Shown here piece by piece: positions 1 to 64,000 of a DNA stretch of 64,000 nucleotides. The stretch is from Pirellulales bacterium (GTDB lineage Bacteria > Planctomycetota > Planctomycetia > Pirellulales > PALSA-1355): positions 96,001 through 160,000 of the forward strand of contig CAVTBU010000010.1 in assembly GCA_963733035.1 (NCBI GenBank), read 5' to 3'. The notes under the pieces are model-generated. The model saw only the letters and a list, made by a program, of their open reading frames with translations, was not told where the DNA came from and did not search any database. Position numbers and translations under genes: made by a program. Numbering within the stretch: position 1 is the stretch's first letter; the number at the start of each line of letters is the position of its first letter.

Positions 1-290
1 TCCGGCGGCGACGCGGAGTGCCCGCTCGGCACCAGGAGTAAATTCGCTTCGCATACCCTTAATCTAGACGAGGCAGGGCTTATCGACGAGTCACGGCGAT
101 TGGCGTCCAATTGCAAGGGTTGCGGACGACAGTGGGCGCTAGCGGCGCTAAGTCCGGTCTAGCTCCTAACTCCAAGCGGCTCTTTCAGTTGCCTTGCTCC
201 AGTGGGTTCTAAGAGTTAGAATTCCCTGGCGTTTCATGCCGTCGAGGTTGGCGGCATCGGCGCCAAGGCGCGCGAAGGAGTTAACCTACC

Positions 291-869
291 ATGGTACGGA
301 TGCCGTGGACGACCTATCTTTGGCCCGGATTACCACAGTTGTGGCGTCACGGCCTGTGGTGGGGGTTGGCCCTGGCCGTGGGATTTGGTGTTCTGCTTAA
401 CACGTTGCTGATGGCCAGTTTCGTGTGGGTCGAACTACTAAGCGCGGGCACGTTACGGCTCGCGTGGATCGCGATTGGCATCTTGTGGTTGGGTTCTGCC
501 GCGGCATCGGCCTGGCATAGTTGGGGCGTGGTACCTCGCGTCAGCGGCTCGGCCGAGGCAATGTTTCGTGCTGCCCTGTGCGAATACCTAAAGGGAAACT
601 GGTTCGAAGCGGAACAGACGCTCGGACGGCTGCTGCAAATGCGGCCCCGCGACGTCGAGGCACGGCTGATGTTGGCCACGCTGCTGCGGCACAATGCGAG
701 ATACTCCGAGGCCAGCGAGCAGTTGAGCCAACTTGAGCTACTGCAAGACGCCAAACGCTGGGCGCTGGAGATCGGCGTCGAAAGACAAACGATTGCTGAA
801 AACCTGGAAACCGAGCCCCTACGCCGGGAACACGAACCATTTGAAGCCGCACCTCCACATGCGGCCTGA
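291..869 (+). CDS. Membrane protein with C-terminal TPR-like region
   Basis: Two to three hydrophobic segments then TPR-like helices (YLKGNWFEAEQTLGRLLQMRPRDVEARLMLATLL); AAGGAG upstream; start could be ATG 300. Confidence 0.65.
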   Translation: MVRMPWTTYLWPGLPQLWRHGLWWGLALAVGFGVLLNTLLMASFVWVELLSAGTLRLAWIAIGILWLGSAAASAWHSWGVVPRVSGSAEAMFRAALCEYLKGNWFEAEQTLGRLLQMRPRDVEARLMLATLLRHNARYSEASEQLSQLELLQDAKRWALEIGVERQTIAENLETEPLRREHEPFEAAPPHAA

Positions 870-1049
870 CGCGAAATCAATCGGCAAACGGCACAAATTT
901 GTTTTTGTTGCGTAGAGAAGGCGACTCACGTCCCTACCCTCAGCACCAGTACATCCCTAGAATTTCGGGTGGAACGCGACCGACTGACAAAAGGCGGGAT
1001 GCCCGGCAAGTGACAATGCCTGCCGGGCACCGCATTAACGGAGAGCATC

Positions 1050-3590
1050 ATGTACGAGCGATTTACCGATCGGGCCCGAAAAGTCATGCAGCTGGCCAAT
1101 CAGGAGGCGCAGCGCTTTAACCACGAGTACATCGGCACCGAACACGTGCTGTTGGGCTTGATCAAGGAAGGCAGCGGTGTGGCGGCCAATGTGCTGAAGA
1201 ACCTGGACGTCGACCTTCGCAAAATCCGCCTCGAAGTCGAGAAGCTTGTGCAGAGCGGTCCGGACATGGTCACGATGGGCAAGCTGCCGCAAACGCCGCG
1301 GGCCAAGAAGGTCATCGAATACTCGATGGAAGAAGCTCGCAATCTGAACCACAACTACGTGGGCACCGAGCACATCCTGTTGGGATTGCTGCGCGAGCAG
1401 GAGGGGGTGGCCGCGCAGGTGCTGATGAACCTGGGGCTCAAGCTCGAGGAAGTTCGCGAGGAAGTGCTCAATCTGCTGGGTCACGGCCTGGAAGGAAGCG
1501 AAGGTGGCGAACGTGGCGGCAGCGAGCGAAGCGGTAGCGGCGGCGAGTCGCCCAAGAGCGGCAAGTCGAAGACGCCCGCCCTCGATAGCTTTGGCCGCGA
1601 CCTGACGGAGCTGGCCCGCCAGGGCAAGCTCGATCCGGTGATCGGCCGCGAGAAAGAAATCGAGCGTGCCATTCAGATTCTGAGCCGCCGAACGAAAAAC
1701 AATCCCGTGCTGTTGGGCGAAGCTGGCGTGGGCAAAACGGCCATCGTCGAGGGCTTCGCACAACGCGTCGTTGAAGGCAACGTGCCCGAACTGCTGGCCG
1801 ACCGGCGGATCGTGGTGTTAGACCTGGCCATGATGGTGGCCGGCACCAAGTACCGCGGCCAATTCGAAGAGCGGATCAAGGCCGTGATGAACGAAGTTCG
1901 CCGGGCCAAGAATACGATCCTGTTTATCGACGAGCTGCACACGTTGGTCGGGGCAGGCGGAGCCGAAGGGGCGATCGACGCGTCGAACGTGCTCAAACCG
2001 GCCCTGGCCCGCGGCGAGATTCAGTGCATCGGCGCCACGACGCTCGACGAGTACCGCAAGTACATTGAAAAAGACAGCGCGCTGGATCGCCGCTTCCAGG
2101 TGGTGATGGTCGAGCCCTCGACCAAATCCGAAACGATCGAAATTCTCAAGGGACTTCGCGATCGCTACGAGCAGCACCACCGCGTGCAAATCACCGACGA
2201 CGCGCTGGCCGCCTCGGTCGAACTTTCGAGCCGATACATCACCGGCCGCTGCTTACCCGACAAAGCCATCGATGTGATTGACGAGGCGGGTGCCCGCGTG
2301 CGGCTCAAGGCCATGACCCGTCCGCCCGACTTGAAGGAGATCGACAGCGAGGTCGAGGCTCTGAACAAGGACAAGGAAGAAGCCGTGGCCAATCAGGATT
2401 TCGAGCGTGCGGCATCGCTGCGGGATCAGGCCGATAAGCTCAAGAAGAAGAAGCAAAACATCACCCGCGACTGGCGCGAGAAATCGCGCGAGGCCGACGG
2501 CGTGGTCGATGAGGAAGTGATCGCCGAAGTGGTCAGCAAGATGACCGGCATCCCGCTGACGCGAATGACGACGGAAGACAGCATGCGGCTGATGCAGATG
2601 GAAACGGATCTGCACTCCCGCGTGATCAGCCAGGAAGAGGCCATCAAAAGTATCTCGAAGGCGGTGCGCCGCAGCCGTAGCGGATTGAAGGATCCGAAAC
2701 GGCCCACCGGTTGCTTCATCTTTGCCGGCCCCACGGGCGTCGGCAAAACGCTCCTGGCCAAGGCCCTGGCCGGATTCATGTTTGGCGATGACGACGCGCT
2801 GATCCAGATCGACATGAGCGAGTATATGGAAAAGCACAACGTCAGCCGGCTGATCGGTGCCCCGCCGGGTTACGTGGGTTTCGAGGAAGGCGGCCAGTTG
2901 ACCGAAAAGATTCGCCGCCGTCCGTACGCGGTGGTCTTGCTCGACGAAATCGAGAAGGCCCACCCCGACGTGTTCAACATGCTGTTGCAGGTCATGGAAG
3001 AAGGCCGATTGACCGACAGCTTCGGTCGCAACGTCGACTTCCGCAACGCGATCCTGATTATGACCACCAATGCGGGTGCCGAAGCGATCAAGAACGAGAG
3101 CGCCTTTGGTTTTCAGGCTCCGGACGACGACGCGTCGTACGAGAACATGAAGGCCCGCGTGATGGAACGAATCGAGCGCGTGTTCCGGCCGGAGTTCTTG
3201 AACCGGGTCGACGACGTGATCGTGTTCCGCCATTTGACGGTTGATGACCTCAAGCAGGTGGTGGATCTGGAACTGGGCAAGGTGCGCGAGCGACTCGCCG
3301 AGCGTGGCTTGAAGCTGGAACTCAGCGACGAGGCCAAGAAGTTCCTGATCCGCAAGGGATCGAACACCGACTTCGGTGCCCGGCCCCTCCGCCGTTCGAT
3401 TGAAAACTTCGTCGAGGATCCGCTCTCCGAGGAGCTGCTCAAGGGCGAGTTCCAAGGGAAGGACACGATTCTGGTCGACGTCAAGGAAGTGGGCGACAAG
3501 AAGCAACTGTTCTTTACGGGCACCGTTGCCGAGGGTGAAGAAGCCGCGGTGGGTGCCAGCAGCGGTTCGGAAGAAAAGCCCGAGGCGTAA
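1050..3590 (+). CDS. clpC: ATP-dependent Clp protease ATP-binding subunit ClpC
   Basis: [13 protein letters not shown]-domain, two Walker A motifs ([16 protein letters not shown]), UVR-like middle domain ([16 protein letters not shown]), GARPLRR; 846 aa. Confidence 0.97.
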
Positions 3591-3620
3591 GCGTCCGATA
3601 GCGGTCGAAGACCAAACTTC

Positions 3621-3660
3621 GCCGTCCGCTGGCCCAGTGCCGGTGGGCGGCGGTTTTTTT
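3621..3660 (+). terminator. Rho-independent terminator of clpC
   Basis: GCCGTCCGCTGGC-ccagt-GCCGGTGGGCGGC stem (with G-U pairs) followed by GG and T7. Confidence 0.8.
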
Positions 3661-3742
3661 GGGGTAACAAGGCCCCGGCGCCGTGCGCCAGTAGAATGGT
3701 GTTGGCGTCCTTTCTTGCGCATCGTTTGCGACCGGAGACTTC

Positions 3743-4653
3743 GTGATGCGGCGGCTTGCGAGTCGGTGCGGCGCACTTGGCGTTCTAATTTGCGGTTCGA
3801 TTGGCGCCAGCCGCGCCGAGAATGTGCTTGCGACAGAACCCCATGCCGAAGCGGTTTCGCCATCGGCCTTCGACGGGAAGCAGGCCGGTGCCCAGCGGCA
3901 GGTCGAGGGCATTGCGCTCTGTTGGTGCCCGCCCGGGCGATTCGTGATGGGCAGCCCGCGGAATGAGCCGGAGTCGCCGACCGGGCGAAGATCAGGTCGA
4001 GGTGACTTTGACCAAAGGATTCTGGATCGGCAAATATGAGATCACACAGGGAGACTGGAAACGAATTGTCGGCGAACTGCCGGGCAAGCTGACGGAGGAG
4101 CTACCTGCGGGTGACAACCTGCCGGTGGGCAATGTGAACTTCGCCGAGGCCGAAGCGTTTTGCAAAATGCTTACCGAGCTGGGACGAAAGGCGGGACAAC
4201 TGCCCGGCGATTGGGAGTTTCGACTGCCCACCGAAGCGCAATGGGAATATGCCTGCCGGGCAGGAACGACAACGGCCACCGCATTTGGCGACCAACTCAG
4301 TAGCCGCCAGGCGAACTTCAAGGGGCGGCCGTACAATGGCGCAGCGGCCGGGCCAGCGCTCGAATCGTGCCGCGCCCGTGGGAAGTTACCCGCCGAATGC
4401 CTGGGGCCTGCACGACATGCACGGCAATACCTTCGAGTGGTGTCGCGATTGGTACCACCGGCGGTTGCCGGGTGGCACCGACCCGGACTTGTATGCTGCC
4501 CGGTCCACGGCGACTCGAAGTGAACAGGGCGGAGTGTCGCGATCGCGCCGCGGTGGTTGCTGGGCTGACTGCCGGAGCGCCTTTCGGCTGCGGTTCGAAC
4601 CGGAGCGGAAGTACGACCACATTGGGTTTCGCGTGGTCGCGGTCAGACCGTAG
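3743..4653 (+). CDS. Formylglycine-generating enzyme (FGE-sulfatase/SUMF1) family protein, two frameshifts (~3974, ~4361)
   Basis: Motifs spread over three frames: WCPPGRFVMGSP / YEITQ..RLPTEAQWEYACRAG / PNAWGLHDMHGNTFEWCRD..RGGCW..HIGFRV; N-terminal signal-like peptide. Confidence 0.85.
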
Positions 4654-4931
4654 TAGGCGGAAGCCGCCAAGCGCAATTGCGCCATCTGCGGAGGTTTCAC
4701 CGACCGAGCGGCCGTATAATGCGCGGACAAGGAAGAGCTTGCGGCCGACTTTCGGCTGGGACGCTAGCAAGCCGTCGCCGACCGGGGAAGATCGTCTTGC
4801 CTGGTTTACCTGGGCGTTGGTTTTCGTCTGATCGGCAATCTTTTCTCAAGCGGCAGGGTGGCCGCGACGAAGAATCCCTGATAGCCGGGGCAGCGCGCGC
4901 CGCGGCATTGCTGGCAACTGGATCCTCGCAC

Positions 4932-5798
4932 ATGTCCTCTTCACCACTGTCGCACGAACGTACCAACCACGGCTTTGTCGAGGCCGTGGCCGATTGGGTT
5001 GCCAGCCTGGGTGGGTTGGTGATGAACTGGGTGATTGCGATCGAGGACGTGCTCGAATTCTTTTTGCGCACCTTGGCTTGGATCCTGCGACGCCGTCCGC
5101 GTGCCGACACGCTGCTGCCGAACTTTTACCAGATTGGGGTCTTGAGCTTGCCGGTGGTTGCCCTGACGGGCACCTTCATCGGCATGGTGCTGGCCGTGCA
5201 AAGCCACACGCAGTTTCGACAATTGAACATGGAGACGCGGCTGGGAGCCGTAATCAACATGTCGCTGGTGCGTGAGTTGGGACCGGTGCTGGCCGCCACG
5301 ATGCTGGCCGGCCGCGTTGGTAGTGCCATGGCGGCAGAGCTGGGCACGATGCGCGTGACCGAGCAAATCGACGCCCTGTCGAGCATGGGCGCCAATCCGA
5401 TTCACTACCTGGTCGTGCCGCGGTTCATTGCCTGCCTGGTCTTGATACCCTGCTTGACCATCATGGCCGACTTCATGGGGGTGGCGGGTGGTTACTTTTA
5501 CAGCATTTACGTCCTGGGGATCGACGCCAATCACTACATGGAGAACTCGCGTAACTTCGTCGGCGCGTTCGACCTGTTCTCTGGCGTGTTTAAGAGCCTG
5601 TTTTTCGGCGCGGCAATTGCCGTCATCAGTTGTTATCGCGGTTTTCATTGCGACCCGGGCGCCGAGGGCGTGGGCCGCGCCGCGACGAGCGCGTTCGTCA
5701 TTTCGTTCGTAATGATCCTCGTGCTCGACCTGTTTCTCGGCATCGCACTCGACAACTTGTATCTGATCCTTTGGCCCAACGGCACAAGCCTGTTGTAG
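4932..5798 (+). CDS. mlaE: MlaE-family ABC transporter permease
   Basis: RELGPVLAATMLAGRVGSAMAAELGTMRVTEQIDAL and GAEGVGRAAT signatures; ATG 4932 preferred over the longer ORF start. Confidence 0.92.
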   Translation: MSSSPLSHERTNHGFVEAVADWVASLGGLVMNWVIAIEDVLEFFLRTLAWILRRRPRADTLLPNFYQIGVLSLPVVALTGTFIGMVLAVQSHTQFRQLNMETRLGAVINMSLVRELGPVLAATMLAGRVGSAMAAELGTMRVTEQIDALSSMGANPIHYLVVPRFIACLVLIPCLTIMADFMGVAGGYFYSIYVLGIDANHYMENSRNFVGAFDLFSGVFKSLFFGAAIAVISCYRGFHCDPGAEGVGRAATSAFVISFVMILVLDLFLGIALDNLYLILWPNGTSLL

Positions 5799-5811
5799 GA
5801 AAGTTTCGCCG

Positions 5812-6669
5812 ATGTCCATTTCCGCATCCCAAGCGCAACGGCAAGAGCGGTCACGGTCTGACGGGCCGATGGTCGAATTGCGCGATGTCGACATGGTGTT
5901 TGGCCGTGGTCAGGTCCTGCGCAAGATCAACCTGACGATTCCACGCGGGCAAACGCTCGTCATCATCGGCGAAAGCGGCTGCGGCAAGACCGTGCTGCTC
6001 AAGACAATCATCGGGCTGATCCGCCCCACGCGCGGGCAGGTGCTGTTTGACGGACAGGATCTGGCCAAGCTGTCCGAGGCCCAACTGACCCACGAGCGGA
6101 CGCGATTTGGATTTGTGTTTCAGGGGGCCGCGCTGTTCGACAGCATGACGATCGGCCAGAACGTGAGCTTTCCGCTCCGCGAACATACCAAGGCCACGCC
6201 CGAAGAGATGCGAGAAACCGTGATCAATCGCCTGGGCGAGGTGGGCCTGCCAGACAGCATCCTGCGCAAGAAACCGGCAGAGCTTTCCGGCGGCATGCGC
6301 AAGCGAGTGGGCCTGGCCCGCGCGCTGGCGCTCAATCCGGAGTTGGTACTCTACGACGAACCCACGACCGGGCTCGATCCGATCATGAGCGACGTCATTA
6401 ACGAGCTGATTCTGCGAACGCGGCAGCAGCACCAGGTGACGAGCGTGGTGGTGACGCACGACATGCATACGGCCCGCAAGGTTTCTGATCGCGTGATCAT
6501 GCTCTATCCGCTCAGCCGATTACGTCACGATGAACCGCAAATCCTGTTCGACGGTCCGGCTGAGCAGCTGGACCGGTCCGATGATCCGCGGGTGACGCAA
6601 TTTGTCAACGGCGAGGCGGGCGAGCGGTTGATGGAACTACGCAAGTTGACCGAAAGCCACAGGAATTGA
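5812..6669 (+). CDS. mlaF: MlaF-family ABC transporter ATP-binding protein
   Basis: Walker A GESGCGKT, LSGGMRKRVGLARAL, YDEPTTGLDP; lies between mlaE and mlaD. Confidence 0.92.
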   Translation: MSISASQAQRQERSRSDGPMVELRDVDMVFGRGQVLRKINLTIPRGQTLVIIGESGCGKTVLLKTIIGLIRPTRGQVLFDGQDLAKLSEAQLTHERTRFGFVFQGAALFDSMTIGQNVSFPLREHTKATPEEMRETVINRLGEVGLPDSILRKKPAELSGGMRKRVGLARALALNPELVLYDEPTTGLDPIMSDVINELILRTRQQHQVTSVVVTHDMHTARKVSDRVIMLYPLSRLRHDEPQILFDGPAEQLDRSDDPRVTQFVNGEAGERLMELRKLTESHRN

Positions 6670-6730
6670 ACCGAGACTCCCCGTGCCGGTGGACCTTGTT
6701 CCGGCCGGCCGGGTTTTTGTGAAGTGATCC

Positions 6731-7950
6731 ATGGACGAACGTGTTATTAAATTCCGCGTGGGCGTGATGGTCCTGGCGACCTTGATCATCGCGGGGATCC
6801 TCGTGCTGTTGTTCGGCGACACCCCGTCACTGGTGCGCGACGACTACACCGTCTACATGCACTTCGAAGACGCTCCGGGCGTCAGCGAGGGGACGCCGGT
6901 GCGCAAAAGCGGGATCCTCATCGGCCGCGTGCGGAGCGTCCGTTTTGCCGAACAGGGCGGAGTGATCGTGGAGGCGGAAATCTATCGCGACGTCAAGCTC
7001 TATCACAGCGAAGTGCCCCAGGTGAGCGGATCGCTGCTGGGGGGCGACGTCGTGATTCAGTTCGTGCGCCGCTCATCGAACGTGCCTTCCGAACTAGCCG
7101 CGCCCCCGCCGGCCGCAACCGGCCGCTCGCGGGACGGTGCGCCGCAGGTGCTCACGGGCGCCGCCGATCAGCAGCCCGTCAAGGAGCAACCCGCGCCCTT
7201 CCGGGTCCCGACCAGGTGGTGCAGCCGGGTGAGTACATTGAGGGCGTGGTGGCTCCCAACGCGTTTCAAGTAATTAGCAATATGCAGGGAGAGCTGAACG
7301 AGGCAATCAAGGCACTCTCAAATGCCGGCAACGAAGTCAGCAAGCTGGCGGCCAACGTGAACAAGGTGCTGGAGAGCAACGACGAACAGATCAATCGCAT
7401 CATCGGCGAGACCGAAAAGGCGATCACGACGTTTCAGGTCGCGATGGACAATGTCAACGACGTGATCGGCGACGAGAAAGTGCGCGAAAACCTGAAGAAA
7501 ATGGCCGACAACCTGCCGCAGCTGTTGGACGACAGCCGTTCGGCGGTCAATACCATTCGCACCACCATGGAGGGAGTCGACCGCAATCTGCGAAACATGG
7601 AGGGCTTCACCGGACCGCTCGGCGAGCGGGGAGACGAGATTGTCAATCGGATCGATCGCTCGGTCGGCCAGCTCGACGAACTGCTGAGCATCATGTCGGA
7701 CTTTGGCCGCAAGTTGAACAGCGGGCAGGGCTCACTCAACCGTCTGATGAACGACCCGGAGCTGTATAACAGCCTGGCGGCCTCGGCCAAGAACATCCAA
7801 TGCGTGACGCAAGAGCTGAAGCCGATCATGTCCGACGTTCGCATCTTCACGGATCGAATTGCCCGACACCCCGAGGTCATTGGGCTGAGTGGAGCAATTC
7901 GAAAGAGCCCCGGCACCAAGTGGCCGCTGGGGGGCGATGGCGCTCAATAG
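6731..7950 (+). CDS. mlaD: MlaD/MCE-family protein with long helical tail, one frameshift (~7200-7215)
   Basis: N-terminal TM, MCE domain (FEDAPGVSEGTPVRKSGILIGRV..GSLLGG); continues in ORF 7216-7950 with GQGSLNRLMNDPELYNSL. Confidence 0.85.
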
Positions 7951-7995
7951 CGGTTTGCCGATGGGTTCAAGATCGGCACGCCTGCGGCGAATGTC

Positions 7996-8541
7996 TTAAT
8001 AGGGGAACGGGCTGCCCGGCCGCGTTGTTTTGGGTGGCGAAGCCGGAAGTCCCAGTCGCGGCCCATCGGTACGGCTACCGTAGACCGGCGTGGTCGGCGG
8101 CGCGGGCATCGGCGGCCCACTCGCGGCGTGGCGGAGGTTTTCGCCCCGTTCCAAAAGTTGCACGTTGGGGATGACCGTTTGCGGTTGCAATTGGTACTCC
8201 ACCACCCGATTGTCGCGGATCTCTCCGGGTACCAGGTTTTCGGTGATGAAGTCGATGACCGGGTACTGATACCAGGGAGCCGGAATCGGCTGCATGATCG
8301 TCAGCGTTTCATAACCGCTTTTCACCAGCCGCATTTTGCGGGTACCGTAGTACACGAAATCGGTTGACACCGGAGTGGTGCCGATCTGGTAGTCGTCCAC
8401 GTAGACCAGGGCGCCGGGGGGATTGGAGCGAATCGTCAATCGGCGCTGGACGCAGCCGGCTTGCAAGGCGCAGAGCATGAGCGCCCCCAGCCACCAGGGG
8501 CTGTGTGTGGCCCAAGTTCGAAAGCGTCGACGAGGCGTCAC
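7996..8541 (-). CDS. PEGA-domain lipoprotein
   Basis: Lipobox-like LQAGC; LTIRSNPPGALVYVDDYQIGTTP is a PEGA signature. Confidence 0.8.
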   Translation of the reverse strand: MTPRRRFRTWATHSPWWLGALMLCALQAGCVQRRLTIRSNPPGALVYVDDYQIGTTPVSTDFVYYGTRKMRLVKSGYETLTIMQPIPAPWYQYPVIDFITENLVPGEIRDNRVVEYQLQPQTVIPNVQLLERGENLRHAASGPPMPAPPTTPVYGSRTDGPRLGLPASPPKTTRPGSPFPY

Positions 8542-8808
8542 GAGATTGAAGTTCGAATGCGTCCGAGAAATGAAACGCGCAGCGTGCCGAACGGCAGCGG
8601 CGGAGTATAGGAGTCAGGCTAACAGCCTGCCAGACCGATTCGTCGACGGTGGCATCCTGCCGCGCTGTTCGGTTGACGAGCAGGCCGGTTTCGCGGAGAG
8701 CCAGCCATCGGGGGAGGGCCCGCGCTCTGTTGCGGCGCGATTTGGTGGGTTAGAATGGGGTTTTTGGAGTGTTCGGACAAAACCGGCGGCACCTTTCCCC
8801 AAAGCGCG

Positions 8809-10119
8809 ATGACCGACGCGGCCAAACCCACCGGCGAAGGCAGAAAAGCGCTTGAGTATGCCGCGCTGACGGACGTTGGATTGCGGCGCGGCAACAATCA
8901 AGACTCCTTTGCCGTCGCTCTTGCCGGCGATGACTCCGATTGGCACCGGCGCGGTCATCTACTGATGGTGGCAGATGGCATGGGGGCGCATGCAGCCGGC
9001 GAGCTTGCTAGCAAGATGGCGTGCGAGTCGGTACCGCATACGTATCGCAAGAGTCTCGATCGATCTGCTGCCGAGGCTTTACGGCACGCCGTGGCGACGG
9101 CCAACATCAACATTCACAATCGCGGTCAGGCCAACGCCGAATTTCAGGGCATGGGCACTACCTGCAGTTCACTGGTATTGCTGCCGCGGCACGCCATTGT
9201 GGCTCATGTGGGCGACAGCCGCGTCTATCGCCTGCGTGGCGGCAAGCTGGAACAGCTGACATTTGACCATAGCCTGGTATGGGAGATGATGGCCGCCGGT
9301 CAAATGCCGCGCGGTGAAGTGGCCAATTTCATTCCCAAGAACATCATCACGCGTTCGCTGGGTCCACACGCCGACGTGCAGATCGACATGGAAGGTCCGT
9401 TTCCGCTGGAACCGGGAGACACCTTTCTGCTGTGCAGCGACGGATTGAGCGGGCAACTCAAGGACGAAGAACTCGGCGCGCTGCTCTTGACGCTTTCGCC
9501 CAGCGAGGCGGTGCGAGTTTTGGTCGACGTGGCGAACTTGCGTGGCGGCCCCGATAACATCACGGTCATCGTGGCCCGTGTGAATTGCGTGCCGGCCGAA
9601 GAAGAGGCCGAGACGGTCGTAGCCGAGGCGTCCGGTGCCTCATCCAGCGTGAATCCGATGTGGTGGGGAGCGATGGCGGTTTGCCTGGCCGCGGGACTGG
9701 TATTGGCCGTAGCACGTTATTATGTGGCGGCGCTGGTCGGCGTGCTGATTGGCGCGGCCAGTGCCGTTGGCGCGCTAATTCAAGGGATGTCGGCGCCGGC
9801 ACCCGACGTTCGCGAAAATTTCGACGGTCCCTTGGGCACCGGTCCGCATGCGGCCTTCGATTGCGCGCCGACCGCGACGAGCGTCGCGGCGGCCTCGCAA
9901 TTGGCGGGCCAATTGCGCGAAGCCACGCGCAACGAGCACTGGACGCTCGATTGGGGCCACTTCAATTCGCTCGGCGAACAAGCGCAAGCCGCTCTGAACA
10001 AAGGCGACCATCACGAAGCGGTTCGCAGTTATGCGCTGGCAATCACGTTCATGATGAACGAAATTCGCAGCCAGGCTTCCAAAAAGGACCATCGAGACAA
10101 CTCCGTGCTCGACACCTAG
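8809..10119 (+). CDS. PP2C-family Ser/Thr protein phosphatase with two TM helices
   Basis: TDVGLRRGNNQD, VADGMG, HVGDSRVY, LTFDHS, LLCSDGL, GGPDNIT. Confidence 0.92.
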   Translation: MTDAAKPTGEGRKALEYAALTDVGLRRGNNQDSFAVALAGDDSDWHRRGHLLMVADGMGAHAAGELASKMACESVPHTYRKSLDRSAAEALRHAVATANINIHNRGQANAEFQGMGTTCSSLVLLPRHAIVAHVGDSRVYRLRGGKLEQLTFDHSLVWEMMAAGQMPRGEVANFIPKNIITRSLGPHADVQIDMEGPFPLEPGDTFLLCSDGLSGQLKDEELGALLLTLSPSEAVRVLVDVANLRGGPDNITVIVARVNCVPAEEEAETVVAEASGASSSVNPMWWGAMAVCLAAGLVLAVARYYVAALVGVLIGAASAVGALIQGMSAPAPDVRENFDGPLGTGPHAAFDCAPTATSVAAASQLAGQLREATRNEHWTLDWGHFNSLGEQAQAALNKGDHHEAVRSYALAITFMMNEIRSQASKKDHRDNSVLDT

Positions 10120-10130
10120 GTCTGACGCCG

Positions 10131-11649
10131 CTACGCGGCCTGCGCGCGATCGATTGGTGCGGTGACTGGTTCCGTCGTCGGAGCATCGCGCAGCGCCGTT
10201 GCCGCCGCTTTCGCCGGCCACAACAGCACGCCGCAGGTCGCGAAATACCATGCCGTGGTGCCCAGGCCCAGCAGGCCGATCCGCCCGGCGTGGTGCAGCG
10301 CCGCGTAATGGCTGATGACGAGTATCGGAGGAACCGCGGCCACCGCGCAGGCCCATCGCCAGCGTCCAGCGCGCAGCAGCCACAGCGGCGCAAAGACGTT
10401 GGCTGGAAGCAGAAGCATGTAGTAGTGTCCGCGGGCGATCGTGAACACAACCAGCGTTGCCGCGCAGGCCAACCCGAACGCCGCCGCGTGACCCAATCGA
10501 TCGTGTCGGCGGCCCATCTGGAAGCTCACCACCAGAATCAGGCAGCCGGCCAGCGCGGATGCCAAATACTGCTTTTTCCGTCCATTTGGCGTCCATCAGC
10601 AGTCCCCGGCCGCCGCGGCGCAGCTGCTCGGGGCCCTCGTCGTGTGGGCCGCCGGCAAAATAGTAGTGAGCCCAGTTGCCGAAACGGTACGCCGAATTGG
10701 CCAGGCTTTGGTTGCGAACGGTCGTCGAGTTGCCGGCGAAGTTGTCTTCGCTGATGTCTTCGGCATGCACGACGACGGTCTTCCACCAGGTTTCGAGGTG
10801 CTGGACATTGGTCCGCCAACCGACAAACAGCGCCGGCACGATGAGCAGCCAAATCGCCATTCCTCCGGCAAGCCCGCAGGCGCCCGCGCCCGCTTGATTC
10901 CATGTGGCAGGCGTGCGTGCGTGCCAGGCGGTGGAGAATTGCTGCCAAACGACGACGCAAGCCGGGACGATGGGTGTGATTTTCAGGGTAACAGCCAGGG
11001 CCAAAACAATTCCACCGAGGGCTGTTTTCCAGAGCATTCGATTGTCGATCAACAAGCGAAAACCGAGCAGCAGCAGATAGAGCTTGGCCACACCGACTTG
11101 TCCGCGTTGCATGCAGTTCAGCGCGGGAAGTGTCGCGCCGGCAATCGCGACCACGGCCAGAGGGGTTGGAACCAGGCCAAAATGTCCTTCGGGACGGTCG
11201 GCCGGCAGCACCAGGCGCGCAATGCGCAGCAACTCGCGGTAACAACCCCAGCAGGTAAGCACACTGATGGCGAACCACACCAGCACCTGATCGCGGGAAT
11301 CGAGCTCGTGTAGCGGGGAGACCAGAATCGCGAACAGCGGCGGATATAGATATCCCCAACCGCGCGGGTTGGTCACCTTGTAGGGGTCGCGTCCGTCGAA
11401 GAATGCCGCGCCGGCTTCGGTGTAGACGGTGAAATCGGTCTTGTGGATCCAGCGATCGTTAGGATCAATCGTGCCGCGTTTGCGCACATCGAACCAACCC
11501 CAAATTGCCATGGCGATAAGGAGTCCACCGATAACTCGAAAGCGAGTTGGCCACAGCCAGTGGCGCTTGCGTTGGGTGCCGGCGGGCGGCAAGTCGGCTT
11601 GTTGGTTCACGGGAAGCGTTATTTTCGGAACACGAAGGCGGTGCTGCAT
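10131..11649 (-). CDS. Glycosyltransferase family 87 (DUF2029-like) membrane protein, frameshift ~10560
   Basis: DFTVY..G..PY, YLYPPLFA, RGQV, LKITP and NQSL motifs; hydrophobic C-terminus continues in ORF 10131-10565. Confidence 0.75.
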
Positions 11650-11904
11650 TCACCCCCCAATCTGTGCAGTCGATTGGGACGGCCGGCGAACCCTATCTTG
11701 CCGGATTCCTTGGGTCAAGATCGATTCGTAGTACGTTAAGGACTTGTCAAGAATGTGTGGCATCCGTGCGTTTAACGGTATTGGTCGGTTGTTCGGAAGG
11801 ATGCTACACTCTCCCGCCCGTCGCCGGCTCTGCTCGGCCGCTTGCTGCCGGCGGCGCGGGGTCAGCTTCCGCACCTAAAAGCGCCAGCGACAAGGAGGTC
11901 GCCG

Positions 11905-13525
11905 TTGCTTTCGAAGTGGCCAATTCGTAACAAACTGCTGTTCGGCATCGGCTTGCTGGTGGTGATCGTGGCCACGCTTTCGGCCAGCGGATTCATCAGC
12001 GTATATGCCTATCGCAGCCTCGTGCGCGAGTCTGCGCGGGCGTGCCGAAGAACTGCCCATGGCCGGAGCCTTGGCACGCGGCGTGAGCGATCTGCGGGTG
12101 ATTGTGGGCGAGGTTCGCAGCGCGCGCAACGTGTTGAGCCCACAGGGACGAATGATCCTGCCTTTGGAAAGGGACGTGCTGCTCAGTCAATTCAATGGCG
12201 GCATGGATCAGGTGCGTAGCACCCTGCAGGAATATCGCCTGCAATTGATTGAGTTGGCCGCTGAAAATCCGCGCGGTTCCGATATCAACGATAGCAGCGC
12301 CGAATGGGAGACCGTTCACAAGATCGAACGCTCGCTCGAGCGAATTGCTGATGCCTCTTTTGACACCGATTGGCCGACCGATGAGGCGAAGATCGACACC
12401 ATCGGCATGGAACTCGACAATCTGCAGGAGCTAACGTGGATCCTGCCGAGCTATCTGCACGAGCGAATTCACGGCTTTGCCGACGAAGTAAAAGGGCACT
12501 ACCGCACGCTGATCGGACTAAATTGGATCACCACGGTGCTGGCCGCGCTGCTGATGTTTCTGGTGATGCGGCTGTTCTATAGCTGGGTTTTTCGCCCGCT
12601 GCAGGTGCTAGTGATGGGAGCCCGCCGTGTGGCGGCCGGCGAGTTTGGCTACCGAATTGCCTTGGACAGACGCGACGAAATTGGCGAATTGGCCGATGCC
12701 ATGAACGACACGATCGCGCGGTTCGAAGCGATTCGCGACGACCTTGACCGGCAGGTTCGCGAGCGCACCAAGCAGGTCGTGCGTAGCGAGCAATTGGCCA
12801 GCGTCGGCTTTCTGGCCGCGGGCGTGGCACACGAGATCAACAATCCCTTGCAGTCGATCGCCTTGTGCGGCGAGTCGCTGGAAAGCCGCGTTGAGGAGGT
12901 GCTCGAAGCGGCACCGACCATCGCCGACTCCGATCGCGAGGTGATCCGCAGCTACGTGAAAATGATTCAGGACGAGGCGTTCCGCTGTAAAGGCATCACC
13001 GAGCGGTTGCTCGACTTTTCGCGGATGGGAGACGTAACGCGTCAGACGACCGACTTGCGCGAGCTGATCGGCGGTGTGATCGACATGGTCGGCCACTTGG
13101 GCCGCTATCAAGACAAGCGTCTCGACCTGGTGCCCGGCGAGGCGGTCGTGGCGCCGGTCAACCCGCAAGAACTCAAGCAAGTGGTGCTTAATCTGATTAC
13201 CAACGGACTCGACAGCCTGTCGCCCGGCGGCGTGCTGTCGATCGAACTGCGCAAATCCAACGACATGGCCGAGATCGTCTTTACCGACGACGGTTGCGGC
13301 ATGACCGAGGAAGTTCTCAAGCACTTGTTCGAGCCGTTCTTTACCCGCCGACGTAGCGGGCAGGGGACCGGACTGGGGCTTTCCATTACCTATCGCATCG
13401 TCGCCGACCACGGCGGACAGATTGACGTGCATAGCGACGGCCCGGGCCGCGGAGCGCGTTTTCGAGTATTGCTGCCCTTGGCCGAGAAGCAGAAGGAGAG
13501 AGATCATCGCTACCAAGCCGCATAA
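11905..13525 (+). CDS. HAMP-domain sensor histidine kinase, frameshift ~12028
   Basis: AAGGAGG then TTG 11905; TM1 in the first frame; HAMP, H-box AGVAHEINNPL, N/G boxes (LNLITNG, DDGCG, GTGLGL) in ORF 12005-13525. Confidence 0.9.
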
Positions 13526-13529
13526 TCGC

Positions 13530-14912
13530 TTGAAACTGTTGTTCGCCGACGACGAGCGCTCGCTGCAAGAGTTGATGAAGATCGAGCTGCCGCGGATGGG
13601 GCACGACGTCACGGTCTGTCCCGACGGATTGACCGCCGTGGCTGCCCTGGAACGCAACAGTTACGACTGCATTCTGGTCGACCTTGACATGCCCGGGCTG
13701 ACCGGCATCGAAGTGATTGCCAAGGCCAAGGAGTACTCGCCTCATACGGATGCCGTGGTGTTGACCGGCAAGTCGTCGATGGAAACCGCCATCGCCGCTT
13801 TACGTCATGGCGCGTTTGACTATCTGACCAAACCCTGCAAGCTCGTTGAGTTGCAGTCGCTGCTCAACCGCGTCTCCGAGAAGCGTGAACTGACGAACAA
13901 GTACCTGGCCATCAAGCGGCAACTCGAACGCGTCGAGGGCAAGAGCCAGCTGATCGGCGAGAGCCCCGCCATGGACCGCGTGCGGACGCTGATCGCCAAG
14001 GTGGCGCCCACCAATAGCACGGCACTCATCCTCGGCGAAACCGGCACCGGCAAGGAACTGGTGGCTCGGGCGCTGCACGATCAGAGCCTGCGGGCCGATA
14101 TGCCGTTCGTGGCCATCAACTGCGGCGCGCTGCCCGAGAGCCTGATCGAAAGCGAATTGTTCGGTCATCGTCGCGGCAGCTTTACCGGCGCCGACGAACA
14201 CCGCGTGGGTTTGTTCGAAGTGGCCAACGGCGGAACGCTGTTTCTCGATGAAATTGGCGAGCTGCCCAAGGCCATGCAAGCCAAGCTGCTGCGGGTGCTC
14301 GAAAGCGGCGAAATCCGTCGCGTGGGCGAGAACGAATCGTTTACGATCGACGTGCGGGTGGTCTGCGCCACGCACCGGCACCTGGAACAGATGGTCGACG
14401 AAGGAGAATTTCGCGAAGACCTGATGTTTCGGATCAACACGTTTGAAATTCACTTGCCTCCGCTGCGCGAGAGGACCGACGACATCGAACTGCTGGCCCG
14501 GCACCTGGTGCAGCGATTCCGCCGCGGCGCCCGACCCGACGATGAGTTGTTCACGCCGGAGGCGATTCGCCTGCTGACCGAGCACAGCTGGCCAGGCAAC
14601 GTCCGCGAGCTGGCCAACGTCATCGAACATGCGACGATTCTCTGTGAATCGGGACCGATTTCGGTGGAGCACCTGCCGCAGCGATTCGAAAACCGCCGGA
14701 TGCGAACGAGCACGGCGGGCGGGTCCGCGCCGTTGAAAGCAGTTGGTTCGGGTTCGCAGACCCTGCGCGAAATCGAAATGCAGGTTATCTACCAGACACT
14801 CGAGCGGCTGGGAGGCAATAAGCCGAAGGCCGCCGAAGAGCTCGGCATCAGCCTGAAGACGCTCTACAACAAGCTGAACCAATCGAGCGCGGCGTTGGAG
14901 CGTTCGGCATAA
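13530..14912 (+). CDS. Sigma54-dependent response regulator (NtrC family); start uncertain
   Basis: Receiver (LFADDE, DLDMP), AAA+ [31 protein letters not shown], Fis-type HTH. Confidence 0.93.
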
Positions 14913-14999
14913 GCGCCACGGTGCGATTGCCAGGTGATTGCCGGAGTGATCGCGTGTTCCGCGGCCATTGCTCACACGGCGCTGCGTGATCCCGGCGGA

Positions 15000-15602
15000 T
15001 TATTCCACCTGCCGCACGACGCCAACGACAACGCCGAGGATTTTGGCGTGCTTGACGTAGATGGGTTTCATCGTGGCGTTGGCGGGCTCGAGGCGGATGC
15101 GATTCTTTTCCAGGTAAAATCGTTTCAACGTGGCCTCGCCTTCGTCGGTTTGCACGACCGCGATTTGACCGTCGCGAGCGGTGCGTTGCTTGCGAACGAC
15201 CACGAAGTCGCCGTCGGCAATTTGGGCGTCGATCATCGACTCGCCCGACACCTCCAGTACGAACAAGTTCTTGTGATCGAACATCGCGCCGAAGTCGATC
15301 CGCTCGTCCTGTTCGATGGCTTCGTGCAGCACGCCGGCGGCAATGCGGCCGGCTAGCGGCAGACCACGGTCTTCGATCGACTCGGCAGCCAGTTGAATGG
15401 CCCGCGACATATTCGGCTCGCGTGTGATCAGCCCCTTCTTTTCCAGGGCCTTCAGATGGCACATCACGCCGTTTGGCGAGCTGATGCGAAAATAATCGCC
15501 GATCTCGCGGACCGTCGGGCCGTAACCGCGATTTCGAATCTTGTCGCGAATGAATTCGTAAACGTCCTTCTGTCGCTCGGTCAATTGGTCCGTTACGGAC
15601 AT
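15000..15602 (-). CDS. lexA: SOS repressor LexA
   Basis: LTERQ..PTVREIG..HLKALEKKG wHTH; GRIAAG cleavage site; GESM (Ser) and ATLKR (Lys) catalytic dyad. Confidence 0.95.
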   Translation of the reverse strand: MSVTDQLTERQKDVYEFIRDKIRNRGYGPTVREIGDYFRISSPNGVMCHLKALEKKGLITREPNMSRAIQLAAESIEDRGLPLAGRIAAGVLHEAIEQDERIDFGAMFDHKNLFVLEVSGESMIDAQIADGDFVVVRKQRTARDGQIAVVQTDEGEATLKRFYLEKNRIRLEPANATMKPIYVKHAKILGVVVGVVRQVE

Positions 15603-15648
15603 GATCCAGGGCTTCCTGTGGGGGTTGGCGGAATGTCACCGCGACTTC

Positions 15649-15690
15649 ACTATAATATACGCCTGTACATAATCAATAGCATCTGTACAC
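15649..15690 (-). promoter_or_regulatory. Putative lexA sigma70 promoter with candidate LexA operator(s)
   Basis: Minus strand TTGATT (15676-15671), 16 nt, TATAGT (15654-15649); the spacer is the imperfect palindrome ATGTAC-AGGC-GTATAT; CTGTACA is repeated 20 bp apart. Confidence 0.55.
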
Positions 15691-15849
15691 CATCGGCGGA
15701 AAATCCCCGATTTCTTGAGCCGTTCACCTAGCCGTCGCGACCGGAAAAGGCCGATACGTACCCATGCGCGGCCATCGATTTGCATTGACCCGACCTGGGT
15801 CTTGCGAAAGAATGCTTTGTAGACGTATCTGCCACGCTGGCTGGGGAAT

Positions 15850-16316
15850 ATGGTTCATTCGCTGCTATCCCTGATGCTGTTGGCAACCCAGGTCCTTTCC
15901 TGGAATGCCGCGCCGCTGTTCCTGTGCCTGGACGCGGATGGCTCGGTGTGCATCGACTTCGGACCGGACAGTTGCGGCTGCTGTCACCAGGACGCTGGCA
16001 CCGCCGATGATGGCCATGAGCATGCCGGGTGCGGCCACGCCGAACGCGACCGCGCCACGTGCGACTCGCGGACTTCGCAGGCGACTTCGGTTCCTTGCGG
16101 CTGCGAGCACGTGCAGCTTTCCGATCAGCAGACGGCCACGCTCGACCGGGCTCCGCTGGATGGCGCGAGCGGGCCGCTGGGTCAGCCGGTGGCCATCCAC
16201 TCTTGCTCGAACCCGCAGGTGCTCGGCCGGGTCGGCGCTGCCACCGGTGCTGCCCATCGATTGCCGGCTTCAACCGACGCGATCATGCTGCGCGCGGCAT
16301 CGTGCTGCGCTGTTGA
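15850..16316 (+). CDS. Exported Cys/His-rich small protein heading the metal-efflux locus (probable frameshift ~16290)
   Basis: Signal-like N-terminus, CLDADGSVC, CGCCH..HEHAGCGH, CGCEH; the alternative frame ends ...GIVLRC-stop at 16316. The 449-aa ORF is an apparent artefactual fusion with the next gene. Confidence 0.55.
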
Positions 16317-16484
16317 ATTTGCGCCCCCCGGGTGCGGATTTATCTTGCGTAGCCTGAGCGTTCTTTCATGGACGTCCGGTTTCGCGACGCACTCTCTGGC
16401 TTCGCGTCGATCACGGTTTTGGTTCTGTTTCACGTACCGAATTGCGCGCCGCCTGGTGGCAGCGCGTTCTTCAGGAGCATCCCG

Positions 16485-18104
16485 ATGTCCATCGCCTCTC
16501 CTACCCGCTCAGACAGCCCTGCACCGCGCATTGAGCCGCGCACGATCGCGCCATCGCGGCCGCCAACTGCTGGCACTCGTGACGGGCAACCTGCCGAGCA
16601 TCCTGGTATTCGCGCTGCTTGGCGGAGTGCTGTTGTTGGGGCACGAGACCGGCTGGAAGCTACCGTCGCTTTCGGCCTTGTCCGGTAGCTCGTCGGCCGC
16701 CAGCGATGATTGGTGCGCCGAGCATCTCGTGCCCGAGGCAAGCTGCGTCGAGTGTCGCGACGGACTGCTTCCCAAGTTGCCTTCGTTCGGCTTCTGCCGC
16801 ACGCATGGGGTGGCAGAGTGCGTAATCTGTCATCCGGAACTGGCCCAGGTGCGCGGCGAGCCGCGGTTGCCGGCCTACGACACCGCGGCCGCGCTGGCGG
16901 TGATGGATCGTCCGACGAACAACAGCCGCAATATGCTCCACGAGCGGCTGGTGCAATTTGCCTCGGCCGAGAGCGCAGAAGGCTGGCGTGATGGTGAATG
17001 TGGTGCAGGAAGAGCCCATGAGCGACATCGTGAAGGCCAACGGCGAGATCCAATTCGATCCCACACGCGTGGCGCATCTCTCGCCGCGCGCCGGGAACGG
17101 TGGCACAGGTATTCAAGATCGTGGGCGACGACGTGCACGCCGGCGACGTATTGGCGCTGGTCGACGTGGCTGCTGTCGGTCAGGCCAAAGCCGACTTGAT
17201 CCAGGCGATTGTCGCCAGGCGTCTTCGCGCAACGAACCTTGAACGCGTGAAAGCCGCGGGCGTTGGCGTGGCTGGAATTCGAATCACGGAGGCGGAGGCG
17301 GCGTTGGAAGAGGCCGACGTGCGACTGATTTCCGCTCGGCAGGCCCTGGTAAACCTGGGGTTGGAAGTACCCGAAGAGCTTGGCGACGCCGATCCGAGAC
17401 AAGTCGCCGAGGACCTGCGGTTCTTGGGCATTCCTACCGAGATTGTTGCCATGCTACCGGCCGGCACACGGTCGGCCAATCTGTATGCCGTGCGAGCACC
17501 GTACGACGGCGTGGTGGTTTCCTCCGACAGCGTGCTGGGCGAGGTGGTTAGCCAAGGCGACGTGCTTTATACGGTGGCCGATCCGCGGCGGATGTGGCTA
17601 ACGCTGGCCGTGCCGCAAGAAGATGCTCGCTATGTCAAACCGGGGCTGGCCGTGAAGTTCAGCACGGACGAGGCGGCTCAAGAGGTTAACGGAAGCATCT
17701 CCTGGGTCAGCACCACGATCGACCAACGGACGCGAACCTTGCAGGCTCGAGTCGTACTCGATAACTCCAGCGGTCGGCTCAAGGATAAGACTTTCGGTAC
17801 CGGCCGGATTGTGCTCCGCGAAGAGCCGCGGGCGATTGTCGTGCCGCGCGAGGCGGTGCAGGCCACGGCCGACGCGACGTTCGTGTTCGTGCGAGACAAG
17901 AACTACCTGACCAAGGGCGCCCCGAAGGTATTCCACGTGCGTCAGGTGCGCACCGGAGCAGCGGACGACGCGCACGTCGAGTTGTTAGCCGGGGTGCTGC
18001 CCGGCGAGGTGGTCGCGACGACGGGAAGCAACGTGCTGCTATCGCAATTGCTCCGCAGCAACCTCGGCGCTGGGTGCGGCTGCCACGACGCTTCGGCCAA
18101 GTAA
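16485..18104 (+). CDS. CzcB/CusB-like RND periplasmic adaptor with N-terminal Cys/His repeats (three frameshifts: ~16530, ~16975, ~17095)
   Basis: CAGGAG then ATG 16485; TM; WCAEHLVPEASCVEC and FCRTHGVAECVICHPEL; barrel-sandwich motifs (GDDVHAGDVLA, VRAPYDGVV, TRTLQARV); C-terminal GAGCGCH. Confidence 0.82.
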
Positions 18105-18117
18105 GGAAACACACGCC

Positions 18118-21100
18118 GTGGACCTGCTCAATCGGATTATCGACTTTTCGCTGCACAATCGGCTGATCGTGCTGATCGGCACGGGCCTTGCCGTGGTGAC
18201 GGGTGTCTATGCGCTCGGGCAATTGGACATCGACGCATTTCCGGACAGCACGCCCGTGCAGGTGCAGATCAACACGACCGCGCCGGCGCTGCGCCGGAGG
18301 AAGTCGAGCGGCTGATCACATTTCCGATCGAGCAGGCGATCAGCGGCCTGCCGGGGCTCGAGCAACTGCGTTCGATTTCCAAGTTCGGTTTGTCGCAGGT
18401 GGTGGTGCTGTTCGAAGACGGGGTAGATATTTACTTCGCGCGGCAATTGATCAACGAGCGACTGGCCACGGTGGAAATGCCGCCGGAAGTGGCGCGGCCC
18501 AAGATGGGACCCGTGGCCACGGGGCTCGGCGAGGTGTTCCATTATGTCGTTTCGGGGCAGGGAACCGATCCGACGGATTTGCGGACGATTCACGACTGGG
18601 TGATCAAACCGCCGATGCGCACCGTGCCGGGCACGGCCGAGATCAACAGTTGGGGCGGTTATGAAAAGCAGTACCAGATTCGCATCGACCCCCAGCGGCT
18701 GATCGAGCACGGACTGACGTTCGGCGAAGTGGTCGAGGCGGTCAAAAAGAACAACTTCAATGTTGGCGGCGGCAACATCAGCCGGCCCAGCGGCATGCTC
18801 TTGGTGCAAGGAGTCGGTCGCACGGTCAACGTGGAGGAGATTCGTAACATCGTGGTCGCGGCCCAGGACGGCGTGCCGATTCGCACCTCCGACGTGGCCG
18901 ACGTCCAGATCGGTCACGAAATTCGCCGCGGCGCGGTTACGGCCGACGGCAAGGGCGAAGTCGTGCTCGGCCTCGGCTTCATGCTGATGGGCGAAAATAG
19001 CCACGAGGTGACTTGGAATCTTCGCGAAAAGCTCAAGGAAGTAGCTGCCACGCTGCCCCCCAATGTCGAGGTGACGCCGGTCTACGATCGCACGGAACTG
19101 GTCAACTACGTGATCGACACCGTCCGTAAGAACCTCTTCGAGGGCGGGCTGCTGGTCGTGGCCGTGCTGTTCGCGTTCCTTGGCAACCTGCGGGCGGCGG
19201 CCATCGTGGCCCTGGCGATTCCGCTTTCGATGCTGTTCGCCTTTACGGGCATGTGGCGGTTTAGCATTGCCGCCAGCCTGTTGAGTTTGGGGGCGATCGA
19301 TTTCGGCATGATCGTCGACAGCTCGGTGGTGATGATCGAAAACTGCGTTCGGCACCTGGCGCACAACACCGACGGCCGTGATCGGTTGGACGTGATTCGC
19401 GACGCCGCGGTTGAGGTACGCCGGCCCACGCTGTTCGGCGAAATGATCATCATGATCGTTTACCTGCCGATCCTCACGCTAGAGGGGATCGAGGGCAAGC
19501 TGTTTCGCCCGATGGCTCTGACGGTGATCTTCGCGCTGGTTGGTTCGATGATCGTATCGCTGACACTGATGCCGGTGCTGGCCAGCTTTCTACTGCCCAA
19601 GAAGATCGCCGAACGCGAGCCGATGCTGATGCGCTTGGCACATGCCATTCACCGGCCGGTGCTGAACTTTGCCATGCACCACAAGCTGGCCGTGCTGGGG
19701 TTTGCGGCGAGCGTTTTGATTGTGGCCTTTGGCATGATCGCGCCGCATCTCGGATCGGAATTCGTGCCCCGGCTTTCCGAGGGAGCGATTGCGATTGGCG
19801 TGGTGCGGTTGGCCGGTACGGATCTGGAAGAGTCGATTCGCTACAACACCGAGATGGAGCGGGCGATCCTGCAAGAATTTCCCGACGAGGTGCAGCACGT
19901 CTGGAGCCGCGTCGGCAGCGCCGAAGTTGCCACCGATCCGATGGGCGTGGAACTGACCGATACGTTCGTCACGCTGAAGCCGCGCTCCGAGTGGACCAAG
20001 GCCCGCACGCAGGCGGAGTTCACCGAGAAACTCGACAAGCTGCTCCGCGATCTGCCGGGCCAGCGGTTGTCGTACTCGCAGCCGATTGAAATGCGCATGA
20101 ACGAGATGGTTTCCGGCGTGCGTGCCGATTTGGGAATCAAACTGTTCGGCGACGACTTCGACGTGCTGGTGGAGAAGGCCGGCGAAATTGAGGCCGTGCT
20201 GCGGTCGATACCGGGTAATGCCGACGTGGCGGTTGAACAGATCACCGGTCAGCCCGTGTTGCAAGTGAAGGTCGACCAGGAGCAGATTGCCCGTTACGGG
20301 GTCTCGGCCCAAGCGGTGCTGGAACTGGTCGAATCGATTGGCTCGAAGCCGCTGGGCGAAATCGTGGAAGGGCAGCTGCGATTTCCGCTGATCGTGCGGC
20401 TGCCGGAAGACGTGCGGCAAAGTCCCGAGTCGATCGGCGCAATGCTCATCGCCACGCCCTCGGGCGAGCGGATACCGCTTTCGCGGCTGGCCAAGGTCGA
20501 GATCGTCGAAGGACCATCAACGATTACCCGTGAATGGTATCAGCGGCGGATTACGATCACCTCGAACGTTCGCGGCCGCGACCTGGGCAGCTTCGTGGCC
20601 GAGGCCCGCCGGCGAATTGCCGACGAGGTGGCGCTTCCGTCGGGACGTTATCGCTTGGAGTACGGCGGGCAGTTCGAAAACCTGGAGCGCGCCCGCACAC
20701 GGCTGTTGATCGTGGTGCCGGTGTCGCTGGCGTTGATATTCATGCTGCTGTATTTCACGTATCACAACCTGGTCGACGCGCTGCGGGTTTTTACCGGAAT
20801 TCCCTTTGCCTGGGTGGGTGGTATTTTCGCCCTCTGGCTGCGCGATATGCCGTTCTCGATTTCCGCCGGCGTCGGCTTCATTGCCATGTCGGGCGTGGCA
20901 GTGCTGGACGACATGATTCTGGTGTCTTACATCCGGCAACTCCGCGGCGCGGTCTGCCGCTCGACGCGGCGGTGACCCAGGCAGCGGTGACGCGGCTGCG
21001 GCCGGTGCTGATGACGACGCTCGTGGCAGCGCTCGGTTTTCTGCCGATGGCGCTGAGCACGGGCATGGGCGCCGAAGTGCAGCGGCCGTTGGCCACGGTA

Positions 21101-21253
21101 GTGATCGGCGGCGTAATCGGTTCGATGGTGATGTCGCTGTTGGTGCTTCGCGTGCTGTATATGGTCTTCAGCAAGGTGGCCGGTCGCGATGACGACGCGC
21201 CAACGGAATCGCTCGCAGGCGAAGAAGAGAAGTTGGCGACCTTGGTTTCTTAG
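18118..21253 (+). CDS. czcA: CusA/CzcA-family heavy-metal RND permease (frameshifts ~18290 and ~20950)
   Basis: IDAFPD, GPVATGLGEVF, SLGAIDFGMIVDSSVVMIEN, EGKLFRPMA, RLRPVLMT, GAEVQRPLATVVIGG. Confidence 0.9.
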
Positions 21254-21292
21254 CAGTCGGTCGAATTATTCGACGGAGTATTGGGTTGAACG

Positions 21293-21667
21293 ATGAACCT
21301 CAAGGAGTTTGCAATGCAACGGATGTTTTCCGGAATGGTCGTGTGCGCGCTGTTTGCGGTCGTGGCGCTGACGGGCGGTTGTGCCGATAGCGAAATGCCG
21401 CACGATGAGCATGCCGTCGATCCCGCAGCTACATCACAGGCTCACTCGCACGACGGTTGGTGGTGCGACGAGCATGGCGTGCCCGAGGAAGCGTGTGCCC
21501 TGTGCAACACGAAGCTGGCGGCCGACTTTCAGAAGAAGGGGGATTGGTGCGAGGAGCACGACCGCCCCGACTCGCAATGCTTCAAGTGCCATCCGGAGCT
21601 GGAAGCCAAGTTCGCCGCGCAATACGAAGCGATGTACGGTAAGCAGCCGCCGAAGCCTGAGGGGTGA
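21293..21667 (+). CDS. Small Cys/His-rich lipoprotein, candidate periplasmic metal chaperone
   Basis: Lipobox-like LTGGC; HDEH, HSHD; WCDEHGVPEEACALC and WCEEHDRPDSQCFKCHPEL; start may be ATG 21314 (AAGGAG upstream). Confidence 0.75.
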   Translation: MNLKEFAMQRMFSGMVVCALFAVVALTGGCADSEMPHDEHAVDPAATSQAHSHDGWWCDEHGVPEEACALCNTKLAADFQKKGDWCEEHDRPDSQCFKCHPELEAKFAAQYEAMYGKQPPKPEG

Positions 21668-21691
21668 GGACGAGGTTGTCGGGAACGACGG

Positions 21692-23575
21692 CTACAGCGG
21701 CTTGCCGTTCCAGCGGACGAACCCTTCCAGCGCGAAGTACTCCGGCAGGCCCATCTGGTTGTAGACCTCGGCCGTGTTGCGGTTGCGGTCTTCGGCACGT
21801 TGCCAGAATTCGCGGGGATCGTCAGGGCCGGGAAACAGGGCTGAGTCCTTTTGCGACTCGTGCATGAAGATCGCTTGTCGCTTTTGACGCAAATCGTGGG
21901 GCGAGAGGGGCACGGCGATTTCAATCTCGTGCGGGGCCCATTCCTGCCATGCGCCGCGGTACAGCAGCACCTCGGGGCGGGCGCCGGTGTCGCGCTCGAG
22001 CTCCCACACCGCGCGGAAGATCGCCTCGGCACAAACGCGGTGCGTGCCGTGCGGATCCGAGAGGTCGCCGGCCACGTAGATCTGCGCGGGCTGTACTTTT
22101 TCGATCAGCCCTCGCACGATGCTCACGTCTTCCTCGGTGATTGGGTTCTTGGCGATCGTGCCGGTGCGATAGAACGGCAGGTCCAAAAAGTGGAGGTGCT
22201 GCTCGCGACAGCCGGCCACCACGGCGCCGGCCTTGGCCTCGCTCCAGCGGATGAGCGATTTGATTTGCAGCACCTCCGGGCTGTCGCTCGCGCCGGCTGC
22301 CTTGGAGGCCAGCGACTCGGCGACTCGTTTTTCGAGTTGTTGCGATTGTTTCTCGTCGATGCCAAACAGGCGGTTGTATTCGGCCACCAGGTCGGCGATG
22401 CGCCAGGCATCGTGATCGAACACGGCGATGTTGCCGCTGGTCATGTAGGCGACGTGCACCTCGTGCTTGTCCTCGACGAGCCGGATGAGCGTGCCACCCA
22501 TCGAAATCACGTCGTCGTCGGGGTGCGGGCTGAAGCAGATCACGCGTTTTGAATCACGGCCGGCCGGGTGGTACTCAATGGTGTCCATCATCCAGCGAAA
22601 CACACGATGCGCGACGCTTTGGGCCGGCCCGTGATGGCGGAGCAGCTGGTGCAGATTGTGCTTGCGGAAGTCGTCGTCATCGAGCTTGAGCAGGGCCTTG
22701 CCCGACTGTTCGCACAACCAGAGGATGGCCCGTTTGATCAACGGATCGGTCCACTCGATCTTGCCCAGCACCCAAGGAGTGGTCGTCGCGGTGAGCTTGC
22801 TGGCGGCGGCGGTATCGAGTAGCAGGGTGGCGTCGGCGTGCTCGCGCAAATAGCAGGCGGGCACGCGCGGCGTGGCGGGGCCTTCGGCCGTTTCGCGAAT
22901 CACGCCGGCCTTGTGCTCACCCTGGGCGATGAGAATGATTTTGCGAGCGTCAAAGATCGTGCCCAGCCCCATCGTGATGGCTTGCGTCGGCACGTTCTCT
23001 TCGCTGAAAAAGTCGCTGGCCGCATCGCGCCGCGTGAGCGGATCGAGCGTACAAACGCGGGTGCGGCTGTCCTTGAGGCTGAACGGCTCGTTGAAGCCGA
23101 TATGCCCGTTGCGGCCGATGCCCAATAGCTGCAGGTCGATGCCACCGGCCTGGCGAATTTTTTCCTCGTACCAGCGGCAGTGTTCGTCGAGCTTGTCGAG
23201 CGGAGTGAGACCGTCGGGGATGAAGATGTTTTCCTCGGGCACATTGACGAAGTTGAACAAATGCTCCTGCATCCAGCGGCGGTAGCTTTGCAGGCGGTCC
23301 GGGCCGAGGCCCAGGTATTCGTCGAGGTTGAACGTGACGACGTTCGAGAAATCGAGTCCTTCTTCCTGATGCAATCGGCCGAGCTCGCGGTAGATTCCCA
23401 CGGGCGTGCTGCCGGTGGGCAGGCCGAGGACGGCTTTTTGCCCGAGCGCCGCGCGATCACGAATGATGCCGGCGATCATGCCGGCCACGTAGCGAGCCAA
23501 CTGCTGGTGCGAATCAAAAACGAAACAGGGCAGGGCAGTGCCGCCAAGCGGCCCCAACGGAGGCGAGTCGATCAT
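21692..23575 (-). CDS. nagB: Glucosamine-6-phosphate deaminase fused to a PIG-L-like deacetylase domain
   Basis: VLGLPTGSTP, FNLDEY, LLGIGRNGHIGFNEP; C-terminal SPHPDDDVISMGG and DPHGTH. Confidence 0.92.
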   Translation of the reverse strand: MIDSPPLGPLGGTALPCFVFDSHQQLARYVAGMIAGIIRDRAALGQKAVLGLPTGSTPVGIYRELGRLHQEEGLDFSNVVTFNLDEYLGLGPDRLQSYRRWMQEHLFNFVNVPEENIFIPDGLTPLDKLDEHCRWYEEKIRQAGGIDLQLLGIGRNGHIGFNEPFSLKDSRTRVCTLDPLTRRDAASDFFSEENVPTQAITMGLGTIFDARKIILIAQGEHKAGVIRETAEGPATPRVPACYLREHADATLLLDTAAASKLTATTTPWVLGKIEWTDPLIKRAILWLCEQSGKALLKLDDDDFRKHNLHQLLRHHGPAQSVAHRVFRWMMDTIEYHPAGRDSKRVICFSPHPDDDVISMGGTLIRLVEDKHEVHVAYMTSGNIAVFDHDAWRIADLVAEYNRLFGIDEKQSQQLEKRVAESLASKAAGASDSPEVLQIKSLIRWSEAKAGAVVAGCREQHLHFLDLPFYRTGTIAKNPITEEDVSIVRGLIEKVQPAQIYVAGDLSDPHGTHRVCAEAIFRAVWELERDTGARPEVLLYRGAWQEWAPHEIEIAVPLSPHDLRQKRQAIFMHESQKDSALFPGPDDPREFWQRAEDRNRNTAEVYNQMGLPEYFALEGFVRWNGKPL

Positions 23576-23679
23576 CGGAGGGTGGTGGTTCTCTAAGCCA
23601 GGTGGAATAGAACCACTGAGTATGGCGAATGCGGTGGCGTGAGGCTAGGGGCGGAGGACAGCGGGTAGTGATGACTACT

Positions 23680-24135
23680 TCATTTGTACGCAATTTTGGC
23701 TGGGCCAGGCACTTCGACTAATCTTTCAGGCGATCCATCCGTTCGGACACAAAATGCGAAGTATTTATCGTCGGACATGGGGGCCGGTGGAACAATTGAG
23801 TCGAAACGGTACATGATTCTGAGTATATAAATTTCATTTGGTACAAGACGTCGCGACATTTGTCCAAAATCTGCAGGCGCTCCTTCATGTAGCTCGACTT
23901 CCACGTCAGCTGGAAGCGAATCAAACAGCTGCTTCCAGATTAGGCTATTGGCACCTTTCACTTGTAGTGACATTCCCCGAATTCCTAGCGTGCGATGACC
24001 TGCTTTGGCTACGAGCCGAATCCGATCGGGACCAGATTTAACCATGCTGACCGAAACACGAGGTGCGCGAAGAAGCGACACGAGCAGGATCATGCCGGCG
24101 ATCATCGCCACCGTAGCTGAAATCCACCATTTCAT
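23680..24135 (-). CDS. Hypothetical protein with N-terminal membrane anchor
   Basis: 151-aa ORF with a hydrophobic N-terminus in visibly AT-richer DNA; no family recognised. Confidence 0.5.
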   Translation of the reverse strand: MKWWISATVAMIAGMILLVSLLRAPRVSVSMVKSGPDRIRLVAKAGHRTLGIRGMSLQVKGANSLIWKQLFDSLPADVEVELHEGAPADFGQMSRRLVPNEIYILRIMYRFDSIVPPAPMSDDKYFAFCVRTDGSPERLVEVPGPAKIAYK

Positions 24136-24234
24136 GTCATCAGCCCGGCTAAGTATGTGTCTTCAACTTGCACGAATCGATGAAAAACGCTACGACTCCG
24201 CACCTTGGGTTGTCAAGTCAAGGAAGACGGAGTC

Positions 24235-24440
24235 ATGGCGATGAGCAAGCACTATCCCAGTGACTTTGCGGACCGACAATGTCAGTTGATTTGTCCGCTG
24301 TTGCCAAAGCCGGCCAAGTGTGGTCGGCCACTGATCGACCGACGAGAGAGCCTCAATGCGGTGCATCACGTGGTGCGCGCGGACAGTTGCCGCTCGACTT
24401 TCCGAAGTGGAAGACCGTTTGCACGGTGTTCCAATCGTGA
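24235..24440 (+). pseudogene. IS5-family transposase N-terminal remnant
   Basis: HYPSDFADRQCQLICPLLPKPAKCGRPLIDRRESLNAV resembles the IS5 YPSDLTDxQW..LLP..GRP..REVLNAI motif; the next frame reads QLPLDFPKWKTV; no DDE domain follows. Confidence 0.75.
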
Positions 24441-24487
24441 TGCACTTCGAACTATTTTTCCGGGCGCCTTCCGTGTGAATAGGTCGT

Positions 24488-24886
24488 TTACGGTGTTGGT
24501 GATGGGGCTGGTCTGTAGGTAGACCAATGAACGCGCGAAAACGTCACCCTCGCCTCTGGATAGGCGGCAGTCACTCGAGCCTTAATTTCATCTGGAAGTC
24601 GATCATCAAGCAGTACGTCGTCTTGCGCTTGATCGCCGAGCCGAGTTCGTAGCCAGGACACACCGCTTGGATTTCTGACCCCAAAGGAGCCTGGCCACAG
24701 TGTTATATCGTTGTAACCATGCGATACCGAGTACTCCGCAGCCGCGCCCATTGCATCGAATCGTTGATGCACCCATTGGTATTGCCTGACCGTCCACCCC
24801 AACGGACCTGCAAGGGTGGCGACAATCAACAATAGCGTCCGCAGACGGAAACGAAACCAGCGGCGGCTAGTGGCGGGCTCGATCAT
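24488..24886 (-). CDS. Hypothetical protein with planctomycete-type 'RWFRFRLRTLL' N-terminus
   Basis: N-terminal motif plus TM; C-terminal AAYPEARV resembles the usual end of such proteins. Confidence 0.6.
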   Translation of the reverse strand: MIEPATSRRWFRFRLRTLLLIVATLAGPLGWTVRQYQWVHQRFDAMGAAAEYSVSHGYNDITLWPGSFGVRNPSGVSWLRTRLGDQAQDDVLLDDRLPDEIKARVTAAYPEARVTFSRVHWSTYRPAPSPTP

Positions 24887-25026
24887 TTTGTCATTCTAGC
24901 AGCAATGACAGGTTTTTCCTTCGGGTCATGATGATCCACAGGATAGGCTTTGGGCGAAACCATGGCGGCTGGGCATTCCGCTCGTTTTCGAGAGTTCAAG
25001 CGTGTCGTAAATTGCGCGCAGGCAAA

Positions 25027-25833
25027 CTACTCGTCCTCGAAATAAGGCGCCTCGCCGACGTCTTCGCCTCCGCCGGTGGTGAGCAGAGCGCGGAGCAGAT
25101 CGGGCGGGGTTGTGTTTTTCATGTGTTCGATGTGGCTGTCGACGAAGGCCACGGTTGCCCCCGCTGGGTGCCGGCTGCCAAAGACGGACGCGCCGGAATC
25201 CGACGCCGCGACGGCTTCCTCGAAACTCAGATCGCGCGGCTCGAGCCAGTTGATGCCAGTGGACGATTCCACGATGGCGATGGTTTCCCGGGGACCATCG
25301 GTCACGTAACGCCGGGTAGGCGTTGGCCCGGTTGGATCCGGCCAGAGAGTCTGCGGTCCGACGACGGCCAGGAAGTGGGTCTCTCCCGGTTCTCCATCGG
25401 CGTTGGGGCACGCGAAGAGACTGGGCATTTGCGCCGAGAGTTCGGCGTTGTGAGAACCGTCCCACGGCTCGTCGAAGTCGTATTGTTCGTAAACTCGCTG
25501 CGCATCCTCGTCGCCAAGATAGGGGAGAATCAGAATCCGCCAACTATGCATCGGACGGCCGTTCTCGTCGACCAGCGCGGCGGGTGGATAGTGACCGTTG
25601 GCCTGTCGATAGTCTTCCAGCGTCATGACAATCTGATGGAGCCGATTCGCGCAGAGGTTTTGCTTGTTTAGGTCGTGTTCTTTGAGTTCATTGGGCACGA
25701 CAATGAAGGCAAAGATGAGCAGGCCGATCACCAGCAGAACGCCGAGCCCGCGAAGATAGCTAGGATTGCCGCTGGAAGCTCGATCCGGCTTATTCGCATT
25801 CACCGGAGGGTTGGGCGATTCGAGGGACCCCAT
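25027..25833 (-). CDS. DUF1559-family protein
   Basis: CANRLHQIVMTLEDY..GHYPPA, MHSWRILILPYL, YDFDEPWD, SRHPAGATVAFVDSH; GAGGT upstream of ATG 25833. Confidence 0.85.
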   Translation of the reverse strand: MGSLESPNPPVNANKPDRASSGNPSYLRGLGVLLVIGLLIFAFIVVPNELKEHDLNKQNLCANRLHQIVMTLEDYRQANGHYPPAALVDENGRPMHSWRILILPYLGDEDAQRVYEQYDFDEPWDGSHNAELSAQMPSLFACPNADGEPGETHFLAVVGPQTLWPDPTGPTPTRRYVTDGPRETIAIVESSTGINWLEPRDLSFEEAVAASDSGASVFGSRHPAGATVAFVDSHIEHMKNTTPPDLLRALLTTGGGEDVGEAPYFEDE

Positions 25834-25999
25834 CACTACCTCGCTTTCCTCAAGAGTTCTGCGTCGTTTCATCTCCTCCGGTAGCTGAAATATTAACACC
25901 CGTTAGTGTGGTGTCAATATGTTCACGTAGATTTGGGAAAATAGCTTGGCCCGTAGCAACGTGTAAGCACGGGTGCCATTCGGCATGCCAATGCAATAG

Positions 26000-26839
26000 C
26001 TAGTAATCCAGGTCCGTCGGAGATACTTGCTCGCCGCCTTGGATCGTTAGAAACGATCGCAGGATGTTGGGCGGAGTTTCGGCGTCGAGGAATTGGACGT
26101 GCGCGTCCACGAATAGGACATTGGCGCCGCGGACGTGCCGACTGCGGATGCCGGGGTGGCCGTTGTCGCGATTGACTCCCTGGATCGCTTCCTGGGGCGT
26201 CAAGTCGCGCGGTTCGAGCCAGTGGATACTGGAACCGGCACTTTCGACGACGGCAATGGTGCGTGCGGGTCGGTCTCGAATGTCGCGCATGCGAACGCCA
26301 TGCTCGCCGGGCCACATGGTTCCGTCGCCCACCACCGCCAGGTAACTCGTCTCGCCGTCGGGCGTGTCGTCGCTGGGGCAACGGTAGATGCTGGGAGTCG
26401 AACTTGCCAATCGTGCGTTGTTCGGTCCGTCCCAGGGTTCGGCGAAGTCGTATTGCTTATAGAGTGCCATTGTTTCCGGGTCGCCGAAAAACGGTAACAG
26501 CAGCGTCCGCCAACTGTGCATCGGGCGTCCTGTTTCATCGACGATATATGCCGGCGGAAACGACTGGTACGTGTCGTGATAATTCTGCATCGCAATCCCG
26601 ATCTGCTTCAGTTGGCCCATGCACGCGTTGCGCCGCGCCGCTTCACGAGCCGCTTGGATCGCCGGCAATAGGAGGGCCACCATGATCATGATGCCGATCA
26701 CCATCACCACGCCCACCGCGCCGAACACGATCAGCAGAATTACGCCGACCGACGGACCGCTCGAGACCTGCGGATAAGGGGGCTGCTGTTGGTGAGGGCC
26801 AGGTTGACCGGGCGGGACAGGAGGAAAGTCGCTGCTCAT
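26000..26839 (-). CDS. DUF1559-family protein
   Basis: [59 protein letters not shown]; Pro/Gln-rich N-terminus. Confidence 0.9.
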
Positions 26840-27101
26840 GGTGCCGTTGCCTTCGTGGGTAGTGGCATAAAAGCTTTCCCAGGCGCGATGAATTGCCGCA
26901 CCGCTCGGCTGCCTCATTCCACCCATTAGAGTAAATTGGGGCTCTTCAGGCTATATATGGATTGAAAAACCCGTGATCGCCCATGTGGGTATAGCCATTC
27001 AGCCGGTACTGCGTGCGTGTCAGACGCTAGCCACCAGGCGTCTCCCGCCGCATACTAGCGATTTCCACGTTGCCATCAGAATCCAACAAAGGCTTTCCAC
27101 C

Positions 27102-28517
27102 ATGCACCGCTCGTTCGCCATGTTTCTGCTTTGTTCTGTCTCGCTGGTCGCTTTGCCGTTGGCGACGGGTGCTGAGAACGTTACGGCCGGCTACGGCCAG
27201 GCCGACGTGACGCCGGAGGTGAACGGCAAGGCACCGGTTTTCATCGCCGGATATGGCCAGAACCGCCGGGCCACGGGTGTGCACGATCCGCTCTACGCCC
27301 GGGCGATCGTCGTCTCGGACGGCAAGAAGAAGGTCGCACTGGCGGCGGTCGACGTGGTGGGCTTGCAATATCCCACGGTGCAAGAGATTCGCAAGCGGCT
27401 TGAAGGGTTCGACTATGTGCTCGTGGCCAGCACGCACAACCACGAGGGCCCCGACACGGTCGGCATTTGGGGACCGACGCCATTCAAGAGCGGCGTGGAC
27501 GCGGAGTACATGGAATCGCTGGTTGCCAAAACAGTCGGGGCGATTCAAGCGGCCGACGAGGCGCGCGTACCCGTGGAGGCCAGCTATGGCACCGCGGCCG
27601 ACGGCCGACTGCTGCGCGATAGCCGCGAGCCGTATGTGAAAGACGACGTGCTTCGCGTGGTACGGTTCGACGGCGCGGACAAGAAACCCAGCTGCCTGCT
27701 GGTCAACTGGACATGCCATCCCGAGGCTCTGGCCAGCCGCAACAAAGAGATTACGGCCGACTTTCCGTACTACACGATTCGCGATTTGGAAAAGAGATAC
27801 GGTTGCCCGGTGTTGTACATTTCCGGCGCCGTGGGCGGATTGATGGCACCGCCGCGCGACGTCTATACCAAGGCCGACGGCTCGCCGCTGGAGGACGGCA
27901 ACTTTGAGTATTGCGAGAAGCTCGGCAGCGACGTTGCCAAGCTGGCCGAAAAGGCCATCGACGCGGCCAGCACCGTCAAGCTCCAGCCGATCGTCGTCTC
28001 GGCCAAACCGATTACCGTGCCGCTGGAAAACAAGCTGTACCGCGCGGCGCAGTTGATGGGTGTTCTCAAGCGCGAAGGCTTGCTGTGGACCGGCGATTCC
28101 GAGGAATTCGGCCGTCCCTATAAGCCGGACGACATCAAGCAACAGCTTCTGCCGGCCGGTGTCACCGAGGTGGGCTACGTAGGCTTGGGCGACGTGCACG
28201 TGGCAGGGATTCCCGGCGAGATCTATCCCGAGTTGGTGTACGGCAAAGTGCAGGAGCCGGTCGATCCGGCGGCCGATTTTCCGGATGCCCCGGTGGAGCC
28301 TTCGGTGATGGAAATCCTGCCCGGCAAGAACATGATTTTGGCGGGTCTGGCCAACGACGAGTTGGGCTACATCGTGCCGAAGCGTCAATGGGACGAGAAA
28401 GCGCCGTTCGCCTACGGCCGCAAAGAGAGCCAATACGGCGAAGAAAACAGTTGCGGCCCGCAAATGGCCGCGCTGCTATTGGAAGCGCTCAAGCGCCGCG
28501 TGGCCGAAGCGAAGTGA
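27102..28517 (+). CDS. Secreted neutral/alkaline ceramidase-like hydrolase
   Basis: Signal peptide; GVHDPLYARAIV, ASTHNHEGPD, NWTCHPE, TADFP, IPGEIY, ANDELGYI. Confidence 0.7.
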   Translation: MHRSFAMFLLCSVSLVALPLATGAENVTAGYGQADVTPEVNGKAPVFIAGYGQNRRATGVHDPLYARAIVVSDGKKKVALAAVDVVGLQYPTVQEIRKRLEGFDYVLVASTHNHEGPDTVGIWGPTPFKSGVDAEYMESLVAKTVGAIQAADEARVPVEASYGTAADGRLLRDSREPYVKDDVLRVVRFDGADKKPSCLLVNWTCHPEALASRNKEITADFPYYTIRDLEKRYGCPVLYISGAVGGLMAPPRDVYTKADGSPLEDGNFEYCEKLGSDVAKLAEKAIDAASTVKLQPIVVSAKPITVPLENKLYRAAQLMGVLKREGLLWTGDSEEFGRPYKPDDIKQQLLPAGVTEVGYVGLGDVHVAGIPGEIYPELVYGKVQEPVDPAADFPDAPVEPSVMEILPGKNMILAGLANDELGYIVPKRQWDEKAPFAYGRKESQYGEENSCGPQMAALLLEALKRRVAEAK

Positions 28518-28564
28518 TTCGCTTTCCACGAGTTCGCGGACGAGTGATTACCTTGCATTTTTTA

Positions 28565-28592
28565 TTGACATTCGTTTAGCGTCAGGTATTTT
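28565..28592 (+). promoter_or_regulatory. Possible sigma70 promoter upstream of the PEP-CTERM gene
   Basis: TTGACA (28565-28570), 16 nt, TATTTT in an AT-rich intergenic tract. Confidence 0.3.
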
Positions 28593-28816
28593 AGGGTTGG
28601 GTTTGAATTTTTTGAGGACGCGCAAAAGCGCGGCCTGGCTCGCGAGAAACGCCGATCGCCGCACGGGAATTTGTCGCACATTAAGTTGCGCATCTTCCTT
28701 TCTATCCTGCAAAGTTCGAATCAACCAAGCGTATTCATGCGCTCGAACTTCCTTGTTTTCCCCGACTGGCGTTGGTGTATTTGGTGGGCTGTGAACGTCG
28801 TATCGGAAAAAGTGAC

Positions 28817-29515
28817 ATGAAAGTATCACTCAGCTCTTGGATTCAAAGGTGGCTGTACGGTTCGAATCACCGTCGACGTATCGTCAAGCAAACAGCCGCG
28901 TGTCTCGCGATTTCGCTGGCCACGGCGTGGGTCGCTCCGAGCGAAGCGGCGACGATTCATTTGGAGGTCGCGCCCGCGCAAGACATCACTAATGCCTGGG
29001 TGGGGTATCTGAACAAGAATACTTCAAGCGCATATTTCTATCAGCTGGGTACACTGCCCGGCGGACAGATTAGCGCGTTCGATACCGAGTTTCCTGGCGT
29101 ACCTATTAGTGATTTTATATCTGGGCCTCCACCAGATCCCTTCTTATACGCGGCATATTGCATCGTGGGGGTGTATAGCGACGGAACGGTTAACGGCATC
29201 ACGGCGAGTTCAGCGGATGATGCGCCAATCGTCAACGGCGATACGTGGGATTCTCATCTTGGTCACTACTTCGGATCCCATGACGAACAGAATGTCGCTG
29301 ATACCTTGGCGAGTGGCAGCAGTTTTTGGGTGAGTAATTTTGAGAATCCGTACACAGACGTCCAGTTCGGTACGCAGGCAGTCTTGGTCAACTATTCGAC
29401 CGCAGCGTTTGGTGGTACGGCCATAGCTACCGTTGTGCCAGAACCGTGTACTTGGGCGCTGCTTTCCCTAGGTGCAGGCGCATGGTTGTGCTTTGCCCGC
29501 CGCCACCGCGATTAG
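28817..29515 (+). CDS. PEP-CTERM sorting-signal protein
   Basis: Signal peptide ending SEA-AT; Ser/Thr/Gly/aromatic-rich body; C-terminal VPEPCTWALLSLGAGAWLCFARRHRD. Confidence 0.85.
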   Translation: MKVSLSSWIQRWLYGSNHRRRIVKQTAACLAISLATAWVAPSEAATIHLEVAPAQDITNAWVGYLNKNTSSAYFYQLGTLPGGQISAFDTEFPGVPISDFISGPPPDPFLYAAYCIVGVYSDGTVNGITASSADDAPIVNGDTWDSHLGHYFGSHDEQNVADTLASGSSFWVSNFENPYTDVQFGTQAVLVNYSTAAFGGTAIATVVPEPCTWALLSLGAGAWLCFARRHRD

Positions 29516-29519
29516 CGCG

Positions 29520-30653
29520 ATGTCTACGTTGTCTGTGACGATGATCGCCAAGAACGAAGAGCGGAACCTACCGCGGGCATTGGCTAGCTTGCGCGGCGTG
29601 GCCGACGAAATCATCGTCACCGATACCGGCTCGACCGACCGCACGAGCGAAATAGCGAGGGAGCTTGGTGCCCGAGTTGCACAGTTTGATTGGGTCGACG
29701 ACTTCTCGGCCGCCCACAACTACTGCAATAGTCTTGCCACGTGTGATTGGCTGTTCATGCTCGACTGCGACGAAGAATTGTTGGCAGAGAGCCGTGACGA
29801 ACTTGTGCGGTGCCTTGCGGACTGTCATGCCTTCGCTTTCGGCGTGATTCGCCAGGACCTTTTCGAGGAAGAGCGGCTCGACTATTTCGCCGAGATGCGG
29901 CAAGTTCGGCTTTATCGAAACGAACTGGACTTGAAGTTCAAGGGGCGGTTTCATCATCAGCCGTCGCCGCCGCTATTCGAGACCGCGGCTCAAAAGGGTA
30001 TGGAAGTGCGTGAGTCGCAGGTCCGTATTCGCCACTTTGGCTACGTGGCCTCCAAGCAGGCGGATAAGAACCGCCGTGCGGTCCATTTGCTTTCGCTAGA
30101 ACTAAACGACCGGCCCGGCCAGTTTTACTACCTGGTCGAACTCGGACTGTCCATGTTGGCGTTAGGTGACGCGCAGGGCAGAGAACGGTTGGCGGAGGCC
30201 GCTCGTATGATTGTCGATGGCGACCCGCAGGTCGCCGCATGTCCCGGTCCGTGTTCGATGCTGCTTGAATTTGTATTGGCCTGCGACACGCTGCCGCCCG
30301 ATTTTCCACTTTCGCGTAGCCAAGCCCGCGCGTTGGCACAAAAACACTTTCCGGCCTCGATCCCACTCGTGTGGCAGATTGCCAATGAAGCGTACCGTGC
30401 GGGTCGCTTTGCCGAATGCGCAAGCCTGCTGGAGAGAATCTTGAGAATGGGCGAGGCGGGGTGTTACGATCGGACGATCAGCTTCAACCCTGCGATCATG
30501 GGCGATGATACCCGACTGAACTTAGGCGTGTGTTACACTCGTTTAGGCAAGCTCAAAGCGGCCGGGCGAATGTTTCGCAAGCTCATCGACAGCCCGACCC
30601 GTGGCACGCAGGCCGCCGAAAACTTACGTGCGATTCGCAAGCTTGCCCGTTAG
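29520..30653 (+). CDS. Glycosyltransferase family 2 with TPR-like C-terminus
   Basis: LSVTMIAKNEERNL, DEIIVTDTGSTDRT, WVDDFSAAHN, WLFMLDCDE, IRHFGY; helical repeats downstream. Confidence 0.88.
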   Translation: MSTLSVTMIAKNEERNLPRALASLRGVADEIIVTDTGSTDRTSEIARELGARVAQFDWVDDFSAAHNYCNSLATCDWLFMLDCDEELLAESRDELVRCLADCHAFAFGVIRQDLFEEERLDYFAEMRQVRLYRNELDLKFKGRFHHQPSPPLFETAAQKGMEVRESQVRIRHFGYVASKQADKNRRAVHLLSLELNDRPGQFYYLVELGLSMLALGDAQGRERLAEAARMIVDGDPQVAACPGPCSMLLEFVLACDTLPPDFPLSRSQARALAQKHFPASIPLVWQIANEAYRAGRFAECASLLERILRMGEAGCYDRTISFNPAIMGDDTRLNLGVCYTRLGKLKAAGRMFRKLIDSPTRGTQAAENLRAIRKLAR

Positions 30654-30726
30654 CATGGCCGGACGACAGGCGACAAACTCTGCACGGCGGCGCACCTCGA
30701 AAAAACATATCTATCGACGTGGCCGC

Positions 30727-31872
30727 TTAGACGTCTCGCGTGAGGGCCATATTGTCGCGGTGAACGACTTCGTCGTAGGGGCAGCGGCCCAGGACGCCGG
30801 CGATTTGCTCGGTCTTCAGGCCTTTGATTTTCAGGACGTCGTCGATGGCATAGTTCGTCAGGCCGCGGGCGAATTCGTCGCCTTTGGCATCCTGGAGCGA
30901 AACGATATCTCCCTTCTTGAAGCTGCCGCTGGCGCTCGCAATGCCGATGGCCAGCAGGCTGCGCCCCTTTTTTTCGATGGCTTCCCGCGCTCCGGCATCG
31001 AGCACCAGCACGCCGCGCGGCTGAGCGGTGAAACCGATCCAGCGTTTGAACGAGCGGATGGATTGCCCCTGCGCCAGGAACAGTGTGCCGACCGACTCGC
31101 CGGCCACAATTCTTGCCAGGTTTCCGACGGTGCGGCCGTTGGCAATGATCACGTTTTCGCCGGCGGTGGTGGCGATTCGGGCGGCTTCGAGCTTGCTGGC
31201 CATACCCCCTTTGCTCAACCCGGTGACGCTGTCGCGCACGAGTTTGAAAACCGACTCGTCGAGACGGGGAACCGTCGGAATCAATTTCGACTTCGAATCG
31301 CCGGGATCGCCGTCAAAGAGGCCGTCGACGTCGGACAGCAGTACGAGCAATGGGGCACGAATCAGGTTGGTGACCATCGCGGCCAGGCGATCGTTGTCGC
31401 CGAAGGTGGTCATCAGCTCGTCGACGCTGACGGTGTCGTTTTCATTGATGATCGGCAGGGCGCCAAATTCGAAGATCGCCCGAATCGTATTGCGAACGTT
31501 GAGGTATGCCGTGCGGTCGTCGAGATCGCGGGCAGTAAGCAATAGTTGGGCCGCATGCCTGCCGTGCTGCCGCAAGCCGCGGTCGTAGGCTTCCATTAGG
31601 TGACTCTGTCCCACGGCGGCGACGGCCTGCAACTCGGCCAGGTTGTTGGGGCGTTTCGACAGGCCGAGTTGGCCGAGCCCCGCGCCGACCGCGCCGGAGG
31701 TGACCAGCACGACGTGGCGGCCCGTGTCCATGAGTTCGTGCAGCTCGGCGGCCAATGCCTCGATGCGCTCGCGGTTGAGCAAACCGCCGGCACCGGTGAG
31801 CACGCGCGTGCCGACCTTGACCACGATTGTGTGGGCGGCGGTGGCAACTTCCTGACATACGAGTTCGGTCAT
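30727..31872 (-). CDS. proB: Glutamate 5-kinase
   Basis: IVVKVGT, LVTSGAVGAG, PIINENDTV, FGDNDRL, GGMASKL, PUA domain. Confidence 0.96.
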   Translation of the reverse strand: MTELVCQEVATAAHTIVVKVGTRVLTGAGGLLNRERIEALAAELHELMDTGRHVVLVTSGAVGAGLGQLGLSKRPNNLAELQAVAAVGQSHLMEAYDRGLRQHGRHAAQLLLTARDLDDRTAYLNVRNTIRAIFEFGALPIINENDTVSVDELMTTFGDNDRLAAMVTNLIRAPLLVLLSDVDGLFDGDPGDSKSKLIPTVPRLDESVFKLVRDSVTGLSKGGMASKLEAARIATTAGENVIIANGRTVGNLARIVAGESVGTLFLAQGQSIRSFKRWIGFTAQPRGVLVLDAGAREAIEKKGRSLLAIGIASASGSFKKGDIVSLQDAKGDEFARGLTNYAIDDVLKIKGLKTEQIAGVLGRCPYDEVVHRDNMALTRDV

Positions 31873-32011
31873 GACGGGGGACTAGGAATACTGATTGCGG
31901 ATCGCGCAGGTGGTCGACTTGTCGCGTGTTTGACCCTGACATCATATCGCCTGCCTGATGACGCAAAAGGTCACTCGGGCATCTGCCACCCGTGAAATCC
32001 GAAGCGAACGG

Positions 32012-32455
32012 TCAGCGCTTCTTGCCTGGCACGTTCGGGAATTCACAGAGCGGCTTGCTGGGGTTGGGGTCGGCGAGCAACTCCGCGACAGTCGAGGCGC
32101 GAAACGCTTTTTCCACGCCCGCCAGTGCATCATCCAGACGCCGATGCATGGGGCACAGGTTCACGCCGTGCGATTTGAGTCCCAGCGGGCAGGACTTGAT
32201 TCGCTGGACGGGGTCGACCGCCTCGATCACCTCCCAGACGGTGAGTTTCTTGGGTGCTTTCCGGAGGGTGAAGCCGCCGTGCAGGCCGCGCTGAGAGTGC
32301 ACCAGCCCGCCGCGGGCCAGGCTTTGCATGACTTTGGAGAGATATCCGGCCGGCACGCGCGTGGTGGCGGCGATTTGCTGCGTGGTTTGCGGAACGTCCT
32401 GTCCGGCCAGGTAGACGATGGCCCGCAGGGCGTATTCGGCGGTTTGCGAAATCAT
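32012..32455 (-). CDS. Rrf2-family transcriptional regulator (two-Cys type)
   Basis: MISQTAEYALRA, YLSKVMQSL, SQRGLHGGF, CPLGLKSHGVNLCPMH. Confidence 0.9.
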   Translation of the reverse strand: MISQTAEYALRAIVYLAGQDVPQTTQQIAATTRVPAGYLSKVMQSLARGGLVHSQRGLHGGFTLRKAPKKLTVWEVIEAVDPVQRIKSCPLGLKSHGVNLCPMHRRLDDALAGVEKAFRASTVAELLADPNPSKPLCEFPNVPGKKR

Positions 32456-32470
32456 GGCCGGCTCCGTTTC

Positions 32471-32513
32471 TGGATATCTGGACCTTGACATCCATAATAT
32501 CCACTGACACAAT
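32471..32513 (+). promoter_or_regulatory. Sigma70-type promoter inside a nested inverted repeat (candidate Rrf2 operator)
   Basis: TGGATAT-C-TGGA-[CCTTGACA]-TCCA-TA-ATATCCA; TTGACA 32485-32490, 17 nt, CACAAT with an extended TG. Confidence 0.55.
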
Positions 32514-32572
32514 CGGCTGCCAGAGGAATCGTATATGGCACCACGTTTGTTTGGTCCTTTTCTGGGAGGATA

Positions 32573-33121
32573 GTGGATATGAGGCGGAATCTAAGGATCG
32601 TGGCGTGCGGGGCGATGGCGGCCGGAGGCCTGGTGGCTTTGGCCGTGGCGGCCGACAAGGGCGCGCCTGTGGCCCAAGCAACGGCCACACCGGGCCCGGC
32701 ACTGTCGGTCGAACACGCGCGCCGCGAAGTTCGGATGCTCGATGACTTGTACAAAACGGCCATTGTCTACATGAACGACGTTTATGTCGAGGATGCCAAT
32801 AGCGTGGCGGCCGGGCAGACTGCCCGCGATATTTTTGCCGCGATGAAAGCCAAGGGCTGGCACGATGCCCGACTGGTCGATGCCACGGGCGAACCGGTGA
32901 ACGACGAGAACGAGCCGCAAAATGCGTTTGAAAAAGCGGCCGTGAAAAAAATCTTGGCTGGCGAGACGTACTACGATCAGGTTGTCAGCGAGGACGGACA
33001 CTCGTATTTGCGAGCGGCCACGCTGGTGCCGGCGGTGAACGAAAAGTGCATTCTCTGTCATCCGGGCCACAAGGTGGGCGATGTGCTCGGCATGGTGAGC
33101 TACAAGATTCCGCTCGAATGA
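32573..33121 (+). CDS. Exported DUF3365/Tll0287-like c-type heme protein
   Basis: Signal peptide; ARREVRMLDDLYK, NEPQNAFEK, single C-terminal CILCH (CxxCH). Confidence 0.75.
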   Translation: MDMRRNLRIVACGAMAAGGLVALAVAADKGAPVAQATATPGPALSVEHARREVRMLDDLYKTAIVYMNDVYVEDANSVAAGQTARDIFAAMKAKGWHDARLVDATGEPVNDENEPQNAFEKAAVKKILAGETYYDQVVSEDGHSYLRAATLVPAVNEKCILCHPGHKVGDVLGMVSYKIPLE

Positions 33122-33445
33122 GCGTTTGTCGGCGCGGTTGCCAAACGGAAACGCAGCCGCGCCGGCTTCTTTTTGCCGCGAACGGAATCGCGCTGGTCGC
33201 CCCTCCGAGCGAGTTGTGTGCTCGTGCCGCTCGTAAAACACCGAGTAAAACGCGTGCAATTGTGCAACAGTTGTTAAACCGCCGCGCTGCCTCTACAATA
33301 GGTTTTCGGGCGGTCGGCGACGGGGTGTTTTTGTTGCGGTGGCGGCCGCGTTCTCCTCACCGGCTATTGGACGCGCACTGCAAGGAATTTCACGGGCGTG
33401 CTCGGCGGCACATGGACGCCACCCGCCGGAACCGGCAGATTCTTC

Positions 33446-35042
33446 ATGAGTGACTTGTTTCACGAATGCGGCGTGGCCGCCGTTTATCACCTGCCGGGGC
33501 GGGGAGCTAGTGCGCTCTGTCCGGATCAGGGGCCGGAAGAGGTCTCACGACTTATTCCGCGGATGCTGCTTGATATTCAAAACCGCGGGCAGCTGTCCGC
33601 TGGCTTCACCACGTTCAATCCGCGCCGCAATCAACTGCTTGATACCTACAAGGATCTGGGCGGTGTCAGCGAGGTGTTTCGACTTAGCCATCGCGGCAAG
33701 TTCGAAAGTCTGATGCGAAAATACGCGGGCCGCGCCGCCATCGGCCAGGTGCGCTATGCGACCTGCGGTTCGGAAGACCGCAGCTACGCCCAGCCCTTCG
33801 AGCGGCACCACGTGCAAAAGCACAAATGGTTCAGCTTTGCGTTCAACGGCCAACTGGCGAATTACCAGGAACTGCGGCAGAACCTGCTGGCCGATAGCGA
33901 CAACTACCTGGCCCGCGATACCGACACTGAAATCATCATGCATGAGATCGGCCGCGAGTTGTCGGGCAATTTGCGGCCCAGCCTGATCGAGATCATGCGG
34001 TCAATCAGCACGCGGTTTGACGGGGCCTATTGCCTCGTGTTGCTGAACGCGTTGGGCGACATGCTCGTGGCGCGCGACCCGCTGGGCCTGCGGCCACTCT
34101 GTTATGCGATCGATGGCCCGCTGTTTGCCGCGGCCAGCGAAAGCGTGGCCCTGGTGAACCTGGGTTTTGCGCCCGAGAACATCAAATCGCTGCTTCCCGG
34201 CCAGGCGATTACGATCACCGAGGGGCAACTCGAAATCCAGAGCTTTGCCCGCAGCCCGCGGCGAGCCCATTGTTTTTTCGAGTGGATTTACTTCGCCAAC
34301 GTGGCCAGCACAATGGACGGTCGCAGCGTCTATCTGTCGCGCAAGGCACTGGGCGAAGAGCTGGCACGGCTGGAAACGGTGCCTATCGACGAGGATACGA
34401 TCGTCGTGCCGGTGCCCGACACCAGCAAGGCGGCGGCCGACTCGATGGCCTTCAAGCTGGGCATTCCCTCGCTCGAAGGGCTGATTCGCAATCGCTATAG
34501 CGGCCGTACGTTTATCGAGGGGAGTGGCAACCGCAAGCGTAAAGCCGAAACCAAGTACACGCCGCTCCGCGAGGTACTCGAGGGAAAACGCGTGATCCTG
34601 GTCGAGGACTCCATCGTCCGGTCGACGACGATGAAGGTGCTGATCAAGCGGATTCGCGAAATGGGGCACGCCCGGGAGATTCACGTTCGCGTGGCCTGTC
34701 CGCCGATCGTCGCGCCATGCTTCTACGGCATTGACATGTCGACGATCAGCGAACTGTTCGCGCCTCATTTTCTCAAGGGCGGCCCGCTCACCGAGCAAAC
34801 CCAGGATGAAATGGCTCGTGCCCTGGAGGCCGACTCGCTCCGTTACTTGCCGGTTGAGTCGATTGCCCGCGCTATCGGTTTCGACGCCGACCAACTCTGC
34901 CAGGCCTGCCTGACCGGGGAGTACCCGTCGCCGGCCGGCCGGGCCCTGTACCAAATCGCGCTCGAGCACAATCAAAACGGGCAGGATCGAGCGCACCTAC
35001 GAAAGCCAGGTGGCCGTCACCGCGGAGCGGGCGCCGAGCTAG
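33446..35042 (+). CDS. purF: Amidophosphoribosyltransferase (probable frameshift ~34985 near the C-terminus)
   Basis: HECG Ntn nucleophile, [45 protein letters not shown]; the shifted frame gives RTYESQ..stop 35042 and removes most of the overlap with trmB. Confidence 0.92.
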
Positions 35043-35684
35043 CCTCTTTCAGAAACTCCGCACGGTACACCGGCTGGCTGTGCAGTCGCATGCGGCGCTC
35101 GAAGTGCGTGCGGTAGTCGAGATCGTGATCGGCCGGCTTTTCCTGGACTTCGTGCGGACCGGACAGGCCGGTGTGTTCGGCGATGGTTTCCAACGCGGCG
35201 TGAAAATACTCCTCGACGTCGGTCCAGAAATGCAGTCGGCCAGTGGGTACGAGCACGCGTTCGACGTCCTTGAGAAAACGCTCGTTCATCACCCGCCGCT
35301 TCTTGTGCCGAGCTTTCCACCACGGGTCGGGAAAGTAGACGTGCACGGCACGGACCGAATTGCCGATGAGCCAATCGCGAAAGAAATATTGTGCGTCGCC
35401 GTGCATGATGCGGGCATTGGAAATCTCGCGCTTGGCCAGCCGGGCGGCGATGAAGCGGGCATACTTGTGCATGATTTCGATGCCCAGGAAGTTGGCGCTG
35501 GGATCGCCCTCCGCGGCAGCGCTCAAAAACAAGCCCTTGCCGCTGCCGACTTCGATCTCCAGCGGCGCATTGCGCCAAAGTGTTCGGCCGGCTGAAACGG
35601 TCGCGGTAATTCCTCGCCGAGCGTCAGCAGGTGACGCGACAGGTCGAGCGCCGGATCAATTCGACGAAGTGCTCTGCGGCCCAT
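35017..35684 (-). CDS. trmB: tRNA (guanine-N7)-methyltransferase, frameshift ~35575
   Basis: [15 protein letters not shown].. then [41 protein letters not shown]. Confidence 0.9.
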
Positions 35685-35726
35685 CGCTAGATAATGTCCC
35701 TTTGCCGTTGCTGGCCCGATGCGTGC

Positions 35727-36548
35727 TTAGAAGCGACGCGCTTCGTCGTCGGGCGAAGTGAAATCGAAGTGCTTTTTAATTTCCTCGGCCCACGAGGTAC
35801 CGGGCGGCGGAGCACCGAACGAAAGAATTGGCATCAAGAACGCTCCGGCGGCGAAACCGCCAATGTGCGCCCAGACGGCCACGCCGAGGTCCTGCTGGAA
35901 GAATGCGTCGACTAGTTGTCCGCCGAGCCAAAACAGCAGCCAGAGGATGGCCGGCACTTCGATGACCGTGATGAAGCCGAAGAACACCAGCGTGCTGACC
36001 GTGGCCTTGGGATAGGTAACGGCATAAGCACCCAGCACCGTTGACACCGCGCCGCTGGCGCCGATAACCGGCACCGCGCTCTGCGGATCGTAGGCCCAGT
36101 GGCAGGCCGAAGCCAATAGCCCGCCGACCATGTAAAAGATCAAATACAGCACGTGTCCCAGCCGGTCTTCGATGTTGTTGCCGAAGATCCACAGAAACCA
36201 CATGTTGCCGGCCAGATGCATCCAGCTGCCATGCAAAAACATGCAAGTGACGAGCGTGACCGCGATGCTCGCCGGGTCGGGTTGAAAGGCGACCTTGGCC
36301 ACGGGACGCTGCACGATCTGGCCGTTGCCGAGGCCCACCTGCTCGACAATCGGCACCTCGACCTTCAGGTTGGGGTTGTTGATCTGTGCGATCCGCGCGG
36401 GCACGAAGCCGTGCGTGATGTCGAACCGCTGTTGCTGGACGGGGTCGAGCGTGCTCAGGTAGAGCATGACCAGAGTATTCAAGGCCACCAGAGCATAGGT
36501 GACAAAGGGCGTGCTAAAGATCGGATTGTGGTCTTTGAGCGGAAACAT
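35727..36548 (-). CDS. Rhomboid-family intramembrane serine protease
   Basis: MFPLKD, MFLHGSWMHLAGNM, GASG, WAHIGGF. Confidence 0.92.
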   Translation of the reverse strand: MFPLKDHNPIFSTPFVTYALVALNTLVMLYLSTLDPVQQQRFDITHGFVPARIAQINNPNLKVEVPIVEQVGLGNGQIVQRPVAKVAFQPDPASIAVTLVTCMFLHGSWMHLAGNMWFLWIFGNNIEDRLGHVLYLIFYMVGGLLASACHWAYDPQSAVPVIGASGAVSTVLGAYAVTYPKATVSTLVFFGFITVIEVPAILWLLFWLGGQLVDAFFQQDLGVAVWAHIGGFAAGAFLMPILSFGAPPPGTSWAEEIKKHFDFTSPDDEARRF

Positions 36549-36624
36549 GACCGGACCAGGGGGCCCCGAAATAGCGTGTCAAACGATGGGGGCCACTCCG
36601 CTTGTCCGACGGCGGCCGCGAGTC

Positions 36625-37164
36625 TTAGCTGGCGGCATCGGCCGGGTTGGTTAGTGCATCGACTGGCAGCGGAATGCCCTTGATCTTGCCGTCGGCGACC
36701 ATGATTTGGCCGACAAACGCTTGGAATCGGCAAACGATAATGGCCCCGGGCCGCACCTTTATCATTTTACACACGATCACCAGCCGGTCCCCCACGCGCA
36801 CCGGGTCGCGAAACCGCACGTCTTCCAGCCCGCCGAACCCCACCACTTTGCAATCACCCAGCAGCTTGTGCTTGTGGGCGAAGTAGCTGCACATCTGGGC
36901 GGCCGACTCGCAGATGAGCACGCCGGGCATCAGCGGCATGCCGGGCATATGTCCGCGGACCCAGAATTCGTGGTCGGTAATGTCCTTGTAGCCCGCACAA
37001 ACCTTGCGGTCATAGTCGTCGAAACAGATGGCCGTGAGTTGCTCCATTTCGAACCGCTGCGGATTGTAGCGGCGGATTTCATCCAAGTCGGCGACGACCC
37101 GGTTGAAATCGATCTCGGACAGATCGAGGAGCAACTCTTTCGACACGACCATTCTCTCCGACAA
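36625..37164 (-). CDS. FabZ/FabA-family 3-hydroxyacyl-ACP dehydratase
   Basis: NPQRFEM, FWVRGHMPGMPLMPGVLICE, VRFRDPVRVGD hotdog-fold motifs. Confidence 0.85.
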   Translation of the reverse strand: MSERMVVSKELLLDLSEIDFNRVVADLDEIRRYNPQRFEMEQLTAICFDDYDRKVCAGYKDITDHEFWVRGHMPGMPLMPGVLICESAAQMCSYFAHKHKLLGDCKVVGFGGLEDVRFRDPVRVGDRLVIVCKMIKVRPGAIIVCRFQAFVGQIMVADGKIKGIPLPVDALTNPADAAS

Positions 37165-37409
37165 CTTTCTGCAGATGGTGTAGAGGCTTCAGGCCGCGCA
37201 TTCTAGCCCCTGCTCACAGCTCGGGCAACTTCGAGTGCGCTGAGGATGCGCGGTTCAGCGCACGGTGCACAACCTCGTCCACCGCAAAGAGTTGGCAAGA
37301 GCGCATGCGTGAGAGCCAGGAAAAGACGACGCGGGGGGGAGTGGCTGGTAGACGAAAGCAGCCGCTGGGACCTCGGGGGCTCGATTCAGCCCCGTGAGGT
37401 GCTGACCGC

Positions 37410-37508
37410 TCAGGTGCGGATGTCTTTCCGCTTCAGTCGACGCGCCTTGCTGTTGGCGGGCCGCTTGCCGTGGTTGGCTTTCTTCAACTTGCGATGGGGT
37501 TTGGCCAT
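37410..37508 (-). CDS. Small basic protein, bL37-like 50S ribosomal protein (32 aa)
   Basis: MAKPHRKLKKANHGKRPANSKARRLKRKDIRT; KANHGKRP matches the core of mycobacterial bL37; below the ORF-track size cutoff. Confidence 0.72.
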   Translation of the reverse strand: MAKPHRKLKKANHGKRPANSKARRLKRKDIRT

Positions 37509-37802
37509 GAGTGCATTCTCGTACGGAGCAACCGGGAAACGCTCTATTATAGAAATCCCGTCGGAAGTTGCTAGGCGTGCCCTCGGCGAAACCGGAATTC
37601 GGGCTGTCAACCAGGTTGGCATCGACTGCTGGCACCGACCTACCGTCATTTTGGGTCCCGGGCAACGCGGATTGACCGAGTTGGGGGTTTTCGGTACAAG
37701 TCCCGCCACTTTTCCCGTGCCCGGCGCACTTTTGCGGGGGCCGAGCAGCGTACTCATTTCGCCCTGCGCGGCAAGAATTGTCGCGGTTCGAAGGTTCCAC
37801 GG

Positions 37803-39215
37803 ATGGACACTGTCAATCAGGTGACGGCTCGCGCTGCCGAGCTGTTTAAAGCGATGAACCCCACCGCGCGGCTGCTGGCTGCGCTGTCGGCGGCTCTGAT
37901 CGTGGTGAGCCTGATCTGGCTGTTTGGCCGGCACTTGGAGCCGAGCGAAGTTTACCTGATGGGGGGCCAACCGTTTTCTCCCGCCCAGCTGCGGCACATG
38001 GAAAGCGCTCTCGGTCAGGCGGGCCTCGGCGACTATGAAGTCGAAGGTACGCGGATGCGCGTGCCGCAAGGGCAACAGGCAAAATACATGGCTGCCCTGG
38101 CCGAGGCCGGCGCGCTACCGGCCGACTTTGGCGAGTATCTGCAAAAGGCCGTCAATACCAGCAGCTTTATGCTCTCCGGCCCGCGGCAAGAGGCTCAACT
38201 CAAAGTCGCCATCCAGAGTGAATTGCAGGGGGTGATCAACAACTTCCATGGCATCGAGCGCTCGTCCGTGCAGATTGCCGAAGAGACCAGCCAGGGATTT
38301 CCCCGCACGAAAACTGTTACCGCCTCGGTCGGCGTCCAGCCCAACGGCAAGCAGAAGCTCGACGAACGAACCGTTTCGGCCATCCGTTGGATCGTGGCCA
38401 GCGCCTGGGGCGGGCTCAAGCCCGAGAGTGTGACGGTTGTCGACTGGAGCAGCTCGCGGCTGTTTGCCGGCCCGCTCGACGGCAACGGCCCGGCCGCGGG
38501 TGCCTACGCGGACAACAAGAAGCAACTCGAACTCGATTGGGAAGAGAAGATTGTCCGGTTACTCGGAATCGCCGGTGCCGTCGTTACGGCCAATGTCGAA
38601 CTGAGCGACGATGGACATGCACCGCGTCAGGTCTCGGTGTCGGTCGCCGTCCCGCAAGCCTACTTTGAAGCCGTGTGGCAAGAGCAGTACGGCGCGCCGG
38701 CCGGCAAACGACCGTTGAAGCTCGATCCGGCGGCCTTCGCCCAACTCCAACAGAGCGAGAGCGAACGAATCAAGCAGGCGATCGTCCCTCTGTTGGTGAC
38801 GGCCGATTCGGCGGTGGATCGAGATTCGCTGGTCGCCGTGAGCACGATTTACGCCGCAGCCGCGCCAGCCGCGGCACAACCCGGCTACCAACAGGTGGCA
38901 CTCGCCTGGCTGGCCGAGAACTGGCGAGCGGTCGGAGTGGGCGTTTTGATTCTGGTCGGATTGGTGATGTTGCGATCTGCGTTCGGCGCGGCCGATCCAA
39001 CGCCTGCGGTGCAAAACGAGTCGCCGGACGGCAATCAGCAGTCGCTAGTACTTGTGACGGACGATGAACACGAGCCATCGTCGACAGGCGGTGCGCCGAT
39101 TCCGCCGCCGCACATTCCTGCCGAGGCGCGGCGGGCCGAGCTGGCCGAAATGATTCGCCAGGATCCGGAGGCCGCCGCAAGCGTGCTTCGAACCTGGCTA
39201 GGCAACGCGAGCTAA
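37803..39215 (+). CDS. fliF: Flagellar MS-ring protein FliF, shortened (beta-collar apparently absent)
   Basis: TM1, ring-building motifs (MRVPQGQQAKYMAALAEAGALP; TASVGV; GLKPESVTVVD), TM2, C-terminal IRQDPEAAASVLRTWL; first gene before fliG-fliH-fliI. Confidence 0.8.
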   Translation: MDTVNQVTARAAELFKAMNPTARLLAALSAALIVVSLIWLFGRHLEPSEVYLMGGQPFSPAQLRHMESALGQAGLGDYEVEGTRMRVPQGQQAKYMAALAEAGALPADFGEYLQKAVNTSSFMLSGPRQEAQLKVAIQSELQGVINNFHGIERSSVQIAEETSQGFPRTKTVTASVGVQPNGKQKLDERTVSAIRWIVASAWGGLKPESVTVVDWSSSRLFAGPLDGNGPAAGAYADNKKQLELDWEEKIVRLLGIAGAVVTANVELSDDGHAPRQVSVSVAVPQAYFEAVWQEQYGAPAGKRPLKLDPAAFAQLQQSESERIKQAIVPLLVTADSAVDRDSLVAVSTIYAAAAPAAAQPGYQQVALAWLAENWRAVGVGVLILVGLVMLRSAFGAADPTPAVQNESPDGNQQSLVLVTDDEHEPSSTGGAPIPPPHIPAEARRAELAEMIRQDPEAAASVLRTWLGNAS

Positions 39216-39218
39216 CCC

Positions 39219-40208
39219 ATGACGACGACAGAGCGCAACGTCCGCAAAGCGGCCATCTTGCTGGCCTGCCTCGACGACGAGCATGCTGAAACGCTGTTGC
39301 GCCAAATGTCGCCGGCGCAAGACCATGTGTTGCGTCAAGCCGTGGAACTTCTGGGCGAGATTGACCGGGCGGAACAGGAAGACGTGATCGAGGAGTTTTT
39401 CCGCGTCGGGCTCTTGATACCGGATTCTGACCTGGCCGGTATTGAACTCGATGCGCAGCTACCGCACACACTGACGCTTGGTATCACGGAGGCCAGTACG
39501 ACCGGGGCCACGCCGTTTCGCTTCCTGCATGAAGCCCCCCCGCATAAGCTCGTGCCGTTTTTGGAGCGTGAGCATCCGCAAACAGTGGCGGTTGTCGTGT
39601 CTCACCTGCCAGCCGATCGCGCCGCCGAAATCCTGGCGCATCTGCCCGGCGAGTTGCAGATCGACGTGGCCCGCCGGCTGGTCGACCTTGAGGAGACGGA
39701 TCCCGAGGTTTTGCAGGAAGTCGAACGGGGGCTTGAGTCGTGGTTGTGCTCACAAATTCACGGTGATCGTCCCAAGCGAGACGGCGTGTCGGCGCTGGCA
39801 AACATCCTGAGCGCCGCCGACCCTCAGGCACGACATCACATACTGTCGAACCTTGCCCGGCATGACCGGCGGCTGGCCGAAAAGTTGGAAGCACCGGCCG
39901 CGCCTCCGCTTTCGTTTGCGGATTTAGAGTGCATGGATTCGGCGTCGCTGGCCGTTGTTTTGCATCACGCCGAACGCGAGTTGTTGGTATTAGCTTTGGC
40001 CGGCGCCGGCCCCGAATTCTGCGAGCGAGCGCAGAGCCTGTTGGGTGGCCAGGGGATGGCGATACGACAGGCTCTACGTCATCTGGGGCCGACACGGCTC
40101 AGCGACGTCGAGGAAGCCCAGCGTCAATTGGCCGAACTGGCTCGATATCTGGAACAACGTGGCGAAATCGTGCCCGAGGTGCGTGGGCGATTGAGCCTGG
40201 CAATTTAA
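39219..40208 (+). CDS. fliG: Divergent FliG-family protein
   Basis: RKAAILL, PFRFL, EHPQTVAVVVSHL, DGVSALANIL, LGPTRLSDVEEAQ. Confidence 0.88.
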   Translation: MTTTERNVRKAAILLACLDDEHAETLLRQMSPAQDHVLRQAVELLGEIDRAEQEDVIEEFFRVGLLIPDSDLAGIELDAQLPHTLTLGITEASTTGATPFRFLHEAPPHKLVPFLEREHPQTVAVVVSHLPADRAAEILAHLPGELQIDVARRLVDLEETDPEVLQEVERGLESWLCSQIHGDRPKRDGVSALANILSAADPQARHHILSNLARHDRRLAEKLEAPAAPPLSFADLECMDSASLAVVLHHAERELLVLALAGAGPEFCERAQSLLGGQGMAIRQALRHLGPTRLSDVEEAQRQLAELARYLEQRGEIVPEVRGRLSLAI

Positions 40209-40237
40209 CGCTAAACTCTTTCTTTGGTGATTGACGC

Positions 40238-40891
40238 ATGCCACGCGTACTGAAAGCTCCACCCACATCCGAGGCGATGGAGTTTTTGACATTTGCCTTT
40301 GACGACTTGGAGGAGTCGGCTCGTTCGCAACTCGAAGCGGCGCGTCGCGAAGCCGCCGAACTGCTGACCGCGGCTCGCCAGGAAGCCGAGCAATTGCGCC
40401 GACAAGCCGAGGAGGACGGTCGCGCTGCGGCCGGCCAGGCGATCGAACAAATCATTGCCGAGCGGGTTGCCACGCAAGTGGCAACGACCATGCCGGCGCT
40501 CGATCAGGCGGTTGCCGACCTGCGCGCCGCCAAAGCCGACTGTCTGGTTCGTTGGGAAGAAGCCGCGCTAGGCGTGGCCACGGCGATTGCCGCTCGCGTC
40601 ATTCGCCGTGAGGTCTCCCATTCGCCGGAAATCAGTTTGTCGCTCGTTCGTGAGTCGCTCGAACTGGCGGCCGGGAGCACCGATTTGCAGTTGCGCATGC
40701 ACCCCGACGACCTGGCAGTGCTCGGGGCGGAGGTTGAAGATCTGCTTGGTCAACTTGTGCGTAGTGGCGAGAGGGCGCTCGTGGCGGATGCCACGATCAC
40801 GCGCGGGGGCTGCCGCGTTGACACGCGTTCGGGCAGCATCGACCAGCAATTCGAGGCCCAATTGGCCCGCATCGAACAGGAACTGCGTTAG
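40238..40891 (+). CDS. fliH: FliH/SctL ATPase stator stalk
   Basis: Ala/Glu-rich helix, LRMHPDDL, DATITRGGCRVDTRSGSID. Confidence 0.88.
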   Translation: MPRVLKAPPTSEAMEFLTFAFDDLEESARSQLEAARREAAELLTAARQEAEQLRRQAEEDGRAAAGQAIEQIIAERVATQVATTMPALDQAVADLRAAKADCLVRWEEAALGVATAIAARVIRREVSHSPEISLSLVRESLELAAGSTDLQLRMHPDDLAVLGAEVEDLLGQLVRSGERALVADATITRGGCRVDTRSGSIDQQFEAQLARIEQELR

Positions 40892-40917
40892 TAATTCACC
40901 GCCGAGGACTTTCGCCG

Positions 40918-42243
40918 ATGCCACTGCTGCTCGACAACCTCCACGCTCGGCTGCGCGAAATGGTGCCGGCCGACTTGCGCGGCCGCATCGTGCGTACGTC
41001 GGGGTTGACGGCCGCCGTCGCCGGGTTTCCGGCACCAGTCGGATCGCTGGTAAGCATCGAGCGGCACTCGGGCGAGCCGCTATCTGCGGAAGTGATCGGG
41101 TTTGTCGATGATTTGACCCTGGTTTCGTTGCTCGACCGAGCGCAAGGTCTCAGGCACGGTGACCACGTTAGGTTGGTGAAAACCTCGCGATGGATTCGCG
41201 TCGGTGACGGATTGTTGGGCCGCGTGATCGACGCCCGCGGAAAGTGCATCGACGGTTCGCCACAGCCGGCACTCGAGCACCGCGCTCCGCTCGAGCGAAC
41301 CGCACCGTCGGCCATCTGCCGCCCGCGTATCGATGAGTCCATTTCGACGGGTGTGCGCGCGATCGACGGCTTGCTCACCTGCGGCAAAGGTCAACGGCTG
41401 GGCATCTTTGCCGGATCGGGCGTCGGCAAGAGCATGACACTCGGCATGATCGCTCGATATACGACGGCGGATGTGAACGTCGTGGCGCTCGTCGGCGAGC
41501 GCGGCCGAGAGGTGAACGAGTTCCTGCAGCGCGACCTGGGGCCTGGGCTGGCCAAGAGCGTTGTCGTGGTAGCCACCAGCGATGAACCGGCATTGGCGCG
41601 CGTGCAGGCGGCGCTGGTTGCAACCACAGTGGCCGAATTCTTTCGCGATCAGGGAAACGACGTGCTGTTGATGATGGATTCGCTCACGCGGCTGGCGCTC
41701 GCGCAACGCGAGATTGGTCTGGCCGCCGGCGAGCCGCCCACGACGCGCGGTTTCCCACCGTCGACATTCGCGCTATTGCCGCGGTTGCTCGAACGGGCCG
41801 GCCGCACGGAGCAGGGGAGTATCACCGGGCTTTACTCGGTGCTCGTCGAAGGGGACGACCCCCAGGAACCCATCGCCGACACGACGCGCGGTTTGCTCGA
41901 TGGGCACATCTGGTTGTCGCGAGCGCTGGCCGCGGCGGGGCACTATCCTGCGATCGACGTGCTGGAAAGCGTGAGCCGCTCGATGCATGACGTTGTCGAC
42001 GACGATCATCGGCAAGCCGCCCTGGAAGTCCGCCGTCTGTTGGCCACCTATCGTCAACATGAGGACCTGATCGCCGTCGGGGCTTATCGCCAGGGAACCA
42101 ACGCCAACGTCGATCGGGCGATCGCACTGCGAGACGAGATTCACACCTTGCTTCAGCAGCGCGTGGATCAGCGCGCAAGCGTGTCGCAGGCCAAGGAAGC
42201 TCTCGTTCGGCTGGCCGCCCGGGCTACGCAGGATGCGCCATGA
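40918..42243 (+). CDS. fliI: FliI/SctN export ATPase
   Basis: GQRLGIFAGSGVGKS, GERGREV, LLMMDSLTR, GEPPTTRGFPP, LDGHIWLSR. Confidence 0.95.
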   Translation: MPLLLDNLHARLREMVPADLRGRIVRTSGLTAAVAGFPAPVGSLVSIERHSGEPLSAEVIGFVDDLTLVSLLDRAQGLRHGDHVRLVKTSRWIRVGDGLLGRVIDARGKCIDGSPQPALEHRAPLERTAPSAICRPRIDESISTGVRAIDGLLTCGKGQRLGIFAGSGVGKSMTLGMIARYTTADVNVVALVGERGREVNEFLQRDLGPGLAKSVVVVATSDEPALARVQAALVATTVAEFFRDQGNDVLLMMDSLTRLALAQREIGLAAGEPPTTRGFPPSTFALLPRLLERAGRTEQGSITGLYSVLVEGDDPQEPIADTTRGLLDGHIWLSRALAAAGHYPAIDVLESVSRSMHDVVDDDHRQAALEVRRLLATYRQHEDLIAVGAYRQGTNANVDRAIALRDEIHTLLQQRVDQRASVSQAKEALVRLAARATQDAP

Positions 42244-42710
42244 AACCGTTTGCCTTTCGTCTCGACGGCCTACTGAAATTGCGCATCGCCCAGCGCGACG
42301 TCGAGCGCGTCGACCTGGCGGCCGCACTTGCCGAGCAGGTTCGGCTGACCGCTCTGTGCCATGCGCTGCAAACGCAATTGTCGCGCCTGCTAGCCGAACA
42401 GCGTACCGCGCGGATTGCCGGTACCGTGCTGCTTGAGTCGCTGGTCCGATTAGAGCACTTCGCAGCAGCCACACGGAGTAAGCTCGCCGCGGCCAACGGA
42501 GCTCGGATCGCGGCAGAGCAGCGAGTGGCCCATTGTCAGCATGCGGTGGCAGCAGCCGAACGCGACGTTGACGTGCTCGAAAAGCTGCGCGAGCAAGCGC
42601 AGGTTCGCCATCAAAGGGAACTCGCACGCCGACAGGTCAAGCGGCTCGACGAGGTTGCCGGGCAATGTTTTGTCCGTGCGGCGGTGCGGTCATCCGGCGG
42701 ACCACGCTAG
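42240..42710 (+). CDS. fliJ: Flagellar export protein FliJ
   Basis: FAFRLDGLLKLR N-terminus, LEKLRE, KRLDE; ATGA overlap with fliI. Confidence 0.8.
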   Translation: MKPFAFRLDGLLKLRIAQRDVERVDLAAALAEQVRLTALCHALQTQLSRLLAEQRTARIAGTVLLESLVRLEHFAAATRSKLAAANGARIAAEQRVAHCQHAVAAAERDVDVLEKLREQAQVRHQRELARRQVKRLDEVAGQCFVRAAVRSSGGPR

Positions 42711-42960
42711 CATCACGGTGCTGGAGCTAGTCCACTGGCCGGCGGTATTTCGCGATCTGACCTTGATCGAAAATTGCTTTTCGAGGACAAACCCGCCCGA
42801 CTCTGGCCCAGGCACATCTCGCCAGAGTTGTCGTTCGACAACACATATCCTTTTGCAAATCGTCCACGCGTATCTGGCGCATTGCCGCCGCGCGCTTTGC
42901 GGGTGATTCGATCCGCTGGCCGCACGCCGACATGTGGCAGCCGTGGCAGGATTCAATAGC

Positions 42961-43209
42961 ATGGTCGATCGCATGCCATCGCCGCGCGGCGACAGGAATT
43001 TAAGAATTGAATTGGGACGGGCGCGGCTGCCGTGGCAGGAGTTTACGAAGTTAGCCAAGGGGAGCGTGGTTTCGCTGGAGACGCTGGTGGACGAGCCCGT
43101 CGATATCGTCGTGGGTGGCCGGCTGGTGGCCAAAGGCGAGGTGCTCGTGCTTGACGGTTGCTTTTGCATTCGCGTTACGCAGTTGCTCGGTGGCAAGGGA
43201 GCCGCTTGA
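42961..43209 (+). CDS. fliN: Short FliN-like (SpoA domain) protein; start uncertain
   Basis: LRIELGRARL..LAKGSVVSL..DEPVDIVVGGRLVAKGEVLVLDGCFCIRV. Confidence 0.8.
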   Translation: MVDRMPSPRGDRNLRIELGRARLPWQEFTKLAKGSVVSLETLVDEPVDIVVGGRLVAKGEVLVLDGCFCIRVTQLLGGKGAA

Positions 43210-43261
43210 GCGCAAGTTCGAAGTCCGAAGGCACCCGTGGGTGCGATGAGGAGGTGGCAGG

Positions 43262-44017
43262 ATGCCACGCGTCGCAAGCTTGCTGATGTTAGGGCTGGTG
43301 CTAACGGCATTCGCAGCTGGTGGTGCCGCCGGACAGAGTCCCGCTCAAAGCGGCGGGCAGGTCCGTTGGGGCGACCGGCCGGTGAGCCCACCGCAAATCC
43401 CATGGACGGGCGGTACCGCGGTTGCCCGGCCCGTCGAACCACCGCGGCTCTTGCCCGCGGGATATCAATCGCCGCCCGGAGGGGCGAGTAATACGGCGGC
43501 ATATCGCCGCCAGGTGCGCACGGTGGGCGGTCAACAGCCGCTGCCGCTGCCGCCTCAGCCAGGCGGCGTGGCGGCGCCAGGAGCCAAACCGCAGCTGCCT
43601 CCGCTGGTCACAGGCGCGGCCAGCCTGGGCATCGTGTTAGGGCTGTTTTTATTGGTGGTGTGGAGCGTACGGCGCGGGATGCCCAGGGGCTCGGGCATAC
43701 TACCCAGCGGGGCCGTTGAAGTGCTGGGACGCGCGCCGATCGCGGGCCGACAAAACGTGCACCTGGTGCGCTGCGGCAACAAGATCGTGTTGCTGAGCAT
43801 TACGGCGACCAGTGTTGAGACGCTGACCGAGATTTCGGACCCCGACGAGGTCGATCGACTGCGCGAACTTTGTCGCCAAACTTCCGCGCCGGCCACGGCG
43901 TGGCAGCATCTGATGGGCCGACTTGGCAACCTGGGGCAAGGCGTCGACATTCAGGAAAGGCGGCCGGACCAAATCGATTTCGGCCACCTCGAAGTCGGCA
44001 CTCAAACTCGGGCTTGA
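43262..44017 (+). CDS. fliO: FliO with Pro-rich N-terminal extension
   Basis: SLGIVLGLFLLVVW TM followed by VEVLGRAPIAGRQNVHLVRCGNKIVLL..LTEISDPDEV. Confidence 0.8.
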   Translation: MPRVASLLMLGLVLTAFAAGGAAGQSPAQSGGQVRWGDRPVSPPQIPWTGGTAVARPVEPPRLLPAGYQSPPGGASNTAAYRRQVRTVGGQQPLPLPPQPGGVAAPGAKPQLPPLVTGAASLGIVLGLFLLVVWSVRRGMPRGSGILPSGAVEVLGRAPIAGRQNVHLVRCGNKIVLLSITATSVETLTEISDPDEVDRLRELCRQTSAPATAWQHLMGRLGNLGQGVDIQERRPDQIDFGHLEVGTQTRA

Positions 44018-44025
44018 GGAGCGGC

Positions 44026-45105
44026 ATGACCATGAGCCAATTCTTACGACCGAAGAAAAGCGGCTGGCCGTTGGCCGGCGGGCTAGTCGCGCTTTGTGTT
44101 TTCGCATTGGTGTTGTGCTGGGCGCATTGCGCGGTGCGCGCGATGCCGATGGCGCAAGAGCCTGCCGCGGTGGAAGCCCCGCCGGTGGTTGCGCCTGTGT
44201 CGACGGCGGCTGCCGCGATGCCGAGTCCGCCGGGAGTGCCACCGATCAAGCCCGTTCCGCTGGAAACGAAAACGGACCAAGCGCACGGGGGCGAATCGGA
44301 GCTGCTGTCGCCACCAGGCACCGATCTTTCGGCCCCACAACCGATTGAAAACGCCGCTCAGCTACCGACGGATCCGCCGTCCGCTCAAGATGCCCACCAA
44401 TTTTCCTTGCCGGGCGGCCTTGGCGGACCGGAGCAGTGGACGAGCCCCGAGGGAATTTCCTCGGCCCTGCAAACGCTGGCGCTGTTGACAGTCGTCAGCC
44501 TGGCACCGGCGGTGCTGATGATGACTACTTGTTTCGTGCGAATTGCCATCGTCCTGGGGCTGTTGCGACAGGCGCTTGGCACGCAGCAGCTGCCTTCGAA
44601 CCAGGTTGTGACGTCGCTGGCGCTCTTCATGTCGCTCCTGATTATGGCGCCGGTTTGGAACCAGGTTTATGAAGACGCCGTGGTGCCGTACGCCGCGCAC
44701 GAGATCTCGCTGCACCAGGCCTGGGATACGGGCATCAAGCCGGTTCGCGGATTCATGAGCGCGCAGATCGAGCGGACAGGCAATAGCGGCGACGTGTGGT
44801 TGTTCTACAAATACTTGCCGGCCGACACGCCGGCACCGTCGAGCTACAACGACGTGCCGCTGACGGTACTTATGCCGGCCTTCATGCTCAGCGAACTGAA
44901 GACGGCGTTTCTGATCGGCTTTCAGGTGTTCCTGCCGTTTCTCGTGATCGACCTGGTCGTTTCGAGCGTGACGATTTCGATGGGCATGTTCATGGTTCCG
45001 CCCGTGCTCGTCTCGTTGCCGATGAAGTTGCTGCTATTCGTACTGGTCGATGGCTGGCACCTGGTCGTGGGGATGTTGATGGATAGCTTCCAACTTGTTG
45101 CCTGA
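44026..45105 (+). CDS. fliP: Export gate protein FliP with long Pro-rich N-terminus
   Basis: GAGGAG then ATG 44026; MMTTCFVRI..LRQALGTQQLPSNQV, PAFMLSELKTAF, MGMFMVPP, KLLLFVLVDGW. Confidence 0.95.
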   Translation: MTMSQFLRPKKSGWPLAGGLVALCVFALVLCWAHCAVRAMPMAQEPAAVEAPPVVAPVSTAAAAMPSPPGVPPIKPVPLETKTDQAHGGESELLSPPGTDLSAPQPIENAAQLPTDPPSAQDAHQFSLPGGLGGPEQWTSPEGISSALQTLALLTVVSLAPAVLMMTTCFVRIAIVLGLLRQALGTQQLPSNQVVTSLALFMSLLIMAPVWNQVYEDAVVPYAAHEISLHQAWDTGIKPVRGFMSAQIERTGNSGDVWLFYKYLPADTPAPSSYNDVPLTVLMPAFMLSELKTAFLIGFQVFLPFLVIDLVVSSVTISMGMFMVPPVLVSLPMKLLLFVLVDGWHLVVGMLMDSFQLVA

Positions 45106-45116
45106 GGTTCGCGCGA

Positions 45117-45383
45117 ATGAATCCCCAAGATGCCGTCGATTTGGGTCGCCAGGCCACCAACATAGCCTTGATGTTGGGAGGTCCGGTGCTGCTTTCGGCG
45201 CTGGTCGTGGGACTGATCGTGGGTTTGCTACAGGCGGCCACTGGCGTGCAGGAACAAACCGTGTCGTTCGTACCCAAGCTGGTGGCCGTGGTGGTTGCAC
45301 TCAGCCTGATGCTGCCCTGGCTGATCGAGCAGATGGTGCAGTATTCGCATGACGTGATTACGAACATTCCGCTGTCGCTCTAG
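45117..45383 (+). CDS. fliQ: Export gate protein FliQ
   Basis: 88 aa; GLLQAATGVQEQTVSFVPKL. Confidence 0.93.
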   Translation: MNPQDAVDLGRQATNIALMLGGPVLLSALVVGLIVGLLQAATGVQEQTVSFVPKLVAVVVALSLMLPWLIEQMVQYSHDVITNIPLSL

Positions 45384-45394
45384 GTGCTGGCCCG

Positions 45395-46174
45395 ATGTTA
45401 CCGCTGGTCGAATATCTACACGACCACCTGGCCGTGATTGCCCTGGTACTGACTCGCGTCGCGGCGCTCGTGTTCGTGGCGCCGCTGTTGGGGCCGTTCG
45501 CCGTTTCGTGGCGCATTCGGGCGGGCCTGACGGTGGCCGTGACGGCCCTGGTGGTGCCGCTGGAGATCGAACGAGCTACGAGCCCGCCGGAGAATCTCGG
45601 GCAGTTTTTGGTGCTGGCCGGCGGCGAGGCACTGGTCGGGCTGATGTTGGGACTCGGCGTGCGGATTTTGTTTTCCAGCATGCAGGTCGCCGGACAATTG
45701 ATCAGTCAGATGAGCGGCCTGCAGTTGGCCGAAGTGTTCAGTCCGGCAATGGGGTCCAGCGTGCCGGTATTTTCGCAGTTGTTGCTGTTGGTGAGCACGG
45801 CGGTGTTCTTTCTGATCGGCGGTCATCGGCAAATGATCGAGGCCTTGCTTGACAGTTTCGCCTGGTTGCCCTCCGGGCAGGCGGCCGCCTCTCGTTCCGC
45901 ACTCGACGCGGTTACGGCCCTCGTTTCGCAGAGCTTCATCCTGGGGCTGAGGATCGCCGCGCCGGCGGTCGTGGCGCTGCTTTTGTCCACGTTGATCGTG
46001 GGCTTTATCAGCCGCACGCTGCCGCAATTGAACAGCCTGTCGCTGGGGTTCGGCATCAACGCCTTGGTGGCGGTGGCGGCCGTTGGGCTGTCGCTGGGTG
46101 GCGCTTGCTGGATCTTTCAGGAAACGCTTGGCCCCGTGCTGCAAACGGCGCTTGAGTCGTTACATCCGCAATAA
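45395..46174 (+). CDS. fliR: Export gate protein FliR
   Basis: EALVGLMLG, AGQLISQMSGL, IGGH, GFISRTLPQLN. Confidence 0.92.
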   Translation: MLPLVEYLHDHLAVIALVLTRVAALVFVAPLLGPFAVSWRIRAGLTVAVTALVVPLEIERATSPPENLGQFLVLAGGEALVGLMLGLGVRILFSSMQVAGQLISQMSGLQLAEVFSPAMGSSVPVFSQLLLLVSTAVFFLIGGHRQMIEALLDSFAWLPSGQAAASRSALDAVTALVSQSFILGLRIAAPAVVALLLSTLIVGFISRTLPQLNSLSLGFGINALVAVAAVGLSLGGACWIFQETLGPVLQTALESLHPQ

Positions 46175-46201
46175 TTTTCCAATCATCGAGAGCCGAATAC
46201 G

Positions 46202-47068
46202 ATGGCCGATGACGCCGATAAAACGCAGGCTCCCACAGTGCGCCGCCGTCAACAGGCACGCGAGGCGGGGCAAGTCGCGCACAGCCAAGATCTCAGTTCG
46301 GCACTCCTGCTGTTGGGCTGTTTCACGCTGGTGGTCACCACCGGCGGTGCGCTGGTTGCGTTCCTGATGGAACTGCTGCAATCAAGCCTGGGAGGTAGTG
46401 CGTGGCGGGCCGGGCTCGAATCGAACGCCACGCGCGAAACGTTTCTCGCGCAGTGGCACATGCTGGTGGCGTCGCTCGGCGAGCGGTTGCTGCCGGTGTT
46501 GGCGGGGGCGACCCTGTTGGCGCTTGGCGTCCATTGGTTGCAAACCGGCTTCATTTTTTTGCCGGCCCGGGCAATGCCGGACTTTTCACGGGTCAATCCG
46601 GCGAAGGGTTTCGGACGCATGTGGTCGGGAGAGAATTTTTCGCGGCTGCTGTTTGGCCTGTTCAAGGTGGTGGTGGTGGCGGCCGTTGGTCTGGCGGGCG
46701 CGTGGAGCCGCCGCAATGAGATCGCGGCGCTCGCCGGAGTCGACCTACCGGAGTTGGCATCCGACGCTTGGGAAATCTGCCTTTGGTCGTGCGTCGAAAT
46801 GGGCGGCGCGCTGCTTGCGCTATCGGCGCTCGACTATCTCTACCAGCGCGCGAGCCTGGAACGGTCTCTGCAGATGACGCCGCAGGAAGTTCGCGAGGAA
46901 ATGCGCGAGCTGCAAGGCGATCCGCAAATCGCCGCCCGGCGCCGGCAAATCGCTCGTCGCACAGGGGGGCAGCAGGATAGCGGCGCGAAAGGGGAAACGC
47001 ATCCCACAGATCGCCGGGCGATCGCGACTTCGCCGGCCCAGATCGGCGCCGTCGATTCGATTCGTTAG
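46202..47068 (+). CDS. flhB: FlhB, C-terminally truncated (no NPTH/cytoplasmic switch domain)
   Basis: DKTQAPTVRRRQQAREAGQVAHSQDL, PDFSRVNPAKGF, LQMTPQEVREEMRELQGDPQ; 288 aa, stops about 50 aa after GDP. Confidence 0.88.
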   Translation: MADDADKTQAPTVRRRQQAREAGQVAHSQDLSSALLLLGCFTLVVTTGGALVAFLMELLQSSLGGSAWRAGLESNATRETFLAQWHMLVASLGERLLPVLAGATLLALGVHWLQTGFIFLPARAMPDFSRVNPAKGFGRMWSGENFSRLLFGLFKVVVVAAVGLAGAWSRRNEIAALAGVDLPELASDAWEICLWSCVEMGGALLALSALDYLYQRASLERSLQMTPQEVREEMRELQGDPQIAARRRQIARRTGGQQDSGAKGETHPTDRRAIATSPAQIGAVDSIR

Positions 47069-47084
47069 GCGAAGCCGCGTCCGA

Positions 47085-48245
47085 TTAGCCCGCGGTTTGG
47101 GCCGGCGTGGGCTGGCAGTAGCCATAGTGACGCATGTGAGGTCCCCAGCGCTCGTCGATTTTGCTTCGCAAGTCGTCGGGAATGTCGTAGCTGCCGATGC
47201 GATAGTTCTGCCGATCTTTGAAGTATTCTTCGAGCTTGGGCCGCGCCGTCTCGAATTCGCCCAATTCCAGATGTTCGTATAAGGCCTGCATCCGGCCGAT
47301 CGGATCACGCACCAGGTCTTCGTAGCGAACCTCGAAAAACCTTGCTGGGTCCAACAACTCGCGATCGCGATCGAAGGCCTGATACATCATCTCGAAGCAG
47401 GAAAAGACATATTCTTCCAACTGATCGTGCCGGGCTTCCTGCAACGCTTCGAATTTGTAAAGCGTCTTCCAGAGCTTCACGGTCGAGCCGAAGAGCGGAT
47501 ACGGATCGCGCACGATGTGCACGAAGCGAGCATCCGGAAACAATTCGAGCAGCGTCTTGATACGCCCGGTATGTGGGGGCGACTTGAGAATGATTCGCTT
47601 GGGGCTGCGAAACGTGACGCGCTTCAAAAACCACTCGAGCCCCTGTTTCCATGCGGCGAGGTCCCGGTCGCTGAGCCCCTCGAGCGTCAGGTACTGCTGG
47701 TAGTCGGTCGACTCGTTGGGGAAGGCCATCTTCAAATACGGGGATGGCAAGCCCATGTTGCACAGCGCGAATTCGTCTTCCTGCGGCTTGTCAAAGCCGG
47801 CGGCCATGTGGTCCATCGGCCGCTTCGAAGGGAGCAGGAATTTGAACTTGGTGAGGAACCAGTCGCTGATCAGAAAATGGTTGGGCACCAGGCACTGGTA
47901 GGTCGTCGGAAACGTGTATCGCCCGTCGAGCACCATCAGCTCATGCAACAGCGTGGTGCCCGAACGCCAATGACCGACGATGAAGATCGGCGCGTCCTTG
48001 ATTTGCATCCGCTCCAGGTGCCGCTTGAGCAGGAGCTCTTGGAGCGGCTTGAGCGTGGAGTTCATCAGCGATGCGCCAGTGACCGTGGCGGCCAGCCCCC
48101 ATTTGGTCAGGCCGATCCGGAACTTGTTTCGGGCCAGTAGCCTGATCCAAGTGCCGAAGCCCATGCCGTGCCAAAAGCGGGCGTGCCAGAAGTGATAAGG
48201 GTTCACTTCGACGCGTTTCGACTTTGGATCGGCGCTGGTTGCCAT
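47085..48245 (-). CDS. PAPS-dependent sulfotransferase
   Basis: PIFIVGHWRSGTTLLHEL (5'-PSB loop), LKSPPH, FPDARFVHIVRDP, VRYEDLVRDP. Confidence 0.9.
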   Translation of the reverse strand: MATSADPKSKRVEVNPYHFWHARFWHGMGFGTWIRLLARNKFRIGLTKWGLAATVTGASLMNSTLKPLQELLLKRHLERMQIKDAPIFIVGHWRSGTTLLHELMVLDGRYTFPTTYQCLVPNHFLISDWFLTKFKFLLPSKRPMDHMAAGFDKPQEDEFALCNMGLPSPYLKMAFPNESTDYQQYLTLEGLSDRDLAAWKQGLEWFLKRVTFRSPKRIILKSPPHTGRIKTLLELFPDARFVHIVRDPYPLFGSTVKLWKTLYKFEALQEARHDQLEEYVFSCFEMMYQAFDRDRELLDPARFFEVRYEDLVRDPIGRMQALYEHLELGEFETARPKLEEYFKDRQNYRIGSYDIPDDLRSKIDERWGPHMRHYGYCQPTPAQTAG

Positions 48246-48480
48246 GAGTTTCTCCGCGGTTGCATGCCGTTCGGCACCGGCTCGTCCGTCAAAGACACGT
48301 AGTCGAGCGGTCGCCGCCGGCAAGCGCGCCGGCTCAAGGGGCGATGCGTCCTCCGCGGACCCGCGCGTCGGACCTCCGCCGTCTGCCGGATGGAATGTTG
48401 CCAGCGTCAAAGATAACAGTCTCCGTTCGAGAGGGCCACCGCCGCAGGGGCGTCTTGCCCGAGGCCGTTTTTCATCGTTT

Positions 48481-49002
48481 TTATTGCAAATCGCCCGCGC
48501 TGGCGTCGCTTCGCCGTGCCACGTGCTGCAGTGCTGCCTGCATGGCCATCATCACCTGGTGCCCTGGCTTCTTGCCGACCACCCGTTCCAGCGGTACACC
48601 CCGCGGTGAGAGGAATTGGATCGTGGGATAGCCGGTCACCTGAAATTGCCGGCAGACTTCCGGTTCGACGTCGGCATCGATCAGGACACAGACAAATTGG
48701 TTGGAAAGACTAACGACCTGCGGGTGCGTAAAGGCTTCCTCGGCCATCTGCCGGCAATACTCGCACCATTTGGCCGTGAAGTACAACAGCATGGGCTTCG
48801 ATTGCCGTACACTTTCGGCGTAGCCCTGGCGGTATCCGACGACGAACTGCAGTTCGCCGTGCGCCAAATAACTGGCTCCCACGGCGCGGCCATCTGCCGG
48901 ACGTTGTTCGACGGCGCTGTCTGGTGTCTCGACACCAAGCTCACAGCCGTACTTGAGGGCCAGCAGTGCTAGCAAACAAGCCCCGAACGCAAAGTATTTC
49001 AT
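48481..49002 (-). CDS. Exported thioredoxin-family protein
   Basis: N-terminal anchor; KPMLLYFTAKWCEYC; VTGYPT cis-Pro motif. Confidence 0.85.
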   Translation of the reverse strand: MKYFAFGACLLALLALKYGCELGVETPDSAVEQRPADGRAVGASYLAHGELQFVVGYRQGYAESVRQSKPMLLYFTAKWCEYCRQMAEEAFTHPQVVSLSNQFVCVLIDADVEPEVCRQFQVTGYPTIQFLSPRGVPLERVVGKKPGHQVMMAMQAALQHVARRSDASAGDLQ

Positions 49003-49499
49003 GATGCTTTGGGGAAATCGATAGAACGGCGGGGCACAGTGGCAAGGTGGCGTCGCGCGGCAGGTAAACGGGCGGATGACAACGAGGCGCGCACGCAACA
49101 TATCGTCGCGCCGAGAAAGTGAACTTGAGCGAGCTGCGACGATCGGTACCGAACGGCGTCCCGAATGCCGCATGATTCCCCCCTGGCTCTCATGCGGAGC
49201 CGTGTACCATTGGAAGGTGCAGCAACACGAGTTGCGTCGCAACTTCGGCGGTCTATCGATGCAATCAGGGGGTTGGTGGCTGGGCTGTCCAAACTATGAA
49301 AATCTCGCAAGGGCTATTTCCCCCAGAGGTGGGCATCGGTGCGACTGCACTTGGGCGTGCTAGCGGCCTATTTCCCGGTTCGCGTGGGCGCAAGACCGAC
49401 CTGGACACTGGCACGGGGTTTCAGTAACTTCCCGCCTCCTTTCTGCCACACGCACCTCGTCGTTCTGACAACACCGTTTACCGCCGGAATCGAATTCGG

Positions 49500-51593
49500 A
49501 TGGCTACCGCTGCCGTGCCACGCGTGCCCCGTTCGCTAGCGCAGGTGCAAGACCTCGTCTTGCCCGTCGCTGCGATTGCTAGCGTGCTGGTGATTCTGGT
49601 GCCGCTGCCGACACCGGTGATGGACTTACTGCTAGCGGCCAACATTGCAGTGGCCGTGATCGTTCTGTTGACGACGATCTACGTCCGCACGCCGCTGGAG
49701 TTCAGCGTGTTTCCGACGTTGCTTTTGGCCACCACGCTCTCGCGGTTGGTGCTCAACGTGGCCACCACGCGGCTGATTCTGAGCGACGCGGGTGATCGCG
49801 GCCTGATGGCGGCCGGCGGTGTGGTGCGCAGTTTCGGCGAGTTTGTGGCAGGCGACAAAATCGTCGTGGGGCTGGTGATCTTCGCGATTATCGTCGTGAT
49901 TCAGTTCGTGGTGATCACGAAAGGCGCCACCCGCATCAGCGAAGTTGCGGCCCGGTTTGCACTGGATGGCATGCCGGGGCGGCAAATGGCCATCGATGCG
50001 GATCTGGCGGCCGGCAACATCAGCGAGAAACAAGCCCAGACGCGTCGTCAGGAAGTGACCCAACAGGCCGACTTCTTCGGCGCCATGGACGGTGCCAGCA
50101 AATTCGTCCGCGGCGACGCAATCGCGGGCATCATCATCACGCTGATCAACATCCTGGGCGGACTGGTTATCGGCATTGTCGAATATCGGATGGGCATTGG
50201 CGAAGCCGCCGATTTGTTCACCCGCCTGACCATCGGCGATGGTTTGGTCAGTCAGATTCCCGCGTTCTTGATTTCGCTGGCTGCCGGCTTATTGGTGACG
50301 CGCAGTTCCTCGAGCGTCAACCTGCCGGTTCAATTTCTGAACCAACTGTTTTCACGCCCGCAAACGCTGGCCGTGACGGGCGTCTTTCTGGGTCTGTTAA
50401 TTTTCACGAAACTGCCGGCGGTGCCGCTGGTGGGATTGGGAGGCGGTTGTGTCGGACTGGCCATGCTACTCACCCGTCGCCAGCACGAAGCCGAAGCATT
50501 GGCCCGACAACAGGCGGCGGTGCCCCAGAAGCTGCGCGATCAGCGCGTCGAGGACTACCTGGCCGTTGACCCGATGGAAATCGAGATCGGTGCCGGCTTG
50601 ATTCGGCTGGCCGACCCGAAGCGTGGCGGAGATCTGCTCGACAGGATTCAACGTTCGCGCCAGGCGATTGCGGCCGAGATGGGGCTGATCATGCCCAAGG
50701 TTCGAATCCGCGACAATCTGCGGCTCGGCGCGCGGCAATATCGCATCAAGATCGCCGACCTGCCGGTTGCCGAAGGCGAATTGCAGCCCGCTATGTTGCT
50801 GGCCGTCGATTCCGGCAATGCCAGCGGAAACATCAGCGGACTGGCGACGCGCGATCCGGCGCACGGCATGCCCGCCACCTGGATCGAGCCGTCGGCGCGA
50901 CAACAGGCCGAGTCACAAGGCTATCACGTTGCCGAACCGATTAGCGTATTGGTTAACCACCTGACCGAGACCGTGCGGTCGCACGGCGACGAAATACTGA
51001 CGCGGGACGCGACTCGGCACCTGGTCGATGAGCTCAAGAAGACGTCGCCTACGGTGGTTGACGAGCTGATTCCCGACCAGATGAAGCTGGCCGAGGTGCA
51101 GCAGGTGTTGCAGCTCTTGCTGCGCGAGCAAGTGCCCATCCGGCAACTCGCGAGCATCCTCGAAGCGTTGGGCGAAGAGGTCTCGCGCACCAAGGATCCG
51201 ATCGCGCTTAGCGAACGAGTGCGGCACCGGCTGGCCCGGGCCATTTCGACGCGGTATCGCGACAAGCATGGACGGCTGGCCGTTGTCACGCTCGACCCGG
51301 CACTGGAGGAGCGAATTCGGGCCGCGACACAGCGCGTCGGCGGAACGCTTACGGTTTCGCTCTCACCGCAAGTCGTCGAGACTCTTTGTCAAAGGTTAGC
51401 CGGTGAGTTGGCGCGGCATGCCGGCTCCGGACGAACAGCCATCGTGTTGGTCAGCCCGGCGATACGACCGGCGCTCAAACAAATCACGATGGCCGCGCTG
51501 CCGCGTTTGGTCGTGCTGAGCTACGACGACGTGACACGCGACACGCAATTGGAATCCTTGGGATTGGTCGAATTGGAATCCGTCGACGAATGA
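49500..51593 (+). CDS. flhA: Export gate protein FlhA
   Basis: RISEVAARFALDGMPGRQMAIDADL, FFGAMDGASKFVRGDA, TIGDGLVSQIP; full cytoplasmic domain; 697 aa. Confidence 0.96.
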   Translation: MATAAVPRVPRSLAQVQDLVLPVAAIASVLVILVPLPTPVMDLLLAANIAVAVIVLLTTIYVRTPLEFSVFPTLLLATTLSRLVLNVATTRLILSDAGDRGLMAAGGVVRSFGEFVAGDKIVVGLVIFAIIVVIQFVVITKGATRISEVAARFALDGMPGRQMAIDADLAAGNISEKQAQTRRQEVTQQADFFGAMDGASKFVRGDAIAGIIITLINILGGLVIGIVEYRMGIGEAADLFTRLTIGDGLVSQIPAFLISLAAGLLVTRSSSSVNLPVQFLNQLFSRPQTLAVTGVFLGLLIFTKLPAVPLVGLGGGCVGLAMLLTRRQHEAEALARQQAAVPQKLRDQRVEDYLAVDPMEIEIGAGLIRLADPKRGGDLLDRIQRSRQAIAAEMGLIMPKVRIRDNLRLGARQYRIKIADLPVAEGELQPAMLLAVDSGNASGNISGLATRDPAHGMPATWIEPSARQQAESQGYHVAEPISVLVNHLTETVRSHGDEILTRDATRHLVDELKKTSPTVVDELIPDQMKLAEVQQVLQLLLREQVPIRQLASILEALGEEVSRTKDPIALSERVRHRLARAISTRYRDKHGRLAVVTLDPALEERIRAATQRVGGTLTVSLSPQVVETLCQRLAGELARHAGSGRTAIVLVSPAIRPALKQITMAALPRLVVLSYDDVTRDTQLESLGLVELESVDE

Positions 51594-51638
51594 TCGAGTT
51601 GTGTTAACCACTAGCGGAAAGCCGCAGGCGGCTTCGCC

Positions 51639-52775
51639 ATGAACGTCAAGACTTATCGCGCCAAAACGATGCAGGAAGCACTGGCCCTGGTGCGCAACGA
51701 CCTGGGGTCCAAAGCCTCCGTATTGCGCACTCGCGAGATTCGTCCGCGGGGCCTGTCGCGTTTGTGGAGCGCGGTTGGCATGATCGAAGTCGTTGCCTCG
51801 GCGAATGTGTCCGTACCGAGTCGACTGCCAAGCCGGCAGCCAATTATGTCGCCCGTTGCCGTGCCGGCAACACACGCGGGCCTGGATCTTTCGGCGGCAT
51901 CTTCGGAAGTGCGATTGCCACAAGGTTCTGCGGCACGTTCGGGCGGAGACAAGCACGAGCCGTTGGGCGTCCTCTCGCAGGTTCTGGCCGAGCTGCTGGC
52001 CACGGGACTCGACGAGTCTTATGCCCGAGAGCTGATCACGCGCGTTCGTCGTTTGCACGGCGAAGCGATGGTGGCCGACTCGGCAACGATGCGGCAGTTG
52101 TTGGCTGCCGCCATTGAAAAGGAGATTCGGGTCGCGGGCCCGATCTCGACGACGCCCGGGCAGAGACGTTTGGTGGCTCTGGTTGGCCCAACCGGCGTGG
52201 GCAAGACGACGACGCTGGCCAAGTTGGCGGCACACTATCGGGTGTTTGAGAATCGCCGCATCGGTTTGATCACCTGCGACACGTATCGCGTGGCCGCCGT
52301 CGAGCAACTGCGGACGTATGCCGACATTATCGACGTGCCGCTGGAAATCGCCTCCACGCCGCGTGAAGTCAAACAGGCCGTGGCGCGGATGTCGGACGTT
52401 GACCTGGTGCTGATGGATACCGCCGGTCGCAGTCCGCACGACGCGGCAAGAATTCAGCAGCTCAACCTACTCCTGTCCGAGGCAGCGCCCGACGAAGTTC
52501 ACCTGGTCCTTTCCAGCGCGGCTAATGCGGACGGCCTATGCGAGACGATCGAACGATTCGCACCTGCTCGTACGACCGCGCTGCTGCTAACCAAACTGGA
52601 CGAAGTCGCATCGTTGGGAAGCGTGTTCAACGTAATTCGACGTCGGCACATACCGCTTAGCTACCTGACGTATGGTCAGGACGTGCCGGCCGATATTGTC
52701 GTGGCCGATCCCGCACCGCTGGCGCGGGCGGTGGTCGGATTGGTCCGGCTGGCCGGACATCAACCTCCCCGTTAG
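51639..52775 (+). CDS. flhF: SRP-type GTPase FlhF
   Basis: [51 protein letters not shown]. Confidence 0.93.
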   Translation: MNVKTYRAKTMQEALALVRNDLGSKASVLRTREIRPRGLSRLWSAVGMIEVVASANVSVPSRLPSRQPIMSPVAVPATHAGLDLSAASSEVRLPQGSAARSGGDKHEPLGVLSQVLAELLATGLDESYARELITRVRRLHGEAMVADSATMRQLLAAAIEKEIRVAGPISTTPGQRRLVALVGPTGVGKTTTLAKLAAHYRVFENRRIGLITCDTYRVAAVEQLRTYADIIDVPLEIASTPREVKQAVARMSDVDLVLMDTAGRSPHDAARIQQLNLLLSEAAPDEVHLVLSSAANADGLCETIERFAPARTTALLLTKLDEVASLGSVFNVIRRRHIPLSYLTYGQDVPADIVVADPAPLARAVVGLVRLAGHQPPR

Positions 52776-52784
52776 CACAAAACT

Positions 52785-53618
52785 ATGTTTCGCGATCAAG
52801 CCACCGAACTCCGAGAACTAGTTCAGCACCGCACGCCCGCGGGCGGTGCCTCAGGAGAGATTGCGCCGCTGGTCGTGGTCGGCGGTGGAAAAGGGGGCGT
52901 CGGAACGACAACCATCGCGGTGAATCTGGCGGTTGCTCTTGCGCGCGAAGGACGCCGCGCCGTGTTGGTCGATGCCGACCTGGAGCACGGCGGGCAAATA
53001 CACTTCACGTCTCAGCGCGACCCGGGCAACATCCTGGACGTGCTCAGCGGACGGCGCGGCTTGCACGAAGTCCTCGCGCGCGGACCAGCGGGCGTGCAAG
53101 CGGTGACGGGCGCCTGGTCCGCAACCGAACCCAACGCGTGCTCCGCCGCGCGGCAGGCCAGATTCGTCGATCAACTCAAGTCGCTCGCGCCGCACGCAGA
53201 AGTGATTGTGGTCGACGCCGGCAACAGCCGCACGCCGTTTGTGCGCTTGTTCTGGCACGCGGCCGATGTGATTTGGGCGGTGACCACGCCCGAAGATGCC
53301 GCGGTTTTGCAATGCTACGCGGCCATCAAGGCCAATTTAGCCGGATGCAGTCGGCCGCCGCTACAAACGCTGGTCAATCGAATCGACGAACGGCTGGCTG
53401 GCGACGTGCACGCGCGGCTGGCCGAGGCCTGTCACCGATTTCTCGCCGTGCGCGTCGACGATGCTGGTAGCGCCGCAGTTTGCGAGCCGCGGGACGAGGT
53501 CTTATTTCACACCGGCTCGTTGGCGGAGCATGCCTTCGACCGTGCGGCCGAACGGTTATGGGCTTACCTGCAACGGGGTGACCGCGGCCTGTTGGACCGC
53601 GATCGGGGAGTTGCGTGA
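52785..53618 (+). CDS. flhG: FlhG/MinD-like ATPase with degenerate Walker A
   Basis: DQATELR activator helix, GKGGVGTTT, LVDADL, VTTPE; lies between flhF and fliA. Confidence 0.8.
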   Translation: MFRDQATELRELVQHRTPAGGASGEIAPLVVVGGGKGGVGTTTIAVNLAVALAREGRRAVLVDADLEHGGQIHFTSQRDPGNILDVLSGRRGLHEVLARGPAGVQAVTGAWSATEPNACSAARQARFVDQLKSLAPHAEVIVVDAGNSRTPFVRLFWHAADVIWAVTTPEDAAVLQCYAAIKANLAGCSRPPLQTLVNRIDERLAGDVHARLAEACHRFLAVRVDDAGSAAVCEPRDEVLFHTGSLAEHAFDRAAERLWAYLQRGDRGLLDRDRGVA

Positions 53619-53718
53619 GGCGCTAGCGGTGCTGTCCAAACGATCAAAAATGTTCATGCGTAGCGCATGAGAAACTGACACAGAAATCCCGAGGAATCGT
53701 ACGAAGCACGAAATAAAC

Positions 53719-53781
53719 TCAATCCCGGGCTTTGGCTGGCCGATAACAACGGACACCTCTTTCAGCCGCGCCGTCCGATAA
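53719..53781 (+). promoter_or_regulatory. Sigma28-type promoter upstream of fliA
   Basis: TCAA (53719-53722), 16 nt, perfect GCCGATAA (53739-53746); a second -10-like TCCGATAA at 53774-53781. Confidence 0.55.
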
Positions 53782-54087
53782 ACTTTGACGACTGCGGTGA
53801 GTTTAACGCGAAAGTGAGCGAGGTCTTCGTGAATCGCCAGCGAGGCACATCGAGTCGTCAGACCGCCCCAGGCGCCCTCGGAAGACTCTACGGCAAAGCC
53901 GGAATCGAGTTTCAGCATCCGCCGAAACGGCATGCGGCGCTATTTTGTTCTTTCGCTGCCAGAGTGAGCGGACTCTGGTGCAAACCATAACCCGGGCAGC
54001 GTTTCGCCCCGGCCAGGATGGCCGCGAAACGACGGCCCAACGACGACACTCTACGCACAAAACGCCAGACGCGAGTAATCACGGAGG

Positions 54088-54879
54088 ATGGTAATGGCGA
54101 TGACCACGATGGCGCCCGAGGACGTGGCGCAGATTTGGCAACAGTTCAAGCAGGATATGGAGAACCAGGAGCTCCGTAACCGGCTGGTGGAAATCTATCT
54201 GCCGCTGGTCAAGTACAACGGCGAGCGGATCTGGTCGCGGTTGCCTGAGGGCGTGGAACTGGACGACCTGATTTCGGCCGGTGTGTTCGGCCTGATGGAC
54301 GCCATCGACGCCTTCGATCTATCGCGCGGCGTCAAGTTCGAAACCTATTGCGTGCCGCGGATCCGCGGTGCCATGCTCGACGAACTGCGGACGATGGACT
54401 GGGTGCCGCGTCTGGTCCGCTCGAAAGCCAGCAAGCTCAACGAGGCAATCAAGACGCAGGAAGCCCGTCTGGGCCGCGCTCCCAGCGAAATCGAGTTGGC
54501 CGAGCACATGGGCATCTCGGTTCCTGAGCTCGAAAAGATGGTGATGGAGGCCAACGCCGTCAACCTGATCAGCCTGAACAAGAAGTGGTATGAGACCGAC
54601 AGCTACAAGGACGTTCGCGAGATCGACATCCTCGAGGACAAAAAGGGAGAAGATCCGACGCGACGGATCCAGAAGCACGACCTGATGCGGCTGGTTACCA
54701 AAGGGCTCAACCGCAACGAACGGCTGATTATCATCCTCTACTACTACGAAGAGCTGACGATGAAAGAGATCGGCGCCACGCTCGATCTCTCGGAAAGCCG
54801 CGTCAGCCAGATGCACAGCTCGATCGTCCAGCGTCTGCAAGGCCAACTCCGTCGGCGCAGGCCGGAGTTTGGAACCTAG
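54088..54879 (+). CDS. fliA: FliA/WhiG-family sigma factor (sigma28)
   Basis: DDLISAGVFGLMDAID, KFETYCVPRIRGAMLDELRTMDWVPR, LTMKEIGATLDLSESRVSQMH. Confidence 0.96.
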   Translation: MVMAMTTMAPEDVAQIWQQFKQDMENQELRNRLVEIYLPLVKYNGERIWSRLPEGVELDDLISAGVFGLMDAIDAFDLSRGVKFETYCVPRIRGAMLDELRTMDWVPRLVRSKASKLNEAIKTQEARLGRAPSEIELAEHMGISVPELEKMVMEANAVNLISLNKKWYETDSYKDVREIDILEDKKGEDPTRRIQKHDLMRLVTKGLNRNERLIIILYYYEELTMKEIGATLDLSESRVSQMHSSIVQRLQGQLRRRRPEFGT

Positions 54880-54906
54880 TCGAGCCTCGCGCAACACGTA
54901 ACTTCC

Positions 54907-54935
54907 AACCCACTGATTCACAGTGGGTTTTTTTT
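54907..54935 (+). terminator. Rho-independent terminator of fliA
   Basis: AACCCACTG-attca-CAGTGGGTT running into a T8 tract. Confidence 0.88.
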
Positions 54936-55051
54936 GCGCTGTGACCAAGCAACCGCGTCCGGCTACGAACCATCAATGGCGAATCGCTGGCGCCTGTGGT
55001 ATAAGTTGTCAGCGCCAACCCTTGCCCGTGCTCTCCTGCGAACGGTCTTGC

Positions 55052-56368
55052 ATGCTCCAGTCCGACGCCGCCACGCCGCCGCTCAAGAATCAGCGTCGGG
55101 AGATATTCGCCTGGGCTACGTATGATTGGGCGAACAGCGCCTACTCGACGATCCAAATCACCGTACTGGTCGATTATCTCACGCGGGGCGTCGACCTGCC
55201 CGATAAGCAAGGGGCCTTGCTTTACGGCTGGATCATCGGCGTGACGATGATGATCACGGCCGTCGCGTCGCCCATCTTCGGCGCCGTTGCCGATGCTCAC
55301 GCCAGCAAGCGCATTTGGTTGGCCGGCAGCACGCTGGTCGGCGCTGGAAGTGCGGCGCTGATGTTTTTCGCCACGCCCGATCGTCCCTGGCTGTTCGTGG
55401 CGCTATTCGTGCTGGCAAACCTGGGATACGAGCAGGCCTGGGGATTCTATAATGCCTTTCTTCCCGAGATCGCCGACGACAAATACATGGGGCGCGTTTC
55501 GTCCTGGGGCTTCGGCGCCGGCTACGTCGGCGGCGGCCTGTTGCTGCTGATTGCAATTCTGATCTTCACGTTTGGCGATCGCTGGGGGATCCCGAGCGAA
55601 AACGGGTTTCGCTTTCGCTTGTCGCTCTCACTAACGGGACTGTGGTGGGGCGTGTTCAGCCTGCCGATGCTCTTGATGGTCAAGGATAAGCGCGCTCCGT
55701 CGCGCGAGCGTCAACCGATTTGGATCGCCGCCCGACAGGCGGTGGGCGAAGTGTGGACGACGCTCACGCATTTGCGCCGTTACCGGATGCTCGTCATCTT
55801 CTTGGTCGGCTTCCTGATTTATAACGACGGCGTGCAAACCATGATCACGCAGGCCTCGGTGTTTGCGACCGACGTGCTGACCATGGAAACGGCCGAACTG
55901 GTGAGCGTGATTCTGATGATCCAGTTCGTGGCCTTGCCTGGCGCGTTGATCGTCGGCTGGTCGGCGGATCATATCGGCCAGAAGTTCACATTGATGGTCT
56001 GTTTGGGGATTTGGGTGACGCTGTTGATTTCTGCGTTCTTCATCACCGAGAAATGGCAGTTCTGGACGATGGCTGTGTTTGCCGCCCTGGTGCTCGGAGG
56101 CACGCAGTCGGTCAGTCGCACGATCATGGGCCTGATGACGCCCGAGGCGCGCAGTGCCGAATTCTTCGGCTTCTTCAATCTCTCGGGCAAGGCAGCCAGC
56201 ATGCTGGGGCCGATTGTGTTTTCGACGACGATGTACGCGACCGGCAGCGCCCATCTGGCGATCCTGAGCTTGCTCGTGTTCTTTATCCTCGGCTGGGCGA
56301 TCGTGGCTCCGTTGAACATCGCCAAAGGCCAGCAGCAAGCCGGCAAAACGGGCGAGGCCGCCGCATAA
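55052..56368 (+). CDS. MFS transporter (UMF1/Atg22-like)
   Basis: WATYDWANSAY, FYNAFLPEI, GRVSSWGFGAGYVGG, YNDGVQT, GGTQSVSR, EFFGFF. Confidence 0.88.
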   Translation: MLQSDAATPPLKNQRREIFAWATYDWANSAYSTIQITVLVDYLTRGVDLPDKQGALLYGWIIGVTMMITAVASPIFGAVADAHASKRIWLAGSTLVGAGSAALMFFATPDRPWLFVALFVLANLGYEQAWGFYNAFLPEIADDKYMGRVSSWGFGAGYVGGGLLLLIAILIFTFGDRWGIPSENGFRFRLSLSLTGLWWGVFSLPMLLMVKDKRAPSRERQPIWIAARQAVGEVWTTLTHLRRYRMLVIFLVGFLIYNDGVQTMITQASVFATDVLTMETAELVSVILMIQFVALPGALIVGWSADHIGQKFTLMVCLGIWVTLLISAFFITEKWQFWTMAVFAALVLGGTQSVSRTIMGLMTPEARSAEFFGFFNLSGKAASMLGPIVFSTTMYATGSAHLAILSLLVFFILGWAIVAPLNIAKGQQQAGKTGEAAA

Positions 56369-56477
56369 CGCGGCGGTCTTGGCGTAACGGTTCGCTTGGC
56401 TAGCCGTTGCGAGGCGCTCGGTGTAGACTGAAGGCTTCCACCGGTTTTGTCTCCGCTCACGATAGGAATTCGTTTCC

Positions 56478-57101
56478 ATGCTCGGTGCCACGCTCGGCAT
56501 TCCCCAATACGTTGCTCGCCTGCAAGAAGAACTTGATCACGTTGATAAACGGGAGATTCAGGCCTGGGCCGACCTGGTCTACGAAGCCTGGGAGAACGAA
56601 CGGTTTATCTTCGTGTTCGGCAACGGCGGTTCCGGAACGACAGCCACGCATATCTGCGAGGACTTGGGAAAAAGTTCGCTCCGCCAGGAAGAATTGCACG
56701 ACGAGTCGAAAAAGCGGCTGAAAATCCTCAGCCTGACCGACAACCTGGGCTGGATTCTGGCGCTGGGCAACGATGTGGGCTACGATCACATCTTCGTGCA
56801 GCAACTGATGAACTACGGCTCGGCTGGCGATCTGTGTATCGCCATTAGCGGCTCCGGAAATAGCCCCAACATTTTGAGCGCCGTTGATTGGGCCAACCGC
56901 CACGGCCTCAAAACGTTCGGCCTCACCGGTTTCGACGGCGGCAAGCTTCGCAAGCTGGCCCACGCCGGCATGCACGTTCCGCTCAACGACATGGGCATGG
57001 TCGAGAGCATTCATTTGGCGCTATTTCACTGGGTGCTGAACGATGTCTTCGCCCGCATCAATGGGGAAGGTAGGCACGCGGTCGTCGGTAGTCGTTCGTG
57101 A
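56478..57101 (+). CDS. gmhA: SIS-domain sugar-phosphate isomerase (GmhA-like)
   Basis: FGNGGS, ALGNDVGYDHIFVQQL, ISGSGNSPNI, TGFDGGKL, ESIH. Confidence 0.78.
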   Translation: MLGATLGIPQYVARLQEELDHVDKREIQAWADLVYEAWENERFIFVFGNGGSGTTATHICEDLGKSSLRQEELHDESKKRLKILSLTDNLGWILALGNDVGYDHIFVQQLMNYGSAGDLCIAISGSGNSPNILSAVDWANRHGLKTFGLTGFDGGKLRKLAHAGMHVPLNDMGMVESIHLALFHWVLNDVFARINGEGRHAVVGSRS

Positions 57102-57228
57102 TGGGTGGTAGGTGATACGCGGGGGACATCGCTTTGCCTTTGAGCCCGCACCTGGCATCGTTGCTGCATGATCGTGCCCTGTTCCGTCTTATCTTCACCT
57201 GCCACTAGCCACTAGCCGTTACTTCACC

Positions 57229-58257
57229 ATGTTTCTTGGCATCGAAATCGGCGGCACGAAATTGCAGCTTGGAGTCGGTGCGGGCGACGGCCAGCTGGTT
57301 GCTCTCGAACGCTTCGACGTGCAAACGAAACGCGGTGCGAAGGGTATTCTCGAACAAATCCGGGTGGCGAGTCGTGAGCTGTTCGCGCGGCACGACATCA
57401 AGGGTGTCGGCATAGGTTTTGGCGGGCCGGTGAACGTTGCGACGGGTGTTGTCGTCAAAAGCCATCATGTTCGTGACTGGGAGGATTTTGCCCTCGTCGA
57501 CTGGTGCCGAAAGGAGTTGAAACTTCCCGCCGTGCTCGAGAACGATTGCGACGCGGCGGGTCTGGCCGAGGCCAGCCACGGAGCAGGGCAGGGGCGCAAT
57601 CCGGTCTTTTATGTCACGGTCGGCACCGGAATTGGAGGCGGGCTCGTGGTCGATCGTCAGGTTTACCGTGGTTCGGGGCATGGTGCTGCCGAGATTGGGC
57701 ACCTACGCCCCGGCGTGCTGGCGGATCGGGCCGAGTCGACCGTCGAATCGCTGGCCAGCGGGTGGGGCATCGCCGCGGCGGCGCAGGCGCGACTGAGCGA
57801 CCCTGTGTCGCACGCGTTCGTTCCACTGACCGCCGGTCTTCGCAATGCGACGCCGGACGACGTTCGCCAGCGGCTGATCGACAGCGAGGAAGCCGCCGCT
57901 GAAGATCTGGCCGACCTGTGGCGGCGGTGCGACGGAAAACCGAATCGCCTCACCGCCAAGATGGTCGTGGCGGCTGCCGGCGAGGGGAACGACATCGCCT
58001 TGGAGGTGCTGGGACGCGCGTGCCAAACGCTCGGTTGGGCCATTGCCCAGGCCATTACGCTCGTGTCGCCTGAAGTTGTTGTGCTGGGGGGCGGTGTGTC
58101 GTTGGCCGACGAACGTCTGTTTTTAGTTCCGCTGCGCGCCGAGGTGGGCCGCTATGTCTTCCCGCCACTGGCCGACCGCTACCAGATCGTGCCGGCCGAG
58201 TTGGGCGAAGAGGTCGTCGTGCACGGCGCCTTGGCGGCGGCTCGGGCGCGCTGCTGA
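57229..58257 (+). CDS. ROK-family sugar kinase
   Basis: GIEIGGTK, GIGFGGPV, ENDCDAAGLAE, TVGTGIGGG, EIGH, VVLGGG. Confidence 0.9.
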   Translation: MFLGIEIGGTKLQLGVGAGDGQLVALERFDVQTKRGAKGILEQIRVASRELFARHDIKGVGIGFGGPVNVATGVVVKSHHVRDWEDFALVDWCRKELKLPAVLENDCDAAGLAEASHGAGQGRNPVFYVTVGTGIGGGLVVDRQVYRGSGHGAAEIGHLRPGVLADRAESTVESLASGWGIAAAAQARLSDPVSHAFVPLTAGLRNATPDDVRQRLIDSEEAAAEDLADLWRRCDGKPNRLTAKMVVAAAGEGNDIALEVLGRACQTLGWAIAQAITLVSPEVVVLGGGVSLADERLFLVPLRAEVGRYVFPPLADRYQIVPAELGEEVVVHGALAAARARC

Positions 58258-58260
58258 GGA

Positions 58261-58390
58261 CTAGAGCGGTTTTAATTGGCGTGTAGCGTGGCTAGCGTCC
58301 AGTTCTATCGCGTTTTTTCCGAGAGTGGCTTCAGTTGCCAGCTGCTGATAGCGGCGAAATGTCGCTACACCCAACGTGAAACCGCTCTAG
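58261..58390. mobile_element. 130-bp MITE-like element with terminal inverted repeats
   Basis: Left CTAGAGCGGTTTTAATTGGCGTGTAGCG versus reverse complement of the right end CTAGAGCGGTTTCACGTTGGGTGTAGCG; non-coding; between convergent genes. Confidence 0.7.
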
Positions 58391-58848
58391 TCCGCTTTGG
58401 CGGCTCGCAGCTTCTCTTCCAAAAGTTCGATCTCGGCAGAGAGTCGCGCGCGTTGCGCCATGGTGTAGGTAACTGCTTCGCCGCCTCGACTGCCCGTTCG
58501 AAACAGGGCCTCGATCTTCGACTCGATTTGCCCAGCTGCTTTCAAACGCTCTTCACATGCCGAAACACGTTGGTCCGGTGTGGTTGCCGCTGCCAGATGA
58601 GCTTCGGCACGCTTTTCGACGGCGTCGAGCAGGACGTCGAGCGTTATATGGCCGGACGCGTACGCCGCATTCGCGGCCTCAAAGGCACGTTGTGCGACCA
58701 GCACGCGCTTACGTTGCGCTTGTGTGAGCCGCTCCTCCAACTGGGCGACGTTGTCATCCTGAGTTTCAATCGTGTCTCCCGCCCGCAGCAATGAGGCACC
58801 CGGCAAGCAGGCGAATAGGGCCAGCACCAGTACGTATTGCGCTCTCAT
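58387..58848 (-). CDS. Secreted alpha-helical protein (paralog 1)
   Basis: AGGAG then ATG; signal peptide MRAQYVLVLALFACLPGASLLRA; AYASGHITLDVLLDA; LFRTGSRGGEA. Confidence 0.65.
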   Translation of the reverse strand: MRAQYVLVLALFACLPGASLLRAGDTIETQDDNVAQLEERLTQAQRKRVLVAQRAFEAANAAYASGHITLDVLLDAVEKRAEAHLAAATTPDQRVSACEERLKAAGQIESKIEALFRTGSRGGEAVTYTMAQRARLSAEIELLEEKLRAAKAD

Positions 58849-58906
58849 GATCATGCTCCTGGGGGTTCTATGAGATTCATTCTTATCATGCCGCGTTGCC
58901 GGTGCG

Positions 58907-59412
58907 TCACTCGATGTCGTTTCTTCGTTCGTCGAGCAGCTTCTCTTTCTCGTGCGTGCGCCGAGCGACCTTGAGCTTCGCTTCGAGCAGAGCGAGCTCC
59001 GCCGTTTCACGCTCGCACTTGACGATCGCATACGCATCGGCCTCGCCGCCGCGCATGCCGGCTTCGAAGAGTGCCGCGATGTTTTTCTCGATCCGCTTGA
59101 GGCTGCGCAAATGTTCGTCGAGGGCCTGGATTCGTTCGGTGGGCGTAGTGGCGACCGCCAGGCGTGCATCGACCAACTGTTGATGAGCAAACAGCAGCGT
59201 GGTAAGCAAGTTCGTACCGGCAGCGTACGAACGCTCGTTCGCTTCCACCGACATCGTTGCCGTGGCCACGCGCTCCGCGCACGCGCGCCGATCTTGTTGC
59301 TCAATTCGGCCACTTCTGGCGAGTCCGCCGGCTCGGCCGCCCAGATCCCCGAGACATAGGCAACGTGGCCCAAGAGCATCAACGCAGCAGCGAAAGCTGT
59401 CGCCAATTTCAT
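58907..59412 (-). CDS. Secreted alpha-helical protein (paralog 2), frameshift ~59290
   Basis: Signal peptide MKLATAFAAALMLL.. in one frame; body SYAAGTNLLTTLLFA..LAVATTPTERI..LFEAGMRGGEA in another; aligns by eye to paralog 1. Confidence 0.6.
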
Positions 59413-59493
59413 CCTGCACCTCATCTAATCGTGTGTTAGTAGCCGCCCATTGTCGGCAACAGGAACGCGCTGCGCGGTAGTGTAACAGATACG

Positions 59494-59880
59494 TCACTCC
59501 GACCGCCAACTTCCGCCGGACTTCCGCTCCATTTCTGCCCGCACCTCGGGGAGAGGATAGTCGATGATCGGCAAGTCGAGGTGGGCGATTTCTCGGAGCC
59601 GGCGATATCCGCGCGTAATCAGCGTCTCGCGTTCGCGCACGTAGTCGGCGTCCAAGCGTCGCTTGTCGAAGTCTCCCTCGACGACGACGGGCTCGAACTC
59701 CTCGTGCACGATGAACTGTGCCAGCACGGGGTTGCAGCGGATGTGGCGCTCGCGGGTTGTGTGCAGCGTCTCCGGGTCGAGCATGCCAACAACGTATCGC
59801 AGATAAAGATCGCTGTCGGTGATCACCTCTACGTCACCGCCGCAAACATCGCAAAGATACCCTTCTTCGCACTTGGCCAC
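59494..59880 (-). CDS. Conserved-looking hypothetical protein with Cys/His metal-binding motif
   Basis: MAKCEEGYLCDVCG..ERHIRCNP; coding-like composition; follows dapB. Confidence 0.7.
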   Translation of the reverse strand: MAKCEEGYLCDVCGGDVEVITDSDLYLRYVVGMLDPETLHTTRERHIRCNPVLAQFIVHEEFEPVVVEGDFDKRRLDADYVRERETLITRGYRRLREIAHLDLPIIDYPLPEVRAEMERKSGGSWRSE

Positions 59881-59887
59881 GGCTGTC

Positions 59888-59979
59888 GAAGGCAGAAGAA
59901 TGAAGGACGCAGGATGAGAAATGCCTGGCAGGTCAAAATCTCCTTCGAACTCATCCTCATCCTGCTGACTTCTGCCTTC
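59888..59979. repeat. Intergenic compound inverted repeat
   Basis: GAAGGCAGAAG (59888-59898)/CTTCTGCCTTC (59969-59979) enclosing GCAGGATGAG (59909-59918)/CTCATCCTGC (59956-59965). Confidence 0.65.
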
Positions 59980-59984
59980 TCCTC

Positions 59985-60779
59985 CTATAGTCCTAGCACA
60001 TCATTGATGGAATACAGGCCCACGGGCTTGCCGGCCAGAAACTTTGCCGCTGCCAGAGCACCGTGAGCGTAACAATCGCGATTGGTGGCCCGCACGGTGA
60101 TCTCCAGCGTTTCGCCGAGCAGCCCGAATACGATGGTGTGTTCACCTGGATTGTCGCCCGTCCGCAGCGCGTGGTAGCCGATTTCACCATGCGGTCGCTG
60201 GCCCGGTCGACCGGAGCGGCCGTGGCGTTCGTCTTTTTGGCCCATGACGCCGGCGATGATTTCGCCGAATTTCAAGGCCGTGCCGCTGGGAGCGTCTTCT
60301 TTGAAGCGATGATGCCGCTCAATAATTTCGACGTCGGCGCCGCTGGGATGTTCCTTGAGCGCCTCGGCAGCCGTTTCGGAAAGCTTCATCGCGAGGTTAA
60401 CCGCCAGGCTCATGCTGGGCGCCCAGAGCACGGGAATCTGCTTCGCGGCGGCGCGGATTTTTTCCTGTTGAGCTGGTTCCAGCCCGGTCGTGGCGACGAC
60501 CAGCGGCACACCGTTTTCCAGGCAACTGGTCAAAATGGCCGCGCACGCCTGCGGCACCGAAAAGTCGACCACGACGTCGACCTCTTCCGGCAAGGTGCTG
60601 GAGAGCGAGACGCCGATCGGGCCGACACCGGCCACCACACCCGCATCGACACCTGCCCTGGGGTGCGACGGTTGTTCGAGGGCCGCCACCACGCGCAAGT
60701 CTGGATCGGCGCTAGCCAGCGCGATCAAGCGTTGTCCCATTCGTCCGGCGGCACCATTGATTCCGATCCGAGTCGCCAT
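59985..60779 (-). CDS. dapB: 4-hydroxy-tetrahydrodipicolinate reductase
   Basis: GAAGRMG, DVVVDFS, VATTG, EIIERHHRFKEDAPSGTA. Confidence 0.96.
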   Translation of the reverse strand: MATRIGINGAAGRMGQRLIALASADPDLRVVAALEQPSHPRAGVDAGVVAGVGPIGVSLSSTLPEEVDVVVDFSVPQACAAILTSCLENGVPLVVATTGLEPAQQEKIRAAAKQIPVLWAPSMSLAVNLAMKLSETAAEALKEHPSGADVEIIERHHRFKEDAPSGTALKFGEIIAGVMGQKDERHGRSGRPGQRPHGEIGYHALRTGDNPGEHTIVFGLLGETLEITVRATNRDCYAHGALAAAKFLAGKPVGLYSINDVLGL

Positions 60780-60968
60780 TGTGTCGAGCTACCTTTTCAG
60801 TGAAGTCTAGTGGCATGCCGGTCATTATGTCGGGTTCGAGCAAATCAATCCATGGGCCGGAGTGTCTTGCCGCGCTTTCGCCGCCGCTCTTGCTTTGTTT
60901 GCTGACACCGCGCCCGTGGCTCGGTTCGCGCGGCGGGCCGGCGTGTAACCGCGTCACGTGAAAGGGAT

Positions 60969-62363
<1,395 letters not shown>

Positions 62364-62583
62364 AGTAGCGACACGAATGGCATCACGCTCCTGAAAAGTG
62401 CCGCCCGGCAGTCGTCGCCAGCAGGCTCCCAAATCGTAGTCTAAGTCAGCTTTCAGGGGGTTGTCCAGTTGATTTGGCTTGGGCAGCCCCCTGCGCGGTA
62501 CTTGTTGAACGGTCGGTACTTGCGACGCGCATCAGTCGTTTTGAACAGAGTCGTTGCACCTGGTTGGTGCCAGCTTGGTGCGT

Positions 62584-62612
62584 TTGACAGTCGTTTCAAG
62601 GCGTTTTAAAAT
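62584..62612 (+). promoter_or_regulatory. Near-consensus sigma70 promoter of the dksA-like gene
   Basis: TTGACA (62584-62589), 17 nt, TAAAAT (62607-62612). Confidence 0.7.
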
Positions 62613-62675
62613 GGTGATTTTGTAGGTGCCCCGCGGGGGGTGACCAGTGGGTCGTTGCTCTTGGAGACGTCAGCG

Positions 62676-63045
62676 ATGAAGAAGGCTGATATGAAGGTGT
62701 ACAAGGAACGGCTGTTGCTCTTGCGCCCGGCTGCGCGGCGACGTCAATGCGATGGCCGATGCCGCACTGCGAAAAACTCGCTCGGAGGCGAATGGTGACC
62801 TCTCCAGCATGCCCATTCACATGGCCGACATCGGCAGCGATAACTACGAGCAGGAATTCACGCTATCTCTGATGCAGTCCGAGGAGGTCGCGCTGGAGTT
62901 GATTGAATCGGCCATTGAAAAGGTCGAGGATGGCGTTTTTGGTACCTGTGAAGAGTGTTCCGGGGCGATTACCAAAGCCCGACTGAACGCCATTCCGTAC
63001 ACGCCACTGTGTATCAAGTGTGCACAGAAGCTCGAAAGTCGCTAG
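62676..63045 (+). CDS. dksA: TraR/DksA-family transcription factor, frameshift ~62725
   Basis: MKKADMKVYKERLLLLR then RLRGDVNAMAD..HMADIGS..FGTCEEC..RLNAIPYTPLCIKCA (C4 zinc finger). Confidence 0.85.
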
Positions 63046-63606
63046 TTATTCGCTTCCCGTCGGAGACCGCTGCCTTGGCGGCTGGCGCGCGGTTACGCGT
63101 TCCGTTGTAATGCGCTAGGAGCGCTCACGCAGTCGACCGTACCTGGTGCGACTGATTTACCCGCAAGTGCCGGCCGGCATGCAACTTCCCATCTTGGCGG
63201 CGGGGCATTGCGCTCGGTCGTTACCTGGATTATCGGGGGGCATTGCCGTCGCATCGGGCAGACGCCCGGGTAGCGATTGACGTGTATCTATTTGTCAGAT
63301 TGTCGGTTGCGCGAATTGGCAAAACCCCCTTCTGGGGAATTAATTGTTTTGACAACAAATGAATTTCCTGGGAGATTTGTGAGCAGCAGCCACTTCTCTC
63401 ATGGGTGAGCTGTGCGGCCAACTGGTAGGGTTCCGAGCCAGGGTAGGCGAGGCCACCCGGTAAAGCCGCGAGAGTTGCGTGCGTTCTACTGTGATGTGGT
63501 GTCACTGGCAGTCGTCGTGGGGGCGGCTACCACCCAGCTTATGCCGGACTGATGTCCCTTCTCGATGGGAGCAGACCGGCGTCACTCTCCATTGGGCACC
63601 CGACGG

Positions 63607-64000
63607 ATGAAGATTTCACGCACTGTGCTGTACGCGGTACAAGCCATTCAGCAACTAGCCGAGGTTCAATCACAATTGCCGATTCCGTGCAGTCGATTGG
63701 CCGAGCAGGGCCGGATGCCCGAACGGTTTTTGCTGCAGATTCTGCGAAATTTGGTGAACCACGGCATCCTCCATTCCACGCGTGGCGTCGACGGGGGGTA
63801 TACACTTGGACGAAGCCCACTCGAAATCTCGCTGCTCGACATTATCGAAGCCATTGAAGGGCCGTTCGTAGCGGAATTGCCGCCCGCCAAGGGGAGCGAG
63901 GCCGTGCGACATCATCGCCGACTGCAGGAGGCGTTTGACGGTGTGGCGGCCAACGTGCGCCGGCAAATGTCGACGATTCGTATCTCGGATCTGCTCGGCA
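63607..64000 (+). CDS. Rrf2-family regulator without the C-terminal Fe-S cysteines; runs off the window end
   Basis: Translated by hand: MKISRTVLYAVQA..MPERFLLQILRNLVNHGILHSTRGVDGGYTL..ISLLDIIEAIEGP; absent from the ORF track because there is no stop in the window. Confidence 0.88.
   Translation, partial: MKISRTVLYAVQAIQQLAEVQSQLPIPCSRLAEQGRMPERFLLQILRNLVNHGILHSTRGVDGGYTLGRSPLEISLLDIIEAIEGPFVAELPPAKGSEAVRHHRRLQEAFDGVAANVRRQMSTIRISDLLG

Follow-up and report, generated by a model that had tools for sequence, protein, structure and literature searches.

The window analysed here is a stretch of 64,000 nucleotides from the genome of a Pirellulales bacterium (G000; 6.6 Mb, 10 contigs, 92% complete). 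It carries fliF-G-H-I-J-N-O-P-Q-R-flhB and flhA-flhF-flhG-fliA at positions 37803-54879, where the original prediction had placed intact genes, and open reading frames, Pfam and NCBIfam bear this out: all 15 flagellar genes in the window are intact on the forward strand. The features are:

37668-37707, forward: conserved element CGGATTGACC-N17-TACAAGTC, about 100-135 nt upstream of fliF (alignment of relatives)
37803-39215, forward: fliF, MS-ring protein, 470 aa (Pfam YscJ_FliF at 59-218 only)
39219-40208, forward: fliG, rotor/C-ring protein, three domains complete (Pfam FliG_N, FliG_M, FliG_C)
40238-40891, forward: fliH, ATPase tether (Pfam FliH, 1.7e-21)
40918-42243, forward: fliI, export ATPase (Pfam ATP-synt_ab, T3SS_ATPase_C)
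42240-42710, forward: fliJ, ATPase stalk, weakly conserved (Pfam FliJ, 1.9e-8)
42934-43209, forward: fliN, 91 aa (Pfam FliMN_C, 3e-18)
43262-44017, forward: fliO (Pfam FliO, 1.5e-10)
44026-45105, forward: fliP, gate pore subunit, 359 aa (NCBIfam fliP, 249 bits, cut-off 217)
45117-45383, forward: fliQ (Pfam Bac_export_3; NCBIfam fliQ over cut-off)
45395-46174, forward: fliR (Pfam Bac_export_1, 7e-54)
46202-47068, forward: flhB, 288 aa, reduced to membrane domain plus linker (Pfam match to profile positions 2-239 of 335)
47085-48410, reverse: sulfotransferase gene, antisense in the flhB/flhA interval (Pfam Sulfotransfer_3, 6e-36)
48481-49242, reverse: thioredoxin-like gene, antisense, conserved neighbour (Pfam Thioredoxin, 2e-14; synteny)
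49500-51593, forward: flhA, full-length export gate with cytoplasmic ring domain (Pfam FHIPEP, 5e-241)
51639-52775, forward: flhF, SRP-type GTPase, intact in the window (NCBIfam FlhF over cut-off)
52785-53618, forward: flhG, MinD/ParA-type ATPase (Pfam CbiA, ParA, MipZ)
54088-54879, forward: fliA, sigma-28 (NCBIfam FliA_WhiG, 265 bits, cut-off 190)

Flagellar NCBIfam models beat injectisome models every time, with FlhA scoring 794 bits (cut-off 772) against 550 for SctV and FliP 249 against 175 for SctR, and FliI exceeds the cut-off for the FliI/YscN subfamily. The translation places the true start of FliP at 44026, with a signal-like N-terminus and then a Pro/Ala-rich linker. The name flhG follows from synteny with flhF, there being no match to an FlhG-specific model. 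The catalytic motifs expected of FliI, FlhF and FlhA were largely recovered by motif search: Walker A (AGSGVGKS) and Walker B (LLMMDS) in FliI, the G1, G3 and G4 motifs including TKLD in FlhF, and KFVRGD and GDGL in FlhA. The literal string FHIPEP gave no match by regular expression in FlhA, but the Pfam domain of that name is matched over its whole length (2-656 of 657). The Met-gate of FliP is likewise present, as GMFMVPP, but reads M-F-M and not three Met. The sulfotransferase gene occupies the same place in 9 of 12 relatives' loci compared, including that of the flagellated G019, the other three ending before this position; it is a conserved neighbour and not a demonstrated member of the machine.

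To see what is missing we used both family searches and tblastn across the whole G000 genome. Flg_bb_rod, Flg_bbr_C, Flagellin_N, Flagellin_C, FliE and FliS gave zero matches in the family search, MotB_plug gave nothing above cut-off, and by the two methods together no genes were found for rod, hook, flagellin, FliE, FliK, FlgD, MotA/B, FliL, FlgN or FliS. The tblastn queries were the 44 open reading frames of both flagellar clusters of G004, a flagellated relative from the same family. Of these, 27 had no match in G000, including all 18 named axial, hook, stator, chaperone and flagellin genes, and those that did match found retained genes only; tblastn does overlook fast-evolving proteins, as the putative G004 FliH frame matched nothing though G000 has FliH. 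FlhB and FlhA are each present in one copy (the only Bac_export_2 and FHIPEP matches). The rest of the genome yielded neither an axial or stator set nor a second fliF, flhB or flhA, which favours the original prediction.

Gene order indicates where the missing genes were removed. In G004 the first cluster runs flgB-flgC-(fliE)-fliF..fliJ-orf-fliK-flgD-flgE-flbD-motA-motB-fliL-..-fliP..flhB-..-flhA-flhF-flhG-..-fliA and the second hemC-flgF-flgG-flgA-flgJ-like-flgN-flgK-flgL-fliW-..-fliC. The first cluster of G000 is this frame minus flgB-flgC-fliE and the genes from fliK to fliL, with junctions at those exact places; the predicted lack of flgB, flgC and fliE ahead of fliF stands. The site of the ancestral fliK-flgD-flgE-flbD-motA-motB-fliL is now a gap of 224 bases between fliJ and fliN that contains no gene. 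Here too the predicted absences hold, except that fliM, although not in this gap, has not been lost: it stands alone on another contig (C5:1291960-1292955), and since flagellated relatives also have it by itself this placement is ancestral. The second ancestral cluster is reduced to hemC-fliW-csrA. The element upstream of fliF could be aligned and is conserved in 5 of 10 axial-less genomes compared (G000, G001, G003, G016 and G009). A consensus promoter scan passed over it, the last base of the second hexamer being G; from its sequence it is possibly a sigma-70-type promoter that replaced the ancestral upstream genes flgB-flgC-fliE.

Whole-genome absence and synteny together support an apparatus of flagellar descent that has no rod, hook, filament or stator, as had been proposed. 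That a complete flagellum is nevertheless encoded, its axial genes being unassembled or too divergent to be recognised, is hardly credible. The assembly is only 92% complete in 10 contigs, the flagellar genes of the order are scattered over at least three places, and divergent proteins such as FliH can escape short Pfam models and tblastn. However, both ancestral positions are assembled and show junctions in place of the genes, and three other species of the genus (G001, G002 and G003), 97-100% complete, are likewise without rod or flagellin matches. Among the 20 relatives in which the same models do find rod-type genes, 17 have 3-6 of them and three, all less than 80% complete, have 1-2.

Two of the retained proteins are remodelled. 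FliF keeps RBM1, RBM2, TM2 and, at its C-terminus, the FliG-binding helix, together with an RBM3 that has no collar, while alignments show that it is without the block separating RBM3a from RBM3b. It scores 54 bits against an NCBIfam cut-off of 130, covering profile positions 4-257 of 555, and its alignment to the FliF of G004 breaks into residues 1-270 and 357-479 of the query. In an AF2 model (pLDDT 68.9) a strand at 260-267 and a strand at 274-284 are joined by a six-residue turn, and Foldseek finds the model to resemble the FliF rings of Salmonella, where residues 271-381 are described as the beta-collar that houses the proximal rod (PMC11739650). The predicted collar loss thus agrees with both the N-terminal-only YscJ_FliF match and the alignments. 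The predicted loss of the FlhB switch domain is confirmed by the truncated profile match and by alignment: FlhB (159 bits, NCBIfam cut-off 349) ends ahead of the NPT(H/E) site and has no autocleaving C-terminal switch domain. The motif TNPTELA is present in all six flagellated FlhBs aligned. Bearing on the order of events, four axial-less genomes keep the FlhB C-terminal domain with the motif altered to NPAE, SPEG, DSSR or NQAE, and G005 has not lost FliE or the collar and keeps what is left of fliL.

We then surveyed 41 genomes of the order, counting profile matches above cut-off. Twenty are without matches to the rod C-domain and to flagellin, and all twenty have FlhB. The 11 short FlhB frames (244-297 aa, uncut by a contig end) all fall within these axial-less genomes, and the FliF gap is found in 15 of them and in no genome with axial genes, so the expected co-occurrence of short FliF, short FlhB and axial-gene loss is borne out. 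Mapped on a tree of FlhA from 30 genomes, loss of the axial genes requires at least three changes, and the loss of the collar and the shortening of FlhB at least two apiece; the boundaries of the FliF deletion also vary by lineage in the alignment. Synteny of the reduced cluster extends over at least six genera, its gene order being shared with G001, G003, G016, G009 and G013 and partly with G014, G023, G002 and G007. FliI is 68-75% identical in axial-less relatives, FliP 73% identical to that of G004, and FliA, which tops the cluster in conservation, 92-95% identical across genera, at the loci of 11 relatives, and 85% to G004. By tblastn FliJ was undetected in G013 and G014. With this gene content, these precise excisions and two domain losses, conserved across genera and repeated in separate lineages, it seems that a swimming organelle has been pared down to a secretion or signalling device.

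Most genes have dN/dS values of 0.02-0.2. Between G002 and G003 these are FlhA 0.047, FliQ 0.04, FliR 0.13, FlhB 0.17, FlhG 0.13 and FliA 0.02; between G001 and G003 they are FliF 0.22, FliG 0.16, FliH 0.17, FliI 0.09, FliN 0.11, FliO 0.14, FlhB 0.095, FlhA 0.076 and FliJ 0.42. The ranges for FliQ and FlhA are 0.04-0.07 and 0.05-0.08, and neighbouring genes lie at 0.03-0.22. The retained genes are under purifying selection, which supports the absence of ongoing decay within this genus. It is improbable that the cluster is non-functional and slowly heading for loss. Losses have been stepwise and erosion goes on, taking the collar, the FlhB C-terminal domain, the FlhF GTPase, and FliI and FliM in the most reduced relatives (G027 and G038, which keep the gate and have no FliI or FliM match); FliJ stands at a dN/dS of 0.42, and in G024 the frames of FlhA, FliI and FliF are split and FlgM has no match. 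The FlhA distance to the outgroup is 0.83-1.07 in the axial-less clade against 0.49-0.59 in flagellated family relatives, about 1.5-2 times the change, so constraint there has been relaxed or shifted. Against decay are the intact window genes, the low dN/dS of most genes even inside an axial-less genus, synteny maintained across genera at only 40-75% protein identity and an end state reached independently. A genuine pseudogene in the phylum looks different: the FlhA match in G141 has at least 17 stop codons.

Polar placement by FlhF had also been proposed. FlhF is intact in G000, but in its three congeners and in G007 it is reduced to about 100 N-terminal residues, with loss of the GTPase, so the GTPase is dispensable for whatever the system does and polar placement is not general. 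A link to budding or the cell cycle is speculation.

The regulators have been retained as well. G000 has FlgM (over the NCBIfam cut-off), FliA, FliW and CsrA, and across the order FlgM is found in 39 of 41 genomes, FliM in 39 and FliW in 35. Of 13 frames inspected, 12 share the FlgM N-terminus MQIYGPSQLHG whether or not the genome is flagellated (G037 differs), and in the most reduced genomes flgM is found no more than about 2.5 kb from flhA. This co-retention strengthens the proposed tie to sigma-28, though a search for a sigma-28 promoter signal found none. In model organisms the FlgM/sigma-28 and FliW/CsrA circuits report completion of the hook-basal body and control flagellin; here the same partners are present while the hook-basal body and flagellin are missing.

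The original interpretation is therefore partly supported overall, and from the sequences we consider the system a selected, rod-less and switch-less descendant of the flagellum's type III secretion system (T3SS), on balance probably exporting FlgM to gate sigma-28. On this reading a planctomycete flagellum has had every axial, filament, stator and late-chaperone gene deleted. What is kept comprises the export gate of the inner membrane (FliP, FliQ, FliR, FlhA and FlhB's membrane half, plus FliO), an MS ring to house it whose FliF has no rod-holding beta-collar, a C ring of FliG and FliN from the window with FliM from elsewhere in the genome, the ATPase complex of FliH, FliI and FliJ, and two secretion-coupled regulatory pairs, FlgM/sigma-28 and FliW/CsrA. 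Such a machine may still assemble and move protein over the inner membrane, and the rod-free FliPQR channel would be unsealed and release it into the periplasm. The early-to-late change of substrate would be missing too, given that the FlhB C-terminal domain, FliK and hook are absent. Since FlgM is the sole recognisable substrate, we prefer a secretion-gated sigma-28 switch whose regulon would no longer be for flagellum building. In model organisms export requires the FlhB C-terminal domain, and FlgM is a late substrate that exits only after the switch, so this FlhB may not export FlgM in the classical way.

There is a minor but real chance that the MS ring, C ring and gate export nothing and act as a membrane scaffold or signalling platform, such as a landmark or checkpoint. 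The C ring is complete, including the FliG C-terminal domain, despite having no stator, the FliG-binding helix of FliF is conserved, and the part of FlhB needed for export in model systems is missing. A histidine kinase gene is situated directly upstream of this cluster in G004, G005, G023 and G031, and by eye also in G013 and G014, and a two-component system that senses basal structure is described in Campylobacter (PMC3760246). However, this kinase has no close ortholog in G000 (best match 38% identical), and the strong constraint on the ATPase complex and all gate subunits is hard to explain without transport. In the most reduced relatives the gate has outlasted FliI and FliM, which makes the channel look like the part that could not be spared.

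Alongside FlgM, additional cargo is possible, although none was found. It is rather unlikely that the system chiefly secretes non-flagellar cargo (enzymes, toxins or surface proteins) with FlgM/sigma-28 as a leftover regulator. A full ATPase-gate set is kept in G000, FliW is kept without flagellin and could have another partner, and Lysobacter enzymogenes OH11 is reported to use its flagellar T3SS for antifungal-protein secretion and twitching control (PMC7688988). Against this, neither the cluster nor its flanks contain a candidate cargo gene in any relative, Lysobacter is assumed to retain a hook-basal body (PMC7688988), and no rod, L/P ring or second FHIPEP system that could supply an outer-membrane conduit was found in G000, so cargo taking this route would be limited to the periplasm.

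Compared with the Salmonella flagellar T3SS with its MS and C rings, the proteins are the same, the gene order is typical of flagellar operons and the FliF ring fold is alike, while here FliE, rod, hook, hook-associated proteins, flagellin, FliK, FlgD, MotA/B, FliL, FlgN and FliS were not found and the FliF beta-collar and FlhB C-terminal domain are missing. In non-motile Buchnera aphidicola a reduced flagellar locus has been proposed as a protein exporter (PMC3459982, citing Maezawa 2006, Toft and Fares 2008). Those remnants, as described there, keep basal-body or hook parts in a reduced endosymbiont, whereas this free-living planctomycete with a 6.6-Mb genome has no axial part and has remodelled FliF and FlhB. 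OH11, non-flagellated and free-living, keeps and expresses flhA, flhB, fliI and fliP/Q/R and is without fliC, yet secretes the hook cap FlgD, its authors assuming a hook-basal body; the accessible text of that account mentions neither a truncated FlhB nor a collar-less FliF (PMC7688988). The 'short' and 'long' NF-T3SS loci of Myxococcales (Abby and Rocha 2012) are described as long-conserved, without motility genes or secretin, and are argued to be functional and an intermediate stage of exaptation (PMC3459982). By that account they belong to the injectisome clade, whereas the system in G000 is flagellar by both sequence and synteny, and its type is recent, with several origins within a flagellated order.

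The cluster in the window comprises 15 intact flagellar open reading frames (ORFs), assigned with Pfam and NCBIfam models, and its layout is as follows.

37803-54879, forward strand: the 15 intact flagellar ORFs
First block, forward strand, in order: FliF, FliG, FliH, FliI, FliJ, FliN, FliO, FliP, FliQ, FliR, FlhB
44026, forward strand: start of fliP, as opposed to the earliest start codon in its long frame
47085-49242, reverse strand: sulfotransferase and thioredoxin-like genes, between flhB and flhA and antisense to them
Second block, forward strand: FlhA, FlhF, a MinD/ParA-type ATPase at the place of FlhG, a FliA/WhiG sigma factor

By Pfam all the gate subunits (FliP, FliQ, FliR and FlhA) are present, as is FlhB's membrane domain; FlhA, FliP and FliQ exceed the NCBIfam equivalog cut-offs, while FliR scores 162 vs a cut-off of 169. 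The cytoplasmic ATPase complex FliH/FliI/FliJ is complete and carries its Walker motifs (Pfam, NCBIfam and motif search), and the conserved motifs that the original prediction had picked out are indeed in place (AGSGVGKS and LLMMDS in FliI, KFVRGD and GDGL in FlhA, GMFMVPP in FliP), those of FlhF included. Flagellar NCBIfam models outscore injectisome models in every case, FlhA over SctV and likewise for FliP, FliQ, FliR, FlhB and FliI. The family search found the window copies to be the only Bac_export_2 and FHIPEP matches in the genome (G000), so there is no second, SctV-type copy. Judged by these scores the core is flagellar, and the system is not a type III secretion system (T3SS) of the injectisome type.

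The sulfotransferase (69-75% identity) and the thioredoxin-like protein (54-74%) are found in relatives at the same place, both in flagellated genomes and in those without rod, hook and filament genes (here called axial-less). An ORF of 192 amino acids at 37246-37824 overlaps the start of fliF and was rejected as a gene, since it has no Pfam match and a dN/dS of 0.5-0.6, and its conserved stretches coincide with conserved upstream DNA. The conserved element upstream of fliF was not among the calls of a consensus promoter scan. Searching genome contigs with FliF for related loci gave one weak, unrelated locus, labelled Gemmatimonadota. A HAMP histidine kinase followed by a sigma-54-dependent response regulator lies at 12005-14912 on the forward strand, about 23 kb upstream of fliF; G000 lacks a close ortholog of a histidine kinase that adjoins the cluster in relatives, and this kinase was discarded as part of the system. 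At 25027-26926 on the reverse strand, two DUF1559 (SBP_bac_10) proteins are encoded side by side; the family is typical of planctomycetes and greatly expanded there. Source labels of close FlhB homologues in a large protein collection begin with 'Pirellula' and 'Planctomy', and on these two grounds the organism is a planctomycete, probably one of the Pirellulales.

The original prediction proposed a flagellum-derived apparatus for export only, to be given up if a full axial and stator gene set and second, full-length copies of fliF and flhB were present elsewhere. We looked for these throughout the G000 genome (6.65 Mb in 10 contigs, 92% complete, 2.9% contamination) and did not find them. The rod N-terminal domain (PF00460), the rod/hook C-terminal domain (PF06429), Flagellin_N (PF00669), Flagellin_C (PF00700), FliE and FliS gave zero matches in the whole genome, and MotB_plug gave nothing above cut-off. 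The same rod and flagellin models do match in 4-5 control genomes and in 20/41 relatives. Five MotA_ExbB matches in G000 were not accepted as MotA, as the sequences look by eye like ExbB/TolQ, and tblastn with MotA and MotB of G004, a flagellated relative of the same family assembled as one contig, found no match. All 44 ORFs of the two annotated flagellar clusters of G004 were then used as tblastn queries. Those without a match in G000 number 27, including the presumed FliH ORF despite the presence of FliH in G000; tblastn thus misses small proteins that evolve fast. Among them are all 18 of the axial, hook, stator, chaperone and flagellin type: FlgB, FlgC, a likely FliE, FliK, FlgD, FlgE, FlbD, MotA, MotB, FliL, FlgF, FlgG, FlgA, an FlgJ-like protein, FlgN, FlgK, FlgL and FliC. 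The matches that were found fall on the window genes, with identities of 85% for FliA, 73% for FliP, 70% for FlhA, 66% for FliI, 45% for FliG, 44% for FliF in two pieces and 47% for FlhB over residues 4-237 only. On gene content the system is not a bacterial flagellum in the sense of a motility organelle, as axial structure and stator are both absent.

Gene order indicates how these genes were lost. Cluster 1 of G004 reads flgB-flgC-(fliE)-fliF-fliG-fliH-fliI-fliJ-orf-fliK-flgD-flgE-flbD-motA-motB-fliL-...-fliP-fliQ/R-flhB-(sulfotransferase, thioredoxin)-flhA-flhF-flhG-orf-fliA, and the window has this same frame minus flgB-flgC-(fliE) and minus fliK through fliL. Cluster 2 of G004 reads hemC-flgF-flgG-flgA-flgJ-like-flgN-flgK-flgL-fliW-...-fliC; at this position G000 has fliW and csrA directly after hemC. 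Compared in this way, the axial-gene losses are excisions at ancestral places. The explanation that axial genes are present and were missed is poorly compatible with these junctions and with the genome-wide searches. The fliM gene of G000 is solitary, with housekeeping genes around it on another contig (C5); FliM matches occur in 39/41 genomes of the order and fliM is far from the flagellar clusters in G004 too, from which we take the solitary position to be ancestral.

Two of the retained proteins are themselves incomplete. The FliF of G000 matches only the N-terminal YscJ_FliF model of Pfam and scores 54 vs an NCBIfam equivalog cut-off of 130. Its alignment to G004 FliF splits into residues 1-270 and 357-479, and an alignment of 19 sequences places the missing block between a strand ending '...VTANVEL' and a strand 'P(R/K)xV(S/T)VSVAVP..YYE'. 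Against solved FliF chains, residues 28-272 align with 59-301 and residues 313-467 with 416-577, so that about 74 more residues are skipped in the solved chain than in G000 FliF. The passage of PMC11739650 that deals with this region assigns Salmonella FliF residues 271-381, between RBM3a and RBM3b, to the beta-collar that houses the proximal rod. An AlphaFold2 model built from a 14-sequence alignment, of moderate confidence (mean pLDDT 68.9), has a helix at 232-254, a strand at 260-267, a six-residue turn, a strand at 274-284, further helices and a strand at 344-349; as modelled, this is an RBM3 core with nothing at the collar position. A Foldseek search with the model retrieved Salmonella FliF rings (E 8e-11). 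RBM1, RBM2, the RBM3 core and TM2 are present and the C-terminal FliG-binding helix is conserved in the alignment, so by alignment G000 FliF is a member of the MS-ring family by descent with one defining part, the collar, deleted. The C-terminal helix of FliG, inspected at the level of the whole helix for relaxed stator-contact residues, showed no clear difference between axial-less and flagellated genomes.

The FlhB of G000 covers profile positions 2-239 of 335 in Pfam, scores 159 vs an NCBIfam cut-off of 349, and in alignment ends about 40 residues past the conserved 'GDPQ(I/V)AARRR' linker. In 6/6 aligned flagellated relatives FlhB runs on with 'TNPTELA' and roughly 90 more residues, a site that we take to be the counterpart of the NPTH at which model FlhB proteins cleave themselves. 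A separate gene for the C-terminal switch domain (FlhB-C) was not found in G000 by Bac_export_2 family search or by tblastn with the G004 ORFs. A large protein collection yielded, among its best 120 relatives of FlhB, 39 with 290 residues or fewer, some of them on very short contigs. Four axial-less genomes with full-length FlhB have the motif altered to NPAE, SPEG, DSSR or NQAE. The short FlhBs of G000, its congeners G001-G003 and G007 have a common new C-terminus, ..(A/S)VD(S/A)IR, after a variable tail (window 46950-47068). Both losses fall exactly on domains with an axial role: the FliF collar serves the rod, and the FlhB C-domain the order in which axial substrates are handled.

To see how widely this form occurs we searched 41 genomes of the order, G000 included; the relatives are apparently metagenome bins for the most part, and several are fragmented. 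FliF matches in 41, FlhB and FlhA in 40 each, the rod C-terminal domain in 20 and flagellin in 20, of which 19 are above cut-off. Twenty genomes have neither rod matches nor flagellin matches above cut-off, 16 of them at least 90% complete (the axial-less set: G000-G003, G005-G007, G009, G010, G013, G014, G016, G017, G020, G023, G024, G027, G029, G031 and G038). The original prediction had suggested asking whether short FliF, short FlhB and axial loss go together, and they do: all 11 short FlhB frames (244-297 amino acids, none cut by a contig end) belong to the axial-less set, as do the FliF gaps, found in 15 of its 20 members and in no genome with axial genes. The FlhB of G006 is cut by a contig end. 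The five exceptions for the FliF gap are G005 and G031, with contiguous FliF, G017, with a fragment, and G027 and G038, with the N-terminal part only; the gap in G009 is larger than in the others. G001, G003, G016, G009 and G013 have the reduced cluster with identical gene order and orientation, and so do G002, G007, G014 and G023 as far as the contigs reach.

The degree of reduction varies within the set. G005 has no rod or flagellin match, yet FliE (Pfam 1.6e-15) still lies upstream of its FliF, which bears the collar; its FlhB is full-length, and a fliL remnant with a frameshift adjoins fliJ (L098:6250-6819, reverse strand, and L098 at about 469-595). From these genes it looks like the earliest stage of reduction. 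In G001-G003 and G007 FlhF is shortened to about 100 N-terminal residues. G027 and G038, of two other families and 97-99% complete, gave no match for FliI or FliM; at the locus they have only FliF's N-terminal half, FliP and, for G027, a short FlhB. Both genomes still encode FlhA. Arranged by content, the genomes suggest an order in which FliE, collar and FlhB-C were kept at first, the autocleavage motif was then mutated, collar and FlhB-C were deleted, and the FlhF GTPase was lost afterwards, with no ATPase or FliM match in the two other families. In G027 (L096, contig C138:92000-111999) the FliF ORF has 632 amino acids and its C-terminal half is replaced by another stretch, which resembles by eye a FliG/MgtE-type helical domain and may make this a FliF-FliG-like fusion. 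Split frames in G024 and G007 have decay or assembly error as possible causes.

A quick maximum-likelihood tree of FlhA from 30 genomes (LG+G4, SH-aLRT), a tree of one gene rather than of the species, places the axial-less members of the family in one clade, with support of 98 without G005 and 83 with it. Axial-less G029 groups with flagellated G037 (98), and axial-less G031 with flagellated G036 and G026 (95). Parsimony on this tree gives 3 axial-gene losses, 2 collar deletions and 2 FlhB truncations, which are minimum numbers and not statistics, since they come from a gene tree and kin are not independent. The boundaries of the collar deletion differ between G023 (partial), G029, G013/G014 and the group of G016 and G000. 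On the tree, axial loss occurred at least three times within one order.

Slow decay of the cluster is a rival explanation, on which the selection data bear. We calculated dN/dS by Nei-Gojobori inside the axial-less genus for G002-G003 (dS about 0.1) and for G001-G003, where dS is about 1 and near saturation. The values for the two pairs respectively are 0.047 and 0.076 for FlhA, 0.04 and 0.07 for FliQ, 0.13 and 0.086 for FliR, 0.17 and 0.095 for FlhB, 0.13 and 0.22 for FlhG, and 0.02 and 0.02 for FliA. For G001-G003, FliF has 0.22, FliG 0.16, FliH 0.17, FliI 0.09, FliJ 0.42, FliN 0.11 and FliO 0.14; neighbouring genes for G002-G003 have 0.04 (sulfotransferase) and 0.03 (transporter). Values above 1 for the sulfotransferase and MFS genes between G000 and G016 are alignment artefacts and were not used, and neither were those for FliP, whose query was out of frame. 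Inside the genus the values are low. The tree distance of FlhA to the outgroup is 0.49-0.59 in flagellated members of the family and, in axial-less ones, 0.57 in G005, 0.71 in G023 and 0.83-1.07 in the others. By these branch lengths the constraint on axial-less FlhA is looser than in flagellated relatives. Taken with gene content, excisions, conservation and recurrence, the dN/dS values leave slow decay poorly compatible with the data.

The regulators of flagellar gene expression are also kept. In model bacteria the FlgM/sigma-28 and FliW/CsrA circuits couple gene expression to flagellar secretion. FliA of G000 scores 265 vs the FliA_WhiG cut-off of 190, and flgM is a solitary ORF of 99 residues on contig C7 (Pfam 4e-9; NCBIfam 41.2 vs 40.75, barely above cut-off). 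By these family matches the sigma-28/FlgM pair is present in G000. FlgM occurs in 39/41 genomes, absent only from G024 and G030, both less than 90% complete; its N-terminus 'MQIYGPSQLHG...' is shared by 12/13 frames inspected, flagellated and axial-less, with G037 the one that differs, and the gene lies within about 2.5 kb of flhA in G027 and G038. FliW occurs in 35/41, including every axial-less genome at least 90% complete. FliA is 92-95% identical between G000 and the loci of 11 relatives, for which FlhA is 66-80% identical. With FlgM, FliW and FliA retained, both secretion-coupling circuits have outlived the structure they report on.

Canonical sigma-28 promoters were sought across the G000 genome; the 15 matches are scattered without pattern, and no regulon could be defined from them. 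A motif (T/A)GACTCCCC is seen in the 5' leaders of fliC of G004 (L034) and G036 (L031) and about 75 nt upstream of G000 flgM (L048). It is complementary to GGGAGG-type ribosome-binding sites just downstream, and its role may be that of an anti-Shine-Dalgarno hairpin or of a CsrA target. An 11-mer common to the G004 fliC and G000 flgM leaders, with only 2 copies in the genome, looks more like an anti-Shine-Dalgarno stretch than like a promoter. About 330-140 nt upstream of flgM (L048:1878-2052, reverse strand; G000 contig C7) is a non-coding stretch, ...CGCGCTCGCGAGGTC..TGACAyGGAATGCGGCGCCGGyAAG.....ATTCCAnGAGGTT..., which is conserved in 9/11 aligned genomes of several families, flagellated or not (also L051, L054 and L057-L062), with no codon periodicity. 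Rfam gave no match in this region, and the stretch may combine a promoter with a long structured leader.

What the data show is the gene content with its excisions and domain losses, together with conservation and recurrence; the mechanism that follows is inferred from what these proteins do in model flagella. The collar-less FliF would form an MS ring around FliPQR, the N-terminal part of FlhB and FlhA, with FliG, FliM and FliN as a C ring docking FliH-FliI-FliJ. The gate would carry unfolded protein across the inner membrane, and without FliE and rod its channel would lead into the periplasm; without FlhB-C, FliK and hook, nothing would be left to switch. As FlgM alone among the retained proteins is known as a substrate in other systems, we favour by analogy a secretion-gated sigma-28 switch operated through FlgM export. 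Model FlhB proteins need the C-domain for export and FlgM is a late substrate in model systems, which together are the main difficulty for FlgM export here. A rival explanation is that the retained rings and gate are a non-exporting scaffold or signalling platform. Another is that the main job is secretion of non-flagellar cargo, as a passage on Lysobacter reports (PMC7688988). We tentatively propose, as a reading slightly more doubtful than probable, that in several planctomycete lineages of Pirellulales type the flagellum was independently converted into an inner-membrane type III machine that has neither rod, stator nor switch, releases protein into the periplasm and is mainly a secretion-gated regulatory device (FlgM/sigma-28, FliW/CsrA); the gate and half of FliF would be all that its most reduced forms retain.

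Most incomplete T3SS loci in genomes have a flagellar origin, and flagella-like loci are found in species that are not regarded as flagellated, according to passages of PMC3459982, in which Abby and Rocha also treat a Myxococcales system without motility genes as a possible intermediate toward the injectisome. Lysobacter OH11 is without flagellin, yet part of its description has it secreting FlgD and probably possessing a hook-basal body (PMC7688988), whereas G000 is without any axial gene. Non-flagellated bacteria that keep flagellar export genes are thus already known, and the cases in these passages retain basal-body or hook parts. G000 goes beyond them in having no axial gene, a deleted collar and a halved FlhB, and in belonging to a graded, repeated series within one order. 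Searches of the literature for planctomycetes that have only part of the flagellar genes gave no description of this case, and 'Planctomycet' does not occur in the main text of a 2026 preprint on the ancestral flagellum (PMC13277936). In effect the graded series is nature's own dissection of the flagellar T3SS, separating parts that export as such requires from parts that serve only to build a flagellum, and it offers concrete organisms that bear on the proposed first step of T3SS exaptation. If the proposal is true, it would be a living series for the first step, hypothetical but for this case, by which a flagellum becomes a dedicated secretion system, and the FlhB C-domain and FliF collar would serve axial assembly only. 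For specialists it raises the question of how a gate operates with an FlhB that has no C-domain.

In a phylum sample of 151 genomes (completeness filter 90%) FlhA matches in 90 and FlgD in 84. Nine of the 90 have FlhA without an FlgD match (G000, G043, G059, G085, G121, G151, G153, G167 and G181); G085, G121, G153 and G167 are of one family, and the FlhA matches of the eight genomes other than G000 are full-length. Similar axial-less systems may therefore exist in other planctomycete families, a lead that comes from the single marker FlgD. The sample also contains a real pseudogene, the FlhA of G141, which has at least 17 stop codons in a genome with FlgD present and contrasts with the intact genes of G000.

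Follow-up and report, generated by a model that had tools for sequence, protein, structure and literature searches.

Examination of a 64,000-nucleotide stretch of DNA from a Pirellulales bacterium (the window) revealed a flagellar basal body that has been reduced to its inner core. What remains is a FliF MS ring without its beta-collar, the C-ring proteins FliG, FliN, and FliM, the last encoded elsewhere in the genome, an export gate of FliOPQR, FlhA, and a shortened FlhB, together with FliHIJ, FlhF, FlhG, and sigma-28. FliE, the rod, the hook, the hook-length ruler, the hook cap, the stator, and flagellin are no longer encoded. We assign a probability of roughly 0.6 to the overall reading that this is a rod-less MS/C-ring housing a still-working type III export engine, with a collar that eroded after the rod had been lost. 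In the proposed mechanism, the beta-collar, which is inserted between strands 1 and 2 of ring-building motif 3 (RBM3) and sheathes the proximal rod, would have been left without a partner once the rod genes were lost. In-frame deletions would then have shortened its hairpins from the tip downward, leaving the S-ring fold, RBM1 and RBM2, both transmembrane (TM) helices, and the FliG-binding tail untouched. The type III translocase in its MS/C-ring housing would continue to move cargo over the inner membrane, and export of FlgM, an anti-sigma factor, may be what frees the very highly conserved sigma-28.

FliF and its missing beta-collar

The original prediction, made from the letters and their open reading frames, held that the beta-collar was missing in frame from a 470-residue FliF, that a turn of about five residues between 38560 and 38670 took its place, and that both TM segments and the FliG-binding tail were intact. 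The ORF and the junction coordinates agreed with this description (Table 1), as did the alignment, in which the tail is conserved, and the predicted fold, in which residues 20-43 and 374-395 form the TM helices. The five-residue turn lies within the peptide AVVTANVELSDDGHAPRQVSVSVAVPQAY (FliF residues 259-287, nucleotides 38577-38663) and replaces about 85 extra residues of relatives and the 111-residue beta-collar of Salmonella. In an alignment of 31 intact FliF sequences, the collar columns held 4 residues in the window protein versus 85-92 in 18 relatives. The collar comprises residues 271-381 of Salmonella FliF and encloses the proximal rod (PMC11739650).

Profile searches gave the same picture. 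The sole Pfam match of the protein was to PF01514 (YscJ_FliF; residues 59-218, 80 bits), and YscJ_FliF_C (PF08345) had no match genome-wide, even at E <= 1. When the protein was compared to solved structures with phmmer, residues 28-272 aligned with residues 59-301 of Vibrio FliF and residues 313-467 with 416-577, and the two blocks were separated by 40 residues in the window FliF versus 114 in the Vibrio protein. The FliF equivalog model TIGR00206 returned 54.1 bits, under its cut-off of 129.75, with residues 3-255 matching positions 4-257 of 555. The protein was nonetheless nested among Pirellulales FliFs in the gene tree, within a clade of support 100 that includes the rod-bearing G019, and as judged from this placement it is by descent a flagellar FliF. 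Residues P455, A458, L462, and W465 of its C-terminal tail were invariant across the 31 FliFs, which marks the tail as the conserved, putative FliG-binding region.

The AlphaFold model of the protein had a mean pLDDT of 78, with values of 86-93 across residues 251-290, and at the junction strand 260-267 turned directly into strand 274-284. Following helix 230-254, these two strands, helices 285-296 and 309-330, and strand 344-349 made up the RBM3 core of the model. Superposition on MS-ring structures, which the original prediction had proposed as a check, matched this core without the collar insert. Residues 229-351 of the model superposed on residues 228-437 of Salmonella FliF (6sd3_Q) with Z 8.9, rmsd 2.4 Å, and 93 aligned residues, such that 123 model residues covered 210 residues of the Salmonella protein. 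As a control, the long-form FliF of G012 superposed over residues 235-443 on Salmonella 229-438 with Z 9.2, rmsd 2.3 Å, and 99 aligned residues. Residues 48-223 of the window model matched Salmonella 50-222 with Z 16.3, rmsd 3.5 Å, and 152 aligned residues. The model therefore predicts that the alpha-beta-beta-alpha-beta fold of the RBM3 core is retained despite the missing collar. In Salmonella, inter-subunit sheets of the collar stabilize the ring, which is a point against the putative ring of collar-less FliF.

Table 1. Positions of the flagellar genes in the window and of selected segments of FliF
Feature	Coordinates	Strand	Remarks
fabZ-fliF spacer	37165..37802		In rod-bearing relatives fliF is immediately preceded by flgC and fliE; no remnant found
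fliF	37803..39215	+	470 aa: TM1, RBM1, RBM2, collar-less RBM3 (S-ring domain), TM2, FliG-binding tail
FliF TM1, residues 20-43	37860..37931	+	Model helix, hydrophobic sequence
FliF junction turn, S268-D-D-G-H272	38604..38618	+	Beta-collar insert occupies the same site in relatives
FliF TM2, residues 374-395	38922..38987	+	Model helix, hydrophobic sequence
FliF C-terminal helices, residues 440-467	39120..39203	+	Conserved tail, FliG-binding in studied flagella
fliG	39219..40208	+	329 aa; Pfam FliG_N, FliG_M, FliG_C
fliH	40238..40891	+	Pfam FliH
fliI	40918..42243	+	Export ATPase; Pfam ATP-synt_ab, T3SS_ATPase_C
fliJ	42240..42710	+	Pfam FliJ, 35 bits
fliJ-fliN junction	42711..42933		About 9 kb at the same place in G012
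fliN	42934..43209	+	Short, 91 aa; Pfam FliMN_C; TIGR02480 70.5, under cut-off 84.05
fliO	43262..44017	+	Pfam FliO
fliP	43870..45105	+	Pfam FliP at residues 205-403
fliQ	45117..45383	+	Pfam Bac_export_3
fliR	45395..46174	+	Pfam Bac_export_1
flhB	46202..47068	+	288 aa, reduced to transmembrane domain and linker; matches Pfam profile positions 2-239 of 335
flhA	49500..51593	+	697 aa, full length; Pfam FHIPEP at residues 29-682
flhF	51639..52775	+	SRP54 GTPase domain; TIGR03499 201, over cut-off 174
flhG-like MinD/ParA ATPase	52785..53618	+	Pfam CbiA, ParA, MipZ; conserved place after flhF
fliA (sigma-28)	54088..54879	+	TIGR02479 FliA_WhiG 264.8, over cut-off 189.6

Loss of the axial genes and collar length among relatives

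The remaining genes are arranged as fliFGHIJ-N-OPQR-flhB and flhA-F-G-fliA, from which flgBC-fliE and fliK-flgD-flgE-flbD-motAB have been cut out. In G012, the interval between fliJ and fliN is occupied by an unknown ORF, fliK, flgD, flgE, flbD, motA, motB, and further ORFs. The export apparatus proteins FliP, FliQ, FliR, FlhA, FliH, FliI, and FliJ were all present by Pfam; the fliP ORF is given from its first possible start, and relatives align from about residue 134-188. FliM and FliN scored under their equivalog cut-offs. In a comparison among genomes, FliM reached 44.7 bits in the window's own genome (G000) versus about 220 in rod-bearing relatives. Some 15 genes of the cluster are all open in G000, and their order is the same in G001, G003, G016, G013, and G009. 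In these six genomes, fliJ adjoins fliN and fabZ precedes fliF, although FliF identity is only 39-53% across the genera that share the order. A 192-residue ORF in the fabZ-fliF spacer had no Pfam match. A scan for sigma-70 promoters and terminators upstream of fliF found none for fliF; the single promoter-like site lies on the minus strand, where fabZ would be the gene served. The stator-facing charges of FliG were tried as a marker of the group and rejected: most of the charged residues of the Thermotoga protein are absent from the window FliG, and from that of rod-bearing Pirellulales as well.

Searches of G000, which is 92.28% complete, gave no match to FliE (PF02049), Flg_bb_rod (PF00460), Flagellin_N (PF00669), MotB_plug, or MCPsignal, none to Flg_bbr_C (PF06429) even at E <= 1, and none to FliS (PF02561) at E <= 0.1. 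Nor did tblastn with a relative's FlgB-like ORF, FlgC, FliE, FliK, FlgD, FlgE, FlbD, MotA, and MotB return anything genome-wide at E <= 0.01. Five matches to the MotA_ExbB family were found in the genome, none in a flagellar context among those examined. Elsewhere in this bacterial family, genomes readily gave matches to the missing protein families.

The original prediction had proposed that the ring encloses the export gate and is unable to hold a rod, and a genome without rod genes supports it. The comparative signal, drawn from related genomes and the FliF gene tree, probably reverses its causal direction, with the axial genes lost first and the collar trimmed later. All relatives found were metagenome-assembled genomes. 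Among the 31 intact FliFs, 13 had shortened collars, and all 13 of the genomes concerned, which include assemblies 95-100% complete (G001, G003, G013, G016, G002, G014, G023, and G029), had no match to FliE, Flg_bb_rod, or Flagellin_N. At least two of these three families were matched in 16 of the 18 genomes with a long collar. Conversely, every intact FliF from a genome with rod, hook, and flagellin genes was long-collared (16/16). Motile relatives that shared the short loop would have counted against the original prediction, and none of the 21 genomes bearing rod, hook, and flagellin genes, which are putatively motile, had a short collar. The species-representative genomes supplied 76 FliF loci in a single frame. 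FliE or FlgC lay within 1.5 kb upstream of fliF at none of the 12 short-collar loci that could be tested, versus 57 of 58 testable long-collar loci.

The collar was shortened in at least five changes on the FliF tree, and an independent-pairs test returned three concordant, no discordant, and two uninformative pairs (p = 0.25). No lineage examined combined a short collar with axial genes. The order of the losses was indicated by G005 and G031, which are axial-less yet carry a full-length collar. Together with L148, L137, and L087, these are without axial genes or an upstream fliE and have collar spans of 71-91 residues. The collars of G005 and G031 no longer match PF08345, and their identity, as a ratio to that of the rest of FliF, is 0.48-0.51, where rod-bearing pairs have a median of 0.68. 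In different relatives, the collar retains 37, 27, 21, 10-12, or 4 residues, and in G009 and the L146/L147/L156 lineage RBM3 is wholly lost while RBM1-RBM2, a TM helix, and the tail are kept. In L130, FliF is fused to the FliG M and C domains. Every FliF deletion was in frame and spared the domain boundaries. A rod-less remnant whose collar was lost after the rod is therefore very probable.

Separately, fliF was fragmented in genus g2 (G004, G018, and G022; few contigs, completeness 61-91%), and these breaks are probably indel errors of long-read assemblies rather than pseudogenes.

Loss of the FlhB C-terminal domain parallels that of the collar. The window FlhB ends 34 residues after its Pfam match, without the C-terminal autocleaving switch domain, and scored 158.7 with TIGR00328, under the cut-off of 349.25; a second FlhB piece was not found in its genome. 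Genomes G000-G003, G007, G009, G013, G014, G016, and G029 have lost this domain by deletion. The TNPTEL motif (NPTH-type) was intact in seven of seven rod-bearing genomes and altered in all seven axial-less relatives in which the domain persists. PMC8983047 describes the FlhB C-domain as a docking site for early substrates.

Selection on the remnant and alternative readings

Since cross-genus dS was about 1 or more, and so saturated, dN/dS was estimated from G002 versus G003, a comparison inside a rod-less genus with dS of about 0.06-0.2. The ratios were 0.042 for FliQ, 0.047 for FlhA (45 synonymous and 6 non-synonymous differences), 0.057 for FliI, 0.081 for FliP, 0.124 for FliG, 0.171 for FlhB, 0.31 for FliN, and 0.312 for FliF, the highest of the cluster; the neighbors FabZ and thioredoxin gave 0.016 and 0.216. 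FlhA, FliI, FliP, FliQ, FliR, FliG, and FlhB thus fell in the range of 0.04-0.17, comparable to housekeeping neighbors, with the strongest constraint on FlhA, FliI, FliQ, and FliP (0.04-0.08) and the least on the ring proteins FliF and FliN. For FliP, FliQ, FliR, FlhA, and the FliHIJ complex, the values within the genus were 0.04-0.13. By these ratios, the remnant cluster is under purifying selection. Maintenance by selection implies that some function is still performed, and we consider it likely that the remnant is still functional. That this function is protein export is favored by a smaller measure.

The leading candidate for the cargo, put forward tentatively, is FlgM. A 99-residue ORF in the window's own genome scored 41.3 with TIGR03824, against a cut-off of 40.75, and FlgM was found in 39 of 41 relatives. 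Its N-terminus, MQI(Y/H)GPS.., is conserved in both rod-less and rod-bearing genomes, and its dN/dS within a genus was 0.03-0.15. FliA was 79-95% identical in 38 of the 41 related genomes. Across the order, both FlgM and sigma-28 have been kept. A scan for a sigma-28 promoter consensus gave only 2 strict and 556 relaxed matches genome-wide. Export of FlgM is not known from this phylum. In Salmonella, an apparatus without FliE still delivers FliE-Bla to the periplasm, and a fliE null lowers hook protein secretion 8-fold, as given in PMC8546590; the FliP/FliR gate is described as closed until FliE assembles (10.1101/2025.02.07.637169). By the rules of the studied systems, the absence of both FliE and the FlhB C-domain means that export from the remnant might be poor or nil.

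The same two absences, of parts needed for efficient export in studied systems, would also suit a scaffold that exports nothing, in which a budding planctomycete would use the MS/C-ring with FlhF and FlhG to mark its pole or cell cycle. Such a landmark would fit with the retention of FlhF and FlhG in G000, G016, G013, and G009 and with the kept FliF-FliG link, which is covalent in L130. We regard it as unlikely, because the parts of the engine are the most constrained and FliF and FliN the least, and because FlhF in G001-G003 is reduced to about 100 residues, with its GTPase domain lost, while the export genes there are intact.

Neutral decay, by which the cluster would be the dying relic of a lost flagellum, with the collar deletion one lesion of many and nothing functional assembled, is somewhat less probable still. 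The progressive, lineage-specific losses from collar and RBM3 are consistent with decay, as are an FlhB C-domain that was mutated and then deleted, the truncated FlhF of G001-G003, the low FliM and FliN scores, and the FliF ratio of 0.31; no RNA run was among the seven runs that hold part of the stretch. A relic is harder to reconcile with some 15 open genes whose order is shared by genera with such divergent FliFs, with the ratios of the seven constrained cluster genes at unsaturated dS, and with FliF deletions that all preserved the frame and the domain boundaries.

It is very improbable that a flagellum is still built, with another protein in place of the collar and with axial, stator, and filament proteins that have diverged too far or are encoded on DNA missing from the assembly. 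The genome is incomplete, and highly divergent proteins can escape family and tblastn searches. The same absences recur, however, in 13 genomes, of which four are 99-100% complete, the places of flgC-fliE and of fliK to motB in the operon are closed up, and the failure of the permissive Flg_bbr_C search and of those for MotB_plug, FliS, and MCPsignal adds to this, as does the ease with which the missing families were found elsewhere in the same family.

An assembly or binning artefact, in which some 260-300 nucleotides were dropped from fliF at contig building, can be set aside almost entirely. The same 4-residue junction was present in five further assemblies (G001, G002, G003, G007, and G016) and related short collar forms in seven more, a recurrence that counters the assembly deletion of about 300 nucleotides named in the original prediction as its possible refutation. 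No contig bridged the junction among all Logan contigs of the seven runs. The best of them, X5, about 94% alike and hence from a relative, covered 38125-38632 without inserted or skipped letters and stopped 14-20 nucleotides beyond the junction, which does not make it a bridge under the 31-letter rule; the X1-X3 pieces (99+% alike) covered only 37786-38181 and 38903-39300. With the reading frame preserved and the gap found in independent assemblies, the junction is neither chance nor mis-assembly.

Relation to known systems

A rod-less MS/C-ring around an export engine can be compared to several characterized systems. Canonical FliF (Salmonella P15928 and Vibrio; 6SD3, 8WKQ, and 8Z5V) shares with the window protein the TM helices, RBM1, RBM2, the RBM3 core, and the FliG-binding tail, and its gene heads a fliFGHIJ operon as in the window. 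It differs by the collar insert between RBM3 strands 1 and 2, absent from the window FliF, which has no rod to hold. Chlamydiaceae belong to the same superphylum as the planctomycetes. They have a reduced FliF of about 330 residues, a FliF-FliG fusion, and few flagellar genes, and they have no flagellum (PMC4768692). Their fusion can be likened to that of the relative L130, whereas the window FliF keeps three RBMs, has lost the insert only, and is encoded apart from FliG.

RBM1-RBM2 of the model superposed with Z 12-13 on SctJ (EscJ/PrgK), the inner-membrane ring protein of the injectisome. Within the clade, the SctJ layout is approached by G009 and L146/L147/L156, with only RBM1-RBM2, the TM helix, and the tail. 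The window FliF itself differs from SctJ by its RBM3 and FliG-binding tail, and scored 34.6 with the SctJ equivalog, against a cut-off of 161.95. For the injectisome secretin SctC, the best equivalog score was 97.2 against a cut-off of 238.45, on a different contig, and T3SS_needle_F had no match. The reduced type III systems of Myxococcales have a conserved core without motility parts or a secretin; they have been argued to be functional because of their conservation over long times and proposed to be flagellum-injectisome intermediates (PMC3459982). These belong to a non-flagellar branch, whereas the window cluster is an independent and recent derivative of a planctomycete flagellum with FliG, FliM, FliN, FliO, FlhF, and FlhG. 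In remnants of the Buchnera type, insect endosymbionts have lost flagellin and motor genes and kept the export apparatus and basal body, for which a secretion role has been proposed; genes for rod and hook persist in these remnants, so that a collar is still of use. The window, in contrast, is without the entire axial structure, and its FliF and FlhB are without the matching domains. SpoIIIAH and SpoIIIAG of the sporulation channel were both among the structural matches of RBM2, although their sequence kinship is no closer than the shared RBM fold and their machinery is different. In the literature searched, outside of which most subscription journals lie, we found no collar-less FliF or rod-less flagellar cluster in Planctomycetes.

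A more speculative reading, which we think doubtful, is that these planctomycetes replay the first proposed step of injectisome origin while a sigma-28/FlgM "addiction" keeps the engine. FliF would be converging on the SctJ layout, with the collar lost at least five times and RBM3 at least twice, and FlhB would be shedding its switch. A sigma-28 that is essential throughout the order might be freed only by FlgM export through the engine; if sigma-28 release needs such export, motility could be lost and the secretion machine could not.

The relatives form a natural deletion series in which the FliF beta-collar appears expendable precisely where no rod is encoded, and in which selection continues to act on RBM1-3, the TM helices, and the tail. 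The series offers evolutionary support for the collar as the socket of the rod, and we found no mutagenesis to match it in the literature read. It further suggests that a type III engine with MS and C rings can be selected for without a flagellum, FliE, or the FlhB switch domain in apparently free-living bacteria; the holders of the stretch were all environmental metagenomes, mostly soil. Why export genes are retained in non-motile bacteria is an old question. Here it can be approached through graded gene sets across relatives, from axial loss to motif decay to domain loss, with FlgM as a testable candidate cargo and with a direct counterpart to the flagellum-to-injectisome transition that has been proposed. 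Because FliF, FlhB, FliM, and FliN fall under their equivalog cut-offs, annotation pipelines will under-call them, and such genomes would be mislabeled by any motility predictor based on a count of export genes.

Loss of the FliF beta-collar and its recurrence among relatives

In Salmonella FliF, ring-building motif 3 (RBM3) is described as RBM3a (residues 228-270), a beta-collar (271-381) and RBM3b (382-438), with the collar accommodating the proximal rod (PMC11739650). The original prediction, that the window's FliF had lost this collar in frame, was borne out, and the peptide quoted for it corresponds to residues 259-287 (nt 38577-38663). The sole Pfam match in the protein was YscJ_FliF (PF01514; residues 59-218), and the C-terminal FliF family PF08345 was unmatched anywhere in the window's own genome (G000) at E ≤ 1. 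PF08345 covers the collar region of FliF from G011, a rod-bearing related genome (residues 261-408, 35.9 bits), and scored 20.8 bits, under the family cut-off, with FliF of rod-bearing G012. In a search against solved structures, window residues 28-272 aligned with Vibrio FliF 59-301 and 313-467 with 416-577, so that between the two blocks 40 window residues stand opposite 114 in Vibrio.

With the 31-protein FliF alignment as input, AlphaFold gave a monomer model of the window FliF with a mean pLDDT of 78 (86-93 across residues 251-290). It consists in this region of a helix (230-254), a strand (260-267), a turn, a strand (274-284), two helices (285-296 and 309-330) and a strand (344-349), so that RBM3 is predicted as an ordinary ring-building motif in which a tight hairpin takes the place of the insert. 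Superposed on MS-ring structures, the RBM3 core of the monomer model matched Salmonella FliF and the collar span was absent: residues 229-351 aligned with Salmonella 228-437 (6sd3_Q; Z 8.9, rmsd 2.4 Å, 93 aligned), and RBM1-2 (48-223) with 50-222 (8wkq_UI; Z 16.3, rmsd 3.5 Å, 152 aligned). RBM3 of the G012 FliF, the long-form control (235-443), aligned with Salmonella 229-438 (6sd3_Q; Z 9.2, rmsd 2.3 Å, 99 aligned) and carried additional strands (279-285 and 354-360) either side of a low-confidence stretch (288-351). By the spans superposed in these monomer models, the window RBM3 is about 86 residues shorter than that of G012, which has the Salmonella span.

The short collar was neither an artefact nor unique to the window. 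FliF was found in 40 of 41 related genomes, and 31 intact proteins were aligned; those excluded were spread over several frames (G004, G018, G022, G024), a 341-aa form (G009), cut by contig ends (G017, G019), alike in the N-terminal part only (G027, G038) or unmatched (G033). The collar columns held 4 residues in G000, G001, G002, G003, G007 and G016, 10-12 in G006, G020, G014 and G013, 21 in G029, 27 in G010, 37 in G023 and 85-92 in the remaining 18 of 31. G023 retains just the two collar strands closest to the S-ring domain, and in G029 a short hairpin is left, so trimming seems to have proceeded from the tip of the hairpins towards their base. A public contig 94% alike spans 38125-38632 without indels, and none of the public contigs bridges the collar junction under the bridging rule applied; the explanation that the gap is an assembly deletion is answered by the short collars of 13 of the 31 aligned FliFs, the window's included. 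In rod-bearing G004, G018 and G022 (genus g2), the FliF, FlhB and FliA loci are broken into several frames in assemblies of 1-20 contigs and yet 61-91% completeness, and these split genes look like long-read indel errors rather than pseudogenes.

Axial genes, operon layout and the order of events

Family searches matched FliE in 19, Flg_bb_rod (the rod/hook N-terminal family) in 21 and Flagellin_N in 19 of the 41 genomes, and returned no match to any of the three in 13 of 13 short-collar genomes; a short loop in relatives with axial genes, which would have spoken against the prediction, was thus not seen. The short-collar genomes are 100% (G001, G003), 99% (G013, G016), 97% (G002), 96% (G014, G023), 95% (G029), 92% (G000), 90% (G006), 74% (G020), 72% (G007) and 56% (G010) complete. 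At least two of the families were matched in 16 of 18 long-collar genomes, the exceptions being G031, without any, and G005, with a weak FliE only. In the window's own genome, Flg_bbr_C was unmatched at E ≤ 1, and MotB_plug, FliS and MCPsignal were not found. G027 and G038, from other families of the order, had no FliE, rod, flagellin or FliM matches and retain a FliF-like protein (alike in the RBM1-2 part alone), a short FlhB-like protein and adjoining fliA-flgM.

The G012 cluster runs from an ORF at the flgB position through flgC, fliE, fliF, fliG, fliH, fliI, fliJ, an unknown ORF, fliK, flgD, flgE, flbD, an unknown ORF, motA, motB and two unknown ORFs to fliN, fliO, fliP and onward. In the window, fabZ lies upstream of fliF on the opposite strand, 223 nt separate fliJ from fliN, and fliO, fliP, fliQ, fliR, flhB, two opposite-strand genes, flhA, flhF, flhG and fliA follow, an order shared by G001, G003, G016, G013 and G009. 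Set side by side, the two layouts show flgC-fliE and the stretch from fliK to motB as excised from the window operon. When G012 proteins were searched by tblastn against the whole own genome (E ≤ 0.01), FlgC, FliE, FliK, FlgD, FlgE, FlbD, MotA, MotB and four unnamed ORFs were unmatched; FliF, FliG and FliN alone matched. The fliM gene stands alone, far from the cluster and amid housekeeping genes, with an aldehyde dehydrogenase and a thioredoxin-reductase-like gene either side. The sulfotransferase and thioredoxin-domain pair occupies the same place in G001, G003, G016 and G013, and G009 has the sulfotransferase only. FliN has 91 aa versus a 144-aa ORF in G012, the part N-terminal to the FliMN_C domain being absent.

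Flagellar genes of the window and its genome, with inserted genes (window positions unless a contig is named; L-numbers are locus pieces)
Feature	Position	Strand	Remark
fliF	37803..39215	+	ORF, 470 residues
fliG	39219-40208		directly downstream of fliF
fliH	40238-40891		after fliG
fliI	40918-42243		after fliH
fliJ	42240-42710		
fliN	42934-43209		
sulfotransferase	47085-48410	-	inserted between flhB and flhA
thioredoxin-domain gene	48481-49242	-	inserted between flhB and flhA
fliA (sigma-28)	54088-54879		end of cluster; partner of FlgM
fliM	contig 5, 1292089-1292625 = L061:7961-8956		331 aa, FliM + FliMN_C domains
FlgM gene	contig 7, 411466-411582 = L160:1447-1746	-	99-aa ORF; TIGR03824 41.3 vs cut-off 40.75

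A maximum-likelihood FliF tree with the collar columns removed placed the window in a clade (support 100/100) that contains G005, which has a long collar, and twelve FliFs with a shortened one, the window's among them; G029 falls elsewhere. Rod-bearing G019 lies inside the window's clade (support 100; internal branching poorly supported). The survey was extended to 80 more FliF loci, taken from genomes that represent their species, all of them Pirellulales, Planctomycetia or 'Thermoguttaceae' assembled from metagenomes. The counts cover the 76 loci with FliF in a single frame. Span was taken as the residues between window positions 267 and 277 (9 in the window, 88-98 in long forms), and FliE or FlgC was sought within 1.5 kb upstream of FliF, absence there not being absence from the genome. 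Either gene lay upstream at 57 loci with a span ≥ 85 (none at 1, untestable at 3), at 0 with a span of 51-80 (none at 2, untestable at 0) and at 0 with a span ≤ 50 (none at 12, untestable at 1). On a FastTree tree of these loci, collar shortening and upstream fliE loss each took at least 5 changes. Among 5 independent pairs differing in collar, fliE differed the same way in 3, the opposite way in 0 and not at all in 2 (p = 0.25), a number of pairs too small to reach significance. In the two no-difference pairs, upstream fliE is already lost from the nearest long- or mid-collar kin (L087; L137 and L148), which keep the collar, so that on these gene trees of related genomes, rather than a species tree, axial loss probably preceded collar trimming, more than once.

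FliF was further reduced in some relatives. The entire RBM3 is absent, with RBM1-RBM2, the second transmembrane helix and the C-terminal tail kept, from FliF of G009 (L013/L091) and of L146, L156 and L147 (374-436 aa), which fall in two separate lineages (G009 versus the other three); this layout is that of injectisome SctJ. L130 FliF (ORF from 1501; 668 aa) is collar-less, with a span of 19 and neither FliE nor FlgC upstream, and is fused to the FliG M and C domains, resembling a near case, the FliF-FliG fusion described from Chlamydiaceae (Bergeron, PMC4768692).

FlhB and selection on the remaining genes

The window FlhB (288 aa) covers only positions 2-239 of 335 of the Pfam profile; past the conserved GDPQ..ARRR linker come unrelated sequence and a stop. 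Scored across the 41 genomes, the C-terminal domain was missing in G000-G003, G007, G016, G013, G014, G009 and G029, broken in G020 and, because of contig ends, ambiguous in G006. Among genomes with a legible cleavage-site region, the motif was TNPTEL in 7/7 rod-bearing relatives (G004, G012, G015, G019, G025, G026, G035) and changed in 7/7 axial-less relatives that keep the domain (G005 ANPAEP, G010 ASPEGV, G017 ADKA-I, G020 ADSPKA, G023 SSPEGL, G024 ADSSRA, G031 TNQAEL). Early (rod and hook) subunits are described as docking at this domain (PMC8983047). Because these subunits and the FliK ruler are absent, the switch would be without a job, and motif decay would have been followed by domain deletion in several lineages.

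We estimated dN/dS between G002 and G003, species of the window's genus (dS 0.06-0.2). Constraint on the export engine is at housekeeping level, and the ring proteins are less constrained, though far from neutral: FlhA 0.047 (45 synonymous, 6 non-synonymous differences), FliI 0.057, FliQ 0.042, FliP 0.081, FliG 0.124, FlhG 0.125, FliR 0.130, FlhB 0.171, FliO 0.257, FliJ 0.259, FliH 0.263, FliN 0.311 and FliF 0.312, with the neighbours FabZ at 0.016, the sulfotransferase at 0.027 and the thioredoxin gene at 0.216. Long-form FliF pairs gave 0.13-0.22 (dS saturated). The sulfotransferase between flhB and flhA is itself under strong constraint.

There are signs of continuing erosion. FlhF is about 100 residues in three other species of the genus (L067 14879-15154 in G003, L068 15252-15554 in G001, L187 in G002), matching the window's FlhF (378 aa) only over its initial 89-99 residues; the GTPase domain kept in the window is therefore gone there. 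FliM of G000, the most diverged of 39 found, scores 44.7 bits versus ~220 in rod-bearing genomes, and FliF, FlhB, FliM and FliN of the window genome all fall under NCBIfam equivalog cut-offs. In the FliG C-terminal domain (~39990-40140), every Pirellulales sequence examined, including those from rod-bearing genomes, has mostly uncharged residues at the positions of the stator-facing charges of Thermotoga FliG.

FlgM as candidate cargo, and comparison with known systems

Housing genes (FliF, FliG, FliM, FliN) and a complete set of engine genes (FliOPQR, FlhA, FlhB membrane domain, FliHIJ) are shown to be kept under selection and to stand without axial, stator or chemotaxis partners, and we infer that the remnant still translocates something. 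A FliE-less Salmonella apparatus is reported to deliver FliE-Bla to the periplasm, FliP- and FliF-dependently, and a fliE null to secrete 8-fold less hook protein (PMC8546590). Since the FliP/FliR gate is described as closed until FliE assembles (10.1101/2025.02.07.637169), efficient export here would need a changed gate.

The FlgM gene is isolated, adjoining a Fur-like regulator. FlgM is present in 39/41 relatives, its N-terminus MQI(Y/H)GPSQLHGAQ near-invariant in rod-less and rod-bearing genomes alike (dN/dS 0.03-0.15 within the genus). Sigma-28 is 79-95% identical in 38/41 genomes regardless of flagellar state (dN/dS 0.02), including genomes without axial genes and two without FliM, and for FliF the identity across these genomes is 27-64%; this conservation suggests that sigma-28 serves an essential, non-flagellar regulon. 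Salmonella cells rid themselves of FlgM by exporting it through the flagellar apparatus. FlgM is our candidate cargo, and an order-wide non-flagellar sigma-28 regulon may depend on its export, a tentative reading to which we give a probability of about 0.3. If it is true, the engine could not be lost along with motility, and loss of the FlhB early-substrate domain would be harmless.

As for the system, it is no injectisome: the window's own genome yielded no secretin reaching its cut-off and no needle protein. SctJ was likewise rejected as an identity for the window's FliF. Descent, gene context and most of its domains make this protein a FliF; the collar is missing from it, and its score lies under the curated cut-off. 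A literature search of incomplete coverage did not turn up any description of a FliF without a collar, or of a rod-less flagellar cluster, from Planctomycetes. Basal bodies of endosymbionts are a near case. Another is provided by the reduced systems of Myxococcales, described as proposed flagellum-to-injectisome intermediates (PMC3459982).

Follow-up and report, generated by a model that had tools for sequence, protein, structure and literature searches.

Cleavage of FlhB/SctU at NPTH, together with FliK, switches export from hook to filament substrates. The canonical FlhB C-terminal domain (FlhB-C) bears the pocket for early substrates as well as the site targeted by FliK and, to our knowledge, this domain with its NPTH autocleavage is commonly regarded as an essential component of all type III export systems. 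FlhX-type proteins are stand-alone forms of FlhB-C, and FlgM is known to be exported, with sigma-28 as its chaperone. In the aphid symbiont Buchnera, reduced basal bodies that keep the rod and hook and have no filament are thought to serve as an exporter.

In a Salmonella strain without rod genes, hook genes and Flk, an flhB stop at codon 258 or a deletion of 270-383 gave FliK-independent secretion of FlgM-Bla to the periplasm, and secretion of the early substrate FlgE-Bla was abolished by the same changes (Chevance et al. 2026, mBio, PMC13344023). According to this study, (i) the selection strain retained fliE, and FliE activates the FliP pore; and (ii) FlhB without its C-terminal domain seemed poor at assembly and required raised expression, with loss of Flk also being required. 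FlhB-C is treated in this 2026 model as an inhibitor to be removed and as unneeded for late export (PMC13344023). Lysobacter enzymogenes OH11, which has no flagellin, was found to keep and express flagellar export genes, for which another role was proposed, to retain hook, rod, L-ring, P-ring and hook-cap genes, and to secrete FlgD (PMC7688988). The name FlhX is used in PMC10746217. A prior description of a switchless FlhB in a flagellum-less export core was not found in the open-access literature searched.

The locus examined here lies in a 64,000-nt stretch of DNA (the window) from an uncultured soil or freshwater planctomycete of the Pirellulales. Its flhB ORF (46202-47068, + strand; 288 aa; stop codon TAG at 47066-47068) comes immediately downstream of fliR, and the locus shares with its relatives the gene order fliR-flhB-(sulfotransferase, thioredoxin)-flhA. 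The retained part (46202..46960, +; aa 1-253) comprises the four-helix membrane domain, the FlhB loop and the linker helix, and ends in GDPQIAARRRQIARR (aa 239-253). Like canonical FlhB/SctU (PF01312; PDB 6s3l, 8z5s and 36hu), the protein thus has the membrane domain with its loop, the linker helix and the place after fliR; unlike them, it has no autocleaving C-terminal domain with NPT(H/E). The Pfam profile Bac_export_2 (PF01312) matched with 192.5 bits at profile positions 2-239 of 335 only, and positions 240-335 found no match in the ORF, in agreement with the original prediction that FlhB stops before its autocleaving switch domain. The NCBIfam models scored 158.7 bits (flhB, TIGR00328; profile positions 2-244 of 348) and 146.9 bits (TIGR01404), below the cut-offs of 349.25 and 358, respectively, such that the curated full-length (equivalog) score was failed for both. 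By phmmer, aa 3-255 were aligned to the FlhB chains 36hu_K1, 8z5s_x and 6s3l_K. An AlphaFold2 model had a mean pLDDT of 87.7, and the sole Foldseek match to the model at E ≤ 0.001 was 6s3l_K, the FlhB of the FliPQR-FlhB complex. When 95 sequences were compared, residues D127, R130 and P133 of the FlhB loop were invariant or nearly so, M225, E229, E233 and R247 of the linker helix (MTxQExxEE...GDPQ...RRR, aa 225-253) were invariant, and all invariant residues of the N-domain were retained in the truncated FlhB.

The retained part is followed by a 35-aa tail (aa 254-288) that consists of a linker little conserved in the alignment (46961..47011, +; aa 254-270) and a segment with the stop codon (47012..47068, +; aa 271-288, RRAIATSPAQIGAVDSIR), the latter appearing to be a remnant of a strand-NPTE-strand. 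The tail had been described as unrelated to FlhB; its length was correctly given, but its last 18-19 residues (RRAIATSPAQIGAVDSIR) are kept in four other genomes (G001-G003 and G007) and align where full-length relatives carry the strand-NPTE-strand segment. The two relic-like strings named at the time fared differently: ATSPAQ is plausibly a relic of TNPTEL, judging by the alignment, and THPTD is not conserved. The pLDDT was about 50 over aa 261-288, so that the conserved C-terminal motif cannot be assigned a fold. FlhB aligned with Salmonella FlhB residues 5-252 (aa 255 here corresponding to Salmonella residue 252) and, when aligned with canonical FlhBs, ended 16 residues past the position of the cleavage-site Asn; it thus resembles the N-terminal fragment that a normal FlhB yields on cleavage. 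Neither NP[TS] nor NPE was present in any of the six frames of 46700-47600, which bears out the claim that no frame gives NPTH, and the spacer from the flhB stop to the stop of the sulfotransferase gene (minus strand, 47085-47087) is 16 nt, as had been noted. This convergent gene (47085..48410, -; Pfam Sulfotransfer_3, 125 bits) sits between flhB and flhA in relatives whether or not they are flagellated and, on the evidence of gene order, is an ancestral neighbor of flhB rather than an insertion. The adjoining gene for a thioredoxin-like protein (48481..49242, -; Pfam Thioredoxin) also appears by synteny to be an ancestral neighbor.

Upstream of flhB the window encodes fliF (MS ring; 37803..39215, +; 470 aa; Pfam YscJ_FliF, 80 bits), fliG (C-ring/rotor; 39219..40208, +; Pfam FliG_N, FliG_M and FliG_C), fliH (40238..40891, +; Pfam FliH, 76.9 bits), fliI (export ATPase; 40918..42243, +; Pfam ATP-synt_ab and T3SS_ATPase_C) and fliJ (42240..42710, +; Pfam FliJ, 35 bits). 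FliF is without about 88 residues of a middle segment present in the flagellated relative G004, and by BLASTP its aa 1-267 and 274-392 aligned to aa 1-269 and 358-476 of G004 FliF. A 192-aa ORF upstream of fliF (37246-37824) was considered as a FliE substitute; it had no family match and is low in complexity and Arg-rich, and was therefore treated as non-coding. After fliJ, gene order places a 223-nt spacer (42711..42933) at the site that holds fliK-flgD-flgE-flbD-motA-motB-fliL in G004. The cluster then continues with fliN (42934..43209, +; 91 aa; FliMN_C match at G000:C10:138997-139188, 65.6 bits), fliO (43262..44017, +; Pfam FliO, 41.5 bits), fliP (43870..45105, +; Pfam FliP, 244.8 bits; the true start is uncertain, with the family match beginning at aa 205 of the ORF), fliQ (45117..45383, +; Pfam Bac_export_3, 95.6 bits) and fliR (45395..46174, +; Pfam Bac_export_1, 183.3 bits). 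Beyond the two convergent genes are flhA (49500..51593, +), which encodes a full-length protein including the cytoplasmic domain (802 bits with Pfam FHIPEP, profile positions 2-656 of 657), flhF (51639..52775, +; NCBIfam TIGR03499 FlhF, 201 bits versus a cut-off of 174), a gene for an flhG-like MinD/ParA ATPase (52785..53618, +; Pfam CbiA, ParA and MipZ; named FlhG from its position after flhF) and fliA (sigma-28; 54088..54879, +; NCBIfam TIGR02479 FliA_WhiG, 264.8 bits versus a cut-off of 189.6).

FlhB was surveyed in relatives, all of the compared genomes being metagenome bins (the window's own genome, G000, is 92.3% complete). Among 41 sampled Pirellulales genomes, FlhB was cut at profile position 220-245 and had no second match in 12, including all four genomes of the genus and eight others (G000-G003, G007, G009, G013, G014, G016, G027, G029 and G038); the truncation is thus not unique to this assembly, a point on which the original prediction could have failed. 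A set of 96 distinct FlhBs comprised 65 canonical, 11 full-length with a decayed motif and 20 truncated proteins. Left out of this set were (i) L088 (= G006), an ORF running off a contig end; (ii) L123, L126, L076 and L120, with odd lengths or uncertain starts; (iii) the exact duplicates L053 and L068; (iv) the FlhBs of G011, G018 and G022, split between frames, and of G020, which has a run of N; and (v) G038, aberrant with an N-terminal extension, and G021, without an FlhB match. In a library of representatives, 73 of the best 150 matches were shorter than 300 aa and may include metagenome fragments; 35 of these 73 have their own N-terminus and linker anchor, which is a lead and not a count. 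Anchor Met and Asn were 47 residues apart in all 65 canonical FlhBs, and the ends of the 20 truncated FlhBs fell -35 to +16 residues from the Asn position. At least six changes between truncated and not truncated were required on the FlhB tree, which is a quick tree of this one gene (about 234 columns) and not a species tree.

The genome of the window was found to keep FliF, FliG, FliM, FliN, FliH, FliI, FliJ, FliOPQR, FlhA, FlhF, FlhG, FliA and FlgM. FliMN_C was detected in 39 of the 41 genomes, with FliM present in the window's own, and FlgM (here a 99-aa ORF at G000:C7, 39.7 bits versus a cut-off of 25) was also detected in 39 of 41, including all flagellated relatives, and is therefore not specific to flagellum-less genomes. 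Measured against a complete flagellum, the axial proteins, the stator, canonical FlgI and FliK are lacking in the window's genome. Across the 12 truncated genomes, FliK over the cut-off, flagellin (PF00669) and Flg_bbr_C (PF06429) were each found in none; Flg_bbr_C was likewise found in none of nine further truncated and five further decayed-motif genomes, versus five matches in each of the six canonical genomes searched beside them. The window's own genome had no Flg_bb_rod (PF00460), no FliE (PF02049) at E ≤ 1, no FliS and no FliD (PF07195), and its best MotB_plug match was 16.6 bits, below the cut-off of 24. When G004 proteins were used as tblastn queries against this genome, FliF, FliG, FliI, FliJ, FliN, FliO, FliQ, FliR, FlhB (residues 4-237) and FlhA were matched, and FlgB, FlgC, FliE, FliK, FlgD, FlgE, FlbD, MotA, MotB and FliL were not. 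Thus, of the suggestion that the gate is without a specificity switch, the missing switch domain stands, but the implied flagellum stuck between hook and filament export does not, as the hook, rod, filament, FliE and stator genes are all absent.

Sigma-28 promoters were also examined. In 8 of 17 flagellated relatives, a CTAAAG-N16-NCGATA motif precedes the flagellin match by 210-325 nt. No clear enrichment of sigma-28 motifs was detected in the window's genome, where regular-expression scans gave 30 and 21 sites, versus 104 and 8 in the reversed-sequence control, and no sigma-28 regulon could be named from these scans. A clear sigma-28 promoter was not found before flgM, where an upstream GCCGATAC element is present with a poor -35.

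Loss of the rod and hook genes was found to co-occur strictly with decay or loss of FlhB-C. Among 53 FlhB rows from genomes scored for rod/hook genes, all 21 rows from genomes with these genes were canonical NPT, and the 32 rows from genomes without them comprised 20 truncated, 11 with a decayed motif and 1 canonical, the last from an incomplete genome; in 52 of the 53 rows, the presence or absence of rod/hook genes was correctly predicted from the NPT motif. An independent-pairs test gave four well-supported pairs (seven on all branches), all in the same direction, with a median p of 0.125, these pairs being too few for significance.

We lean modestly toward the reading that this is a naturally truncated FlhB in a flagellum-less core of the flagellar type III export machinery, which probably exports FlgM. 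Such a core would combine the FliF and FliG/M/N rings and the FliH/I/J ATPase with the FliOPQR-FlhB-FlhA gate and the pair FlhF/FlhG for its placement, in a lineage whose rod, hook, filament and stator genes all appear to have been deleted, as have FliE and FliK. The switch domain would be missing because there are no hook, rod or filament genes left to switch between: FlhB-C is presumed to be the docking site of the early (rod/hook) substrates and the target of FliK, and once the early substrates were lost it may have become dispensable, with the NPT motif decaying first and the domain being deleted afterward. By analogy with the late-locked Salmonella mutants, the core would probably export FlgM and possibly other cargo into the periplasm, and through FlgM export a polar export machine would continue to control the sigma-28 circuit. 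Counting against the export reading, FliE is absent from the window's genome; because FliE activates the FliP pore in Salmonella, the predicted gate may therefore not open.

Several described systems may be compared with this reading. An FlhX-type protein is the obvious source of a missing FlhB-C, and none was detected in the window's genome or in the other 11 truncated genomes. Like Buchnera, these Pirellulales have a partial flagellar gene set without a filament; Buchnera is host-restricted, with a tiny genome and the rod and hook kept, whereas the Pirellulales are free-living with genomes of 5-7 Mb. The likeness to Lysobacter OH11 (PMC7688988) lies in flagellar export genes being kept by a bacterium without flagellin, and the difference in that all axial genes and FlhB-C are gone from the window's genome. 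Features of the late-locked Salmonella mutants (PMC13344023) are shared more fully: FlhB ends near the autocleavage site, FlhB-C, rod, hook and FliK are absent, and FlgM and sigma-28 are present. The systems differ in that (i) the Salmonella strain keeps fliE and the window's genome has no FliE; (ii) the Salmonella strains are engineered or selected mutants, whereas the Pirellulales truncation is natural and fixed in a whole lineage; and (iii) the Salmonella effect required loss of Flk and raised expression. By analogy, the Pirellulales gate may be a natural counterpart of laboratory mutants locked in late export mode.

An alternative that we consider unlikely, yet take seriously, is that the retained complex exports nothing and is instead a polar scaffold or signaling hub placed by FlhF/FlhG (for the cell pole, pili or the cell cycle), in which the membrane part of FlhB would be needed merely for assembly of FliPQR-FlhA inside the MS ring. 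The retention of FlhF and FlhG is consistent with this proposal, as is the lost middle segment of FliF, which was not found with the query used in 18 of 21 genomes lacking rod/hook genes. FliE, said to activate the Salmonella pore (PMC13344023), is absent, and flagellar export genes are reported to affect twitching motility in non-flagellated Lysobacter (PMC7277350). However, conservation is highest in the energy-coupling parts: FlhA is 70% identical to its counterpart in flagellated G004 over 714 columns, and FliI 66%. A mere scaffold should furthermore not need FliH, FliJ and the full cytoplasmic domain of FlhA, all of which are kept, and FlgM, the export substrate chaperoned by sigma-28, is also retained.

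Still less probable is that the cluster is a slowly decaying, functionless relic in which truncation of FlhB is one step of pseudogenization. The graded series resembles progressive erosion: the motif is ANPAE in G005 and TNQAE in G031, with fully decayed motifs or deletions in others; both of these genomes keep the FliF middle segment, and G005 is the only sampled genome without rod/hook genes in which FliE was detected. Against erosion, the same approximately 15 genes are intact across 21 sampled rod/hook-less genomes of several families (FlhB in 20, FliMN_C in 19 and FlgM in 19), and the axial and stator genes were removed cleanly with no debris. The truncated flhB is also under purifying selection (dN/dS of about 0.1). 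When G001 and G002 were compared, dN/dS was 0.10 for aa 1-253, about 0.40 for the tail linker (aa 254-270) and 0.055 for the last 19 codons, with 3 non-synonymous and 10 synonymous changes. FlhB of the window's genome is only 56-57% identical to those of G001-G003, with dS at 1.2-1.5 (near saturation), and nonetheless keeps its frame, length (288 versus 286 aa) and tail.

We regard it as very improbable that a flagellum or other filament is still built from axial proteins diverged beyond recognition, and that the switching role of FlhB-C and FliK has passed to another protein. Divergent proteins may escape profile searches, and an FlgI-like protein of about 600 aa with HEAT repeats is present; however, FlgB, FlgC, FliE, FliK, FlgD, FlgE, MotAB and flagellins were easily detected in close flagellated relatives (those with FlhA 70% identical), the cluster positions of the missing axial genes are empty in the window, and no newly inserted genes were seen in the cluster. 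The FlgI-like protein (584 aa) was rejected as a retained P ring, as it lies between smc and dnaJ and occurs in 40 of the 41 genomes whatever their flagellar state; it scored 49 bits in the genome search, versus 111-244 bits for intact canonical FlgI of flagellated relatives.

A separate FlhB-C was also sought. A clade-specific HMM, built from the FlhB-C domains of 21 relatives and run with filters off against 125,842 six-frame genome segments, gave a best E-value of 0.23. A second Bac_export_2 match (C5:1143946-1144062, 14.7 bits) is antisense to a 470-aa phosphoglucosamine-mutase-like ORF and was attributed to chance. Neither a stand-alone FlhB-C gene nor fliK, the pair whose discovery had been named as grounds for withdrawing the original prediction, was thus found in the genome. 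Small shares of the locus were present in five public DNA runs, and no RNA run was listed as containing it; the four DNA runs compared with the region yielded short contigs only, and a contig from one run (X2) spans 46897-47146 without a gap. An assembly or frameshift artefact, or a split flhB with its C-terminal half elsewhere, is largely refuted and retains next to no probability: the genome is a 10-contig bin of the completeness given above, and false truncations do occur in relatives (G006, cut at a contig end with its C-terminal piece beginning another contig, and G020, with a run of N, neither of which was counted), but three further members of the genus and G007 share the architecture and tail, a conserved convergent gene follows 16 nt past the stop as in relatives, NPT is in no frame and FlhB-C nowhere in the assembly, the other 11 truncated genomes among the 41 sampled also have no second Bac_export_2 match, and the contig of the independent run crosses the junction. 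The truncation is not an artefact, and the earlier exclusion of a frameshift is upheld by the absence of NPT from every frame and by a truncation common to many genomes.

Under the reading of a flagellum-less export core, FlhB-C has been removed by nature repeatedly, each time near the cleavage site and only in genomes without early substrates, and the remaining export engine stays under purifying selection. These results support a role of FlhB-C in early-substrate docking and late-export inhibition, the domain not being needed for translocation itself. If the reading is true, the repeated order of axial loss, NPT decay and deletion of FlhB-C at the cleavage site would lend independent support from nature to the 2026 model (PMC13344023). 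For annotation, motility in Planctomycetota must not be concluded from finding flhA, flhB and fliPQR. The finding raises the question of what role a flagellar export core has in flagellum-less bacteria with FliA and FlgM. Tentatively, and as a possibility that we would rate below an even chance, a large uncultured Pirellulales radiation (about half of the sampled genomes) may run a polar, flagellum-less, permanently late-mode type III exporter that secretes FlgM, and perhaps new cargo, into the periplasm. Were this so, the former flagellar checkpoint would now act as an independent sigma-28 developmental switch or as a secretion system of the inner membrane.

The flhB gene of the window (46202-47068, plus strand) encodes a protein of 288 aa that was found to end before FlhB-C, the C-terminal autocleaving domain with the NPT(H/E) motif. 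The Pfam family Bac_export_2 matched strongly at 192.5 bits, though the match was confined to profile positions 2-239 of 335, the NCBIfam model TIGR00328 scored 158.7 bits compared with its full-length cut-off of 349.25, and aa 3-255 were aligned by phmmer to residues 5-252 of Salmonella FlhB in solved structures. The stretch GDPQIAARRRQIARR (aa 239-253) is followed by 35 residues and a TAG stop (47066-47068), and neither NP[TS] nor NPE was detected in any of the six frames of 46700-47600. Based on these coordinates, the partial family matches and the absence of the motif from all frames, the original prediction was correct that FlhB stops short of its switch domain and that no frame supplies NPT. 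An AlphaFold2 model, built from a 95-sequence alignment, was confident over aa 1-260 (mean pLDDT 87.7), and its sole Foldseek match at E ≤ 0.001 was 6s3l_K, the FlhB of the FliPQR-FlhB complex. None of the residues invariant across the alignment is missing, those in the FlhB loop and linker helix among them. The N-domain, the linker and the position in the genome place the protein in the FlhB family; it lacks the C-terminal feature that defines the family and stays below the full-length cut-offs. A conserved C-terminal motif was found where full-length relatives have the strand-NPTE-strand hairpin, offset by an insertion of 5 residues; it had no confident fold in the model and may, in our reading of the sequence, be a surviving relic that still has some role.

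The truncation was examined as a possible artefact or split gene. A contig from another public run bridged 46897-47146 free of gaps. Across all 10 contigs of the genome, which is 92.3% complete, Bac_export_2 produced, beyond flhB, a single further match of 14.7 bits, which was rejected as FlhB-C as it lies antisense to a phosphoglucosamine-mutase-like ORF. An FlhB-C profile based on the C-terminal domains of 21 relatives was likewise run over 125,842 six-frame segments without filters and reached a best E-value of 0.23; thus, neither search revealed a stand-alone FlhB-C gene in the genome. Nor is the truncation unique to this assembly, as a survey of FlhB lengths demonstrated: three other genomes of the genus (G001-G003) encode the same architecture (286 aa) at only 56-57% identity, with endings almost alike (...ERRPLATTPANISGVDSIR vs ...DRRAIATSPAQIGAVDSIR), and G007 ends likewise. 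The truncation is neither an artefact nor a split gene. As originally noted, a convergent sulfotransferase gene (minus strand, 47085-48410) has its stop 16 nt beyond that of flhB. However, the order fliR-flhB-sulfotransferase(-)-thioredoxin-like(-)-flhA, in which the two minus-strand genes here span 47085-49242, is common to flagellated and flagellum-less relatives of many genera, and in both groups the sulfotransferase gene directly adjoins flhB. Since this neighborhood is ancestral, the lack of room is the result of a clean deletion of the domain and not its cause.

The gene cluster was compared with that of G004, a flagellated relative of the same family. In the window the order is fliF, fliG, fliH, fliI, fliJ, fliN, fliO, fliP, fliQ, fliR, flhB, the two minus-strand genes, flhA, flhF, a flhG-like gene and fliA. 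Where G004 carries flgB, flgC and fliE ahead of fliF, the window has 640 nt without a genuine gene, and where G004 carries fliK, flgD, flgE, flbD, motA, motB and fliL between fliJ and fliN, it has a 223-nt spacer. By tblastn of the G004 proteins, the window's genome matched FliF, FliG, FliI (66% identity), FliJ, FliN, FliO, FliQ, FliR, FlhA (70% identity) and residues 4-237 only of FlhB; FlgB, FlgC, FliE, FliK, FlgD, FlgE, FlbD, MotA, MotB and FliL were unmatched. Family searches of this genome detected no Flg_bb_rod, FliE, Flg_bbr_C, flagellin, FliD, FliS or FliK, and nothing above cut-off for MotB_plug. Retained elsewhere are fliM and flgM, the latter a typical 99-aa ORF (39.7 bits vs a cut-off of 25). 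The only FlgI match was rejected as canonical FlgI: it is a 584-aa FlgI-like protein with its domain interrupted by HEAT repeats (G000:C5:927735-929489, L153:4735-6489, minus strand, between smc and dnaJ), and such paralogs of about 600 aa occur in 40 of 41 Pirellulales genomes whatever the flagellar state, while canonical FlgI is confined to flagellated genomes (111-244 bits where the match is unbroken; two pieces in G022). The longest ORF at fliP (43870-45105) begins inside fliO and matches the FliP family only from aa 205; the true start probably lies well downstream, unless the protein carries an extended N-terminus rich in Pro and Ala.

The spread of the truncation was surveyed among relatives that are all uncultured Pirellulales or Thermoguttaceae metagenome bins. 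Rod and hook proteins were present in 20 of the 41 sampled genomes of the order and absent from 21, of which 20 keep FlhB; FliMN_C and FlgM were each detected in 39 of 41, FlgM including all flagellated relatives. Among 96 distinct FlhB sequences, 65 were full length with T-N-P-T-(E/H/R), 11 were full length with a decayed motif (e.g., ANPAE, SSPEG, ADSSR, TGRAD, and TDPTE), and 20 were truncated. The FlhB rows of G011, G018, and G022, whose matches are broken up among two to four frames, were excluded from the counts; the splits look like assembly indel errors rather than real breaks, and these assemblies have few contigs and low completeness (61-82%). When Flg_bbr_C was also searched in the genomes behind 53 FlhB rows, every one of the 21 rows whose genomes have rod and hook genes showed the canonical motif, and the 32 rows from genomes without them comprised 20 truncated, 11 decayed and 1 canonical. 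The exception, G030, is probably flagellated but poorly assembled, given its completeness of 72% and its flagellin match. A quick maximum-likelihood tree of the FlhB N-domain required at least 6 changes between truncated and not truncated; pairs that are independent and differ in axial (rod, hook and filament) genes, 4 when only well-supported branches are used and 7 otherwise, had the same direction throughout, though their number is too small to reach significance (median p 0.125). On this tree the FlhB of L115, labelled 'uncultured Bacteroidales bacterium', nests among Pirellulaceae sequences, and the bin is probably mislabelled or mixed. Overall, the truncation of FlhB is real, conserved and recurrent.

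Intermediate states were also observed. G005 (L039, L057) had no match for rod, hook, flagellin or FliK, and has a FliE match of 59 bits, the middle segment of FliF and a full-length FlhB with ANPAE; this genome seems to show the loss at an early point. The FliF segment is also still present in G031 (FlhB motif TNQAE), while FliE is gone from most other genomes without rod and hook genes, and a single FliF query left the segment unmatched in 18 of 21 such genomes. In the window, fliF (37803-39215) encodes 470 aa vs 534 aa in G004, with about 88 residues (G004 aa 270-357) replaced by about 6 around aa 267-274; this segment corresponds to the ring's collar. The axial genes probably went first, followed by decay of the NPT motif and then by deletion of FlhB-C, and the MS ring would have been remodelled in the course of these losses. 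The distance from a conserved linker Met to the Asn of NPT was exactly 47 residues in 65 of 65 canonical proteins, and the 20 truncated proteins end -35 to +16 residues from this Asn position (19 of 20 at -15 to +16; +16 for the window protein). Because the ends cluster about this position, natural truncation roughly reproduces the N-terminal product of autocleavage.

The absence of axial and stator genes changes how the truncation is read. FlhB-C is known to carry a hydrophobic pocket that docks rod-/hook-type substrates and is also the target of FliK, as stated in a 2026 Salmonella report (PMC13344023). That report supplies the decisive precedent: in a strain without Flk and without all rod and hook genes except fliE, selection for late export yielded flhB mutations, one a stop at codon 258, and clean deletion of residues 270-383 had the same effect; FlgM-Bla entered the periplasm through the type III gate independently of FliK, while secretion of the early substrate FlgE-Bla was lost (PMC13344023). 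Like that strain, the window's genome has no early substrates or FliK, its FlhB ends at the cleavage site, and FlgM and sigma-28 are kept; unlike it, FliE is missing. By gene content, the genome is thus a natural counterpart of the late-export mutants. Lysobacter enzymogenes similarly has a flagellar export system without flagellin, but retains rod, hook and ring genes (PMC7688988). Searches of open-access literature turned up no account of FlhB losing its C-domain in nature or of a flagellar core that lacks axial parts in Planctomycetota.

We lean towards a reading in which loss of the early substrates would have rendered FlhB-C dispensable, possibly inhibitory, leaving a late-locked exporter that may still handle FlgM and perhaps new cargo. 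A FliG/M/N ring without stators would fit a sorting platform for FliH and FliI rather than a rotor. Counter to this reading, (i) FliE is absent, though said to activate the FliP pore in Salmonella, and in Salmonella an FlhB lacking the C-terminal domain depended on raised expression as well as on the absence of Flk (PMC13344023); (ii) FlgM also occurs in all flagellated relatives; and (iii) no sigma-28 regulon could be defined from promoter searches. In these searches, which took in regions upstream of flagellin genes (L137-L145, L150), 8 of 17 flagellated relatives had a sigma-28-type promoter (CTAAAG-N16-NCGATA) at 210-325 nt ahead of the flagellin match, which implies long leaders; in the other 9 it may lie outside the roughly 330 nt taken. 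In the window's genome, the element GCCGATAC (L130:2063-2070, G000:C7) is similar to the -10 box of sigma-28 promoters; flgM starts about 320 nt downstream of it, and the -35 region matches poorly. That the core is instead a non-exporting polar scaffold is unlikely, though the least so of the rival readings. A slowly decaying relic is more doubtful still; between G001 and G002, dN/dS was 0.10 for FlhB aa 1-253 (dS 1.26), 0.055 over the final 19 codons, with 3 non-synonymous and 10 synonymous changes, and 0.40 for the variable linker between them. An unrecognised divergent filament is very improbable, and an artefact or split gene is scarcely credible. For specialists, the interest of the truncation lies in its bearing on the purpose of FlhB-C and on the role of a flagellar exporter in a bacterium without a flagellum.
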